The notes beneath the pieces are model-generated. The model saw nothing but the letters and a program-made list of their open reading frames with translations, ran no database searches and was not told the origin of the DNA. From contig CM059431.1 of the NCBI GenBank assembly GCA_030390025.1, positions 151,902,001 to 151,966,000 on the forward strand: 64,000 nt of DNA. The letters run 5' to 3'. The translations under genes and the position numbers were made by a program. Positions 1 to 64,000 of this stretch are shown here, piece by piece; position 1 is the first letter of the stretch, and each line of letters opens with the position of its first letter. Source of the DNA: Squalus acanthias (taxonomy: Eukaryota).

Positions 1-1385
1 GTAAGCCTGACATCGGTAGTGGGAAAATGCTAGAGTCCATTATAAAGGATGTAATAGCTGAGCATTTGAAAAACAGTGACAGGATCGGACAAAGTCAACA
101 TGGATTTACAAAAGGTAAATCGTGCTTGACTAATCTACTGGAATTTTTTGAGGATGTAACTGGGTAAATAGATAAGGGAGAACCAGTAGATGTGGTGTAT
201 TTGGACTTTCAAAAGGCATTCGATAAGGTCCCGCATAAGAGATTAGCGGGTAAAGTTAAGGCACATTGGATTGGGGGCAAGTTATTGACTTGGATAGAGA
301 ACTGGTTGGCGGACAGAAAGCAGAGAGTAGGAATGATTGGTTTTTTTTCTGAGTGGCAGGCAGTGACTAGTGGGGTACCGCAAGGATCGGTCCTTGGACC
401 CCAGCTATTCACAATATACATTAATGATCTAGATAATGGAATTAAATGTAATATCTCCAAGTTTGCAGATGACACAAAGCTGGGTGGGAGTGTGTGCTGC
501 GAGGAGGATACCGAGAAACTCCAGGGTGATCTGGACAGGTTGGGTGAGTGGGCAGAAGCGTGGCAAAGGCAATATTACGTGGATTAGTGCGAGGTTATCC
601 ACTTTGGTATCAAAAACAGAAAGGCAGACTATTATCTGAATGACAATAGATTGGGAGAAGGGGAAGTGCAAAGAGACCTGGGTGTCCTGGTGCACCAGTC
701 GCTGAAAGTAAGCAAGCAGGTGCAGCAGGCGGTGAAGAAGGCAAATGGTATGTTGGCCTTCATAGCGAAAGGATTTGAGTTAAGAAACGGGATGTCCTGC
801 TACAGTTTTACAGGGCCATGGTGAGACCATACCTTGAGTACTGTGTGCAGTTTTCGTCACCTTATCTGAGGAAGGATGTTCTTGCCATGGAAGGAGTTCA
901 GCGAAGATTCACAATGCTGATACCTGGGATGGCAGGAATGACAGATGAGGAGAGATTGGGTCGATTGGGCTTCTACTCACTGGAGTATAGAAGAATGAGA
1001 GGGGATCTCATATAAAACATATAAAATTCTGACAGGTCTGGACAAACTAGATGCAGGAAGAATGTTCCCGATGGTCGGAGAGTCCAGAATCAGGGTTCAT
1101 AATCTACGGATAACGGGTAAACCATTTTAGACAGAAATGAGGTAGAATTTCTTCACCCAGAGAGTGGTGAACCTGTGGAATTCTCTACCACAGATGGCAG
1201 TTGAGGCGAAGTCATTAAATATATTCAAGGATGAGTTAGATATATTTCTTAAAGCTAAAGGTATCAAGGGATATGGGGAGAAGGCAGGTACAGGGTACTG
1301 AGTTTAGATGATCAGCCATGATCTCATCGAATGGCGGAGCAGTCTCGAGGGGCCGAATGGCCTAATCCTGTTCCTATCTTCTATG
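1..1385 (+). mobile_element. CR1 LINE (subfamily 'A'), 3' part: RT domain and 3' UTR, decayed
   Basis: ORF fragments [32 protein letters not shown] and RPYLEYCVQF, broken by stops. CR1 3' stem-loop (GATCAGCCATG...GAATGGCGGAGCAG...GGCCGAATGGCC) and TTCTATG tail near 1380. Confidence 0.93.
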
Positions 1386-3118
1386 TAAGTATGGCAAGGT
1401 TGGATGGCATTTAGCTATTCGAGCCAGCATGCAGAAAATCCGACAAGAGAGGGGGCGTTACTGGAATTAATTCTTGGAATGTAGCCGGGCAAATGGTCGA
1501 AGTGTAATTCGGAGAACATTTTGGTGACAGCGACCATAATTCGGTGAGTTTAAGTTAGTCATGGAAAAGGACAAAGATGGACCGGAAATAAAGTTTCTAA
1601 ATTGGGGGAAGGCCGATTTTAATATGATAAGGCAGGATCTGGCCAAAGTGGACTGGGATCATCTACTTGTAGGAAAATCCACATCAGAGCAGTGGCAGTC
1701 TTTCAGAAACAAATAGAGAGAGTACAACGCCACATGGTCCCTTGCAGGTCAAGGATGGGACCAACAATCCCAGGGAACCCTGGATGTCAAGGGATATGCA
1801 AGAATCGTTTTGGGAAAAAATGGAGGCTTTTGGAAGATACAAAGGACTAAAAACAGTGAAAGCCCTAGTGGAGTATAGAAAGTGCAGTGGGGCACTTAAA
1901 AAAGAAATTAGGAGAGCGAAGAGGGGGGCATGAGAAAAGACTGACAAGCAAAATAAAGGAAAATCCCAATGTGTTTTATAAGTATATTAAGGGCAAGAGG
2001 ATAACCAGGGAAAGAGTAGGGCCCATTAGGGAAAAGTGGCAATCTGTGTGTAGAGCCGGAAGATTTAGGTGAGGTTTTAAATGAATATTTTGCATCTGTG
2101 TTCACTTTGGAGAAGGACGATGTCGGCTTAGAAATCAGTCAGGGGGACTGTGATATAATTGAAAAAAATAGTCTTGAGAGGGAGGAGGTACTAGCGGTTT
2201 TAGCGGGCAATAAAGTGGATTAATCCACAGGCCCAGACGAGATGTATCCCAGGCAGCCGTGTGAGGCAAGGGACGAGATTGAAGGGGCCCTGACACAAAT
2301 TTTCATAACCTCTCTGGCCACATGGGAGGTGCCAGTGGACTGGAGAACAGCTAAAAGCAAAAGATAGGAAGGAGAAAAACAAAAGTTGCAGTCAGAGAAA
2401 ACAACGGTTAAAATCAAACATGACCACAGTAAATACTGATTCTAATATGTCTAAGAGCGTTAAAAAAAGAAGCCTGGAGGCTTTGTGTCTTAATGCAAGG
2501 AGCATTCGGAACAAGGTGGACGAATTAGCTGCGCAAATAGAGGTAAACGAATATGATTTGATTGGGATTACCGAACCATGGCTCCAGGGTGGCCAAGGCT
2601 GGAAACTTAATATCCAGGGGTACTCAATATCAAGGAAAGATAGGCAAAAAGGAAAGGGAGGTGGGGTAGCATTGCTGGTTAAAGAGGGGATTAACACAAT
2701 TGAAAGGAAGGATATTAGCTCTGATGATGTGGAATCTGTATGGGTTGAACTGAGAAATAACAAGGGGCAGAAAACGTTAGTGGGAGTGATATATAGACCT
2801 CCAAACAGTAATGCGGAGGTTGGGGATGGCATTGAAAGGGAAATTAGAGAAGCGTGCAATAAGGGCACAGCTGTCATCATGGGTGACTTTAATCTACATA
2901 TAGATTGGGCTAACCAAATTAGTAACAATACTATGGAGGAGGAATTCCTGGAGTGTTTACGGGATGGTTTCCTGGACCAATATGTCGAGGAACCAACCAG
3001 AGATCAGGCCATCTTAGACTGGGTATTATGCAATAAGAAAGGATTAATTAGCAATCTTGTTGTGCGAGGCCCCTTGGGTCGGAGCGATCATAATATGATA
3101 GAATTCTTCATTAGGATG

Positions 3119-3233
3119 AAAATGAGAAGTCGCACAACACCAGGTTATAGTCCAACAGATTTATTTAATTTTGTGTTGTGGTGTTGTGCGACTTCTCATT
3201 TTTGTCCACCCCAGTCCAACGCCGGCATCTCCA
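3119..3233. mobile_element. Penelope-like element terminal fragment with inverted repeat
   Basis: 13-bp duplication CTTCATTAGGATG at 3106-3118 and 3234-3246. Perfect 24-bp inverted repeat at 3119-3142/3179-3202. Same sequence family as 40729-40927 and 62647-62945. Confidence 0.8.
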
Positions 3234-4680
3234 CTTCATTAGGATGGAGAGTGAAGTAGTTGATTCAGAGACTAGGGTCCTGAATTTAAATAAAGGAAAC
3301 TACGATGGTTTGAGGTGCGAGTTGGGTAGGATTGATTGGGGAATGTCACTCAAAGGGTTGACGGTGGAGAGGCAATGGCAAACATTCAAAGACCGCATGG
3401 ACATACTACATAATTTGTTCATCCCAGTTTGGCATAAGAATAAAACAAAAAGGGTGACTCAACCAAGGCTAACAAGGGAAATTAGGGATAGCATAAGATC
3501 CAAGGAGAGGGCATATAAATTGTCCAGAAAAAGCAGTAACCCTGTGGATTGGGAGCAGTTTAAGATTCAATAAAGGAGGACAAAGGGATTAATTAAGAAG
3601 GGGAAAATAGAATACGAGAGTAAGCTTAGAGGGAACATAAAAACTGACTGTAAAAGCTTTTATAGATATGTGAAGAGAAAAAGATTAGTGAAATCAAGCA
3701 TAGGTCCCTCGCAGTCAGAATCAGGGGAACTTATAATGGGGAACAAAGAAATGTCAGAAAAATTAAATACATATTTTGGTTCTGTCTTCACAAAGGAGGA
3801 CACACATAACCTCCCAAAGATGTTGGGGAACATAGGGTCTGATGAAAGGGAGGAACTGAAAGAAATCAGTATTTGTAGGGAAATGGTGTCAGGGAAATTG
3901 AAGGGATTGAAGGCCGATAAATCCCCAAGGCCTGATAATCTACATCCTAGGGTACTTAAGAAAGTGGCCCTAGAAATAGTAGATGCATTGCTGATCATCT
4001 TCCAACATTTGATGGAATCTGGAACAGTACCCATGAATTGGAGGTTAGCTAATGTTACCCCACTATACAAAAAGGGTGATCGAGAGAAAACGGGGAATTA
4101 CAGACCGGTAAGCCAGACAGCGGTAGTGGGGAAAATGCTAGAGTCCTTTATAAAAGATGTAATAGCTGAGCACTTGAAAAACAGTGACAGGATCGGACAA
4201 AGTGAACATGGATTTACAAAAGGTAAATCATGCTTGACTAATCTATTGGAATTTTTTGAGGATGTAACTGGTAAAATAGATAAGTGAGAACCAGTGGATG
4301 TGGTGTATTTGGACTTCCAAAAGGCTTTTGATAAGGTCCCGCATAAGAGATTAGCGTGTAAAGTTAAGGCACATGGGAATGGGGGCAAGGTATTGACTTG
4401 GATAGAGAACTGGTTGGCAGACAAAAAGCAAAGAGTTGCAATAAACGGGTCTTTTTCCGAGTGGCAGGCAGTGACTAGTGGGGTACCGCAGGGATCGGTC
4501 CTTGGACCCCAGCTATTCACAATATATATTAATGATATAGACAAGTGAACTAGATGTAATATCTCCAAGTTTGCAGACGACACAAAACTGGTTGTGCGTG
4601 TGTGCTGCGAGGAGGATGCCGAGAAACTCTAGGATGATTTGGACAGGTTGGGTGATTGGGCAGAAGTTTGGCAGATGCAG

Positions 4681-5806
4681 ACAATCTATATTAACGATTT
4701 GGAGGAAGGGACCAAGTGTAACATATCAAAATTTGCAGATGATACAAAGATGGGAGGGAAAGTAGTGAATGAGGAGGACATAAAAAACATGCAAGGGGAC
4801 ATAGACAGGCTAAGTAAGTGGGCAGAGATTTGGCAGATGGAATACAACACTGGAAAGTGTGAGGTGATGCACTTTGGCAGGAAAAATCCTAGAGCAATTT
4901 ATTATCTTAATGGCAAGAAACTGGAGAGTACTGAAGTGCAAAGGGATCTGGGGGTCCTGGTGCACGAAACTCAAAAGGTTAGTATGCAGGTGCAGCAAGT
5001 GATTAAGAAGGCAAATTGAATGTTGGCTTTCATTGCTAGGGGGATAGAATATAAAAATAGGGAGGTATTGCTTCAGTTGTACAAGGTATTGGTGAGACCG
5101 CACCTGGAATACTGCATACAGTTTTGGTGTCCTTACTTAAGGAAAGACATCCTTGCTCTCGAGGCAGTGCAAAAAAGGTTCATTCGGTTAATCCCGGGGA
5201 TGAGGGGGTGGTCATATGAGGAGAGGTTGGGTAGATTGGGACTCTACTCATTGGAGTTCAGAAGAATGAGAGGCGATCTTATTGAAACATATAAGATTGT
5301 GAAGGGGTTGGATCGGGTGGATGCGGGAAGGATGTTCCCGATGACGGGTGAGACGAGAACTAGGGGACATAGTCTTAGAATAAGGGGCTGCTCTTTCAAA
5401 ACTGAGATGAGGAGGAACTACTTCACTCAGAGGGTGGTAGGTCCATGGAATATGCTGCCACAAAAAGCTGTAGAAGCTACAACATTAATTAAATTTAAAA
5501 CAGAAATAGACAGTTTCCTAGAAGTAAAGGGCATTAAGGGTTACGGGGAGCGGGCAGGAATTTGGACATGAGTCTAGGTTCGGATCGGTCATGGCCCTGT
5601 GGGTAGTGGAGCGGGCCCAGGGACTGTGTAGCCTGATTCTGCTCCTATTTCGTGTGTGCAATTCTGTTAGATACAGGAGATGGTTCTGTGATAGATAGTA
5701 GATTGGCGGTTAGGATCAGATCAGCCATGATCTTATTGAATGGCGGAGCAGGCTCGAGGGGCCGATTGGCCTACTCCTGCTCCTATTTCTTATGTTCTTA
5801 TGTTCT
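4681..5806 (+). mobile_element. CR1 LINE (subfamily 'C'), 5'-truncated, nested in CR1-A
   Basis: Interrupts the CR1-A sequence CAGATGCAG|TATAACGTGG. RT C-terminus, duplicated 3' stem-loop and (TTATGTTC)n tail. Confidence 0.92.
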
Positions 5807-7686
5807 TATAACGTGGATAAATGCGAGGTTATCCATTTTGGTGTCAAAAACAGAAAGGCAGATTATTATCTGAGTGGCAATAGATTGGGAAAAGGGAAAG
5901 TGCAACGAGACCTGGGTGTCCTTGTGCACCAGTCGCTGAAGGTAAGCATGCAGGTGCAGCAGGCGGTTAAGAAGGCAAATGGTATGTTGGACTTCATAGC
6001 GAGAGGGTTTGAGTACAGGAACAAGGATGTCTTGCTGCAGTTGTACAGGGCCTTGGTGAGACCACACCTTGAGTACTCTGTACAGTTTTGGTCGCCTTAT
6101 CTGAGGAATGATGTTCTTGCCATGGAAGGAGTTCAGCGAAGATTCACAAGGCTGATACCTGGGATGGCAGGAATGACGTAAGATGAGAGATTGGATGATT
6201 GGGCTTGTACTTGCTGGAGTTTAGAAGAATGAGAGGGGATCTCATTGAAACTTATAAAATTCTGACAGGACCGGACAAACTAGATGCAGGAAGGATGTTC
6301 CCGATGGACGGGGAGTCCAGAACCAGGGGTCACAGTCTAAGGATAAGGGGTAAGCCATTTAGGACAGAAATGAGGACTGATTTATTCACCCAGAGAGTGG
6401 TGAACCTGTGGAATTATCTGCCACAGAAGGCAGTAGAGGCCAATTCATGAAATATATTCAAGAAGGAGTTGGATATATTTCTTAAGGCTAAAGTGATCAA
6501 GGGATATGGGGAGAAAGCAAGGACAGGGTACTGAATTTGGATGATCAGCCATGATTGCATTGAATGGCGGAGCAGGCTAGAGGGGCCGAATGGCCTACTC
6601 CTGCTCCTATCTTCTATGATTCTATGATTCTAACGTAGTACAATTATTAAAGAAGGGGAGTAGGGATAAACCAGGGAATTACAGGTTAGTGAGCCTAACA
6701 TCAGTGCTAGGAAAATTATTGGGAAAAATTCTGAGGGACTGAATCAGTCTCCACTTGGAGAGGCAAGGATTAATCAAGTATAGTGCGCATGGCACTGTCA
6801 GGAGGAGATCATTTCTAACCAATTTGATTTAATTTTTCGAGGGGATGACTCGGTGTGTGGATGAGGGTAGTGCAGTTGTTGTAGTCTACATGGACTTCAG
6901 TGAGGCTTTTGACAAAGTCCGACATGGGAGACGGATCAAGTAGTTAAGAGCCCATGGGATCCAGGGCAATTAGTCACATTGGATCCAAAATTGGCTTCGT
7001 GGCTGGAGGCAGAGGGTGATGGTCGAAGGTTGTTTTTATGACTGGAAGCCTTTTTCCAGTGGTGTACCGCAGGGATCGGTGCTGGGTCCATTGCTGTTTT
7101 CAGTGTACATTAATGATTTAGATATGAATGTAGGAGGTATGATCAGTAAGTTCGCAGATGACACGAAAATTGGTGGAGTGGTAAATAGCAAGGAGGGAAG
7201 CCTTACTCTACAGGATGATATATATGGGTTGGTTAGATGGGCAGAACAGTGGCAAATTAAATTTAACCCTGGAAAGTTTGAGGTGAGGCATTTTGTAAGT
7301 ACTAACAAGGCAATGGAATACACAATACATTGTAGGACCTCAGGAGAGACAGAGGATCAGAGGGACCTTGGTGTGCATGTACATAGATCCCTGAAGGCAG
7401 CAGGACAGGTAGATAAGTTTATTAAAAATTCATATGGGATACTTGCTTTCATTAGCCGAGGCTTAGAATATAAGCGCAAGGAGGTTATGATGGAGCTGGA
7501 GAAAACGCTAGTTAGGCCACAGCTGCAATACTGTGTGCAGTTCTGGTCGACACACTATAGGAGGGATCTGATTGCATTGGAGAGGGTGCAGAGGAGATTT
7601 ACCCGGATGTTACCTGTGCTGGAGCGCTACAGCTATGAAGAGAGACTGGACAGGCTGGGGTTGTTATCCTTAGAGCAGAGAAGGCT

Positions 7687-9167
7687 TGTACAGGAAATAG
7701 TCATATTCCAAAAGATACACCATCCTATGAACAGATGTCTGATATTATTAATACATGACAAACTGGGCTTAAAAGTCGGGAAAACCTCGGCTACACAGGC
7801 TGCAAACACAATACAGGCTTTTGAGATAAGGACAGTTGATAACAAAAGCTGTAAACACCAAACAAGCTTTGAAATGGGAATTGGTTTGTAAATACTAAGA
7901 CAAAGGCCTCTATGAAACAGTGGGTTGTAGGTTCCAAGTAGTCTACAGTTTGGAACAACGCAATACCATTACCCAGTTTAAAGTGTTAAAATCTAACACG
8001 TCGAACAGAAGATTAATAAAATCAACTGCCTTTGAAAAAATGACATCAAGTAAAAGAAATACCTGCCGTAAAATAGTTTTATGTTAAACTTAGAACAAGG
8101 AGACATAATTCTTAATGCAATCAATTGAACTGAATGAGAAATGCAAAGAACACCCTAGATGAAGTGTGATTTAGAAATTGTAAATGGTACAAACAAAACA
8201 CTTTATAGATATAATGTCAATAGATGACACAAAGCAATCACATTGTGTTTGTATTGAAAATGGAATAGTTAGGAGACACGACGTCTGCTCACAGGCAGTT
8301 AAGATGATATTTAGAATTGAATAGAATGACATCCCAAGAATAGCATCAAATAGATAAATCGATAATAAGCATAAAAATCAGAAGTTTTTGAAAATCCAAT
8401 ACATCAGAAAGGATTCCAAAATTTGGCAGCTGAAATGACAGTATGAATAGAAATTCATTCAATAGAGAATGACGATAGAAAATTAGCTTACATCCGCAGA
8501 AAACGTCAAAGAATAAACCATTAAAAAAGGTATAAAAATAGAGCCTTTGAGATAGAGAGTCAGAAGTCGCTGGGAAGGAGCAGAGCGATTCTCGCCTTCA
8601 GAACCACTCTGTAGGCCTACAACTCTGAGTCTCGGGTAATCAAGGTATTTGATTTTGGTGGATATTCTGGATTAAGAAATAAGTAGAAGTGTGGAAATGT
8701 AACGAAGTTAAGATCTGAGAATAAGGATCTCTGATAAGAAATGTAAGCTATTTGTATTTTGAAAGGTTCAAGTTACGATTGCCATACCAGCTGTTAACTA
8801 AGTGTCGGTTCTTCAATAAATCTATATATTTTTTAAATTGTCTCACTGAGTAATTTCTGTATCAATCTCGCAAACTCAATTTCTGTACACTCTTCAGAGA
8901 GGAGTTGCAGAATTCTGGGGGGGTTTCCGGACCCACTTAATATCCGGAAGGTTACAGTCTAGTTAAGCTTGTTAAAAGTGCTATCCGGAGGATGGTAACA
9001 TCTTCAGGCCATACCTTTCCTTTAGGGAGAGATAGTCTGAAACTTTAGACCCAATTAAGCGTCTCTATGATTCGGCTACCGCTAACTTTAATTGAAGGTG
9101 AACGTCTGGGGAATACGTCGGATCTGGGGTAGCCAGAAAAGGGCTTGAACTGGTAATTATCCCTTCA
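7687..9167 (+). mobile_element. Solo LTR (about 1.48 kb)
   Basis: TG...CA termini, 4-bp target duplication GGCT/GTCT (1 mismatch), AATAAA at about 8815, clean interruption of CR1-B, no convincing coding capacity. 3' part is homologous to the 12400 element. Confidence 0.8.
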
Positions 9168-12100
9168 GTCTGAGGGGAGACCTGATTGAGCTGTACAAAA
9201 TTATGAGGGGCATGGATAGGTTAGATAGAAAGGAAATGTTCCCTTAAATTGAGGGGTCAATAACCAGGGGGTTGGTTTCAAGGTAAGGGGCAGGAGGTTT
9301 AGAGGAGATTTGAGGATTTTTTTTTCACCCAGTTGGTGGTTGGAATCTGGAACTCACTGCCTGAAAGGATGGTAGAGGCAGGAACCCTCACAACATTCAA
9401 GAAGCATTTAGATGAGCACTTGGAACGCCATAGCATAAAAGGCTGCGGACCAAGTGCTTGAAAATGGGATTAGAATAGACAGGGCTTGATGGCCGGTGCA
9501 GACACGATGGGCCGAAGGGCCTCTTTCTGTGCTGTATGACTCTATGACTCTATGACTCTATGATTTTATGTATTGAGGAGCTGGAGTTCGAGGTGCTGAC
9601 ATTGTGACACATCAGGGAAGGAGAACGTTACCTGGACCTTTTGCTTCAGGAGACAGCCACACCCCGTAGATTAAATGCTGTAGAATTGACACGTAGTTAG
9701 GGACAGGCGGGTGTGACTGCGAGTGAGGCAAGTACGGGGATCCAGGAGGTAGTATTGCAGGAGCCTCAGTCCCTGCATTTGTCCAATAGATTCGAGGTTC
9801 TTGCAACCCTTGTGGACAAGTTCGGGGAATGCGCAGAGAACGTGCAAACTGACCACTGCACCATGGTACAGGTAGCAGTTCAAGTGCGAGGAGTAAAAAG
9901 GAATGTGGTTGTAGTAGGTGACAGTATAGTTAAGGGGATAGCCACTGTTCTCAGCAGCCAGGAGCGTGAGTCCTGAAGGTTATGTTGCCTACCCAGTGCC
10001 AGGGTGAAGGACATCTCCTCCGGGCTGGAGAAGAACTTGGATTGGGAGGGCGAGGATCTAGTTGTCGTGGTCCACATAGGTACCAACGACATAGGTAAGA
10101 CAAAGCAAGAGGTTCTGCTGAGAGAGTTTGAGCAGCTTGGGACTAAATTAAAAAGCAGAACCACAGAGGTCATCAGCTCTGGTTTATTACTAGAGCCACG
10201 AGCAAATTGGTATTGGATCAACAGGATCAGGGAGATGGTTGCGTGGCTCAAAGACTGGTGTGGGAGAAGTGGGTTTCGATTCGTGGGACACTTGCACTAG
10301 TACTGGGGAAAGAGCTGTTCCGTTTTGGACGGACTGCACCTGAGCCATGCTGGGACCACTGTTCTAGCGAATCGAATCACGAGTGAGGTAGATAGGACTT
10401 TCAACTAAATAAGGGGTGGGGAGAGGGTCCCGGTGGAGAAAAATCTAGATTGCTAACGAGAAAAGAAAAGGAAGCAGTGCAGGAAAGTGATTGGGGTAAG
10501 GGTAATCAGATTGTCTTACAAAGGGACAGAGCGTACAAACAAAGGAGTGCACTAACAAATAGGGTCCGGGTAAGATAAAATGTTAAGGCAAATATGGGCA
10601 CAGTACAAAAAAAGTTAAGTTGTCTAAAAATGTTTTAAAAAAACAATCTAAAGGTACTGTATCTGAATGCACGAAGCATTCGTAATAAGGTAGACGAATT
10701 ATCAACGCAAATAGATGTAAACGGATACGATATGACTGCGCTTACAGAGACATGGCTGCAGGGTGACCAAGCCTGGGAGCTGAACATTCAAGGATATTCG
10801 ATATTTAGGAAGGACAGGCAAAAAGAAAAAGGAGGTGGGGTGGCGTTGTTAGTAAAGGATGAATTCCGAGCAACAGCGAGAAAGGATATTGGCTCAGAAA
10901 AGCAAAATGTAGAATCAGTCTGGGTGGAGTTTAGAATCACCAAGGGGCAGAAAGCATTTGTGGGAGTCTTCTATAGGCCTTCAAAGAGTAGTTGTAATGT
11001 AGGGGATGGCACCAAAGAGGAAAGTAGAGATGCATGTAACAAGGGTACTGCAGTAATTATGGGTGATTTTAATCTACCTATAGACTGGCCAAACCAAATT
11101 AGCAATAATACTGTGGAGGATGAATTCCTGGAGTGTGTAAGAGATGTTTTTTTTTAGAGCAGTACGTTGAGGAGTCAACTAGGGAACAGGCTATCCTAGA
11201 TTGGAAATTGTGCAATGAGAAGATGTTAATTAATAATCTTTTTGTGCGGGCTCCTTTAGGGACGATTGACCATAACATGATAGCATTCTTCACTAAGATG
11301 GAAAGTGAAAAATTCAATCCGAAACTAGGGCCCTAAATCTAAACAAAGGAAATTACGAAATTATGTCGAGTGAGTTGTCTATGATAGATTGGGAAGCTGC
11401 ATTAAAAGGCATGATGGTGGATAGGCAATGGCTAATATTTGAGGAAGAATGCATGAATTGCAATAGTTATACATTCCTTTCTGGCGCAAAAACACAAAAG
11501 GAAAAGCAGCCAAACTATGGCTAACAAAATAAATAAAGGACAGTATTTGATCCAAAGAGGAGTCATATAACGTTGCCAATAAAATAACAAGGCTGAGGAT
11601 TGGGAGCAGTTTAGAGTTCAGCAAAACTGATCAAGTGATTGATTAAGAGGGGAAAAATAAAGTATGAGAGTAAACTTGCAAGGAACTTAAAAGCGGATTG
11701 TAAAAGCTTGTAAAAGTATGTAAAAACAAAAAGATTAGTGAAGACAAATGTAAGTCCCTTACACTCAGAAATGGGAGAATTTATAAAGGGGAACAAGGAA
11801 ATGGCAGGGCAATTGAAAAAATACTTTGCTTCTGACTTCGTGGAAGACGACACACATAACTTCCCAGAAATGCTAGGGAACCAAGGGTCTAGTGAGAAGA
11901 AGGATTTAAAGGAAATTAGTATTAGTAAAATAATAGTGCTGGGGAAATTAATGGGTCTGAAAACCGAAAACTCCCCAGGGCCTGATAATTTGCATCCCAG
12001 AGTACTAAAAGAGGTAGCCATGGAAATAGTGGATGCATTGGTTGTCATCTTCCAAAATTCTATAGAATATGGAACAGATCCCGCAGATTGGAGGGTGGCA

Positions 12101-12399
12101 AATATAACCCCACTGTTTAAAGAAGCAATGAGAGAGAAAACAGGGAACAACAGACTGGTTAGCCTAGCAGCAGTAGTAGGGAGAATGCTACAGTCTATTA
12201 TAAAGGATGTGATAACAGGACACTTAGAAAATATCAACGCGATTAGACAAAGTCAACATGGATTTATGAAAGGGAAATCGTGTTTGACAAGCCTACTGGA
12301 GTTTTTTGCGGATGTAACTGGTAGACTAGGTAAGGGAGAAGCAGTGGATGTGGTGTATTTGGATTTTCAGAAGGCCTTTGTAAAAGTCCCACACAAGAG

Positions 12400-14926
12400 T
12401 GAAGGGATAATTACTACTAGTCCTAGCCCCTTTAGGGCTACCCCGGATCAGGCATATTTCTCAGATGTTCACTTTCAACTAAATTTTGAGTTAACCGAAT
12501 CCTAAAGACTAGAATTCCGGGCTATCGCTCCCTAAAGGAAAGGAACAACCCGAGAATGTTATTGTCCTCCAGATAGCACTTTTAATAAGTTTAGCTGGAC
12601 TGTAACGTTCTGGATATTATGAGGGTCCGGAAAACTCCTTCAGAATTCTGCAACTTCTCACCAAAGAGTGTGCAGAGATTCAGTTCGCGAGTTTTTAATA
12701 CAGATGTCTTATGTGAGACAATTCTAAAATATGTAGATTTATTAAAGAACCGACATGCAATTTACAGTTGGTGAGTCAATCAATCGCAACATTAACCGTT
12801 CTAAAAAGAGAAAAGATACGATCTTTTTAATGGAGAATCTTATTTTGAAATCTTAACTTCGCTACAGTATTTCAGTTCTTAAAGTTCTTTTACAGGATAT
12901 CCACCAATATCAAATACCTTTGATCCCTCAGGTACAAAGAGTTGGAGACTACAGAGCCGCCTCTGAAGCTGAGAATTGCTTTGCCCGATTAAAGCGATTC
13001 TGTTATCCCATTTGAGAGTTCAAAACTTATACCCTTTTCTAGTGGTATTTCCTTTAAGGATTTCTGCTGTTGTAAGCTAATTATCACTGATCATTTTTCT
13101 GCTGACCTCTGCAAGTCTTGCTGCCACATCCGCTGGCAGCATTACAAAATCTTGTCTCATCTCTAGGTGTTCTAAGTTTACCATATAAAATTTGTGTGAC
13201 GGTAGGTGATCCATACTTTATGTCATCTTTACGAGTGCAGATGTTCCTTGGCTTATGTGCTTCTTTACGAAGTGTAAATTAGAAGACCTTATGCAGGGTG
13301 AACATTTTTTTCGTTCCCACAAGTTCAGCTTCATCAGAGCCCTTCACCTTCTGTTTCAATAAGGTTATTTATTCAGGACCAACAACTGTCTTATCTCAAT
13401 AGCCAGAATGCTTTCATAGCTATTTCATAGTTAGGTTTCTAAATGTTGTAAAATTCGCAATTATCGCGATTCGAAATAACGAGATAAAGCAGATTCGTTT
13501 CATCAGTTTTATTTCAACAAAATGCTGTCATGATTAAACGGGACACAGAAACCTGTAAAATGGCCGTCGCGCCTCGTGGCAGAAGCTTCCAGAATTTTCA
13601 GTGGGCAGACAAGATGGCGTTCGAATAAACATTTCAGTATAAGATTGGTTAATACGCAGCAAACACTGATAAAGACAGGATGTAACCTGTCTGCATTCGA
13701 CACAATAGCAAGAGATAAGTGCTGGAATCATTTTCTATGCACAAGTAAGGACCATTGTACTGGGCCATCGAAGGCCCATCCAGATACATCTCCGCAAATT
13801 CCCCACGGCTCTACAATGAGAGAGCCATTATCGGGTGATTAAGTCAGTATTCGAGGAGGCCCCAAAACCAGTCAGGGAGACTCCTAGCCGGTTCGACAAT
13901 GGGGGAAACATTAACGGATAGTTGGCCAGTTTAAGGTGCTACCGAAACCCATTAAAGGAAAGAATCGCCCCATGCTGGGAGTTTTGTGCACCAGTATTAC
14001 ACAAAGGACAAACATCAAGATTTGAGCGGGAGATAAGGGAACACAGCACTATAACTATAGACAACAAATGTCCATCGCTCTCTTATTCTCTGGATTCGAC
14101 TCATATCTCTGCTGACTCTTGACTCGGGCTGAACTCTTGACTGTTTTATCTCGCTGATGACTGCTGAACTTTTATTCTCCTATTCTGATCCTCGGGTATC
14201 GCTCTGCTGGACGAGCAGCCTTCTGTTTTTCTCTGGACTCTGTTGACTACGAGACGAGACGAGACGAGAAGAAGAGGAGAGGAATCCATGTACCGCCACG
14301 GTCAGTAAACCCCGACTGCGCCCGATAATACAAGAAAGAACTGCAGCGAAACGAGCCGAATGCCTTACTTTAAAATTCTCCGAAGTATCACGAGTGGTGA
14401 GCATGTTTACCCAACCTTCAAATCTAGATTAGTATAGGTATTGTTAGGGGAGGATAGTTTTATTAAGGATAAATATAATGTGTTCCCCTTTTTATGATGT
14501 GCCGTGCGTTCCTCATTACCCTAGACCAAGTTTTATGAATGTATGTATACTTGTACTGTCATCAATTTGTGCCTATGACATGTACTTCATGATTTTGGAC
14601 GCCATGCAATAAAGATTTCCATTTCGTACTTTTCAACCGGGTCTATTTGAGTTTTTCTCTGCATTACTGCTCTCGCACCTAAGTCCAGTGTTAGAACCGT
14701 AAGGGCGAGTGGGTCGAACAACTCACAGGTGCTTAGTGCAATAAGGCTGGCTGGAGACCAGAGCAAGCAATAGTATTAGGCAACGAAGGCCTAACCCCGC
14801 ACAAGCACCTACGAACCGAAACCCCTTACAATTTCCAAACCCAGTTTGTCCTGTTTTAATCAGACCAGGATTCTTTCATAAGATAGTGTATTTTTCTGAA
14901 TAGGTTTAATGGCTTAATCCTTCGCA
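12400..14926 (-). mobile_element. Solo LTR related to 7687-9167, containing a second nested LTR
   Basis: TG...CA ends, perfect AGAG duplication (12396-12399/14927-14930). Its left end is the reverse complement of GTAATTATCCCTTCA, which ends the 7687 LTR. Shared GTCGGTTCTT-AATAAA-TCTA block. Confidence 0.82.
13447..14830 (+). mobile_element. Solo LTR (about 1.38 kb) nested in another solo LTR
   Basis: TGTAA...TTACA termini, ATGT/ATTT flanks, AATAAA at about 14608. Confidence 0.7.
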
Positions 14927-16063
14927 AGAGGTTAGTGTGCAAATTTAAAGCACATGGGATTGGGGTAATATACTGGCATGGATTGAAAATTGGTTAACAG
15001 ACAGGGTACAGAGAGTAGGAACAAATGGGTCTTTTTCGGGGTGGCTTGCGGTGACCAGTGGGGTACCGGAGGGATCAGTGTTTGGGACCTAGCTATTCAC
15101 AATATATATCAATGATTTGGATGAGGGAACCTAATGTAATATTTCCAAGTTTGCTGACGATACGAAACTAAGTGGGATTGTGAGTTGTGAGGAGGATGCA
15201 AATAGGCTTCAAGGCGATTTAGACAAGTTGAGTGAGTAGGCAAATACATGGCGGATGCAGTATAATGTGGATAAATATGAAGTTATTCACTTCGCTAGGA
15301 AAACAGAAAGGCAGAGCATTATTTAAATGGAGATAGATTGTGAAATGTTGATGTACAGGGGGACTTAGGTGTCCTTGTACACCAGTCATTGAAAGCAAAG
15401 CAGTTAGGAAGGCACATCGTACGTTGGCCTTCGTTGCAAGAGGATTTGAGTAAAGGAGATAGGTTGTCTTACTACAGTTATACAGGGCCTTGGTGAGACC
15501 ACAGCTGGAGTACAGAGTGCAGTTTCGGTCTCCTTAGCTAAGAAAGCATATACTTGCCATTGAGGGATTGCAGCGAATGTTCACCAGTTTGATTCCTGGG
15601 ATGGCAGGATTGTCGTATGAGGAGAGATTGGGTCGACTAGGCGTGTATTCACTAGAGTTTAGAAGAATGAGAGGGGATCTCATTGAAAAGTATAAAATTC
15701 TGACAAGGCTAGACAGACTGCATGCAGGGAAGATGTTTCGCCTCGCTGGGCGGCTCCAGAACGAGGGGTCACAGTCTCAGGATACGGGGTAGGTCATTTA
15801 GGACTGAAATGAGGAGCAATTACTTCACTCAGAGATTGGTGAAGCTGTCGAATGCTCCATCACAGAAGGCTGTGGAAGCCAAGTCACTGAAAATATTTAC
15901 GAAGGGGATAGATAGATTTCTAGACAAAAAAGGCATCAAGTAGTTGGGGACAGAGTGGGAATATGGTATTGAGATAACTAATCAGCCATGATCATATTGA
16001 ATGGCGGTGCAGGCTCGACAATCAGAATGGCCTACTCCTGCTCTGATTTTTCTAGGTTTCTAT

Positions 16064-16640
16064 GATAGGACACGCTTGATAATTGATAATACACCCTGGT
16101 TAATTGATCATTTCTGCTTGATAATTGATAGGATACCATTGATAATTGATAGGACACGATTGATAATTGATTATACACGCTTGATAATTGATAATACACG
16201 ATTGATAGTTGATAATACACGCTTGATAATTAATACTTCATGCTTGATAATTGATTGGACCTGCTTGACAATTGATGAAACAAATTGATAATTGATAATA
16301 CACGCTTGATAATTCAATATACCCGCTTGATAATTGATTGGATATGCTTGGTAATTGATAATACACGACTGATAATTGAAAATGCACGCTGGATAATTGA
16401 TTGTACATGATTGATAATTGATAATACACGATTGATAATTGATAATACTCGCTTGATTGTTGATAATACACGCTTTGTAATTGATTATACACGCTTGATA
16501 ATTGATAATAACCGCTTGATAATTGATAGGACAGGTTTGATAATTGATAAGACATGCAGTATAATTAATAATACACGCTTAATAATTGAAAGGACTTCCA
16601 TGATAATTGATAATACACGCTTGATAATTGATAGTACATG
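16064..16640. repeat. 21-bp minisatellite (consensus TTGATAATTGATAATACACGC)
   Basis: Direct tandem periodicity; gives LIIDNTR heptad pseudo-ORFs. Confidence 0.95.
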
Positions 16641-16710
16641 CATGAGGGAAGAATATAGCGAGGAATGCCCAGTTTTTGATGAATTCACACCCTCGGTCCA
16701 CAGATGAGCA

Positions 16711-19700
16711 TTTTTTTTATTCGTTTATGTTATGTGGGCATCGCTGGTAAGGCCAGCACATAATGCACACTTTATTTGCCCTTGAGATAGTGGTGGTGAG
16801 TCGCCTTTTTGAACCGCTGCAGTCCGTGTGGTGAAGGTACTCCCACAGTGCTATTAGGGAGGGAGTTACATAAGAACATAAGAAATAGGAGTAGGAGTAG
16901 GCCAATTGGCCCCTCGAGCCTGCTCCGCCATTCAATAAGATCATGGCTGATCTGATCCTAACTGCCAATCTACTATCACAGAACCATCTCCTGAAACTAA
17001 CAAAATTGGACACACGAAATAGGAGCAGGATCAGGCCACACGGCCCCTGGGCCCGCTACGCTACCCACAGGGCCATGACCGATCCGAACCTAGACTCATG
17101 TCCAAATTCCTGCCCGCTCCCCGTAACCCTTAATTCCATTTACTTAAAGGAAACTGTTTTAAATTTATGTAATGATGTAGATTCTACAGCTTTTTGGGGC
17201 AGCATATTCCATGGACATACCACCCACTGAGTGAAGTAATTGCTTCTCATCTCAGTTTTGAAAGAGCAGCCCCTTATTCTAAGACTATGCCCCCTCGTAC
17301 TAGTTTCACCCATCATCGGTAACATCTTCCCTGCATCCACCCGATCCAACCCCTTCACAATCATATATGTTTCAAAAAGATCGCCTCTCATTCTTCTGAA
17401 CAAGTATGTCTTTTCTTAAGTATGGACACCAAAACTGTATGCAGTATTCCAGGTGCGGTCTCACCAATACCTTATACAACTGAAGCAATACCACACTAGT
17501 TTTATATTCTATCCACCTAGCGATGAAAGCCAACATTACATTGGGCTTCTTAATCACTTGCTGCACCTGCATACTAAACTTTTGAGTTTCGTGCACCAGG
17601 ACCCCCAGATCCCTTTGTAATTTGGTACTTTCCAGTTTTTTGCCATTAAGATAATAACTTGCTCTATCTTTTTTCCTGCCAAAGTGCATAACCTCACACT
17701 TTCCAGTATTGTATTCCATCTGCCAAATCTCTGCCCACTTACTTAGCCTGTCCATGTCCCCTTGCAAATTTTCTATTTCCTCCTCACTCACTACTTTCCC
17801 TCCCATCTTAGTATCATCTGCAAACTTTGATATGTTACACGCGGTCCCCTCCTCCAAATCGTTAATATAGATTGTAAAGAGTTGGGGACCCAGCACTGAC
17901 CCCTGCGGAACACAACTAGTTACTGATTGCCAGTCTAAGAATGAACCATTTATCCCAACTCTCTGCCTTCTGTTAGATAGCCAATCCTCTATCCATGCCA
18001 GAATATTACCCCCAATCCCGTGATTTTTTATCTTAAGCAATAATCTTTTGTGTGGCACCTTGTCAAATGCCTTTTGGAAGTCTAAATACAGCACATCCAC
18101 TGGCTCCCCTTTCTGCACCCTGTATTTTACTTCCTCAAAGAACTCCAGCAAATTTGTCAAACGTGACTTCCCCTTCATAAAACCATGCTGACTTTGTCCT
18201 ATTAAATAATGATTATCCAAATGTCCCGTTACTGTCTCCTTAATAATGTACTCCAAAATTTTAGCTACCACAGAAGTTAGGCTAACTGGTCTATAACTTC
18301 CAGCCTTCTGTCTATTGCCCTTTTTAAATAAGGTTGTTATATTAGCAGTTTTCCAGTCTGCCGGGATCTTTGCTGAGTCCAGGGAGCTTTGGAAAATTAT
18401 TACCAATGCATCCACAATCCCTTCCGCAACTGCTCTCAAGACCCTAGGATGTAAGCTATCAGGTCCAGGTGATTTATCCGACTTGAGTCCCATTAATTTA
18501 CCGAGTACCACGTCCTTAGTGATTTTGATCGTGTTTAGCTCCCCCCCCCCCCCCCCCCTATAGCCCCCTGTTTGTCCAGTGTCGGGATATTCTTAGTGTC
18601 CTCTACTGTAAAGACTGATACAAAATATCCATTCAGTTTATTTGCCATCTCCATATTTCCCACCATTAATTTCCCGGTCTCATCCTCTAAGGGACCAACA
18701 TTTACTTTAGCCACCCATTTTGTTTTTATATAACAATAAAAACTCTTACTATCTGTTTTTATATTTTTTGCTAATTTACTTTCATAATCTATCTTCCCTT
18801 TCTTAAACAATCTTTTTGTTATTTTTTGCTGTCTTTTAAAGTTTTCCCTATCCTCTACTCTCCCACTAGATTTGGCTACCTTACCAGGCCCTGTTTTTAG
18901 TCGAATACTATCCTTAATTTCTTTACTTAGCCACGGATGACTGTCTTTTCTTTTACACCCTTTTCTTCTCAGTGGAATATATATTTTTTGGAAGTTGTAA
19001 AATAACTCTTTAAATGTACACCACTGATCATGTATCGTCTTAAACTTTAATCTATTTTCCCAATCTATACTCAATTCCGCTCGCATACCTTCATAATCTC
19101 CTTTTTTCAAGCTTAGCACGCTTGTTTGAGATCCAACCTTCTCACCCTCTAATTGATTATGGAATTCAACCATGTTATGGTCACTCATTCCAAGGGGATC
19201 CTTTACTAGGACATTTTTAATTAATTCTGTCTCGTTACACAGGACCAGATCTAAGGTTGCTTGCCCCTGATCGGTTCAGTTACATACTGCTCAGGAAACC
19301 CATCCCTAATACACTCAATGAACTCATCCTCAAAGCAGCCCTGCCCAATTTGATTTGTCCAATTAATATGATAGTTAAAATCCCCCATAATTATATATGT
19401 TCCCTTATTAAAAGCCTCAACTATTTCCTGATTGATACTCCGTCCAACAGAGTTGCAACTGTTCGGAGGCCTATAGATTACGCCCACTCGTGTTTTTTCC
19501 CCTTATTATTCCTTATCTCCACCCAAACTGTTTCATTATCCTGATCTTTTGACCCAATATCATTTCTCTGTATTACAGTGATTCCTTCCTTTATTAACAT
19601 AGCCACCCCACCACCCCTTCCTTCCTGCTTGTCTCTTCCTGATCGTTAAATAACCTGGTATGTTTAATTCCCAGGCATTGTCACCCTGCAGCCCTGTTTC

Positions 19701-22700
19701 TGTAATGGCCACAAGATCATACCCATATGTAGATATTTGTGCCATTATCTCGTCTATTTTGTTACGAATGCTATGTGCATTCAGATAGAGAACTTTTAAA
19801 TATGTTTTGTGACACTTACTTCCTGCTTTTGCCCTTTTTATTACTAAACCTTTTACTCCATACCTTCTGCCCCTTCCTGACACACTCTGGTTTTTAATTT
19901 CCCCACTGCTACCTAAGTCTATGACCTTCTCTGTTGACATTTTTATTATTTGCTTTCTTGGAACCTCTCCCCCACTAGTTAGTTTAAAGCACTCTCTACA
20001 GCCCCAGTTATATGATCCGCCAGGACTCTAGTCCCAGCACTGGCCAAGTGAAGCCCGTCCCAACGGAACAGCTCCTTCCTGCCCCAGTACTGGTGCCAGT
20101 GTCCCAGAAAGCAAATCCCATTTCTCCCACACCATTCTTTGAGCCACTCATTTAACTCTCTCATTTTATTTGTCCTAGCCAATTCGCTCGTGGCTCAGGT
20201 AATAATCCAGAGATTATTACCCTTGAGGTTCTGTTTTTTAATTTGACCCCTAGCTGCTCATACTCCTTTAACAGACCCGGCTTCCTTGTCCTATCTACGT
20301 CGTTTGTACCAACATGGACCCCGACAAGTGGATCCACCCCCTCCCACTGCAAGTTTCTTTCCAGCCCAGAGGAGATGACCTTAACCCTGGCACCGGGCAG
20401 GCACCATAGCCTACGGGACTCTCGCTCTCGGCTGCAGAGAAGTCTATATATCCCCCTAATAATACTATCCACTACCACTACCATATTTCTATTTACTCCC
20501 CCCTCTTGAATGGCCCCCCGTTCCACGGTGCTGTGGCCAGGTTGCTCATCCTCCCTGCAGTCCCTGCTCCCGTCCCCACAGGGAGTAAGAACCTCGAACC
20601 TGTTGGACAAGAGCAAGGGCTGCGGCTCCTCCAACACTACCTCCTGGATCCCCATACCTGCCTCACTCATAGTCACACCGTCCTGTCCTTGACCATGGGC
20701 TACATCTGAATTAATTAACTTCATATGTGTGACCAACTCCTGAAACACAAAGTGCAGGTACTTCTCCCCCACCCTGATGTGTTGCAGTGTCCGAAGCTCA
20801 GACTCCAGCTCATCAATACGGAGCTGGACTTCCTGTAGCAGCAGACAGTTGTCACAGATGTAATCACCGTGAGCATCAATGGGGTCCACCGGCTCCCACA
20901 TCTCGCAAAAGCAACACATCATCTGCTCCATTCTATGTAATTAATTACATTTTTTACTGTTAGTTATGGACAACTCTCTGCCCGATTATAGATGCTAGTA
21001 TCCCCTCTAATTAATTGGATTTAAATTAAATCAATCCCTCTAAATTACACCAGTTAAATGGTTTACAAACAGTCACTCTGCACTAGAAAGGCCTTATTAA
21101 CTACAACCAACAGAGTTTAAGTTTAAATAGAGAGAAATACTCACCAACCAATTACTTACCTGCTTTCTGATGACGTCACACCTCGATTATTTTTACCTCT
21201 TTCCCTCCGTACGAGTTCGGAGACTGGTCCCGCCTTATCTGATCTCTGGAGCCTTTTAAACTCTGCCATAGCCTCGCCTCACGCAGGTCCGCCGTCGCAC
21301 CAGGAAGCTGACAAAGATGAAAAAAGGAAGGCACACCTCCCTCCCCTCACTCCCTCACTCACCAAAATCGCAGCTTAGCACTCTGTTCCAAATCTGCACT
21401 CCGTGACAAACTGTACTCTAGTCTCCCTTATTTATACTGCTGAGATTTAAATAAGTGAGCTCTCTGGCAGTTACAGAACCAGATTAGACCAGTGAACTAA
21501 TGAATTACTATCACCTGCTCTCCAGCACAGAGCTTGCTTAGCCCTGCCCAAGCCTGGAAGAAACTTAAAACTTGAAACAGTAAATTTAAATGCTAATTGC
21601 AAGCACGCAAGACTAGAATTTATAAAAAAACATAAAAATAAGAGATTTACCTTTAAGATTTAAGATTTACTCCCTCACTCACTAAACTCGTAGCTTAGCA
21701 CTCTGTTCCAATCAGAGTTCCAGTTCTTTGACCCAGCAACGATGAAGCATCGACGATATATTTCTAAGTCAGGATGGTTTGTGACTTGGAGGGGAACTTG
21801 GAGTTGGGAGTGTTCCCATGGGCCTGCTGGCCTTGTCCTTCTAGTTGAAAGAGGTCGCTAGATTGAGAGCTGCTGCAGAAGATGCTTTGGCGAGTTGCTG
21901 CAGTGCGTCTTTTAGATGGTACACACTGCAGCCATGGTATGCTGGTGGTGGATGGAGTGAATGTTTACGATGGTGGATGGGGTGCCAGTCAGACGGGCTG
22001 CTTTATCCTGCTTTTCGAGCTTCTTGAGTGTTGTTGCAGCTGCACTCATCCAGGCGAGTGGAGAGTATTCTATCATACAATTTACTTGTGTCTTGTTGAT
22101 GTGGAAAGGATTTGTGGAGTAAGGAGGTGAGACAATCGCCGCAGAATACCCAGCCGCTGACCTGTTCTTTTTGCCACAGTATTTATGTGGCTGGTCCAGT
22201 TCATTTTCTGGACAATGGTGAGCCCCAGGATGTTGATGGTGGGGGGTTCGGCGATGGTAATACCGTTGGATGTCAAGGGAAGGTGGTTAGACTTTCGTTT
22301 GTTGGAGATAGTCATTGCCTGGCACTTCTGTGGCACGAATATAATCTGACACTTAGCAGCCCAAGACTGATCGTCGCCCAGGTCTTGTTGCATGCGGGGA
22401 TGGTCTGCTTCATTGTTGTGAATGGTGCTGAACACTATGCAGTCATCAGTGAACATCCCCATTTCTGACCTTATGTTGGAGGGAAGGTCATTGATGAAGC
22501 CGCTGAAGATGGTTGGGACTGGAACACTGCCCTGAGGAACTGCTGCATCGATGTCCTGGGGCTGTGATGATTGACCTTCAATGTGCCGTTTGATAGCACT
22601 TTCGATGAAACCTTCCATCACTTTGCTGATGACTGAGAGTGGACTGATGGGATGGTAAATGGCCGGGTTGGATTTGTCCTGTTATTTTGGACAGGAAATA

Positions 22701-23545
22701 CCTGGGCAATTTTCTACATTGTCGGCTATATGCCAGTGTAGTAGCTTTTCTGTAACAGCTTGGCTAAAGGCGTGGCTAGTTCTGGAGCACAAGTCTTCAG
22801 CACGATAGCCGGGATGGTATCGGGGTCCATAGCCTTTGTTGTATCCTGTGCGCTCAGCCATTTCTTGATATCACGTGGAGTGAATCGAATTGGCAGAAGA
22901 CTGGCTTCTGTGATGGTGGGGACCTCAGGAGTAGGCTGATAGGGATCATCCACTCGGCACTTCTGGCTGAAGATGATTGCAAACCCTTCAACCTTGTCTT
23001 TTGCACTCACTTGCTGGGCTCCCCCATCAGTGAGGATGTGGATATTCATGGAGCTACCTCCACCCGTCAGTTGATTAATGGTCCACCACCATTCACGACT
23101 GGATGTGGCTGGACTGCAGAGCTTTGATATGATCCGCTGATTGTGGGATCTCTTAACCCTGTCTACAGACTGTTGCTTTCGCCTTTGCGACAGGTACATT
23201 GGTGAGGATGAGGTCAAGTAGATTTTTCCCTCGTGTTGGTTTTCTCATCATCTGTTGCAGGCCCAGACTGACAGCTATATCCTTCAGGACTCGGCAGCTC
23301 GGTCAGCAGTGGTGCTACCGAGCCACTCTTGGTGATGGACATTGAAGTCCCCCACCCAGAGTACATTTTGTGCTTTTGCCACTCTCAGTGCCTTCTTCCA
23401 ATTGATGTTCAATATGGAGGAGTACTGATTCATCAGCTGAGGAAGGGCAGTAGGTGTTAATCAGCAGGAGGTTTCCTTGCTCATGCTTGTCCTGAATCCA
23501 TGAGACTTCATGGGGTCCGGCGTCAATGTTGGGGAGTCCCAGGGC
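16711..23545 (-). mobile_element. CR1/L2-group LINE distinct from subfamilies A-D (pieces 16711-16867 and 21715-23545)
   Basis: RT-like fragments VPQGSV, FINDLP, KCQAMTISNKR, LKTCAPELATPL. The 3' end GATGCCCACAT...CGAATAAAAAA lies at about 16711-16745 on the minus strand. Confidence 0.8.
16868..21714 (-). mobile_element. Essentially full-length CR1 LINE (subfamily 'C'): 5' UTR, ORF1 (Zn finger/coiled coil/SGNH esterase), ORF2 (APE + RT), frameshifted
   Basis: ORF1 20161-20931 with CxxC...CxxC, LSNRF and HVGTND, and DGLHL in the next frame. ORF2 fragments 17140-19940. GAGTT duplication at 16863-16867/21715-21719. (TTATGTTC)n tail. Confidence 0.95.
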
Positions 23546-23964
23546 CAGTATTTCAAGCTGAGCTTTCCTGCTGTCTCAACAAAACTTATTAATGTGTTTA
23601 TTTTCTAATGGCACTGCTTTCAAGTGTAATTTTTCGCTCTATTTTTGGATTTATTCGACATTAAACTGTTTTACAGCATTCTGATCATTCCTCTGCAACA
23701 TGCAATCATTCCTTTACTACTTTTAGCTGCAGAAATTAAAGTCATCATGAAAGACATCAAAAACCTTGTTATTATTCTGTGATACTGTATAATCTTTCAT
23801 CATTTATTAGATTCAGAAATTAAAGTTCATTATGTCGCTCATGACATATGTTAATCTATTAAACTTCAAAAACTATTCAAGAAAAGCCATCCTTAAAATT
23901 TTCCACGAATAGTTAATACACAAATGCTCTTCATGGGATCATAGAATCAAAGAAACCTTCGGAG

Positions 23965-24115
23965 TCAGAAGTGCAGAACCCCAATGCAGGACTTCAATCA
24001 GAAATATGAGCTGAGACTTCAGTGCAGGACTGAGAGAGTGCAGCATTGTTAGAGACAATGTGCGTTAAATGAAATTTTAAAAGCGGTACCAATCTGACCG
24101 CTGTCAGTGTCTGTG
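23965..24115 (+). mobile_element. Degenerate SINE core resembling the DeuSINE (AmnSINE1/SacSINE1-type) domain
   Basis: GCTGAGACTTCAGTGCAGGACTGAGAGAGTGCAGCATTGT resembles the core as I recall it (GCTGACACTCCAGTGCAGTACTGAGGGAGTGCTGCACTGT). Recognised from memory only. Confidence 0.5.
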
Positions 24116-24165
24116 TGGGAGAAATGTGAGCCGTTGAAAGCTGTTGCACAGAATTGAATGCATGA

Positions 24166-24239
24166 ACTCACATAGCTCAGTCGGAAAACTATGAGATTTT
24201 TAATCTGATGGATCCACGGTTAAAGTCCTTGTAGAGGTG
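24166..24239 (+). pseudogene. tRNA-Lys(UUU)-derived relic
   Basis: ATAGCTCAGTCGG...TTTTAATCTGA...GGTTAAAGTCCTTGT matches the vertebrate tRNA-Lys-UUU layout, but the stems and B box are degraded. Confidence 0.75.
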
Positions 24240-24389
24240 CTGCTTTTGAACAGGGCCCCGTTCTATTGGGTCAGGAGACAATAGGGGGCGGAATTGATGG
24301 AGAGATCAGCGCCTGCAACGTTCATGCCAAGATTACAGAAGTATTACAGGTAACCACCATTATAAAACTATTCATTGTTTCTACTCTAA

Positions 24390-24945
24390 AGTTATGATGA
24401 ACATGTATAAAACACTGGGTCGTCCTCAACTGGAGTATTGTGTCCAATTTTGGCCTCCGCACTTTAAGAAGGATGTTAAAGCTTTGCGAGGGTTCAGGAA
24501 AGATTGACAAGTATGGTTCCAGGGATAAGCGACTTCAGTTTGGTGGATAGCCTGGAGAAGCTGGGGTTGTTCTACTGACAGCAGAGAAGGTTGCGAGGAG
24601 ATTTGATAGACGTGTTCAAAATCATGAGGGGTCTAGACAGAGTTGATAGAGATAAACTGTTTGAATCGGAAGAAGGGTCCAGAACCAGAGGGCACAGATT
24701 TAAGGTGATTGGCAGAAGAACCAAATCATGAGGAAAACCTTTTTTTACACAGCGTTTGGTTAGGATCTGGAATGCACTGCCTGAGAGAATGGTGGAGGCA
24801 GATTGAATCGTGGCTTCGAAAACGGAATTGAATAAGTACTTGAAGGAAAAAAAATGTAGGGCTGTGGGGAAAGGGAGGGGGAGTGGGAGTAGCTGAAGTG
24901 CTGTCGCATGGAGCCGGCACGGGCCTCCTTCTGTGCTGTAATGAG
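24390..24945 (+). mobile_element. CR1 3' fragment
   Basis: [15 protein letters not shown] and RGDLI-like sequence, with a CR1 3' UTR whose tail resumes after the L2 at about 25655. Confidence 0.85.
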
Positions 24946-25655
24946 TCTCGGAACACGTATCCGCAGCATAACAAAGACCGCCTATTTCCACCTCCTTAAC
25001 ATTGCTCGTCTCCGCGCTTGCCTCAGCTCATCTGCTGCTAAACACTCATCCATGCCTTTGTTACATTTAGACTTTATTATTCCAAAGCAATCCTGTCTGG
25101 CCTCCAACATTCTACCCTACATAAAACTGAGTACATTCAAAACTCTACTGCCCGTGTCCTAACTCGCACCAATTCCCGTTCCCCCATCACTCCTGTGCTC
25201 ACTGACCTACACTGGCTCCCGGTTAAGCAATGCCTCATTTACAAAATCCTCATCCTTGTTTTCAAATCCCTCCCTGGCCTCGCCCCTTCCTATCTCTGTA
25301 ATCTCGTTCAGCCCCACAACCCTCGCCCCCCAGATATCTACGCTCCTCTAATTCTGCCATCTTGAGCATCCCTGATTATAATCGCACGACAATTGGTGGC
25401 CGTGCCTTCTGTTGCCTTGGCCGTAAACTCTGAAATTCCCTGTCTAAACCTCTCTGCTTCGCACAGCTCTTTCCTGCTTTAAGATGCTCCTTAAAACATA
25501 CATCTTTGACAAAGCTTTTGGTCACCTGCCCTAATTGCTCCTCATGTGGCTGGGTGTCAAACCTTTTGTCTTATAATACTCCTGTGCAGCGCCTAAGGGC
25601 GACGTATTACTTTAAAGGCGCTATATAAATAAAAGTTGTTGTTTTTGTTGTTGCA
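24946..25655 (+). mobile_element. L2 LINE 3' fragment
   Basis: IRSITKTAYFHLLNIARLR and LHWLP-like segment; L2 3' end AAAGGCGCTATATAAAT followed by (TTG)n. Confidence 0.85.
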
Positions 25656-27753
25656 GCCATTCGATGATTCTGTGATAAAGGAAACTTTACCGGTTATTTA
25701 AGCTGGGGCATCTCATTCCAGTAGCTGCAGTGTAAGGCAGTTAACGCTGACGTCTACATGTTCTACTTTGAGCAGTATGTTCTTGGCCCAACTAGGACGG
25801 AGGCAATTCTGGATCTGGTGCTGCGGGCTGAGGTGGGTCAGTTCGAACAAATGCCTGTTGGAGAACACTTCGATACGAGTGATCATCGTATCATAAGATT
25901 TAGATTAGCAATGGAGAAGAGCAAGGACTAATCTAGTGTGGAGCTCCTAAACTGGAATAGGGCTAATTTCAATGGGATGCGAAAGGATCTACCCAGGGTT
26001 AAATGGAACGAAAAACTGACAGCAAAACACTGCAACAGAACAATAGGCGATCTTTAAGGAGGAGATGTTCCAATTAGAGGCTAGGTACATTCCAACAAGT
26101 GTAAAGGGAAAGGGAACCAAAGCACGGGCTCCTTGGATGACGAAGGAGATGGAGAAGATGGTGAAACAAAAAAATGGGTGTATGATTCATGTCAGGTGAA
26201 TTCATCAAGGGAAAATCAGACCAAATACAATAAGTTGAGATGGGAAGTGAATATGAAAATAAGATTGGCAAACAGAGAATATGAGAGTAGAATGGCGGTT
26301 AACATAAAAGGGATCCCAAAAATCTTCAACCGGCATGTAAACAGTAAGCGGGTAGTAAGAGGCGGGGTGGGGCATTTTAGGGACAAAGAAGGTGATATAT
26401 GCTTAGAGGCGCAGAACAAGGGTAGATTACTCAATGAATACTTTGTATCGGTGTTTACTAAGAAGGTGGTTTTGGAAAAGGTAGAAGCAATGGAAGGGGT
26501 GAAAATTGATAGACACGGGGTTACTAGAAAGGCTGGGGATGCTTAGTGCGGATAACTCGCCTGGTCCAGATGGCTTGCATCCCAGATTTCTAAGGGAATT
26601 GTGGGAGGAGATAGTGGAAGAGATTGCAATAATTTTCCATTATTCCCTAGGTGCGGGGGTGGTACCTGATGATTGGAAATTGACAAATATGACACCATTG
26701 TTCAAGAAAGGGTGTAAAGATAATCCTATTAAATACAGGCTGGTCAGTTTAACATCAATGCTGGGTAAAGTTTTAGAAACAATAATCAAGCAAAAGGTTT
26801 GCGGGCACTTGGAGGGGTTTAAGCTAATTAAGGAGTGCGAACACGGATTTGTAAAAGGCCGATCGTGTTTGACTCAACTCATTGAATTTTTTGATGAAGT
26901 AACAGGGAGGATTGATGAAGGGAATGCAATGGATGTTGTCTACATGGATTTTCGGAAGGCGTTTTGACAAAGTACGACATATGAGGCTAGGTAACAAAAT
27001 TGAGCCTCATGGAAAAGGTGACAGCTTGGATAAAGAATTGGCTTATGGGTAGAAAACAGCGAGTTGTGGTAAATGGCTATTTTTCAGACTGGTGGATAGT
27101 AGACTGTAGAGTTCCCCCAGTCAAAAACCGATCAAGCTCCCGCTTGAAATCAGCACCCATCACACGAGCCAACAGTGTATTCCAGTATGTAGTGAATGAG
27201 CCCATTAAATAGCGCTACTGAAAGGCCCTACATGCCTGTTAGCGCCACGCATTGCTGTGTGTGTTTATCATGTGGCAGGTCAGGTGCTGTCACAGAAGGA
27301 TCCTACAAGAAGCTTGGACCCTTTTTAAAATGTCTGAATCAGCGTGTGTCCTGGACACTTACGGAGCAGTCTTATCCAATATGGCAGGCAGTGCACCTCC
27401 AGCACATAGGTTTAGTGCTGGGTTCAGTACTTTTTTGATATATATAACTGACTTGCATATTGAGATACAGCGTAGAATTTCTAAATTTGCCGATGAGAAT
27501 GGAGAGACAAGTGGCAGATGGAATTTAATACAGAGAAGTGTGTGCTGATGCATTTTGGCAGCGGGATCAGGGAGACGTAATATATACTTAATGACACAGT
27601 TTTAAAGTGTGCAGGGACAGAGGGACCTTGGAGTTAATGTGCATATGTCACTGAAGGTGGCAGGTTATATTGAGAGAGTGGTTACCAAAGCATATGGGAT
27701 CATGGGGTTCATAAATAGAGGTATTGACTACCAAAGTAGCGAAGTTATGCTGA

Positions 27754-29030
27754 ACATAAGAACATAAGAAATAGGAGCAGGAGTAGGCCAATTGGCCCCT
27801 CGAGCCTGCTCAGCTATTCAATAAGATCATGGCTGATCTCATCCTAACCGCCAATCTACTATCACAGAACCATCTCCTGAACCTAACAGAATTGGACACA
27901 CGAAATAGGAGCAGGATCAGGCTACACGGCCCCTGGGCCCGCTACGCTACCCACAGACCCATGGCCGATCCGAACCGAGACTCATGTCCAAATTCCTGCC
28001 CGCTCCCCGTAACCCTTAATTCCCTTTACTTCTAGGAAACTGTCTATTTCTGTTTTAAATTTATGTAATGATGTAGCTTCTACAGCTTTTTGGGGCAGCA
28101 TATTCCATGGACCTACCACCCTCTGAGTGAAGTAGTTCCTTCTCATCTCAGTTTTGAAAGAGCAGCCCCTTATTCTAAGACTATGCCACCTAGTTCTAGT
28201 TTCACCCATCATCGGGAACATCCTCCCCGCATCCACCCGATCCAACCCCTTCACAATCTTATATGTTTCAATAAGATCGCCTTTCATTCTTCTGAACTCC
28301 AATGAGCAGAGTTCCAATCTACCCAACCTCTCCTCAAATGTCCATCCCCTCATCCCCGGGATTAACCGAGTGAACCTTCTTTGTACTGACTCGAGAGCAA
28401 GTATGGCTTTTCTTAAGTATGGACACCAAAACTGTATGCACTATTCCAGGTGCGGTCTCACCAATATCTTGTACAACTGAAGCAATACCTCCCTATTTTT
28501 ATATTCTATCCCCTTAGCAATGAAAGCCAACATTCCATTGGCCTTCTTAATCACTTGTTGCACTTGCATACTAACCTTTTGAGTTTCTTGCACCAAGACC
28601 CCCAGATCCCTTTGTAGTTCAGTACTTTCCAGTTTCTTGCCATTTAGATAAATACTTGCTCTACTATTTTTCCTGCCAAAGTGCATAACCTCACACTTTC
28701 CAGTATTGTATTCCATCTGCCAAATCTCTGCCCACTTACTTAGCCTGTCTATGTCCCCTTGCAGATTTTTTATGTCCTCCTCACTCACTACTTTCCCTCA
28801 GTATCATCTGCAAACTTTGATATGTTACACTCGGTCCCCTCCTCCAAATCGTTAATATAGATTGTAAAGTGTTGGGGACCTAGCACTGACCCCTGCAGAA
28901 CACCACTAATTACTGATTGCCAGTCTGAGAATGAACCATTTATCCCAACTCCCTGCCTTCTGTTAGATAGCCAATCCTCTATCCATGCCAGAATATTACC
29001 CCCAATCCCTTGATTTTTTATCTTAAGCAA
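27754..29030 (-). mobile_element. CR1 subfamily 'C', 5'-truncated
   Basis: Highly similar to 4681-5806 and 16868-18040, with the doubled 3' stem-loop. Absent from the paralogous site at about 54290. Confidence 0.92.
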
Positions 29031-29197
29031 TAAAGCGCTGGTGAGGCCACAATTGGAGTATTGCGTCCAGTTCTGGCCACCACAATTTAGGAAGGATATG
29101 AAGTCCCTTGTGAGGTTGCAGAGGAGATTGACCGGTATGGTTCCGGGGATGGGGGATCTTAGCTACAAGGGCAGGCTGGAGAAGCTGGATTTGTTTT

Positions 29198-32100
29198 ATA
29201 GAGTTGTACAGCACAGAAAGAGGCTCTTCGGCCCATCGTCTCCGCGACGGACATCAAGACCTGTCTACTCTATTCACATTTTCCAGCACTTGTTCCGTAG
29301 CCTTGTATGCTATGGCGTTTGAAGTGCTTTTCTAAATACTTCTTGAATGTTGTGATGGTTCCTCCCTCTGCCACGCTTTCAGGCAGTGAGTTCCAGATTC
29401 CAACCACCCTCTGCGTGAAAAAGTTTTTCCTCATATCCCGTCTAAACATTCTGCCCCTTACCTTGATATTGTGTCCCTTGGTTATTTACCCCTGAACTAA
29501 GGGGAAAAGTTCCTTTCTGTCTACCCTAGCTATGCCCCTCATAATTTTGTGCACCTCAATCAAGCCCAGCCTCAGCCTGCTCTGCTCGAAGGAAAACAAT
29601 CCCAGCCTGTCCAGTCTCTCTTCATAGCTGAAGCGCTCGAGCCCAGGTAACATCATTTTGTATCTACTCTGGACCGCCTCCAATGCAACCATATCCTTCC
29701 TATAGTGTGGCGACCAGAACTGCACACAGTATTCCAGCTGTGGCCTAACTAGCGTTTTGTACAGCTCCATTGCAACCTCGCTGCTCAGATATTCTATGCC
29801 TCGGCTAATGAAGGCAACTATCCTATATGCCTTTTTAACCACCGTATCTACCTGTCCTGCTGCCTTCAGGGATCTATGTACATGCATACCAAAGTCCCTC
29901 TGATCCTCTGACCTTCCTAGGGTCCTACCATTCATTGTGTATTCCCTTGCCTTGTTAGTCCTCCCAAAATGCATCACCTCAGAATTTTCAAGGTTACATT
30001 CATTTGCCACTGTTCTGCACCTCTGACCAATCCGTCTATATCGTCCTGTAGCCTGAGGTTTCGCTCCTCGCTATTTACCTCTCCACCAATTTTCGTGTCA
30101 TCTGCGAACTTACTGATCATACCTCCTACATACATATCTAAATCATTAATGTACACTACAAGCAGAAAAGGGCCCAGCACCGATCCTTGCGGTACACCAC
30201 TGGATAAAGGCTTCCAGTCACAAAAAACAACATTCAACCATCCCCCTCTGCCTCCTACCACCAAGCCAGTTTTTGATCCAATGTGCCAAATTGCCCTGGA
30301 TCCCATGGGCTCTTACCTTCTTGACCAGTCTCCCATGCGGGACTTTGTCAAAAGCCTTACTGAAGTCCATGTAGACTGCATCAAATGCAGTACCGTTATC
30401 CACACACGTAGTCACCCCCTCGAAAAATTCAATGAAATTGGTTAGACATGATCTCCCCCTGACAAAGCCATGCTGACTATCCTGCTTAATCTTTGCCTCT
30501 CCAAGTGGAGACTGATTCTGTCCCTCAGCATTTTTTCCAATAATTTCCCTACCACTGATGTTAGGCTCAATGGACTGCAATTCCCTGGTTTACCCCTACT
30601 CCCCTTCTTGAGTAATGGTACTACGTTTTCTGTCCTCCAGTCCTCTGGCAGCTCCGCTGTGGCCAGGGAGATTCTGAAAATTTGTGCCAGAGCCCCTGCA
30701 ATCTGCTCCGTCGCCTCACACAGCAGCATGGGATACATCTCCTCTGGTCCTGGGGATGTATCCACTTTTAAGCCGCTAAAAAACTGTAGTACCTCCTCCC
30801 TCTCAATGCGAATTTGTTCAAGTAAAGCACAATCCCCGTGCCTGATTTCTATGCCTACATCGCCCTTCTCCATAGTGAACACAGATGCAAAATATTCATT
30901 TAAATCCTCACCTGCATCTCCCGGCTCCACACACATTGCCACTTTGGTCCCTAATGGGCTCTACTCTTCCCTGGTTATCCTCTTTACCTTAATATACTTA
31001 CAAAACACCTTGGGATTGTCCTTTAATTTTCCCACCAGTGTTTTTTCATGCCCCCTCTTAACTCTCCTAATTACTTTTTTAAGTACACCCCTTCACTTTC
31101 TATACTCCTCTACGGCTTCCACTGCTTTTAATCCTTTGTATCTGCCAAAAGCCATCTTTTTTTCCGAATCCATTCTTGTATATCCATAGATACATAGAGA
31201 CATAGAAGATAGGAGCAGGAGTAGGCCATTCGGCCCCTCGAGCCTGCTCCGCCATTCGATGAGGTTCATGGCTGATCAACCAAACTCAGTACCCTGTACC
31301 TGCCTTCTCCACATATCCCTTGATATCTTTAGCTTTAAGAAATAAATCTAACTCATTCTTGAATATATTTAATGACTTGGCCTCAACTACCTTCGGTTGT
31401 AGAGAATTCCACAGGTTCACTACTCTCTGGGTGAAGAAATTCTTCCTCATTTCTGTCCTAAATGGCTTACCCGTTATCCTTAGATTATGACCCCTGGTTC
31501 TGGACTCTCCGACCATCGGGAACATTCTTCCTGCCTTTAGTTTGTCCAGACCTGTCAGAATTTTATATGTTTCGATGAGATCCCCTCTCATTCTTCTATA
31601 CTCCAGCGAGTATAAGCCCAATCGAACCAATCTCTCCTCATATGTCATTCCTGCCATCCCAGGTATCAGCCTTGTGAATCTTCGCTGAACTCCTTCCATG
31701 GCAAGAACTTCTTTCCTCAGATAAGGCGACCAAAACTGCACACAGTACTCAAGGTGTGGTCTCACCAAGGTCCAGTACAACTGCAGCAGGACATCCCTGT
31801 TCCTATAGTCAAACCCTTTCGCTATGAAGGCCAACATACCATTTGTCTTCTTCACCGCCTGCTGCACCTGCTTGCTTACTTTCAGCGACTGGTGCACAAG
31901 GACACCCACGTCTCGTTGCACTTCCCCTTCTCCCAATCTATTGCCATTCAGATAATAATCTGCCTTTCTGATTTTGAAACCAAAGTGGATAACTTCGCAT
32001 TTATCCACGTTATATTGCATCTGCCACGCTTCTGCCCACTCACCCAACCTGTCCAAATCATTCTGGAGTTTCTCGGAATCCTCCTCGCAGCACACACTCC

Positions 32101-32555
32101 CACCCAGCTTTGTGTCATCTGCAAACTTGGACATCCCTTGACATCCAGGGTTCCCTGGGCTTGTTGGTCCCACCCTTGACCTTTACGGGAACATGATGGA
32201 GTTGTAGTCTCTCTATTTCCTTTCTGAAAGACTCCCAATGCTCTGATGTGGATTTTCCTACAAGTAGCTTATCCCAGTCCAATTTGACCAGATCCTGCCT
32301 ACCAAATTAAAATCGGCCTTCCCCCAATTTAGAAACTTTATTTCCGGTACATCTTTGTCCTTTGCCATGACTACCTTAAATCTCACCGAATTATGGTCAC
32401 AGTCACCAAAATGATCTCTTACTGACACTTCTACCACTTGCCCGGCTACATTCCCTCGAATTAGGTCCAGTAAAGGCCCCTCTCTTGCGAACTTTCTACA
32501 TGCTGGCTCAAAAAGCCCTCCTGGATGCACTTTAAGAATTCCGCACCCTCTAAGA
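29198..32555 (-). mobile_element. CR1 subfamily 'B' containing a nested CR1-A
   Basis: ORF2 fragments 29486-30942 and 32258-32560. Absent from the paralogous site at about 54460. Confidence 0.88.
31187..32130 (-). mobile_element. CR1 subfamily 'A' 3' fragment nested in CR1-B
   Basis: Open RT C-terminus (ORF 31286-32173), ATATCC/ACATCC flanks, TCTATG tail. Confidence 0.9.
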
Positions 32556-33224
32556 GTCATTAGAGCAAAGGAGGTTGAGGTGTGATTTGATAGAGGTTTA
32601 CAAGATTATTACGGGCTTGGATAGGCTAGACGTGCGAAGACTGTTTCCACTAGTTAATGGTACAAGGACTAGGGGACACAGATTTAAGTTTTTGGGCAAG
32701 CGATACAAGGGTGAATGTGAGGAAAAACATTTTTACACAGCGAGTGGTGATGACTTGGAACTCGAAGACGACGGAATTGGTGGAAGCGGAGGCACTCAAT
32801 TTATTCAAGGGGAGGCTGGATAGGCACGTGAGGGAAATAAACTTGCAGGGCTACGGGGAAAGAGCGGGGGAATGGGACTGACTGGATGCTCTACAGAGAG
32901 TCGGCACATACTCGATGGGCCGAATGGCCTCCTTCTGTGCCGTTTCGACTCGATGATTATGACTCCACTGCTGAAGCTCAATCATGACTGTTCTCTTTGA
33001 ATCTTATGCAATACGTGCCTTGTTTTAACGGGAATCGAGTATGTTCATCCGGGGAAAGCAGTAAAAATCAAACGCACAGAACAAAAGGGAAGACATATTT
33101 CCTGATACGTGTACATTTTCGCAACAATAATCTCGTTTTCGTCCCAACTGAAAGAAATTCATTCTAAAACGGAACTCGATCTGCAATTAAGCTCTAGTTA
33201 GGAAAGGAAGCTCTGGTTTGATCT

Positions 33225-34120
33225 TCATGTTTTGTTAACCAAGTTGCGAATCAATGCCCAGGGAGATTTCACTAATCTCACCAGCTCTTCCCTGAATTTG
33301 GTTTGTGTCGCAGCATAAATGTACGTGTTTGTGCAGGAGATAAAGTACAAGAGCATAAATCCGGTTGCAGAGGCGCTGTATGCAGGAGATATATAATCAG
33401 GTCGAACATGAATGGCCAGGTAGTTAATTAAATAACTAACGAGAGATGTCAGCCACAACAATGTAACACTGCCTGTCACACTGAACTGTAAAATGATGGC
33501 TTTCCTCCGGCTCTCCATCTCAGAATCGCTCTGATTCTCACTGCAGTTACCCCGGAGTCTCCTGCGGGCTCTACTGGCAGCTAGAATACGCCTGACTGTC
33601 AAACAATTGAACAGTAATATCAAAGCGAAGGGAAGCGCTGTACATACAACAGTTTGGAAGCTGAGAACGCTATACCTGCAGGCGAGGTAAAAAAGTAAAT
33701 TTTTAAGCGGCAAACCCAGTGAATCTTTTTAATGATTCGGTCAGTTCCAGATGCAAACGATAAGGGAATATCGATCGAACAGAACATAGACCGTTGTTAA
33801 GGCGGCGGCCGCAGTTCTCACTGTGCAATATTTCGTTTTAAACTTCTCACAACTTATCGCGACATATCGGTCAAATGTGAAGGTGACGGTAAACCACACG
33901 GACATATGGACGGCAACAGCATTCAAGTATATAAGCAACCTACAGACGGCAGTGAAGTTGAGGAATGAATGTGGAAAGTGATATGTAAAAACGCGGTACA
34001 GCAGCACATTGATGATCATGACCAGAAGATCTGCTGTTGCCATGGCCACCATGTAGACCGAGATACCTTTGGAAAGACCGCATTTTCCTCTGGAGAGAAT
34101 CACGATTGTCAATAGTTACG
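33225..34120 (-). pseudogene. GPR139/GPR142-like class A GPCR pseudogene, exon 2
   Basis: Paralogue of 55095-55996. In-frame TAA right after the acceptor (cag|CG TAA versus cag|CG AAC), a 5-nt deletion near 33780 and a 1-nt deletion near 33665. DRY and NTYIY motifs remain. Confidence 0.9.
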
Positions 34121-34449
34121 CTGCAAGAAAGAGGGACAAGCTGTCAGTAACGGGCATGCTCGGATAAATCTCATTACATATTGTGGGGAAGTGTGCAGAT
34201 GTGTCCCTGTGCAGGCGGAATTTCAATTATATAGGCGAGCGTGAACGAAGAGGTTTTTTAAAAAAATAAACATTTAACACTCAATATAGAGGAACTGAAA
34301 ATCCGCCGTTCTTCACTGCAGACTTCAGACAGACATCGCCAAATATTAAATAAATTTCACAGCAATTAATGTAAAGATATGAATTCAAACGAAACATTCA
34401 GTTGAGAAAACATCATTCAATTTAGGTCGAAACTCTGCGCTTTTTCTCT

Positions 34450-35695
34450 GTAAAGTGCTGATAAGTGGCAGGTAACATTCGCGACACAGAAGTGGAAGGC
34501 AATGATTATCTTCAACGAGCGAGAGTCCAACCACCGCCCCTTGACATTCAATGGTATTAGAATCGCCAAATCCCCCACAATCAAATTCCTGGGGGTCACC
34601 ATTGACCAGAAACTTAACTGGGTGAGCCCCTTAAATACTGTGGCAACAAGAGCAGGTCAAAGGCTAAGTATTCTGTGGCGAGTTTCTCACCTCATGTCTC
34701 CCCAAAAACATTCTACTATCTACAAGGCACAAGTAAGGAGTGTTTCTTTAAATTCGTATTTGGGATGTGTGCGTCTTTGTCAAGGCCAGCATTTCTTGCC
34801 CATCGCTCATTGCCCTTGAGAATGTGGTGGTGAGCCGCATTCTTGAACCGCTACAGTCCGTGTGGTGATGGTACTCCCACAGTGCTGTTAGGGAGGGAGT
34901 TCCATGATTTTGACCCAGCGACGATGAATGATCGGCGATATATTTCAAGGTCAGGATTGTGTGTGAGTTGGAGGGGAGATTCGAAGAGCTGATGTTCCCA
35001 TTCGCCTGCTGCCCTTGTAATTCTAGGTGGTAGAGTTCGCGGGTTTTGGAGGAGCTGCCGAAGAAGCCTTGGCGAGTTGCTGCAGTGCATCTTGTAGATG
35101 GTACACACTGCAGCCACGGTACGCCGGTGGTGGAGGGGGAGAAAGTTTAAGGTGGTGGAGGGGCTGCCAATCAAGCGGGCTGCTATGTCCTTGATGGAAT
35201 ACTCTCCACTTCCCTGGATGAGTGCAGCTCCAACAACACTCAGGAAGCTCGACAACATCCAAGAAAGAGCAGCATGCTTGATTGGCACCCCATCCACCAC
35301 CCTAAACATTCACTATCTTCAACACCGACGTACCGTGGCTGCAGTGTGTATAATATAGAAGATGCACTGCAGCAACTCGCCAAAGCTTCTTAGGCAGCAC
35401 CTCCGAAACCCGCGAACTCTTCTACATAGAAGGACAAGGGCAGCAGGCGCATGGGAAGGCCTCCAGCAGAAAGTTACCCTCCAAGGCACACAAAATCTTG
35501 ACTAAGCAGTATATCGCCATCCCTTCATCGTCGCTGGGTCAAAATGCTGGAACTCCCTACCTAACAGCACTGTGGGATTACCTTCACCACACGGACTGCA
35601 GCTGTTCAAGAATGCGACTCACCACCACCTTCTCAAGGGCAATTAAGGAGGACCTTGCCAGCGACGCCCGCATCCCATAAACGAATACAAAATAA
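34450..35695. mobile_element. Intronic CR1/L2-group LINE 3' fragment (+) with an antisense copy of the same family inserted (about 34745-35192)
   Basis: Same family as 21715-23545. Arms 34750-35192 and 35258-35695 are reverse complements. Confidence 0.8.
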
Positions 35696-36204
35696 TCGCC
35701 TGGGAAGCCCGGGGGTGGGGGGAGCTGCTCTTAACAGATCGGGAGCTGGTTGAGGCGCGAAGGTTCTTTGCAGCCAATGGGAGGGGATAAGCAACCTGAG
35801 AGACAATTATTGCTCCAAATATCTATCAAAGTCCCCTGTTGGGTGGAGCTGGCTGAAGTCCGTGCAATTATCAATGTAAAATAAACAGGCTACAAGTGTA
35901 CAACTGAAGCGATTACCATTTCCGCGAAGAAACACATCCTGTACTGATCTCTAGACTGTTGGAGGGACCGGGGGAATGTCAGCTACGCCCTCCCTCAGTA
36001 CAGGGAGGAAAGGCGAGCGACCAGGCACCCACGATCTACCGACCAGCCTCACCAGCCGCGTGGACTGGTTGGATTCCCACTGACATTCACCAACATAACC
36101 CGGTGGATAAGTGACTCTGCAATGAGAACCTTCTCGGAATCATTACATAATCATTAACACAGAGATAGTCAACAGCCAATAGACAACAGGTTTCACTGAC
36201 TTAC

Positions 36205-36274
36205 CGGGAATGCCAAAGGCTGCGAGAGCAGGATAGTAAATGATGCTGACCATTTGAATTGTTGGCAGTGCCAT
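36205..36274 (-). pseudogene. GPCR pseudogene exon 1 (MALPTIQMVSIIYYPALAAFGIP)
   Basis: 70-nt ATG-initiated exon ending in G|GTAAGT; phase 1, matching the exon 2 acceptor. Confidence 0.88.
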
Positions 36275-36689
36275 TTTTATTTTAGAAGAATATGTGACTT
36301 CTGTCCGGCAGTATGGTTAGCATCAGAGTGCACATGCGATCCATAAGCACTCTCCCTTTACAGAATACTCGGTGCCCCGTTGATAAATTTAGTCACGCTG
36401 CAATTGGCGTTAGTTACAGTCACTTAACCAACAAGGCAAGATTTTCCGCTTCAGTGTGCCTTGACAACAAAGGAGACCTTTTAAAACTCAGTTCATGAAA
36501 CTTCATCAATTCAAATTAATGAACGGGAACTCATAGCAGTTGGAATGTACTGTGCACATGCACCGTGATCCCCCAAGGTAACATACCACACGGGCCCTGC
36601 GTTAGAATTACTGGTGCCTCGTAATAATTCGTGCAATCTTAACGCATTCATTATTTAGCTGTATTTAGCTTTGTACTATGATGATAAAT

Positions 36690-39600
36690 GGAGGTGACCC
36701 GACTCTAAGTATACTCGTGGTGACTCTACTCCAACATTACTGGTGGTGACTCCAATCTAACGTTAATGGTGGTGACTCTACTCTAACATTACTGGTGGTG
36801 ACTCTAATCTAACGTTAATGTTGGTGATTCAAATCTAACATTACTGGTGGTGACTCTACTCTAACATTACTGGTGGTGACCCTACTCTAACATTATTGCT
36901 GGCGTCTCTACTCTACCCTTACTGGTGGTGACTAGATTCTAACATTACTGGTGGTGACTATACTTTAACATTACTGGTGGTAACCCTACTCTAACATTAC
37001 TGGTGATGGCCCTACTCTAACATTATTGATGAACACAGTCCTCTGACATTACTGCTGGTGATCATATTCTAACATTACTGGTGGTAACTCTACTTTGACA
37101 TTGCTGGTGGTGATCATACTCTGACATTACTGCTAGTATACTCTCACATTACTGGTGGTGACTCTACTTTCACATTACTGGTGGCGACCCTGCTCCAGCA
37201 TTCCTGGTGGTAACCCTAATCTATCATTACTGGTGGTGGCCCTACTCTAGCATTACTGGTGGTGAGTCTACTATAACATTACTGGTGGTGACCCTGTTCT
37301 AACATTACTGGTGGTGACCCTGCTCTAGCATTACTGGTGGTGATCATATTCTAACATTACTGGTGGTAACTCTACTTTGACATTGCTGGTGGTGATCATA
37401 CTCTGACATTACTGCTAGTGTACTCTCACATTACTGGTGGTGACTCTACTTTCACATTACTGGTGGTGACCCTGCTCCAGCATTCCTGGTGGTGATTCTA
37501 CTGTAACATTCCTGGTGGTAACCCTAATCTATCATTACTGGTGGTGACCCTACTCTAGCATTACTGGTGGTGATTCTACTATAACATTCCTGGTGGTAAC
37601 CCTAATCTATCATTACTGGTGGTGACCCTACTCTAGCATTACTGGTGGTGATTCTACTATAACTTTACTGGTGGTGACCCTGTTCTAACATTACTGGTGG
37701 TGACCCTGCTCTAGCATTACTGGTGGTGACCATAAACTAACATTTCTGCTGGTGTCTGTACTCGAACATTACTGTTGGTTACCCTGCTCTAACAATAATG
37801 GTGGTACTTCTATTCTAACATTACTGAAGGTGACCCTGCTCTTATATTACTGGTGAGGACCCTAATTTAAAATTACTGGTGGTGACTGCACTCTATCATT
37901 ACTGGTGAGGACACAGCTTAACATTACTGGTGGTGACTCTACTCGAACAATAATGGAGGTGACACTACTATATCCTTAATGGTGAGGACCGTACTTAACA
38001 TTACTGGTGGTGTCTGAACTTTCGAATTACCAGTTATGACACTACTCTAACAGTACTGGTGGTGACCTTACTCTAACATTACTGGTGGTGAACCCACTCT
38101 AACATTACTGTTGGTAACCCTACTGTAACACTACTGGTTGTGACTATACTCGAACATTACTGGTGCTGATCCTATTCTATCATCACTGGTGGTGACTATA
38201 CTTTTATATTATTGGTGGTGACCCTACTCTGACATTACTGGTGATGACCCTCCTCTAACATTATTGATGGTGACACTACTCTGACATTACTGGTAATGAT
38301 CATATTCTGACATTACTGGTGGTAACTCTACTTTGACATTGCTGGTGATGATCATACTCTAATAATCCTGGTGGTTCTTCTTCTCTAACATTACTGGTGG
38401 TGACCCAGCTCTAGCATTACTGGTGGTGGCTCTAATCTAACATTACTGCTGGTGAGTCTACTCTATCATTACTGGTTAGGACTACTTAACAATACTGGTG
38501 GTGCTTCTGCTCTAACATTACTGGTGAGGGCCCTGTTCTAACATTACTGATGATGACATCAATCTAACTTTAATGGAGGAGACCATACTCTAATCATTCC
38601 TTGTTGTGACTCTGCTCTAACTTTACTGGTGATGAGGCTCATCTAACTTAACTGGTGGAGACAATACTGGAACCTTACTGGCGATGAACCTATTCCAACA
38701 CTACTGGTAGTGACTCTACTCTAGCATTACTGGTGGTGACACGGCTCTAACATTATTGGTGAGGACCCAAAACTAATATTACTGGTGGTGACTCTACTCT
38801 ATCATTACTGATGGGGACACAACTTAACATTACTGGAGGTGACACTACTCTAACTTTACTGGTGAGAACCGTACTTAACATTACTGGTGGTGACCTTACT
38901 CTAATATTACTGGTGGTGATCATAAAATAACATTACTGGTGTTGACCCTACTCTAACAACAGTGGTGGTGCTTCGACTCCAGCAATACTGGTGGTGACCC
39001 GGCTCTAACATTATTGGTGGTGATCATAAAATAACATTACTGGTGTTGAGCCTACTCTAACAACACTGGTGGTGCTTCTACTCCTGCAATACTGGAGTTG
39101 ACCCTGCTCTAAAAATACTGGTGAGAACCCTAATGTAAAATTGTTGCTGGTGACTCTATTCTAACATTTCAGGTGAGGATCGTACTTAACATTACTGGTG
39201 GTGCTTCTGCTCTAACATTACTGGTGATGGCCCTATTCTAACATTACTGGTTATGACATTACGCAAACTTTAATGGCAGAGACCATACTCCAATCATTTC
39301 TGGCTGTGACTATGCTCTATCATTACTGGTAATGTGGCTCGTCCAACTTAACTGGTGGAGACAATACTGCAACCTTACTGGCGATGTACCTATTCTAACA
39401 CTACTGGTTGTGACTCTACTCCAGCATTGCTGGTTGTGACCCTACTTTAACATTACTGACCTGACAATATTCTAACATTACTGGTGGTGACCCTACTATA
39501 AAACTACTGTTGCTGAACCTACTTTAACATTATTGTTGATGACACTACTCTAGCATTATTGGTGGTGATGATATTCTAACATTACTGGTGGTGACTCTAC

Positions 39601-42600
39601 TCTGACATTGCTGTTGGTGATCATACTCTCACATTACTGGTGATATAATCTTACATTACTGGTGGTGACTCTAATCTCACAATACTGGTGGTGATCATAC
39701 TCTAACAGTACTGGTGGTGCTTCTACTCTAACATTACTGATGTTGACCCTGCTCTAATATTACTGGTGAGGACCCTACTCTAAAATTACTGCGGGTGATT
39801 CTACTTTAACGTTACTGGTGAGAATACTATTTAACATTACTGGATGTGACTCTACAATAACAACACTGGAGGTGACTCTACACTAACAATACTGGTGTGA
39901 ACCGTAGTTAACATTATTGTGGAGTTTCTTCTCTAACATTGCTGGTGAGGACACTACTATAACATTCCCGGTGGTGACTCTGTACTAGCATTATCGGTGG
40001 TGTCATGATTCTAACATTACTGGTGATGACCCTACTCTAACATTTATGGAGGAGACCATAATCTAACATTACTGGAAGTGACCCTTTTCTACCATTCCTG
40101 TTGGTGACCCAACTCTAACAATACTGCAGGTGATTATACTCTAACATTACTGGTGGTGACTCTACTCGAACATTACTTGTGGTGAATCTGTTCTAAAAGT
40201 ACTGATTGTGACGCTTCTCTAACATTATTGGTGGTGACCCAAATCTAACATTACTGGAGGTGATTATACTCCAACATTACTGGTGGTGACTCTACTCGAA
40301 CATTACTGGTGATGATTCTATTCTAAAAGTACTGGTGGTGACGCTACTCTCACATTATTTGGGGGTGACCCCACAATAAAATTACAGGTGGTGACCCTAC
40401 ACTCACGTTACTGGTAGTGATCATAAACGAACATTACTGGTGGTGAACCTACATTAACATTACTGGTGATGACCCTAATGTAATCCTACTGGTGGTGATT
40501 ATATTCTTACATTACTGGTGGCGACTATAATCTAACATTACTGGTGAGGACATAACTTCACATTACTGGTGTTGACTCTCCTCTAACAATACTGGAGATG
40601 ACACTACTTTAACTTTACTGGTGAGGACCGTACTTAACATTACTGCTATTGTCTGAACATTAGCATTACTGGTGGTGACTCTACGCTAACGTTACTGGTG
40701 GTGACCTTACTCTAACATACCTGTTGGTCAAATGTGAGCAGTCGCACAACACCACGTTTCTAGTCCAACAGCTTTATTTGAAATCACAAGCTTTCGGAAC
40801 GCTGCTCCTTCGTCAGCAGCGCTCCGACAGCTTGTGATTACAAATAAAGCTGTTGGACTATAACCTGGTGTTGTGCGACTTCTCACATTTGTCCACCCCA
40901 GTCCAACACCGGCATCTCCACATCATGATTACTGGTGGTGATCATAAAATATCATCACTGCTGTTGACACTATTCCAACACTACTGGTGTTGCATCCACT
41001 CTAACAATACTGGTGGTGACCCTGCTCTATCATTACTGGTGAGGACCATAATCTAAAATTACTGGTGGTGACTCTACACTAACAATTCTGGTGAGGACAC
41101 TACTTAACATTACTGTTGGTGAATCTACACTAATATTACTGGTGAGGACACTACTTAACATTATTGGTGGTGACTCTGCTCTAACAGTACTGGAGGTGAC
41201 TCTACTCTAACATTACTGATGAGGACCGTTCTTAACATTACTGGTGGTACTTCTGCTCTAACATTACGGTGAGGGCCCAACTCCAACATTACTGGCGACG
41301 ACCCTACTCTAACGTTAATGGCGGAGCCCATGCTCTTATCTGTTCTGGCTGTGACTCCGCTCTAACATTAGTGGTGGTGACTATATTCTAACATTACCGG
41401 TGGTGACCCTACTCTAAATTTAATGGTGGTGATCATATTCTAACATTACTGGTGGTGACTCTACTCTGATATTACTGGTGGAGATTATCTTCTAACATTT
41501 CTGGTGGTGACCCTACTCTGATATTACTGGTGGAGATTATATTCTAACATTTCTGGTGGTGACCCTACTCTGACATTGCTGGTGTTGATGATGCTATCAC
41601 ATTACTGGTGGTACACTCTTACATTACTGGTGGTGAATCTACTCTGACAAAACTGGTGGTGATCCTACTCTAACAAAACTAGTGGTGCTTGTACTCTAAT
41701 ATTACTGGTGGTTACCCTACTCTAAAATGACTGGATGAGGCTCTACTTTAACATTACTGGTGTGGACACTACTTAACATTACTGGATGTGACTCTACTAT
41801 AACAACACTGGAGGTGACTCTACACAAACATTCCTGGTGTGGACCGCAGTTAACATTATTGGCGGTTCTTCTTTTCTAACATTACTATTGAGGACACAAC
41901 TCTAACATTACCGGTGGTGACTCTACAGTATCATTACCTGTGGTTATCCGATTTTAACATTACTGGTGATGACCCTACTCTAACATTAATGGCGGAGACA
42001 AGAACCTAACATTACTGGATGTGACTAAGCTCCAACATTACTGGTGATGAGTTCAGTCTACATTAACTAGTGGAGACAATACGGTAACCTTACTGGCGAT
42101 GACCCTACACTAACACTACTGGTGGTGAGGAGACACTAACACTACTGGTGGTGACTCTAATCTAACATTAATGGTGGTGACCCTAATCGAACACTACTGA
42201 TGGTGACAGTACAATTGCATTCCTGGTGGTGACCCTAATCTACCATTACTGGTCGTGACCCTAATGTACCATTATTTGTGGTGACCCAACAATAACATTA
42301 CTGAAGGTGATGCTACTCTAAAATTACTGATGGTGACTCTACTCTAACATTATTGGTTGTGACACTCCTGTAATATTACTGTTGGTGATTCTACACTGAC
42401 ATTACTTTTGGTGACCCTATTATTACATTACTGGTGGTGACTCTACTAAAACATTACTGGTGGTGACTATACTTCAACATTACTGTTGGTGACTTTACTC
42501 TAACATTACTGTTGGTGACTCTACTCGAACATTACTGGTGGTGACTATACTTCAACAGTACTGTTGGTGACTCTACTCTAACATTACTGGTGGTGACCCG

Positions 42601-43510
42601 ACTGTAATAATAGTGGTGGTGACTCTACTCAAACATTTCTGGTGGTGACCCTAATCTAACATTACTGGTGGTGACTCTACTTTACCATTGCTGGTGGTGA
42701 ATCTACTCTAACATTATTGGTTGTGACTCTACTCTAACATAACTGGTGAGAACTCTACTTAACATTACTGGTGGTGACTCTACTCTAACAATAATGGAGA
42801 TGACTCTACTCTAACATTACTGATGAGGACCTTTCTTAACATTACTGGTGTTGCTTCAGATCTAACATTACGGTGAGGGCTCTATTACTACATTACTGGT
42901 GACGACGCTACTCTAACTTTATTGGCGGAGAGCATACTCTAATAATTTCTGGTTGTGACTCCGCTCTAACATTACTGGTAACTAGTCTAGTCTAAATTAA
43001 CTGCTGGAGACAATACTGTAAACTTACTGGCGATCAACCTATCCTAGCAGTACTGGTGGTGACTCTACTCTAGCATTGCTGGTGCTGACTATATTCTAAC
43101 ATTACTGGTGGTGACCCTACTCTAACAATACTGGTGGTGACCCTACTCTAACATTACTGGTGGTGACTATATTCTAACATTACTGGTGGTGACCCTACTC
43201 GAACATTACTGTTGGTGAATGTGCTTTAACATTAATGTTTGTGAACTACTCTAACATTACTGGTGCTGAACCTACTCTCACATTATTGTTGATGACACTA
43301 CTCTGACATTACTGGTGGTGATCATATGCTAACATTACTGCTGGTGACTCTACTCTGACATTACTGGTGATGATCATATGCTAACATTACTGCTGGTGAC
43401 TCTACTCTAACATTATTGGTGATGACCCTTCTCTAACATTGCCGATGGTGATCCGACTCTAACATTACCGATGATGATCCTTTCCTAAAATTACTGTTGG
43501 TGATCATAAG
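36690..43510. repeat. 26-bp minisatellite (consensus AACATTACTGGTGGTGACTCTACTCT), about 6.8 kb
   Basis: Direct tandem periodicity with diverged units. Confidence 0.97.
40729..40927. mobile_element. Penelope-like terminal fragment forming a long hairpin, with hammerhead core (minus strand, 40785-40816)
   Basis: Inverted arms of about 78 bp (40729-40807/40815-40891). Minus strand reads CTGACGA-A-GGAGC AGC GTTCC-GAAAGCTTGTG. Confidence 0.8.
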
Positions 43511-43519
43511 CTTTCATTT

Positions 43520-45533
43520 CATAATTGATATGACACGCTTGATAGTTGATAATGCACGCTTTTTAATTGATAATACGCGCTTAATAATTGACAGTACGCG
43601 TTTGATAATAGACAGGACACTCTTGATCATTGATAGGAGATGCCTGAGAATTGATAATACACGGTTGATAATTAATAGGACATGATTGATTATTGATAAG
43701 ACATGATTAATTACTGATAATTCACGCTTGATATTTGTTAGTACATGCTTGATAATTGATAATACACTCTTGATAATTGATAGGATATGCTTGATAATTG
43801 ATCGGACATGTTTGATAATTGATAGGACATTCTTGATATTTGATAATACACGTTTGATAATTGATAGGACATGTTTGATAATTGGTAATACTCGCTTGAT
43901 AATTGATAATACACGCTTGATAATTAGAAACATAGTAAAATAAGAGCAGGAGCAGGCCATTCGTCCCTTTGAGCCTGCTCTGCCATACAATATGACCATG
44001 GCTGATCCTGTATGTCACTACCATATCCCCGCTCTCTCCCCATAACCCTTGACGTCTTCAGCGTCTATAAATCTATCTATCTCCTTCTTAAATATATTCA
44101 ATGACTTGGCTTCCACTGACTTCTGTGCTAAAGAACTGCACAGTTTACCACCGTCTGAGTGAAGAAATTTCACCATCATCGCAGACTAAATGTCCTGCCC
44201 CGTATCCTGAGACTGTGACCCCTCGTTCTAGACTACCCAGTCAGGGGAAACATCCTCTCTGCTTCCAGTCTGTCTAGCCCTGTCAGAATTTTACACGTTT
44301 CAATGGGTTTCCCTCTCATTCTTCTAAACACGAATGAATACAAGTCTTGTCGACCCTATCTCTCCTCATACGAGAGTTATGCCATCCCATGATTCAGTCT
44401 GGTGAACCTTCGCTGCCCACCCTCTATGGCAAGTATATCCTTTCTTAAGTAAGGAGACCAAAACTGCACACATTACTCCAGGTCTGTTGTCACGAAGGCC
44501 CTGTATAACTGTAGTAAGACATCTTTGCTCCTGTACTCAAATCATCTTGCAATGATGGGCAACATACCATTTGCCTTCCTAACTGCTTGCTGCATCTCCA
44601 TGTTTGCTTTCAGTGACTGTTATACAAGGACACCCAGGTCCATTTTTACATCAACATTTCCCAATCTATCACCAGCTAAATAATGTTCTGCATTTCTGTT
44701 TTTCCTACCTAAGTGGATAACTTCACATTTATTCACGTTATACTGCATCTGCATGTATTTGCCCACTCACTCAACTTGTCTAAATCGCCTTGAAGCCTCT
44801 TTGCATCCTTCTCACAAATCACAATCCCACCTAGTTCCGTGTCGTCATTCAATTTGGAAATATTACATTTGCTTCCCTCAACCAAATCATTGATATATAT
44901 TGTGAATAGTGCCCAAGCACTGATCCCTGTGATACCCAACTATACACCGCCTGCCTCCTGAAAAATACCCATTTAATTCAACTCTCTGTTTCCTGTCTGT
45001 TAATCAATTTTAAATGCATGCCAGAATATTACCGCCAATCGCATGTGCTTTAACTTTTCAAACTAACCTCTTATTTGGTACTATATCAAAGGCCTTCTGA
45101 AAATCCAAATGCACCACATCTACTGATTCTCCCTTACCTATTCTACCATTTACATCCTCCAAAATGTATAGTAGGTTTGTCAAACACGATATCCCTTTCC
45201 TAAATCCATGCTGCCTTTTTCTAATCCCGTTGATATTTTCTAAGTGTCCTGTTATCACATCCTTTATAATAGATTCTAGCATTTCCCCTACTACTGATGT
45301 TAGGACGGGCTTGATAATTGATAGGAGACGACAGATAATTGATAATAGAGGTTTGATAATTGATAGCACCCACTTGATAATAGATAGGACATGTTTGGTC
45401 ATTGATTATACACGCTTAATAATTGATAGGACAGGCTGGATAATTGATAATACACGCTTGATCATTGGCAGGAAACGCTTGATAATTGATTATACACGCT
45501 TGAGAATTGACAGGACATGCTTTATAATTGATA
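43520..45533. repeat. 21-bp minisatellite interrupted by a CR1 (43926-45303)
   Basis: TTGATAATTGATA units at 43520-43925 and 45304-45533. Confidence 0.93.
43926..45303 (-). mobile_element. CR1 3' fragment, decayed
   Basis: HLDFQKAFD and FTIYINDL motifs; 3' stem-loop near 43940-44010. Confidence 0.88.
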
Positions 45534-48205
45534 CAAATGTATGAGCACAGGGGCCTGTGAGTGCAGCCAGCACTGAGTGTGGAGAGCACCGAGTGAACAA
45601 ATGGCAGTTTGGTAAGTGTGGGAGTTTATAGGTTAATCTCTTTTAATATCCCTTTTAAAATATAGTGGAAATTGCTCGTAGCTCTTAAGCAAGATGAACT
45701 GTTTAACTTAACATTTAAACTTTACATCTTTAAGTTTCTTCAGGCTTAAGTAGAGACAAACAAGTATGCTCTCCTGCTGGAAAGTTGCTGTAGTTAATTA
45801 GCTTACTAGATTAAACTGGTTCCTAAAAGAGTAGCAGAGCAGTGCTGTTTCATCTGAGTTATAAAAAGTAGAAACACCGGGGACTGTGAGTGCAGTGAGC
45901 ACAGACTGAAACACTGGGAGTTTGGTAAGTGTTGGAGTTTGGTTAAGTGGGGGAATAGTCGCTTGCATTTCCTAACTTCTCCCGCAGAGCAGCGGCGGAC
46001 CTGAGCGGGAGCAGACCGAGGCCCGAGAGCGGGGTTAAAAGCAGCAGCAGCCCTGCAACAACAAGAGAAAACGGCAGTGAGATTTCACAGTTAAGACAGG
46101 TAAGAAATTGTGAATGATTTTTGGCTATGTGTTAAGTTAATAAATAGCATATAACTAAATTTTAAACACTATACTTAATTTAATTAATTTAATAAACTAA
46201 ACGTGGTAAATAATTTGATTAACACTAAACTAATTAATTAAATAAACAAAACAATGGTAGAACAGGAGATGTGTTGCTGCTGCAATATGTGGAAGCTTCT
46301 GGACATTTTTGTCCAGGGCGACTACATCTGCGGTAAATGTCTGCAACTCGAGGGACTATGGCTCCGAATTGAGGAGCTGGAGTCCGAGCTGCTGAAATAG
46401 TGAGATATCAGCGAGGGAGAAAGTTACTTGGACCGTTTGCACCAGGAGGCAGCCACACCCCTTAGATTAAATACTTTAGAACTGACACGTGGTTCGGGAT
46501 AGGAGGGTGTGACTGCGAGCGAGGTAGGTTCGGGGATCGAGGAAATAGTATTGCAGGAGCCTCAGTCCCTGCACTTGTCCAATAGATTCGAGGTTCTTGC
46601 AACCCTTGTGGACCAGGGAGAGGACTGCGAGAAGGACGAGCAAACTGACCAGGGCACCGTGCTACAGGTAGCCGTTGAAGTGGGGGGAGTTAAAAAGAAG
46701 GTGATTGTAGTAGGCGACAGTACAGTTAGGGGGAAAGACAAATTTCTCTGCAGCCAGGAGCGTGAGTCTCGAAGGCTATGTTGCCTACCCGGTGCCAGGG
46801 TAAAGGACATCTCCTCAAGACTGGAGACGAACTTGGAGTGGGAGGGGGAGGATCCAGTTGTGGTGGTGCACGTAGGTACCAACGACATAGGTTCTGCTGA
46901 GAGAGTTTGAGCAGCTAGGGACTAAATTAAAAAGCAGAACCACAAAGGTCATAAACTCTGGATTATTACTGGAGCCACGAGCAATTTCGCATAGTATCAA
47001 TAGGATCAGGGAGATGAATGCGTGGCTCAAAGATTGGTATGGGAAAAGTGGGTTTCGATTCGTGGGGCACTGGCACCAGCACTGGGGAAAGAGGGAGCTG
47101 TTCCGTTGTGACAGAGTACACCTGTACCGTGCTTGGACCAGAGTTTTAGCGAATCGAATAACTCGTGAGGTAGATAGTACTTTCAACTAAATAACGGGGG
47201 TGGCTGGGAGGGTGGGGTGGAGGCGGGGGGGGGGGGGGGCTTGATGCGCGGGGAGGGGAGAGGGTCCCGGTGGAGGATAATCTAAAATGCTAAAGAGAAA
47301 AGACAAGGAAGCAGTGCCTGGAAGTGATTGGGGTAAGGGTAACCTTTTGGTGTAAGGAAGGGAAAGAGCATACAAACTAAGGAGTGCACGAACAAATAGG
47401 GTCCGTGTAAGAAAAAATGTTAAGACAAATAGGGCCATAATACAAAAAAAGTTAAGATGCCTAAAAATGTTAAAAAGACAAATCTAAAGGCACTGTATCT
47501 GAATGCACGAATCATTCAAAATAAGTTTCTGCAATTAACAACGGAAATGGATGAAAACGGATATGATATAATTGCGATCATGGAGACATGGCTGCATGGT
47601 GACCAAGGCTGGGAGCTGAAATTCCAAGGATATCCGATATTTAGGAAGGACAGGCAAAAAGTAAAAGGAGGTGGGGTGGCGTTGCTAATAAAAATGAAAT
47701 CCGAGCACAAGTGAGAAAAGATTTTGGCTCAAAATATAAAAAGTAGAATGAGTCTAGGTGGAGCTTAGAATCACCAAGGGGCAGAAAACATTGGTGGTAG
47801 TCGCCTATAGGCCTTCAAACAGTAGTGGTAATGTAGGGGATGGCATCACACTGAAAATTAGAGATGCATGTAACAAGGAAACTAAAGTAATTATGAGTGA
47901 CTTTAATCCAAATATAGACTGGCCAACCTAAATTAGCAATAACACTGTGAAGGATGAATTCCTGGAGTTTGTACGAGATGGTTTTTTAGACCAGTACGTT
48001 GAGGAGTCAACTCGGGAACAGGCTATACGAGATTGGGAATTGTGCAATGAGAAGGGGTTAATTAATAATCCTGTTGTGCGAGATCCTTTAGGGAAGATTG
48101 ACCATAACATGAGAGAATTCTTCATCAAGATGGAAAGTGAAGAATTCCAATTCGAAACTAGGGTCCTAAATCTAAACAAAGGAAACTACGAAGATATGAG
48201 GAGTT
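45534..48205 (+). mobile_element. CR1 subfamily 'D' 5' half: 5' UTR, ORF1 (ATG at about 46254), endonuclease
   Basis: CCCCNMW Zn-finger start, LSNRF, VGDS, HVGTND; LYLNAR and ETWL endonuclease motifs. Collinear with 9572-11380. Confidence 0.9.
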
Positions 48206-48215
48206 AGTTCAGTCC

Positions 48216-49255
48216 CATAAGAACATAAGAACATAACAAATAGGAGCAGGAGTAGGCCATTCGGCCCCTCGAGCCTGCTCCGCCAATCAATAAGATCATG
48301 GTTAATCTTCTACCTCATCTCCACTTTCCTGCACTATCCCCATATCCCTTGATTCCCTTAATATTCAATAATCCATCGATCTCTGTCTTGAATATACTCA
48401 ACGACTGAGCCTCCACAACCCTCTGCGGTAGAGAATTCCAAAGGTTTACCACTCTCTGAGTAATTTTTCCACATCTCAGTCCTAAATGGCCGAACCCTTA
48501 GTCTGAGACTGTGCCCCATGGGTTCTAGACTCCCCAACCAGGGGAAACATCCTACCTGAATCTAACTTGTCAAGCACTTTAAAAATGTTGTTTGTTTCAA
48601 TGAGATGACCTCTCATTCTTCTAACCTCTATGGAATATAGGCCGAGTCTACTCAATCTCTCCTCATAGAACAATCCCCCACATCCAAGGAATCAGTCTGG
48701 TGAACCTTCGTTGCATTCCCTCTCTGACAAGTACATTCTTCATTAGGTTAGGACACCAAAACTATTCCATTTGCCATGTTCTTGCCCACTAACTTTGCCT
48801 GTCTCTAGCCCCTTGAAGCCTCCTTGCATCCACCTCACAACTTACCTCCCACAAAGGCATGTATCATCAGCAAACTTAGATACATTATATTTGGTCCCCT
48901 CATCCAAGTCATTGATATGGAATGTGAATATCTGAGACCAAATCATAGATCCTTGCGGTAACCCACTAGTTACAGCCTGCCAACCCGAAAATGAGCCGTT
49001 TATTCCGACTCTCTGTTTCCTGTCCGTTAACCAATACTCAACACATGCTAGTATATTACCCCGAATCCCATGAGCCCTAATTGTGTTTAAATTCTGCTTG
49101 TGTGGTACCTTATCCAATGCCTTCTGAAAATCCAAATAAACCACCTCCACTGGCTCTCACTTTACTATTCTGCTAGTTACAACCTCAAAACATTCTAATA
49201 GATTCGTCAAACACGATTTCCCTTTCATAAATCCGTGTTCCCTACTACTGATGTC
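48216..49255 (-). mobile_element. CR1 3' fragment with an internal deletion
   Basis: [15 protein letters not shown] and KFADDT motifs; (TTATGTTC)n tail at about 48216-48240. Confidence 0.88.
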
Positions 49256-49298
49256 ACATATTAGTCTATTTAACTTCAAGAACTGGTCAGAAATGCCA

Positions 49299-49354
49299 TC
49301 CTGAAAAGTTCAGTCGGTAGATACTCAGACCTTTAATCTGAGGGTCTAGGGTTC
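49299..49354 (+). pseudogene. tRNA-Lys(UUU)-derived fragment (D arm to start of T arm)
   Basis: GTTCAGTCGGTAGA..CTCAGACCTTTAATCTGAGGGTCTAGGGTTC. Confidence 0.75.
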
Positions 49355-49474
49355 CTTCCTGCTATGCAAATTAAACTCGTTATTTTGTGACAAACGTTTG
49401 CCACAAGACCTGATTTTTTCAAATATAATGGGGCTGCATGGAAGATGGAATTGAGCATTTTGATTTAAAAGCAG

Positions 49475-49515
49475 CGCCTGTATAGGGACTTGAACCCTGG
49501 ACCCACAGATTAAAA
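49475..49515 (-). pseudogene. tRNA-Lys(UUU) 3'-half fragment
   Basis: Minus strand reads TTTTAATCTGTGGGTCCAGGGTTCAAGTCCCTATACAGGCG. Confidence 0.75.
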
Positions 49516-50016
49516 CACTTACGCTCCTGTCCCTGTTTAATATTGCTCACCCAGTTCCCAATGGAAGGACACGCTTTACCTGCTGACATTGAACATGATT
49601 TTGGTCGCATCCTGCATTTCCTACTTTATTATTGGTTCAAAGGCTGTGGGCGTCGCCGGTATGCTGACACGAACGATTTCCTAATGGGCCTGCTGATTAC
49701 ATGTTGAGCACATCTTTGCAGTTACCTCAGCTTGTCAGTATTGCCTGATCTATAATCATTTTAAAAGATCCCTTCCTAACAATAATATCTGTCTATTAAT
49801 AAATTGAATAACTTACATATATGTGCACTTCCTGTCTACAAAAGCTCAATATACCTTTCAAGTTTCTTCCAGACTTTGGTGTCGAATATTTCGCCCATTC
49901 TAAAATGGCTTGCCCAGATTTAGGACTGAAACGGCCCTGTAACCGGTCACGCTGCAATTGCGCTCTTTCGCCAGTGGTGACGCTGTAGATTCTCGGTTTC
50001 GCATATTCCTTCGGAT

Positions 50017-50160
50017 TCAGAAGCGCTGAACCCCAATGCAGGACTTCATATGAAATATGGGCTGACACTTCAGTGCAGTACTGAGAGAGCGCTGCATCGT
50101 TAGCGACACTGTCCGTTGACTGAAACTTAAAAAGCCGGACCTATCTGCCCACTGACAGTG
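50017..50160 (+). mobile_element. Degenerate DeuSINE-like core (paralogue of 23965-24115)
   Basis: GGCTGACACTTCAGTGCAGTACTGAGAGAGCGCTGCATCGT. Confidence 0.5.
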
Positions 50161-50216
50161 GCTGTGTGTGAGAAATGTGAGCCGCTGAAAGCTGTTGCAC
50201 AGAATTGAATGCATGA

Positions 50217-50290
50217 TCATACATAGTTCAGTCGGACAACGATAATACTTTTAATCAGATGGATCCTGGGTTCAAGTCCTTGTACAAGTG
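50217..50290 (+). pseudogene. tRNA-Lys(UUU)-derived relic (paralogue of 24166-24239)
   Basis: ATAGTTCAGTCGG...CTTTTAATC...GGGTTCAAGTCC; the B box is retained. Confidence 0.72.
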
Positions 50291-50439
50291 CTGCTTTTTA
50301 ACATGGCCCCGTTCTATTGGGTCAGGACACAATGGGGGACGGAATTGCTGAGGAGAACAGCGCCTGCAACATTCACACCAAGATTACAGAATAATAACAG
50401 ATAACCACCATTATAAAACCATTCATTGTTTCAACACTA

Positions 50440-51715
50440 AAGTTTTGATGAACATTTATAAAACACTGGGTCGGCCTCACATGGAGCATTGTGTCCAATT
50501 CTGTCCTCCGCACTTTTGGAAGGATGTCAAAGCTTTGAGAGGGTTCAGGAAAGATGGACAAGAATGGTTCCAGGGATGAGCGACTTCAGTTACGTGGATA
50601 TATTGGAGAAGCTGGGGCTGTTCTCTTTACAGCAGAGAATGTTGAGAGGAGATTTGATAGAGGTGTTCAAAATCATGAGGGTCTAGACAGAGTTGATCGA
50701 GAGAAACTGTTCCCATTTGCAGAAGGGTCCAGAAGCAGACGGCACAGATTTAAGGTGATTGGCAGAAGAATCGAAGGCGACATGAGGAAAAACATTTATT
50801 TTCGCAGCGAGAGGTTAGGATCTGGAATGCACTGCCTGAGAGAGTGGTGGAGGCAGATTGAATCGTGGCTTTCAAAACGGAATTCGAAGGAACAAAATTG
50901 CAGTGCTAGCGGGAAAGGGCGGGGGAGTGGGACTCGCTGAAGTGCTGTTGCAGGGAGCCGGAAAGGGCCTCCTTCTGCGCTGTAATGAGCTTCCGAACAC
51001 ATATCCGCAGCATAACAAAGAACACATATTTCCACATCCGTAACATCGCCCTTCTCCACCCTTGTCTCAGCTCATCTGCGGCTAAATACTCATCCATGCC
51101 TTTGTTACATCTAGACTTGATTATTCCAACGCACTCCTGGCTGGTCTTCACATTCTACCTTACATAAACTTGAGGTCATTCAAAACTCTGCTGCCCGTGT
51201 CCTAATTCGCACCAATTCCCGTTCACCGATCTCCCCTGTGCTCACTGACCTACACTGTCTCCCGGTTAAGCAACGCCTCATTTTTAAAATTCTCATTCTA
51301 TTTTTCAAATCCTTCCAAGGCCTCGCCCCTTCCTATCTCTGAAATCTCGTTCAGCCCCACAACGCCCCCCAGATATCTGTGCTCCTCTAATTCTGCCCTC
51401 TTGAGCATCCCTGATTATAATCGCTCTTCAATTGGTTACCTTGCCTTCTGTTGCCACGGCCCTAAGCCCTGTAATTCATAGCCTAAACCTCCCTGCCTCG
51501 CTAGCTCACTTTCCTCCTTTAAGACGCTACTTAAAACCTACCTCTTTGACCAATCTTTTGGTCACCTGCCCTAATTGCTCCTCATGAGGCTCGGTGTCAA
51601 AGTTTTCCTCTCATAATACTCCTGTGCAGCGCCTTGGGACATTTTACTACGTTAAAGGCGCTATATAAATACAAGTAGCTGTTTTTGTTGCTGTAACCAT
51701 TCTATGATTCTATGA
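50440..51715 (+). mobile_element. CR1 3' fragment with L2 3' fragment (50986-51690) inserted in its tail
   Basis: Collinear with 24390-25675. Confidence 0.85.
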
Positions 51716-51809
51716 TAAAGGAAAATGTATCGGTTATTTAACCTGCAGCGTCTCATTCTAGTATCTGCAGTGTAAGGCAGTTAACGCTGACGTCCACATG
51801 TTCTACTTT

Positions 51810-54800
51810 GACCAGTATGTCCTTGGCCCAAATAGGACGGAGGCATTGCTGGATCTGGGGCTGGGGCTGAGGTGGGTCATCGTATCATAAGATTTAGATT
51901 AGCAATGGAGAAGAGCAAGGAGCAATCTAGTGTGGGAATATTAAACTGGAATAGGGCTAATTTCAATGAAATGCGAAAGGATCTAGCCAGGGTAAAATGG
52001 AACGAAAGGCTTAGAGGAAAAACTGTAACGGAACAATGGGTGATCATTAAGGAGGAGATGTTCCAATTACAAGCTAGGTACATTCCAACAAGAAGAAAGG
52101 GTAAGGGAACCAAAGCAAGGGCTCCTTGGGTGATGAGGGAGTTGGAGAAGATGCTGAAACAAAAAAGAGGGCATATGATGCATGTCAGGTGAATTCCTCA
52201 AGGGAGAATCAGACCAAATACAATAAATTGAGATGGGAAGTGAAGATGAAAATAAGATTGGCAAAGAGAGAAAATGAGAGTAGAATGGCAGTTAACATAA
52301 AAGGGAACACAAAAATCTTCTACCGGCATGTAAACAGTAAGCGGGTAGTAAGAGGCAGGGTGCGGCTTATTAGGGACAAAGAAGGTAATATATACTTAGA
52401 GGCGCAGGAGAAGGGTAGAATTCACAATGAGTACTTTTTTCGGTGTTTCCTAAGGAGGTGGATGCTGACAAAATATTGGCAGAAGTGGAAAAGGTAGCGG
52501 TGAAAATTGATAGACAGTATGTACTGGAAAGGCTGGGTATGATTAGAGTGTATTAGTCGAATGGTCCAGATGACTTGCATGCCTGCTTGCTCAGGGAATT
52601 GGGGGAGGAGATCGCAGAAGGGCTTGCCATAATTTTCCAATCTTCCCTAGATGCGGGGGTAGTGCCTGAAGACTGGAAAGTGATAAATGTGACACCATTG
52701 TTCAAGAAAGCGTGTAAGGACAATCCTAGCAACTACAGGCCGGTCAGTTTAACATCAGTGGTTGGTAAAGTATTAGAAACAATGGCCCAAAAATTAGTGA
52801 GTGAGCCTTCGTGCGAGGGGAAGGCCTTCCCACGATCTCTCACTGCGCGCTGGCTTTTTCAGTCCGAGCTCGCACGAACTTGCTGTTCTGGACAGCAGCT
52901 GTGCAGGGCTTTCGTATCCCACAGGCGTAGTTAATTCGTGCGAGCTGTGGGATCACGTGACTCAGTTAGAGCCAATGGCAGCACACCATCTTTCATTCAT
53001 AGCTTTCACACCACGGCAGTGAAAGCTATGAATACTATACCCCCCCAAAAGAACAGCTAAACCTCAATTAAATAAAAAAAAACCCTATCACATTAATAAA
53101 ATAAGTATAGTTAAATAAATTAACCATTTTAAACAAAAAATTAAATTTTTGAAAAAATTTTAAATCTTTTAAAAAGTTATAAAAATAAACTTACCTGTCT
53201 TTAAAGACTCTAAAAAAGATATACCTGTTACAAAAAATTCAAACTAATACTTAATTAAGTACTTACCTTGTTAAAAGAGGGTCTTACACCTCCTTTCTTT
53301 ATGTCTAAAATCTTCCATGCTTACCTGCGCGTCCAAAGCACGAAGTGCACTGCGTGCGCACAGCCTGTAGCGCGCACGCGGTTCACCGAGGAACCGCCCC
53401 ATTTTGAATTCACCAAGTGCCGGTTTTCAGCGCATGCGCAGTGCATGCAAATAACCGGCAATTGGAGACGGAATACGCGAGAGCATACAGTGCGTTCTCT
53501 CGCGTAGCGGCACTAATTTTTGGGCCAATAATCGAGGAAAATGTAATAGGCACTTGGAGAGGTTTAAGCTAATTAAGGAAAGCCAACACAGATTTGTAAA
53601 AGGCGGATCGTATTAGACTCATCTGATTGAATTTTTTGATGAAGTAACAGGGAGGATTGATGAAGGGAATGCAATTGATGTTGTCTATATGGATTTTCGG
53701 AAGGCGTTTGACGAAGTACCACATCGAAGGCTGGTTAGCAAAATTGAAGCTGATGGAATAGGTGAGTCAGTGGCAGCTTGGAAAAGGAATTGGCTTAAGG
53801 ACAGAAAACAGCGAGTTGTGGTAAATGGCTGCTTTTCAGACTGGAGGATGGCAGACAGTGGTGTTCCCCAAGGATCAGTGCTGGGGCCCCGGTTTTTTTG
53901 ATATATATAATTGACTTGGAGATTGAAATACAGAGCAGAATTTCTAAATTTGCCGATGACACCAAACTTGGCGGTGTGACAAAGTGTGAGGATGTTGCCA
54001 ATCGACTGCAGCAGTACATAGTTAGACTTGGAGAACGGGCAGACAAGTGGCAGATGGAATTTAATACAGAGAAATGTGAGGTGATGCATTTTGCCAGAAG
54101 GATCAGGGAGAAGCAATATACCCTTAATGGCACAGTTTTAATGAATCTGCAGGGACAGAGCGACCTGGGAGATAATGTGCATAAATCCCTGAAGGTGGCA
54201 GGACAAATTGAGTGAGTGGTTAGCAAAGCATATGAGATTTTGGGCTTCATAAATAGAGGTATTGAGTACAAAAGTTATTAAGTTATGCTGATCCTTTAGA
54301 AAACGCTGGTTAGGCCACAACTGGAGTATTGCGTCCAGTTCTGGTCACCACAATTTAGGAAGGATATGAAGGCCCTTGAGAGGGTGCAGAGGAGATTTAC
54401 CAGAATGGTTCCGGGGATGAGGGATCTTAGCGACAAGGACAGATTGAGAAGCTGGATTTATTTTCATTGGAGCAAAGTCGGTTTGATAAAGGTTCACAAG
54501 TTTATCGCGGGTATGGATAGGCTGGATGTAGAAAGGCCGTTCCCACTAGTTGATGGTACGAGGACTGGGGGAAACAGATTTAAAATTTTGTGCAGGAGAT
54601 ACAGGGGGGAATGTGAGGATAAACTTTTTTACGCAGGTAGTGGTGAGGAGCTGGAACTCGCTGCCGACGGAAGTGGTTGAAGCGGAGACACTCATTTTTT
54701 TCAAGGGCAGGCTGGATAGGAACTTGAGGGAAATAAACTTGCAGGGCTACGGGGATAGAGCGGGGGAATGGGACTTACTGGATTGCTCTACAGAGAGCCG

Positions 54801-54860
54801 GCACATACTCGATGGGCCGAATGGCCGCCTTCTGTGCCGTTATGACTCTATGACTATGAC
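51810..54860 (+). mobile_element. CR1 ORF2 fragment and 3' UTR, interrupted by a MITE
   Basis: [18 protein letters not shown] and KFADDTKL motifs; (TATGACTC)n tail. Confidence 0.9.
52784..53526. mobile_element. Non-autonomous DNA transposon (MITE), possibly PIF/Harbinger-group
   Basis: Terminal inverted repeats GGCCCAAAAATTAGTG / CACTAATTTTTTGGGCC, 3-bp AAT duplication, AT-rich core. Absent from the paralogous site at about 26780. Confidence 0.85.
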
Positions 54861-55094
54861 TCCACTGCTGAAGCTCAATCATGACTGTTCTCTTTGAATC
54901 TTATGCGATACGTGCCTTGTTTTAACCGGAATCGAGTATGTTCACCCGGCCAAAGCAGCAAATAAATGTTTCCTGATACCTGTTCATTTTCGCAACAATA
55001 ATCTATTTGTATCCCAACTGAAGGAAGGCCTATCAAAAACGGAACACGATCTGCAATTAAGCTCTAGTTAGGATAGGAAGCTCGGGTTTGATCT

Positions 55095-55996
55095 TCATAT
55101 TTTGTTAACCAAGTTCCGAATCAATGCCCAGGGAGATTTCACTAATCTCACCAGCCCTTCCCTGAATCTGGTTTGAGTCGCTGCATAAATGCACGTGTTT
55201 GTGCAGGAGCTCAAGTACATGAGCATAAATCCGGTTGCAGATGCGATGTATGCAGGAGATGAATAATCGGGTCGAACATGAATGGCCAGGGAATTAATTA
55301 AATAATTGACGATAGATGTCAGCCATAACAATATAAAGCTGCCCGTTACACTGAAAAGTAAAATGATGGATTTCCTCCGGCTCTCCATCTCTGGATCGCT
55401 CTGATTCTCCCTGCAGTGACCCCGGAGTCTCCTGCGGGCTATACTGGCAGCTAGAATACGCCTGACCGTCAAACAATTAAACAGAAATATCAATGCGAAA
55501 GGAAGCCCTGATGAAATAACAGTTTGGAACCAGACGAATGCTATACCCGCAGGCGAGGTAAAAAAGTCGATTTTGAAGCGGCAACCCCAGTGAATCCTGT
55601 TAATGATGCGGTCAGTTCCAGATGAAAACGATAAGGGGATATCGACCGAGCAGAGCAGAACGGAGACCGTTGTTATGACGGCGGCCGCAGTTCTCACTGT
55701 GCAATATTTCCTTTTAAACTTCTCACAACTTATCGCGACATATCGGTCAAATGTGAAGGTGACGGTAAACCACACGGACATATGGAGGGCAACAGCATTC
55801 AAGTATATAAGCAACCTACAGACGGCAGTGAAGTTGAGGAATGAATGTGGAAAGTGATATGTAAAAACGCGGTACAGCAGCACATTGATGATCATGACCA
55901 GTAGATCTGCTGTTGCCATGGCCACCATGTAGACCGAGATACCTTTGGAAAGTCCGCATTTTCCTCCGGAGAGAATCACGATTGTCAGTAGGTTCG
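55095..55996 (-). CDS. GPR139/GPR142-like class A GPCR, exon 2 (spliced product 323 aa)
   Basis: Open frame with hydrophobic TM segments, ANLL (TM1), ATADLL (TM2), C...TFDRY (TM3), ECL2 Cys, LPF (TM5), LLWL (TM6) and CTNTCIY (TM7). Pyrimidine tract and CAG acceptor immediately upstream (AG at 55998-55997). Confidence 0.92.
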
Positions 55997-56324
55997 CTGT
56001 AAGAAAGAGGGGCAAGCGGTCAGTAACGGACACACTCGGAGAAATCTCACACCATATTGTGGGGAAGCGTGCAGATGTGTGCCTGTGCAGGCGGATTTTT
56101 AATTATAATGGCGAGCGTTAACGAAGAGTCTTTTTAAAAAAACATTGAACACTCAATATAGAGAGACTGAAAATACGCCGTCCTTCCCTGCATACTTCAG
56201 ACAGACATCACCAAATATTTAATTTAATTTCACAGCGATGAATACAATGATATGAATTCTAACGAAACATTCATTTGAGAGATCATCATTCAATTTAATT
56301 TGGAATTCAGCTCTTTTAATATGC

Positions 56325-58240
56325 ACAGTGCTGATAAACGGCAGGTAACAAAAGCGCCACCGAAGTGCCACTCAATGATTATCTTCAACAAGCGAGAGTC
56401 CAACCAACGTCCCGTGACATTCAATGGTACTAGAATCGTCCAATCCCCCCACCATCAAATTCCTGGATTCAACATTGACCAGAAACTTCACTGGACCAGC
56501 CACATAAATACTGTGGCAACAAGAGCAGGTAAAAGGCAAGGTATTCTTTGGCGAGTGACTCACCGCGAGTCTCCCCAAAGACTTTCTACCACCTACAAGG
56601 CACAAGCAAGGAGAGTTTCTTTTTATTCATATTTGGGATGTTGGCGTCGCTAGCAAGGCCAGCATTTCTTGCCCATTCGTAATTGCCCTTGAGAAGGTGG
56701 TGGTTCGCAGCCTTCTTGAAACGCTGCAGTCCGTGTGCTGAAGGTACTCCCACAGTGCTGTTAGGGATGGATTTCCAGGATTTTGACCCAGCGTCGTTGA
56801 ATGATCGGCGATATACTTCTAAGTCAGAATGGTGTGTGACTTGGAGGGGAACTTGGAGGTGGTGGTGTTCCCATTCGCCTGCTGGCCTTACCTTCTAGGT
56901 GGAATAGGTCGCGGGTTTGGGAGGTGCTGCCGAAGAAACCTTGGCGAGTTGCTGCAGTGCATCTTGTAGATGGTACACACTGCAGCCATGGTACGCCGGT
57001 GGTGGAGGGAGTGAATGTTTAAGGTGGTGGATGGGGTGCTAATCAAGCGGGCTGCTTTGTCCTGGATGGAATACTCTCCACTTCCCTGAATGACTGCAGC
57101 TCCAACAACACTCAAGTAGCTCGACATCATCCAAGACAAAGCAGCATGCTTGATTGGCACCCCATCCACCACCTTAAACATTCACTCCCTTCCCCACCGA
57201 CGGACCATGGCTGCAGTGTGTACAATCTACAAGATGCACTGCAGCAACACGCCAAGGCTTCTTCGGCAGCACCTCCGAAACCCGCGGCCTCTTTCACCTA
57301 GATGGAGAAGGGCAGCAGTCGCATGGGAACACCACTACCTCCAAGATCCCCTCCAAGTCACACATCATCCTGACTTAGAAGTATATCGGCGATCTTTCCT
57401 AGTCGCTGGATCAAAATGCTGGAACTCCCTACCTAACAGCACTGTGGGAGTACTGTAGGATAGAGTGTACCTGTAGGATTTATTAAACATTATTAAGATT
57501 GCATAACCATTATCAAATAACTGAATTGTATGTTAAAAACCTAAAAAAGCCAGTATAAAATGGAGAATGGCTGAGACCAAAGCATGATGGTAAATTTAAG
57601 CCAACATTATGTTAACTGCGAGAATAGTGCTCAGGTAGTATAGATTTTATGTTATGTTTAAAACAAAAAGGCAGTGAGGGACAAAACATAGATAATGGGC
57701 AATGGGAAAGGCAAAAGATGTAAAAGTTCTCAGAGAAAAGCTCACAGCTGAAAAAGGGAGGGAATCATAGACCGTACTTGTGACGTTCAGAATGGTGGGA
57801 CAGCCCAAGCAGCTGCAAATTGCTGTGTATTTTGACGGAAAAAAAGGTATAAAGCAAAAGCTATTGAACACTGAAAGCAGCGCGCAGCGAGAAACCAGAG
57901 GATGGGAAGCTTCAGTCAACATAACACAGCAAGATAATAAAGAGACCGCGCCAAAGTCACTCGGAAGGAACGCCGGGGTTCAGCGAACAAATTGTGACTA
58001 TCGTCTTGCTCAGTAGTACTTTCTCTGTACTGGATGTTTAATGCTTAATAAACCTGCTTTACTTATACACAATATACCTGTACCCAGAGTGGTTTGTGTA
58101 GTCGCGGACAAATTATTATAAGGAGCTTTTAAAAGCTACAGTACATTCACCACACGGATGCAGCGGTGTAAGAAGGCGGCTCACCACAACCTTCTCAAAG
58201 GCAATTAAGCGACGCCCACATCCCACAAACGAATTAAAAA
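56325..58240. mobile_element. Intronic inverted pair of CR1/L2-group LINE fragments (paralogue of 34450-35695)
   Basis: Antisense copy at about 56620-57065; sense copy at 57066-57453 and 58141-58240. Confidence 0.8.
57454..58140 (+). mobile_element. Solo LTR (687 bp) in the GPCR intron
   Basis: TGTAG...CTACA termini, perfect GTAC duplication, AATAAA at about 58047. Absent from the paralogous site at about 35578. Confidence 0.88.
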
Positions 58241-58755
58241 CAATCGCCTGTGAAGCCCGGGTTTGGGGGGAGCTGCTCGGTAACAGAGCGGGAGCTGGTG
58301 GAGACGCGAAGGTTCTTGGCTGCCGAGGGGAGTGGAGCCGCTGCCTGATAGGCAATTATTGCTGAAAGTATCTTTCAAAGTTCCCTGTTGGTTGGAGTTG
58401 GCTGTAGTCCGAGCCGAGAAATTATTAACGTAAAATAAACAGGGTACAAGTGTACAACTGATGTGATTACCATCCACACGAAGCAACACTTCCTGTACTG
58501 ATCTCTATATTGTTGGAGGGGCCGGTCGGAGTCAGCTTCGCTCTCCCTCAGTTTAGGGAGGAAAGGCGAGCGCCGGCACTCACGAGCTACCGACCAGCTT
58601 CTCCGGTCGTGCGGACTGTTTGGCTTCTCACTGATATTCACCAACTTATCCTGAAGGATAAGTGACACTGCAATGAGAACATTCTCGGAATCATTACATA
58701 ATCATTAACACTGAGATAATCAACAGCCATTAGACAACATGATACACTGACTTAC

Positions 58756-58825
58756 CGGGAATGCCAAAGGTTGCGAGAGCAGGATAGTAAATAATGCGGA
58801 CCAATTCAATTGTTGGCAGTAACAT
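58756..58825 (-). CDS. GPR139/GPR142-like GPCR exon 1 (MLLPTIELVRIIYYPALATFGIP)
   Basis: 70-nt exon from ATG to G|GTAAGT. It joins exon 2 in frame (G+CG = Ala) and completes TM1. Confidence 0.9.
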
Positions 58826-58904
58826 TTTTTTTAACAAGAATATGTGACTTCTGTCCGGCTTTATGGTTAGCGTCAAAGTGTACATGCGATCCATAAACAC
58901 ACTC

Positions 58905-58957
58905 CTTTTATAGAAAACTCGCTGCCCCGGTGAGACTATTAGTCACAGGACAATTGG
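58905..58957 (-). promoter_or_regulatory. Putative core promoter: TATAAAAG (58912-58905) and CCAAT (58957-58953)
   Basis: Canonical motifs about 80 and 130 nt upstream of the ATG, within a unique region conserved between the paralogues. Confidence 0.6.
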
Positions 58958-59239
58958 CGTTAGTTACAGTCACTAAACCAACAAGGCAAGATTCTCCGCA
59001 TCAGTGTGCCTGGGACAACAAAGGTTACATTTTACAATTCAGTTCATAAAACTCCAACAATTCAAATGAATGGACGGGAACTCATAGCAGATGGAATGTA
59101 CTGTGCACAAGCACCGTGATCCATCACGGGAACATCCCACACGGGCACTGCGTTAGGTTACTGTTGCCTCCTAAGAATTCGTGATATATTTAACTCATCC
59201 ATTAGATTGTTTAATTTATCTATCTACCATGCTGATAAA

Positions 59240-61790
59240 TGTAGGTGACCCTACACTAACCTTACTGGTGCTGACTTTAATCTGAAATTACTGGTGGTGA
59301 CCCTACTCTAACAATACTGGATGTGAATTCACTCTAATATTACCGTTGGTGACTCTACTATGACAATACTGCTTATGACCCTGCTCTAACATTAATGGTG
59401 GTGAGTCGACACTAACATTACTGGCGGGGACTATATTCTAACATTACTGGTGGTGACCCTACTCTAACATTACTGGTGGTGACTATATTCTAACATTACT
59501 GGTGGTGACCCTACTCTAACAGTACTGGTGGTGACCCTACTCTAACGTTAATGGTAGTGACACTACTCTAACATTTCTGATGGTGACTCAACACTAACAT
59601 TACTGGTGGTGACTCTATTCTTTCATTCTTGAAGGTGACCATACTATAACGTTGCTGTTGGTCACTCTACACTAACATTATTGGTGGTGACTTTACTCTA
59701 ACATTACTGGTGGTGACCCTACTCTAGCACAAATGGTGGTGAATATATTCTAACAGTACTGGTTGTGACAATATTCTAACATTACTGGTGGTGACTCCAC
59801 TCTAACATTTCTGGTGATGACCCTACTCTAACTTTATTGGTGATGAAACTACTCTGACATTACAAGTGGTGATCATAATCTAACATTACTGGTGGTGACT
59901 CTACTATGAATTTATTGGTGGTGATCATACTTTGACATTACTGGAGGTGACCCTGCTCTCACATTTCTGGAGAGGACCCTCCTCTAAAATTACTGCTGGT
60001 GACTCGACAGTAACATTACTGATGAGGACACTACTTAACATTACTGATGATGACGCTGCTCTAACATTACTGTTAAGGAACCTACTCTAACATTATTGGT
60101 CTAAATTTACACTCGCATTACCGGTGGTGACCCGATTTTAACATTACTGGTGATGACCTTACTCTAACGTTAATGGCGGAGACCTTACTCTACCATTACC
60201 AGTTGTGACTCCGGTCTAACCTTACTGGTGATGGGTCTAGTCTAAATTAACTGGCGGATAAATACGGTGAACTAAATTGCGATGACCATACTCTAACACG
60301 ACTGGAGGTGACTCTATTCTAACACTATTGTTGGTGACTTAACTCTAACTTTACTTGTGGTGACGCTAATCTAGCATTATAGGTGGTGACTCTACTCGAA
60401 CATTACTGGTGTTGACTATACATTAACATTAATGGTGGAGCCTCTACTCAAACGTTATTGGTGGTGACCCTACTCTAACATTACTGGTTGTGACTCTACT
60501 TTAACATTGCTGATGGTGACTCTACTCAAACGTTACTGTTGGTGACTATACTTTAACATTATGTTGGTGACCTTACTCTGACATTACTGGTGGTGACTCT
60601 ACATTAACATTACTGGTGAGGAACCGACTCTACCATTAGTGGTGGTGACTCTACTCTAACATTACTGATGCTGCCCTACGCTAACATTATTGGTGGTGAC
60701 TCTACTCTAACATTACTGGTGGTGACCCTACTCTAACATTACTGGTTATGACCCTACTCTAACATTATTGGTGATGACATTTCTCTTATATTACTAGTGT
60801 TGATCATACTCTAAAATGACAGGTGGTATACTCTAACATTATCGATGGTGAACTACTCTACATTATCGATGTTGACTCTACTCTATCATTACTGGAGGTG
60901 ACACTGCCCTAACATGTCTGGTGAGGTCCCTACTCTAAAATTACTGTTGGAGAGTCTACACTAACATTACTGGTGAGGACACTACTGAACATTCCTGGTG
61001 GTGACTCTAATATAACATTACTGGTGACGCACCTACTCTTATATGTCTGGTGATGAATCAACACGAGCTTGACCGGTGATGACCCGTTTTTACCATTATT
61101 GGTGATGATCCTACTCTAACTTTAATTGCGGAGACCATACTCTAACATTATTTGTTGTGACTCCGCTCTAGCATTACTGGTGATGAGTCTAGTCAAACAC
61201 GACTGGTGGTGAGTCTACTGTAACACTAATGTTGGTGACTCTATTCTAGCATTACTTGTGCTGACCCTAATCTAGCATTACTGGTGGTGACTCTACTCGA
61301 ACATTACTGGTGGTGACTATATTAAACATTAATGGTGGTGACACTACTACAACATTACTTCTGTTGACTCTACTTTAACATTACTGGGGAAGACTCTACT
61401 GTAACGTTACTAGTGGTAACTCTACTCTAACATTACTGATGATGAACCTACTCTACCGTTACTGGTGAAAGGTCATCGACCTGAAACGTTAACTCTCTTT
61501 CTCTCTCCACGGATGCTGCCTGGTCTGCTGAGTTTTTCCAGCGTTTTCTGTTGTTATTACCGTTACTGGTGTTGACCCTACTCTAACATTACTGGTGGTG
61601 ACCCTACTCTAGCATTACTGGCATGATTCTACACTAACATTACTGGTGATGACTCTACTCTAACATTACAGGTTGTAACTCTACTCTGACATCACTGGTG
61701 GAGATTCTACTCTAATATTATTGATGATGACCCTACTCAAACTTTACCGATGTTGAACCTTCTCTAACATAACTGGTGGTGATCATAAAC
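59240..61790. repeat. 26-bp minisatellite, about 2.5 kb
   Basis: Same unit as 36690-43510. Confidence 0.97.
61468..61557 (+). mobile_element. Penelope-derived short element with partial hammerhead core
   Basis: 14-bp duplication TACCGTTACTGGTG (61454-61467/61558-61571). Core-like sequence CTGGTGA-A-AGGTC ATC GACCT-GAAACGTTA. Confidence 0.75.
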
Positions 61791-61799
61791 TAACATGTC

Positions 61800-62646
61800 A
61801 TAATTGATATGACACGTTTGATAATTGATAATGCACGCGTTATAATTGAAATACGCGCTTAATAATTGGCAATACGCACTTGATAATTGATAGCACTCGT
61901 TTGATAATTGAAAGGCGACCCCTGATAATTGACAGAACGTGCTTGATAATTGGTAATACACGCTTGATAATTGATAGGACATGCTTGATAACTGATAGGG
62001 CATGCTAGAGAATTGATAACATACGCTTGATAATTGATAGAATATATTTGATAATTGATAATACACGTTTGATAATTGATAGGACATGCTTGATAATTGA
62101 TAATACACGCTTGATTATTGATAATCCAGGCTTGATAATTGATAATTCACGCTTGATAATTGATTATACAAGCTTGATAAATGATAATAAACGCTTGATA
62201 ATGGACAGGACGTGCTTGATAATTGATAATACACGCTTGATAATTGATTGGACATGCTTGATATTTGATAGGATATGCTTGATGATTGATATAACCGCCT
62301 TGATGATTGATAGCTCATGCAGGATAACTTATAAAACAAGCTTGATAATTGATAATACATGCTTGATAATTGATAATACACGCTCGATATTTGATAATAC
62401 ACGCTTGATACTTCACAGGCCACTCCAGACAATTAATAATGGACGCTTGATAATTGATAATACAAGCTTGATAATTGATAATCCACCCTTGATTATCGAT
62501 TGGACATTTTAATAATTGATTATTCACGCGTGATAATTAATAATACATGTCTGATAATTGATAGGACACGCTGGATATTTGATAATACACGCTTGATAAT
62601 TGATAGAACAATATTGATAATTGATATCACCAACTTGATTATTGAT
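61800..62646. repeat. 21-bp minisatellite
   Basis: Same unit as 16064-16640. Confidence 0.95.
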
Positions 62647-62945
62647 ATGATGTGGAGTTGCCGGTGTTGGACTGGGGAGGACAAAGGTGAGAAGTCGCAC
62701 AACAACAGGTTATATTCCAACAGCTTTATTTGAAAACACAATCTTTCGGAGCGCTGCTCGTTCGTCAGGTGAAGTGAAGAGATGCATATAGGCACAGCAT
62801 ATATAGTCAGAGAACACTGCCAGATGATTACAGTTAATCTTTCCAACTGCCCTTTATCACACCTCGGCAGAGAGATAATCAGGCCAATCAAAGGTGTGGA
62901 TGGTGTCCAAACAGGTCAGTCAGGAAAACATTACATCAAAGACAA
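62647..62945 (-). mobile_element. Penelope-like pseudo-LTR with a complete minimal hammerhead motif (62737-62771)
   Basis: Minus strand reads CAC-CTGACGA-ACGAGCAGCGCTCC-GAAAGATT-GTG, followed by AATAAA and preceded by TATATA. Confidence 0.78.
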
Positions 62946-63087
62946 TGTGGCAGATGCTGGGGTCTGTATGGAAAACAAAAAACATTTTTTTGCTGAAATC
63001 ACAGCAGGACTCGAGTCGTCGTTGGCTTCTTCTCTCTACACAGATGCTGCGGGACCTGCTGTGATTTCCTGCAAAAAAATGTTTTGG
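62946..63087. mobile_element. Short inverted-repeat element, probably Penelope-derived
   Basis: AAAACATTTTTTTGCTGAAATCACAGCAGG is inverted against CCTGCTGTGATTTCCTGCAAAAAAATGTTTT. Shares CAGATGCTGC...CTGCTG with the 61468 element. Confidence 0.6.
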
Positions 63088-64000
63088 GTTGGGTCTAGGA
63101 CACTGCCCTGAGGAAATCCTGCAGCGACGTCCTGGGGCTGTGATAATTGAACTTCAACCACCACAACCATGTTCCTTGTGCTAGGTATGACTCCAGTCAG
63201 GGAAGCGTTTTCCCCCTGATTCCCATTGACTTCAGGTTTACTAGGGCTCCATGATGCCAGACTCGGTCAAATGCTGCCTTGATGCCAAGGGCAGTCACTC
63301 TCACCTCACCTCTGGAATTCAGCTCCTTTGTCCATGTTTGGACCAAGGCTGTAATGAGGTCGGGAGCCGAGTGGTCTTGGCGGAACCCAAACTGGGCATC
63401 AGTGAGCAGATTATTGGTGAGTAAGTGCCGCTTGATAGCACTGTCGATGACACCTTCCATCACTTTGCTGATGATTGAGAGTAGACTGATGGGGCGGTAA
63501 TTGGCCGGGTGGATTTGTACTGCTTTTTGTGGACAGGACATACCTGGGCAGTTTTCCACATTTTCGGATAGATGCCACTGTTGTAGCTGTACTGGAACAG
63601 CTTGGATAGTGGAGTGGCTAGTTCTCGAACACAAGGCTTCAGCACGATAGCCGGGATGTTGTCGGGGCCCATAGCCTTTGCTGTATCCAGTGCGCTCAGC
63701 CGTTTCTTGATACCACGTGGAGTGAATCGAATTTGCTGAAAACTGGCTTCTGTGATGGTGGGGACCTCGGGAGTAGGCCGATATGGATCATCCACTCTGC
63801 ACTTCTGGCTGAAGTTGTTGGTAAACACTTCAGCCTTGTCTTTTGCACTCACGTGCTGGGCTCCGCCATCATTGAGGATGCGGATATTCTTGGAGCCTCC
63901 TCCTCCCGCTAGTTGTCTAAAGGTCCATCACCATTCACGACTGGATGTGGCAGATACTGCAGAGCTTTGAACTGATCCGTTGATTGTGGATCGCTTAGCC
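63088..64000 (-). mobile_element. CR1/L2-group LINE RT fragment (same family as 21715-23545)
   Basis: NYRPISLLSIISKVME, QFGFR and KAAFDRVWH motifs. Confidence 0.88.

Follow-up and report, generated by a model that had tools for sequence, protein, structure and literature searches.

Do two similar receptor genes lying in tandem in one stretch of the Squalus acanthias genome (64,000 nucleotides, hereafter the window) belong to a large receptor repertoire, and what could such a repertoire detect? Gene A and gene B are members of a class A GPCR family with some two thousand or more copies in this genome.

Two genes and the unit that carries them

The original prediction described two paralogous two-exon seven-transmembrane genes on the same strand, about 22 kb apart, one intact and one dead, and this is confirmed to the base level (Table 1). 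The two exons of gene A splice into an open frame of 323 codons, and the gene encodes an intact class A GPCR of 323 aa. Gene B preserves both splice sites; the Asn of TM1 is replaced by a stop at codon 25 (34118-34116), and deletions of 5 nt (~33788) and 1 nt (~33665) scramble the region from TM4 to ECL2. The start codons (58825 and 36274, minus strand) are 22,551 nt (22.6 kb) apart and 887 of the 972 aligned bases are identical (91%). The short N-terminus (24 residues precede N1.50), the phase-1 intron in TM1, the DRY motif and the Thr replacing Pro at 7.50 are all present as predicted.

Table 1. Positions of the two genes and their associated elements in the window
Feature	Positions	Strand	Remarks
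Gene A family promoter module	58958..58983	-	26 bp, 31.5 bits
Gene A second promoter motif and TATA box	58906..58935	-	located by eye, at the family spacing
Gene A exon 1	58756..58825	-	70 nt, start codon to phase-1 GT donor in TM1
Gene A intron	55997..58755	-	GT-AG; repeat fragments and an inverted repeat inside
Gene A exon 2	55095..55996	-	AG acceptor, remaining TM1 through stop
26-bp satellite array upstream of gene A	59244..61782	.	in this subfamily, part of the duplicated unit
Gene B family promoter module	36408..36433	-	36.4 bits
Gene B exon 1 (pseudogene)	36205..36274	-	reading frame intact
Gene B exon 2 (pseudogene)	33225..34120	-	codon 25 is a stop; also two small deletions
26-bp satellite array upstream of gene B	36689..43503	.	

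Besides the exons, the duplicated unit takes in the intron, the promoter and the satellite array (32586-39251 versus 54482-61777). The two genes differ at 3 positions of a 268-bp tract versus 75 across the other 629. Gene conversion is nevertheless not claimed, because this tract was picked post hoc and is conserved in other members as well (6-24 differences).

Class, size and selection of the family

The gene A protein matches the Pfam profile 7tm_1 (E 9.8e-23), as do 49 of 49 aligned family members, and its AlphaFold model has seven helices (mean pLDDT 73) with a TM-score of ~0.7 to peptide receptors; the Foldseek search did not discriminate among class A receptors. N1.50, D2.50, D3.49-R3.50, N7.49 and Y7.53 are each kept in 105-106 of 106 members. 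The family is a class A (rhodopsin) GPCR family. The DRY of gene A is a minority form, Phe occupying position 3.51 in 86 of the 106 sampled intact members. P6.50 is missing, and a TM3 cysteine is present that GPR139 does not have. The odorant-receptor profile 7tm_4 gave no match for gene A or among the 49 aligned members; this absence and the two coding exons rule out membership of the odorant receptor (OR) family.

Genome-wide, one family motif marks 1,881 loci (control 4) and a second marks 1,732 (control 6). The total copy estimate rests on these two motifs and their overlap: 43 shared among the 68 and 90 loci listed give a union of ~2,250-2,420 and a total of 2,470-3,930. Neither motif is found in 18 of 31 loci drawn from other subfamilies. 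The large receptor family at many loci that had been anticipated therefore exists, with copies in the thousands rather than one or two. Tandem clusters occupy at least ten large contigs. Among 60 motif-listed loci on contigs C3, C6 and C7 exon 2 is open in 31, 20 of which have an intact exon 1 within ~8.5 kb; in the C1 cluster exon 2 is open in 14 of 23 loci. The unit made of promoter, exon 1, intron and exon 2 multiplies together and about half of its copies are broken; we put the number of intact genes at 750-2,000. Tandem expansion with pseudogenisation, proposed from the window's pair, holds across clusters in these counts of intact and broken genes.

Selection acts differently on the two faces of the receptor. 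In nine of nine subfamilies dN/dS is lower on the inner side (0.15-0.42) than on the outer side (0.27-1.26, and 2.58 in one three-gene group), and column entropy over 106 genes is 0.76 bits inside versus 1.93 outside. The pocket positions 3.29, 3.32, 6.51 and 6.58 each accept 11-12 residue types; the pocket is rich in acidic residues, with Asp at 3.37 in 89 of 106 members. Under our own site model, positive selection is favoured for the subfamily of the window (2dl 27.8), where 10 of the 14 sites lie on the outer side, and for that of C1 (2dl 48.6). Of 7 subfamilies only 2 give a convincing signal, and one of the 6 null simulations attained 9.9. Selection conserves the G-protein side while the ligand pocket and the outer loops diversify.

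These data bear on a reading in which the copies are passive, i.e. a redundant gene spread by segmental duplication that satellites and LINEs drive, haplotype duplicates having swollen the counts. Both units of the window are LINE-rich and flanked by satellite, one copy in two is broken, a neighbour at ≥99% identity exists for 14 of the 106 intact genes, and one 99.9% pair lies on two small contigs. In addition, 52 of 131 best matches sit on high-numbered contigs, possibly including assembly duplicates. Against this reading, the inner side is under purifying selection in all nine subfamilies, the 106 intact genes form 20 clusters at <70% identity that retain the promoter module described below, the satellite is limited to one subfamily (16 of 76 regions), subfamilies recur in rays and a chimaera in the tree, and public proteins of the family form 1,676 distinct 90% clusters. 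Passive amplification or artefact is largely ruled out already and we regard it as highly improbable.

Relation to GPR139 and its relatives

The genuine GPR139 is a separate single-copy gene on contig C18 and a GPR142-like gene lies on C24; their identities to gene A are 28% and 22% respectively. In a tree of 41 rows, whose root branch is weak (64/13) with three invertebrate-type outgroups only, the family falls outside the GPR139/142 clade. It appears there as the co-orthologue, in sharks, rays and chimaeras, of an orphan that amphibians, sturgeon and bichir have in single copy, and a chimaera member nests within the family. The genes on C17 and C9, each single-copy, cluster with orphans of coelacanth and bony fishes, and the two resulting groups are the nearest outgroups to the clade of the family and its amphibian orthologue (support 95/94).

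The one-to-one orthology that would have reduced the pair to GPR139 was not found: orthology is ruled out by the true GPR139 on C18, the position outside the clade and the many copies. The label "GPR139-like" stands as a statement of the nearest characterised relative and fails as a statement of descent, the family coming from a sister lineage. Against solved structures the family profile ranks GPR139 best (65 bits) and CCR1 next (50); a PDB search with the single protein did not place GPR139 first, only the profile did so. The phase-1 intron acceptor lies before N1.50 at the same position in the family, GPR139, the GPR142-like gene and the C17 and C9 genes; the family has this feature in common with the wider GPR139/142/210 group. 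For GPR139, the GPR142-like gene and the C9 gene, no exon 1 was located within 10 kb.

The amino-acid-binding set of GPR139 (F3.33, H5.43, W6.48 and N7.38, in the parts available of PMC5430874 and PMC8807744) is complete in none of the 106 members. Aromatic amino acids are thus not the expected ligands.

The RefSeq and UniRef models of sharks, rays and Callorhinchus called "probable G-protein coupled receptor 139" are family members. Such names are automatic, taken from the nearest human protein. Our literature search found no description of the receptor family, although the databases hold its members under this name.

What the family may detect

The promoter module was found in 42 of 44 regions with a located exon 1, versus 1 of 32 without. 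In 10 of 14 promoter clusters a second motif follows the module at a distance of exactly 23 bp, and in 12 of 14 a TATA box follows it at 43-46 bp. By resemblance, the promoter motifs may be forkhead-type, homeodomain-type and EBF-like sites. The module was not found in 370 kb of V2R cluster (best 13 bits), in 8 of 8 V2R promoters or in the 3 OR upstream regions checked; thus the control element is not that of the known shark olfactory receptors.

We lean towards the family being a chemosensory repertoire for water-borne molecules. The shared module would drive all members in one cell type, with one or a few members expressed per cell; all would be coupled to one common G protein, and the members together could read a broad chemical space as odorant receptors do. 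The cells might be olfactory, taste or solitary chemosensory. Many ligands might be basic molecules or peptides, because the pocket is so rich in acidic residues. The family has the traits of a repertoire, i.e. it is large and clustered with many pseudogenes, and its pocket varies over a conserved G-protein face. To our knowledge vertebrate GPCR families of comparable size are otherwise chemosensory. The same genome gave 3 OR hits among 128 scored and 73 V2R-type exons in the main clusters (C5), which matches the small shark olfactory-receptor repertoires described in the available parts of PMC11979771 and PMC10116579 and leaves a gap that the family would fill. On the other side weigh the missing module at the V2R genes and two observations from catshark. 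Catshark olfactory neurons, according to the accessible part of PMC10116579, are all TRPC2- and Go-positive and already have V2Rs. The portion of PMC11979771 at hand has no GPCR among the 50 catshark transcripts most specific to the nose, a finding that is neutral to mildly unfavourable.

For exon 2 of gene A no RNA run is listed as holding its sequence. Family sequence is present in three runs of the same species, of unrecorded tissue and only tentatively taken as RNA, with collapsed depths of up to ~180. Aligned to a family member with a short intron, they gave short exon 2 contigs derived from paralogues, while exon 1 and the intron stayed uncovered and no splice junction was seen. Four long Logan- or JGI-derived proteins give no sign of splicing, because their starts fall in intron sequence or within exon 2. 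The database name of the family was not found in the searched part of the supplementary files of shark and skate papers. If the three runs were RNA from non-sensory organs, a widespread cell type would be favoured.

This bears on the main rival, a leukocyte or epithelial repertoire sensing microbial peptides and metabolites, akin to formyl-peptide or Mas-related receptors though far larger. A host-microbe race fits pocket diversification and positive selection equally well, family sequence in 3 of 3 runs is expected for blood-borne cells, the family promoter is unlike V2R promoters, and forkhead-type and EBF-like sites are active in lymphocytes too. The three runs may nevertheless be DNA, and the small supplementary files of the shark spleen single-nucleus and bamboo shark immune-genome papers do not mention the family. 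The immune GPCR families known to us have tens of members, not thousands. We consider immune or barrier sensing unlikely. A reproductive or endocrine role, in which sperm, oviduct or neuroendocrine cells would recognise a pheromone, gamete or peptide, is improbable: such systems seldom require thousands of receptors. In its favour, peptide and amino-acid receptors are the closest relatives of solved structure, and testis enrichment is reported for several shark V2R and OR genes (PMC11979771, in part).

Returning to the chemosensory reading, the chances seem about balanced that cartilaginous fishes possess an additional chemosensory family of vertebrates, separate from OR, TAAR, V1R, V2R, T1R and T2R. 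Its source would be one orphan gene of the gnathostome ancestor, which amphibians and sturgeon keep as a single copy and which would have expanded over ~400 million years into one or two thousand working genes with their own promoter code. Reviews, in the parts available, call cartilaginous fishes poor in GPCRs and olfactory receptors (PMC8455134, PMC10116579). The keen sense of smell of these fishes contrasts with this reported poverty. A receptor family ~25-50 times the V2R set of the same genome has been concealed under the "probable GPR139" label, and it appears to be an independent new origin of a large vertebrate receptor repertoire, whichever tissue uses it. If it is chemosensory, the chemical-sensing repertoire of sharks would be among the largest of vertebrates rather than among the smallest. 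The family turns the puzzle of shark olfaction into a directly testable question, and its ancestral function can be approached cheaply through the single-copy orthologue of the frog Xenopus tropicalis.

Among known systems, the OR, TAAR and V1R repertoires share with the family its size, clusters, pseudogene load, short N-terminus, variable pocket over a fixed inner face and shared promoter motifs; elephant ORs number up to 1,948 (PMC11979771, in part). In contrast to them, the family lies on an unrelated class A branch and has two coding exons. GPR139 and GPR142 are orphans of class A that respond to L-Trp and L-Phe; in this genome GPR139 and the GPR142-like gene have the TM1 phase-1 intron at the same position and, unlike the family, are single-copy loci. 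Rinne et al. 2019 (PMC6504862) describe GPR210A/B and a third, unnamed set as orphans close to GPR139/142 that occur in coelacanth, gar and fishes; the available part of that survey contains no shark. The C17 and C9 genes presumably correspond to the GPR210 names, while the direct orthologue of the family is a third lineage, with one gene each in amphibians, sturgeon and bichir. The atlas look-alikes include clusters labelled Srw, Srx and FMRFamide-receptor; among invertebrate expansions of this kind, those of nematode Srw genes are chemosensory. Although 11 of 49 members show a weak Srx match, the FMRFamide-receptor and Srw-like expansions are distant, and the family is an independent expansion in jawed vertebrates.

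The receptor pair and its duplicated unit

The window is animal, LINE-rich DNA and carries, as the original prediction had it, two two-exon genes in the same orientation, both on the minus strand (see table). The protein of the intact gene, A, matches Pfam 7tm_1, and its predicted fold is a seven-helix bundle resembling peptide receptors. Its paralogue, gene B, is equal to it at 887 of 972 bases and is damaged by a premature stop (codon 25) together with two short deletions. The unit copied between A and B also spans the intron, the promoter and a 26-bp satellite upstream, and it may extend well past the genes because a LINE-rich block 3' of both is duplicated too. In exon 2, a 268-bp tract differs at only 3 positions and is a possible case of gene conversion. 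Both introns contain a long inverted repeat, and a 21-bp tandem repeat adjoins the satellite at two of its four sites.

Coordinates of the features in the window
Feature	Position	Strand	Detail
Gene A exon 1	58825-58756	minus	70 nt
Gene A exon 2	55996-55095	minus	phase 1 splice to exon 1; 323 open codons
Gene B exon 1	36274-36205	minus	layout as gene A
Gene B exon 2	34120-33225	minus	layout as gene A
Exon 2 tract of near-identity	55683-55950		268 bp
Inverted repeats in introns	34809-35643; 56744-57453		arms 80-85%; built of repeat fragments
26-bp satellite	36689-43503; 59244-61782
21-bp tandem repeat	16063-16645; 43521-43925; 45301-45533; 61800-62647
Duplicated LINE-rich block	23956-27753; 50008-54291		84-85%

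Size, spread and turnover of the family

The pair had been proposed to be one locus of a large lineage-specific receptor family, and genome-wide pattern searches bear this out: they gave 1,881 matches to a TM3 motif (control 4) and 1,732 to a TM7 motif (control 6). Ten of the first 100 TM7 rows were removed as non-family (4 fetched, with no profile match; 6 judged by letters). The range common to both lists holds 68 TM3 and 90 TM7 loci, 43 of them in both. From this overlap the union is ~2,250-2,420 motif-marked loci, not one or two copies, and the total 2,470-3,930, the ratios coming from first rows on contigs C1-C7 only and possibly differing elsewhere in the genome. Both motifs are missing in 18 of 31 loci, so some subfamilies escape counting.

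A protein search over the 3.7-Gb genome yielded 4,625 candidates, of which the 131 best were scored; all 131 are full-length or nearly so (64-100% identity). The window's neighbourhood (C7:150.5-153.6 Mb) holds 37 of them and high-numbered contigs 52, part of which may be haplotype duplicates; a neighbour at least 99% identical is present for 14 of 106 sampled intact genes. The family is spread over C1, C3, C5, C6, C7, C12, C18, C21, C26, C29, C30, C31 and many small contigs, often near contig ends (e.g. C3:206-208.7 of 208.8 Mb). Among the best 120 protein relatives, 119 are named, every one from sharks or rays, which marks the genome as that of a shark. In database models P0381, P0222 and P0208, from other species, a family member is fused to sequence of zinc-finger, integrin-like or trypsin-like type (the integrin and trypsin likeness judged by eye); these models are probably read-through annotation revealing neighbours.

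Birth-and-death turnover, also part of the original prediction, is seen in 60 motif-listed loci picked regardless of intactness: in 31 of them exon 2 is open and preceded by an acceptor, and 20 of these also carry an intact exon 1 within ~8.5 kb. In the C1 cluster 14 of 23 loci are open. We infer roughly 750-2,000 intact genes in the genome, a count that may be too low because of indels in the assembly or too high because of orphan second exons.

Databases hold family members under an automatic name, "probable GPR139". No description of the family was found in the full-text literature searched, which was largely open-access; the supplements of the catshark atlas and of preprints may list it. 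The word "GPR" is absent from the main text of the catshark atlas (PMC11979771), and GPR139 appears in PMC12294341 in a reference only. In their available parts, the vertebrate class A survey (PMC6504862) includes no shark and the whale shark paper states a GPCR "paucity".

Ancestry

Against solved structures the family profile placed GPR139 first (65 bits; runner-up 50), while a single-protein search did not. The genome's own GPR139 is one locus on C18 (L092; 28% identity to gene A), and a GPR142-like gene lies on C24 (L093; 22%). Two further single-copy relatives, on C17 (L098) and C9 (L095), appear to be GPR210-like orphans. All four share with the family the position of the phase-1 intron in TM1.

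A careful tree of 41 rows recovers the chondrichthyan family as monophyletic (96/87). Its sister is a gene found in amphibians, sturgeon and bichir (100/99), followed by the C17 and C9 groups (95/94) and then amphioxus genes (88/86). GPR139 and GPR142 fall outside the family and its relatives, the root being weak; GPR139, separate on C18, is thus no one-to-one orthologue. The amphibian gene forms one cluster per named species (66-74% identity to the salamander query), and none of the 25 matches is a teleost or amniote copy. This conserved orphan of frogs, salamanders, a caecilian, sturgeon and bichir (P0223, P0294-P0313, P0426), with one cluster per species, is directly orthologous to the shark family. 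Diversification of the family began before the chimaera split, since a Callorhinchus protein nests inside it (96/85) and the window's subfamily includes ray members as well (100/100).

Promoter, selection and candidate function

De novo motif discovery in 15 promoter clusters turned up a 26-bp module ~120-240 bp 5' of the start codon, scoring 436 where background sets score 201-234. It occurs in 42 of 44 regions with exon 1 found and 1 of 32 without; within the 64-kb window only the promoters of gene B (36.4 bits) and gene A (31.5 bits) match it, the next score being 8.0. Leaving out one cluster without the module, 10 of 14 clusters have a second motif 23 bp behind it, and 12 of 14 have a TATA box 43-46 bp behind it. 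The module resembles sites of the forkhead and homeodomain classes; the second motif is loosely similar to an EBF site. The 26-bp satellite marks one subfamily, not the whole family, because it lies 5' of the promoter in 16 of 16 fetched C7-type cluster members and in 0 of 60 other regions.

With near-identical copies thinned by hand, 9 of 9 subfamilies have a lower dN/dS on the inner, G-protein-facing side (0.15-0.42) than on the outer, ligand-facing side (0.27-1.26, with 2.58 for a group of three genes). Column entropy over 106 genes is 0.76 bits inside vs 1.93 outside; core switches are almost invariant, and as many as 12 residue types occur at pocket positions. For Trp and Phe, GPR139 depends on a residue set defined in the available parts of PMC5430874 and PMC8807744; 0 of 106 members retain this set. 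In our own M1a/M2a implementation (fixed topology, no gene-conversion term) 2dl was 27.8 for the window's subfamily, 48.6 for C1 and 0.5-9.5 for five others. Since a value of 9.9 arose in 1 of 6 null simulations, positive selection is counted only for the first two. That the family results from passive amplification seems highly improbable.

The family is built like a combinatorial sensor array, with numerous receptors, diverse pockets, fast turnover, a single conserved signalling face and a single promoter code. No RNA dataset is listed for gene A. Three same-species runs (RNA status guessed, tissue unrecorded) contain short paralogue contigs that cover exon 2 alone and cross no splice joint; they are a weak hint of family transcription and say nothing on cell type. 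Immune or barrier sensing is an unlikely use of these receptors, and a reproductive one improbable.

We lean slightly towards external chemosensation. This is weakened by the mismatch of the module with V2R promoters: it is absent from 8 of 8 of these and from 370 kb of V2R cluster. Three OR upstream regions lack it too, as does the promoter of the C17 gene, a single-copy relative. In the same genome, 3 odorant-receptor matches reach E 1e-20 (among 128 scored), and 140 scored matches include 93 class C cysteine-rich exons, 73 of them in V2R-type clusters on C5 (2.3-10.7 and 45.2-45.7 Mb; L208-L243), about twice the catshark's 32 annotated canonical genes; eight first exons with promoters were located there. 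External chemosensation gains strength because the known olfactory receptor repertoire of sharks is small, according to the available parts of PMC11979771 and PMC10116579.
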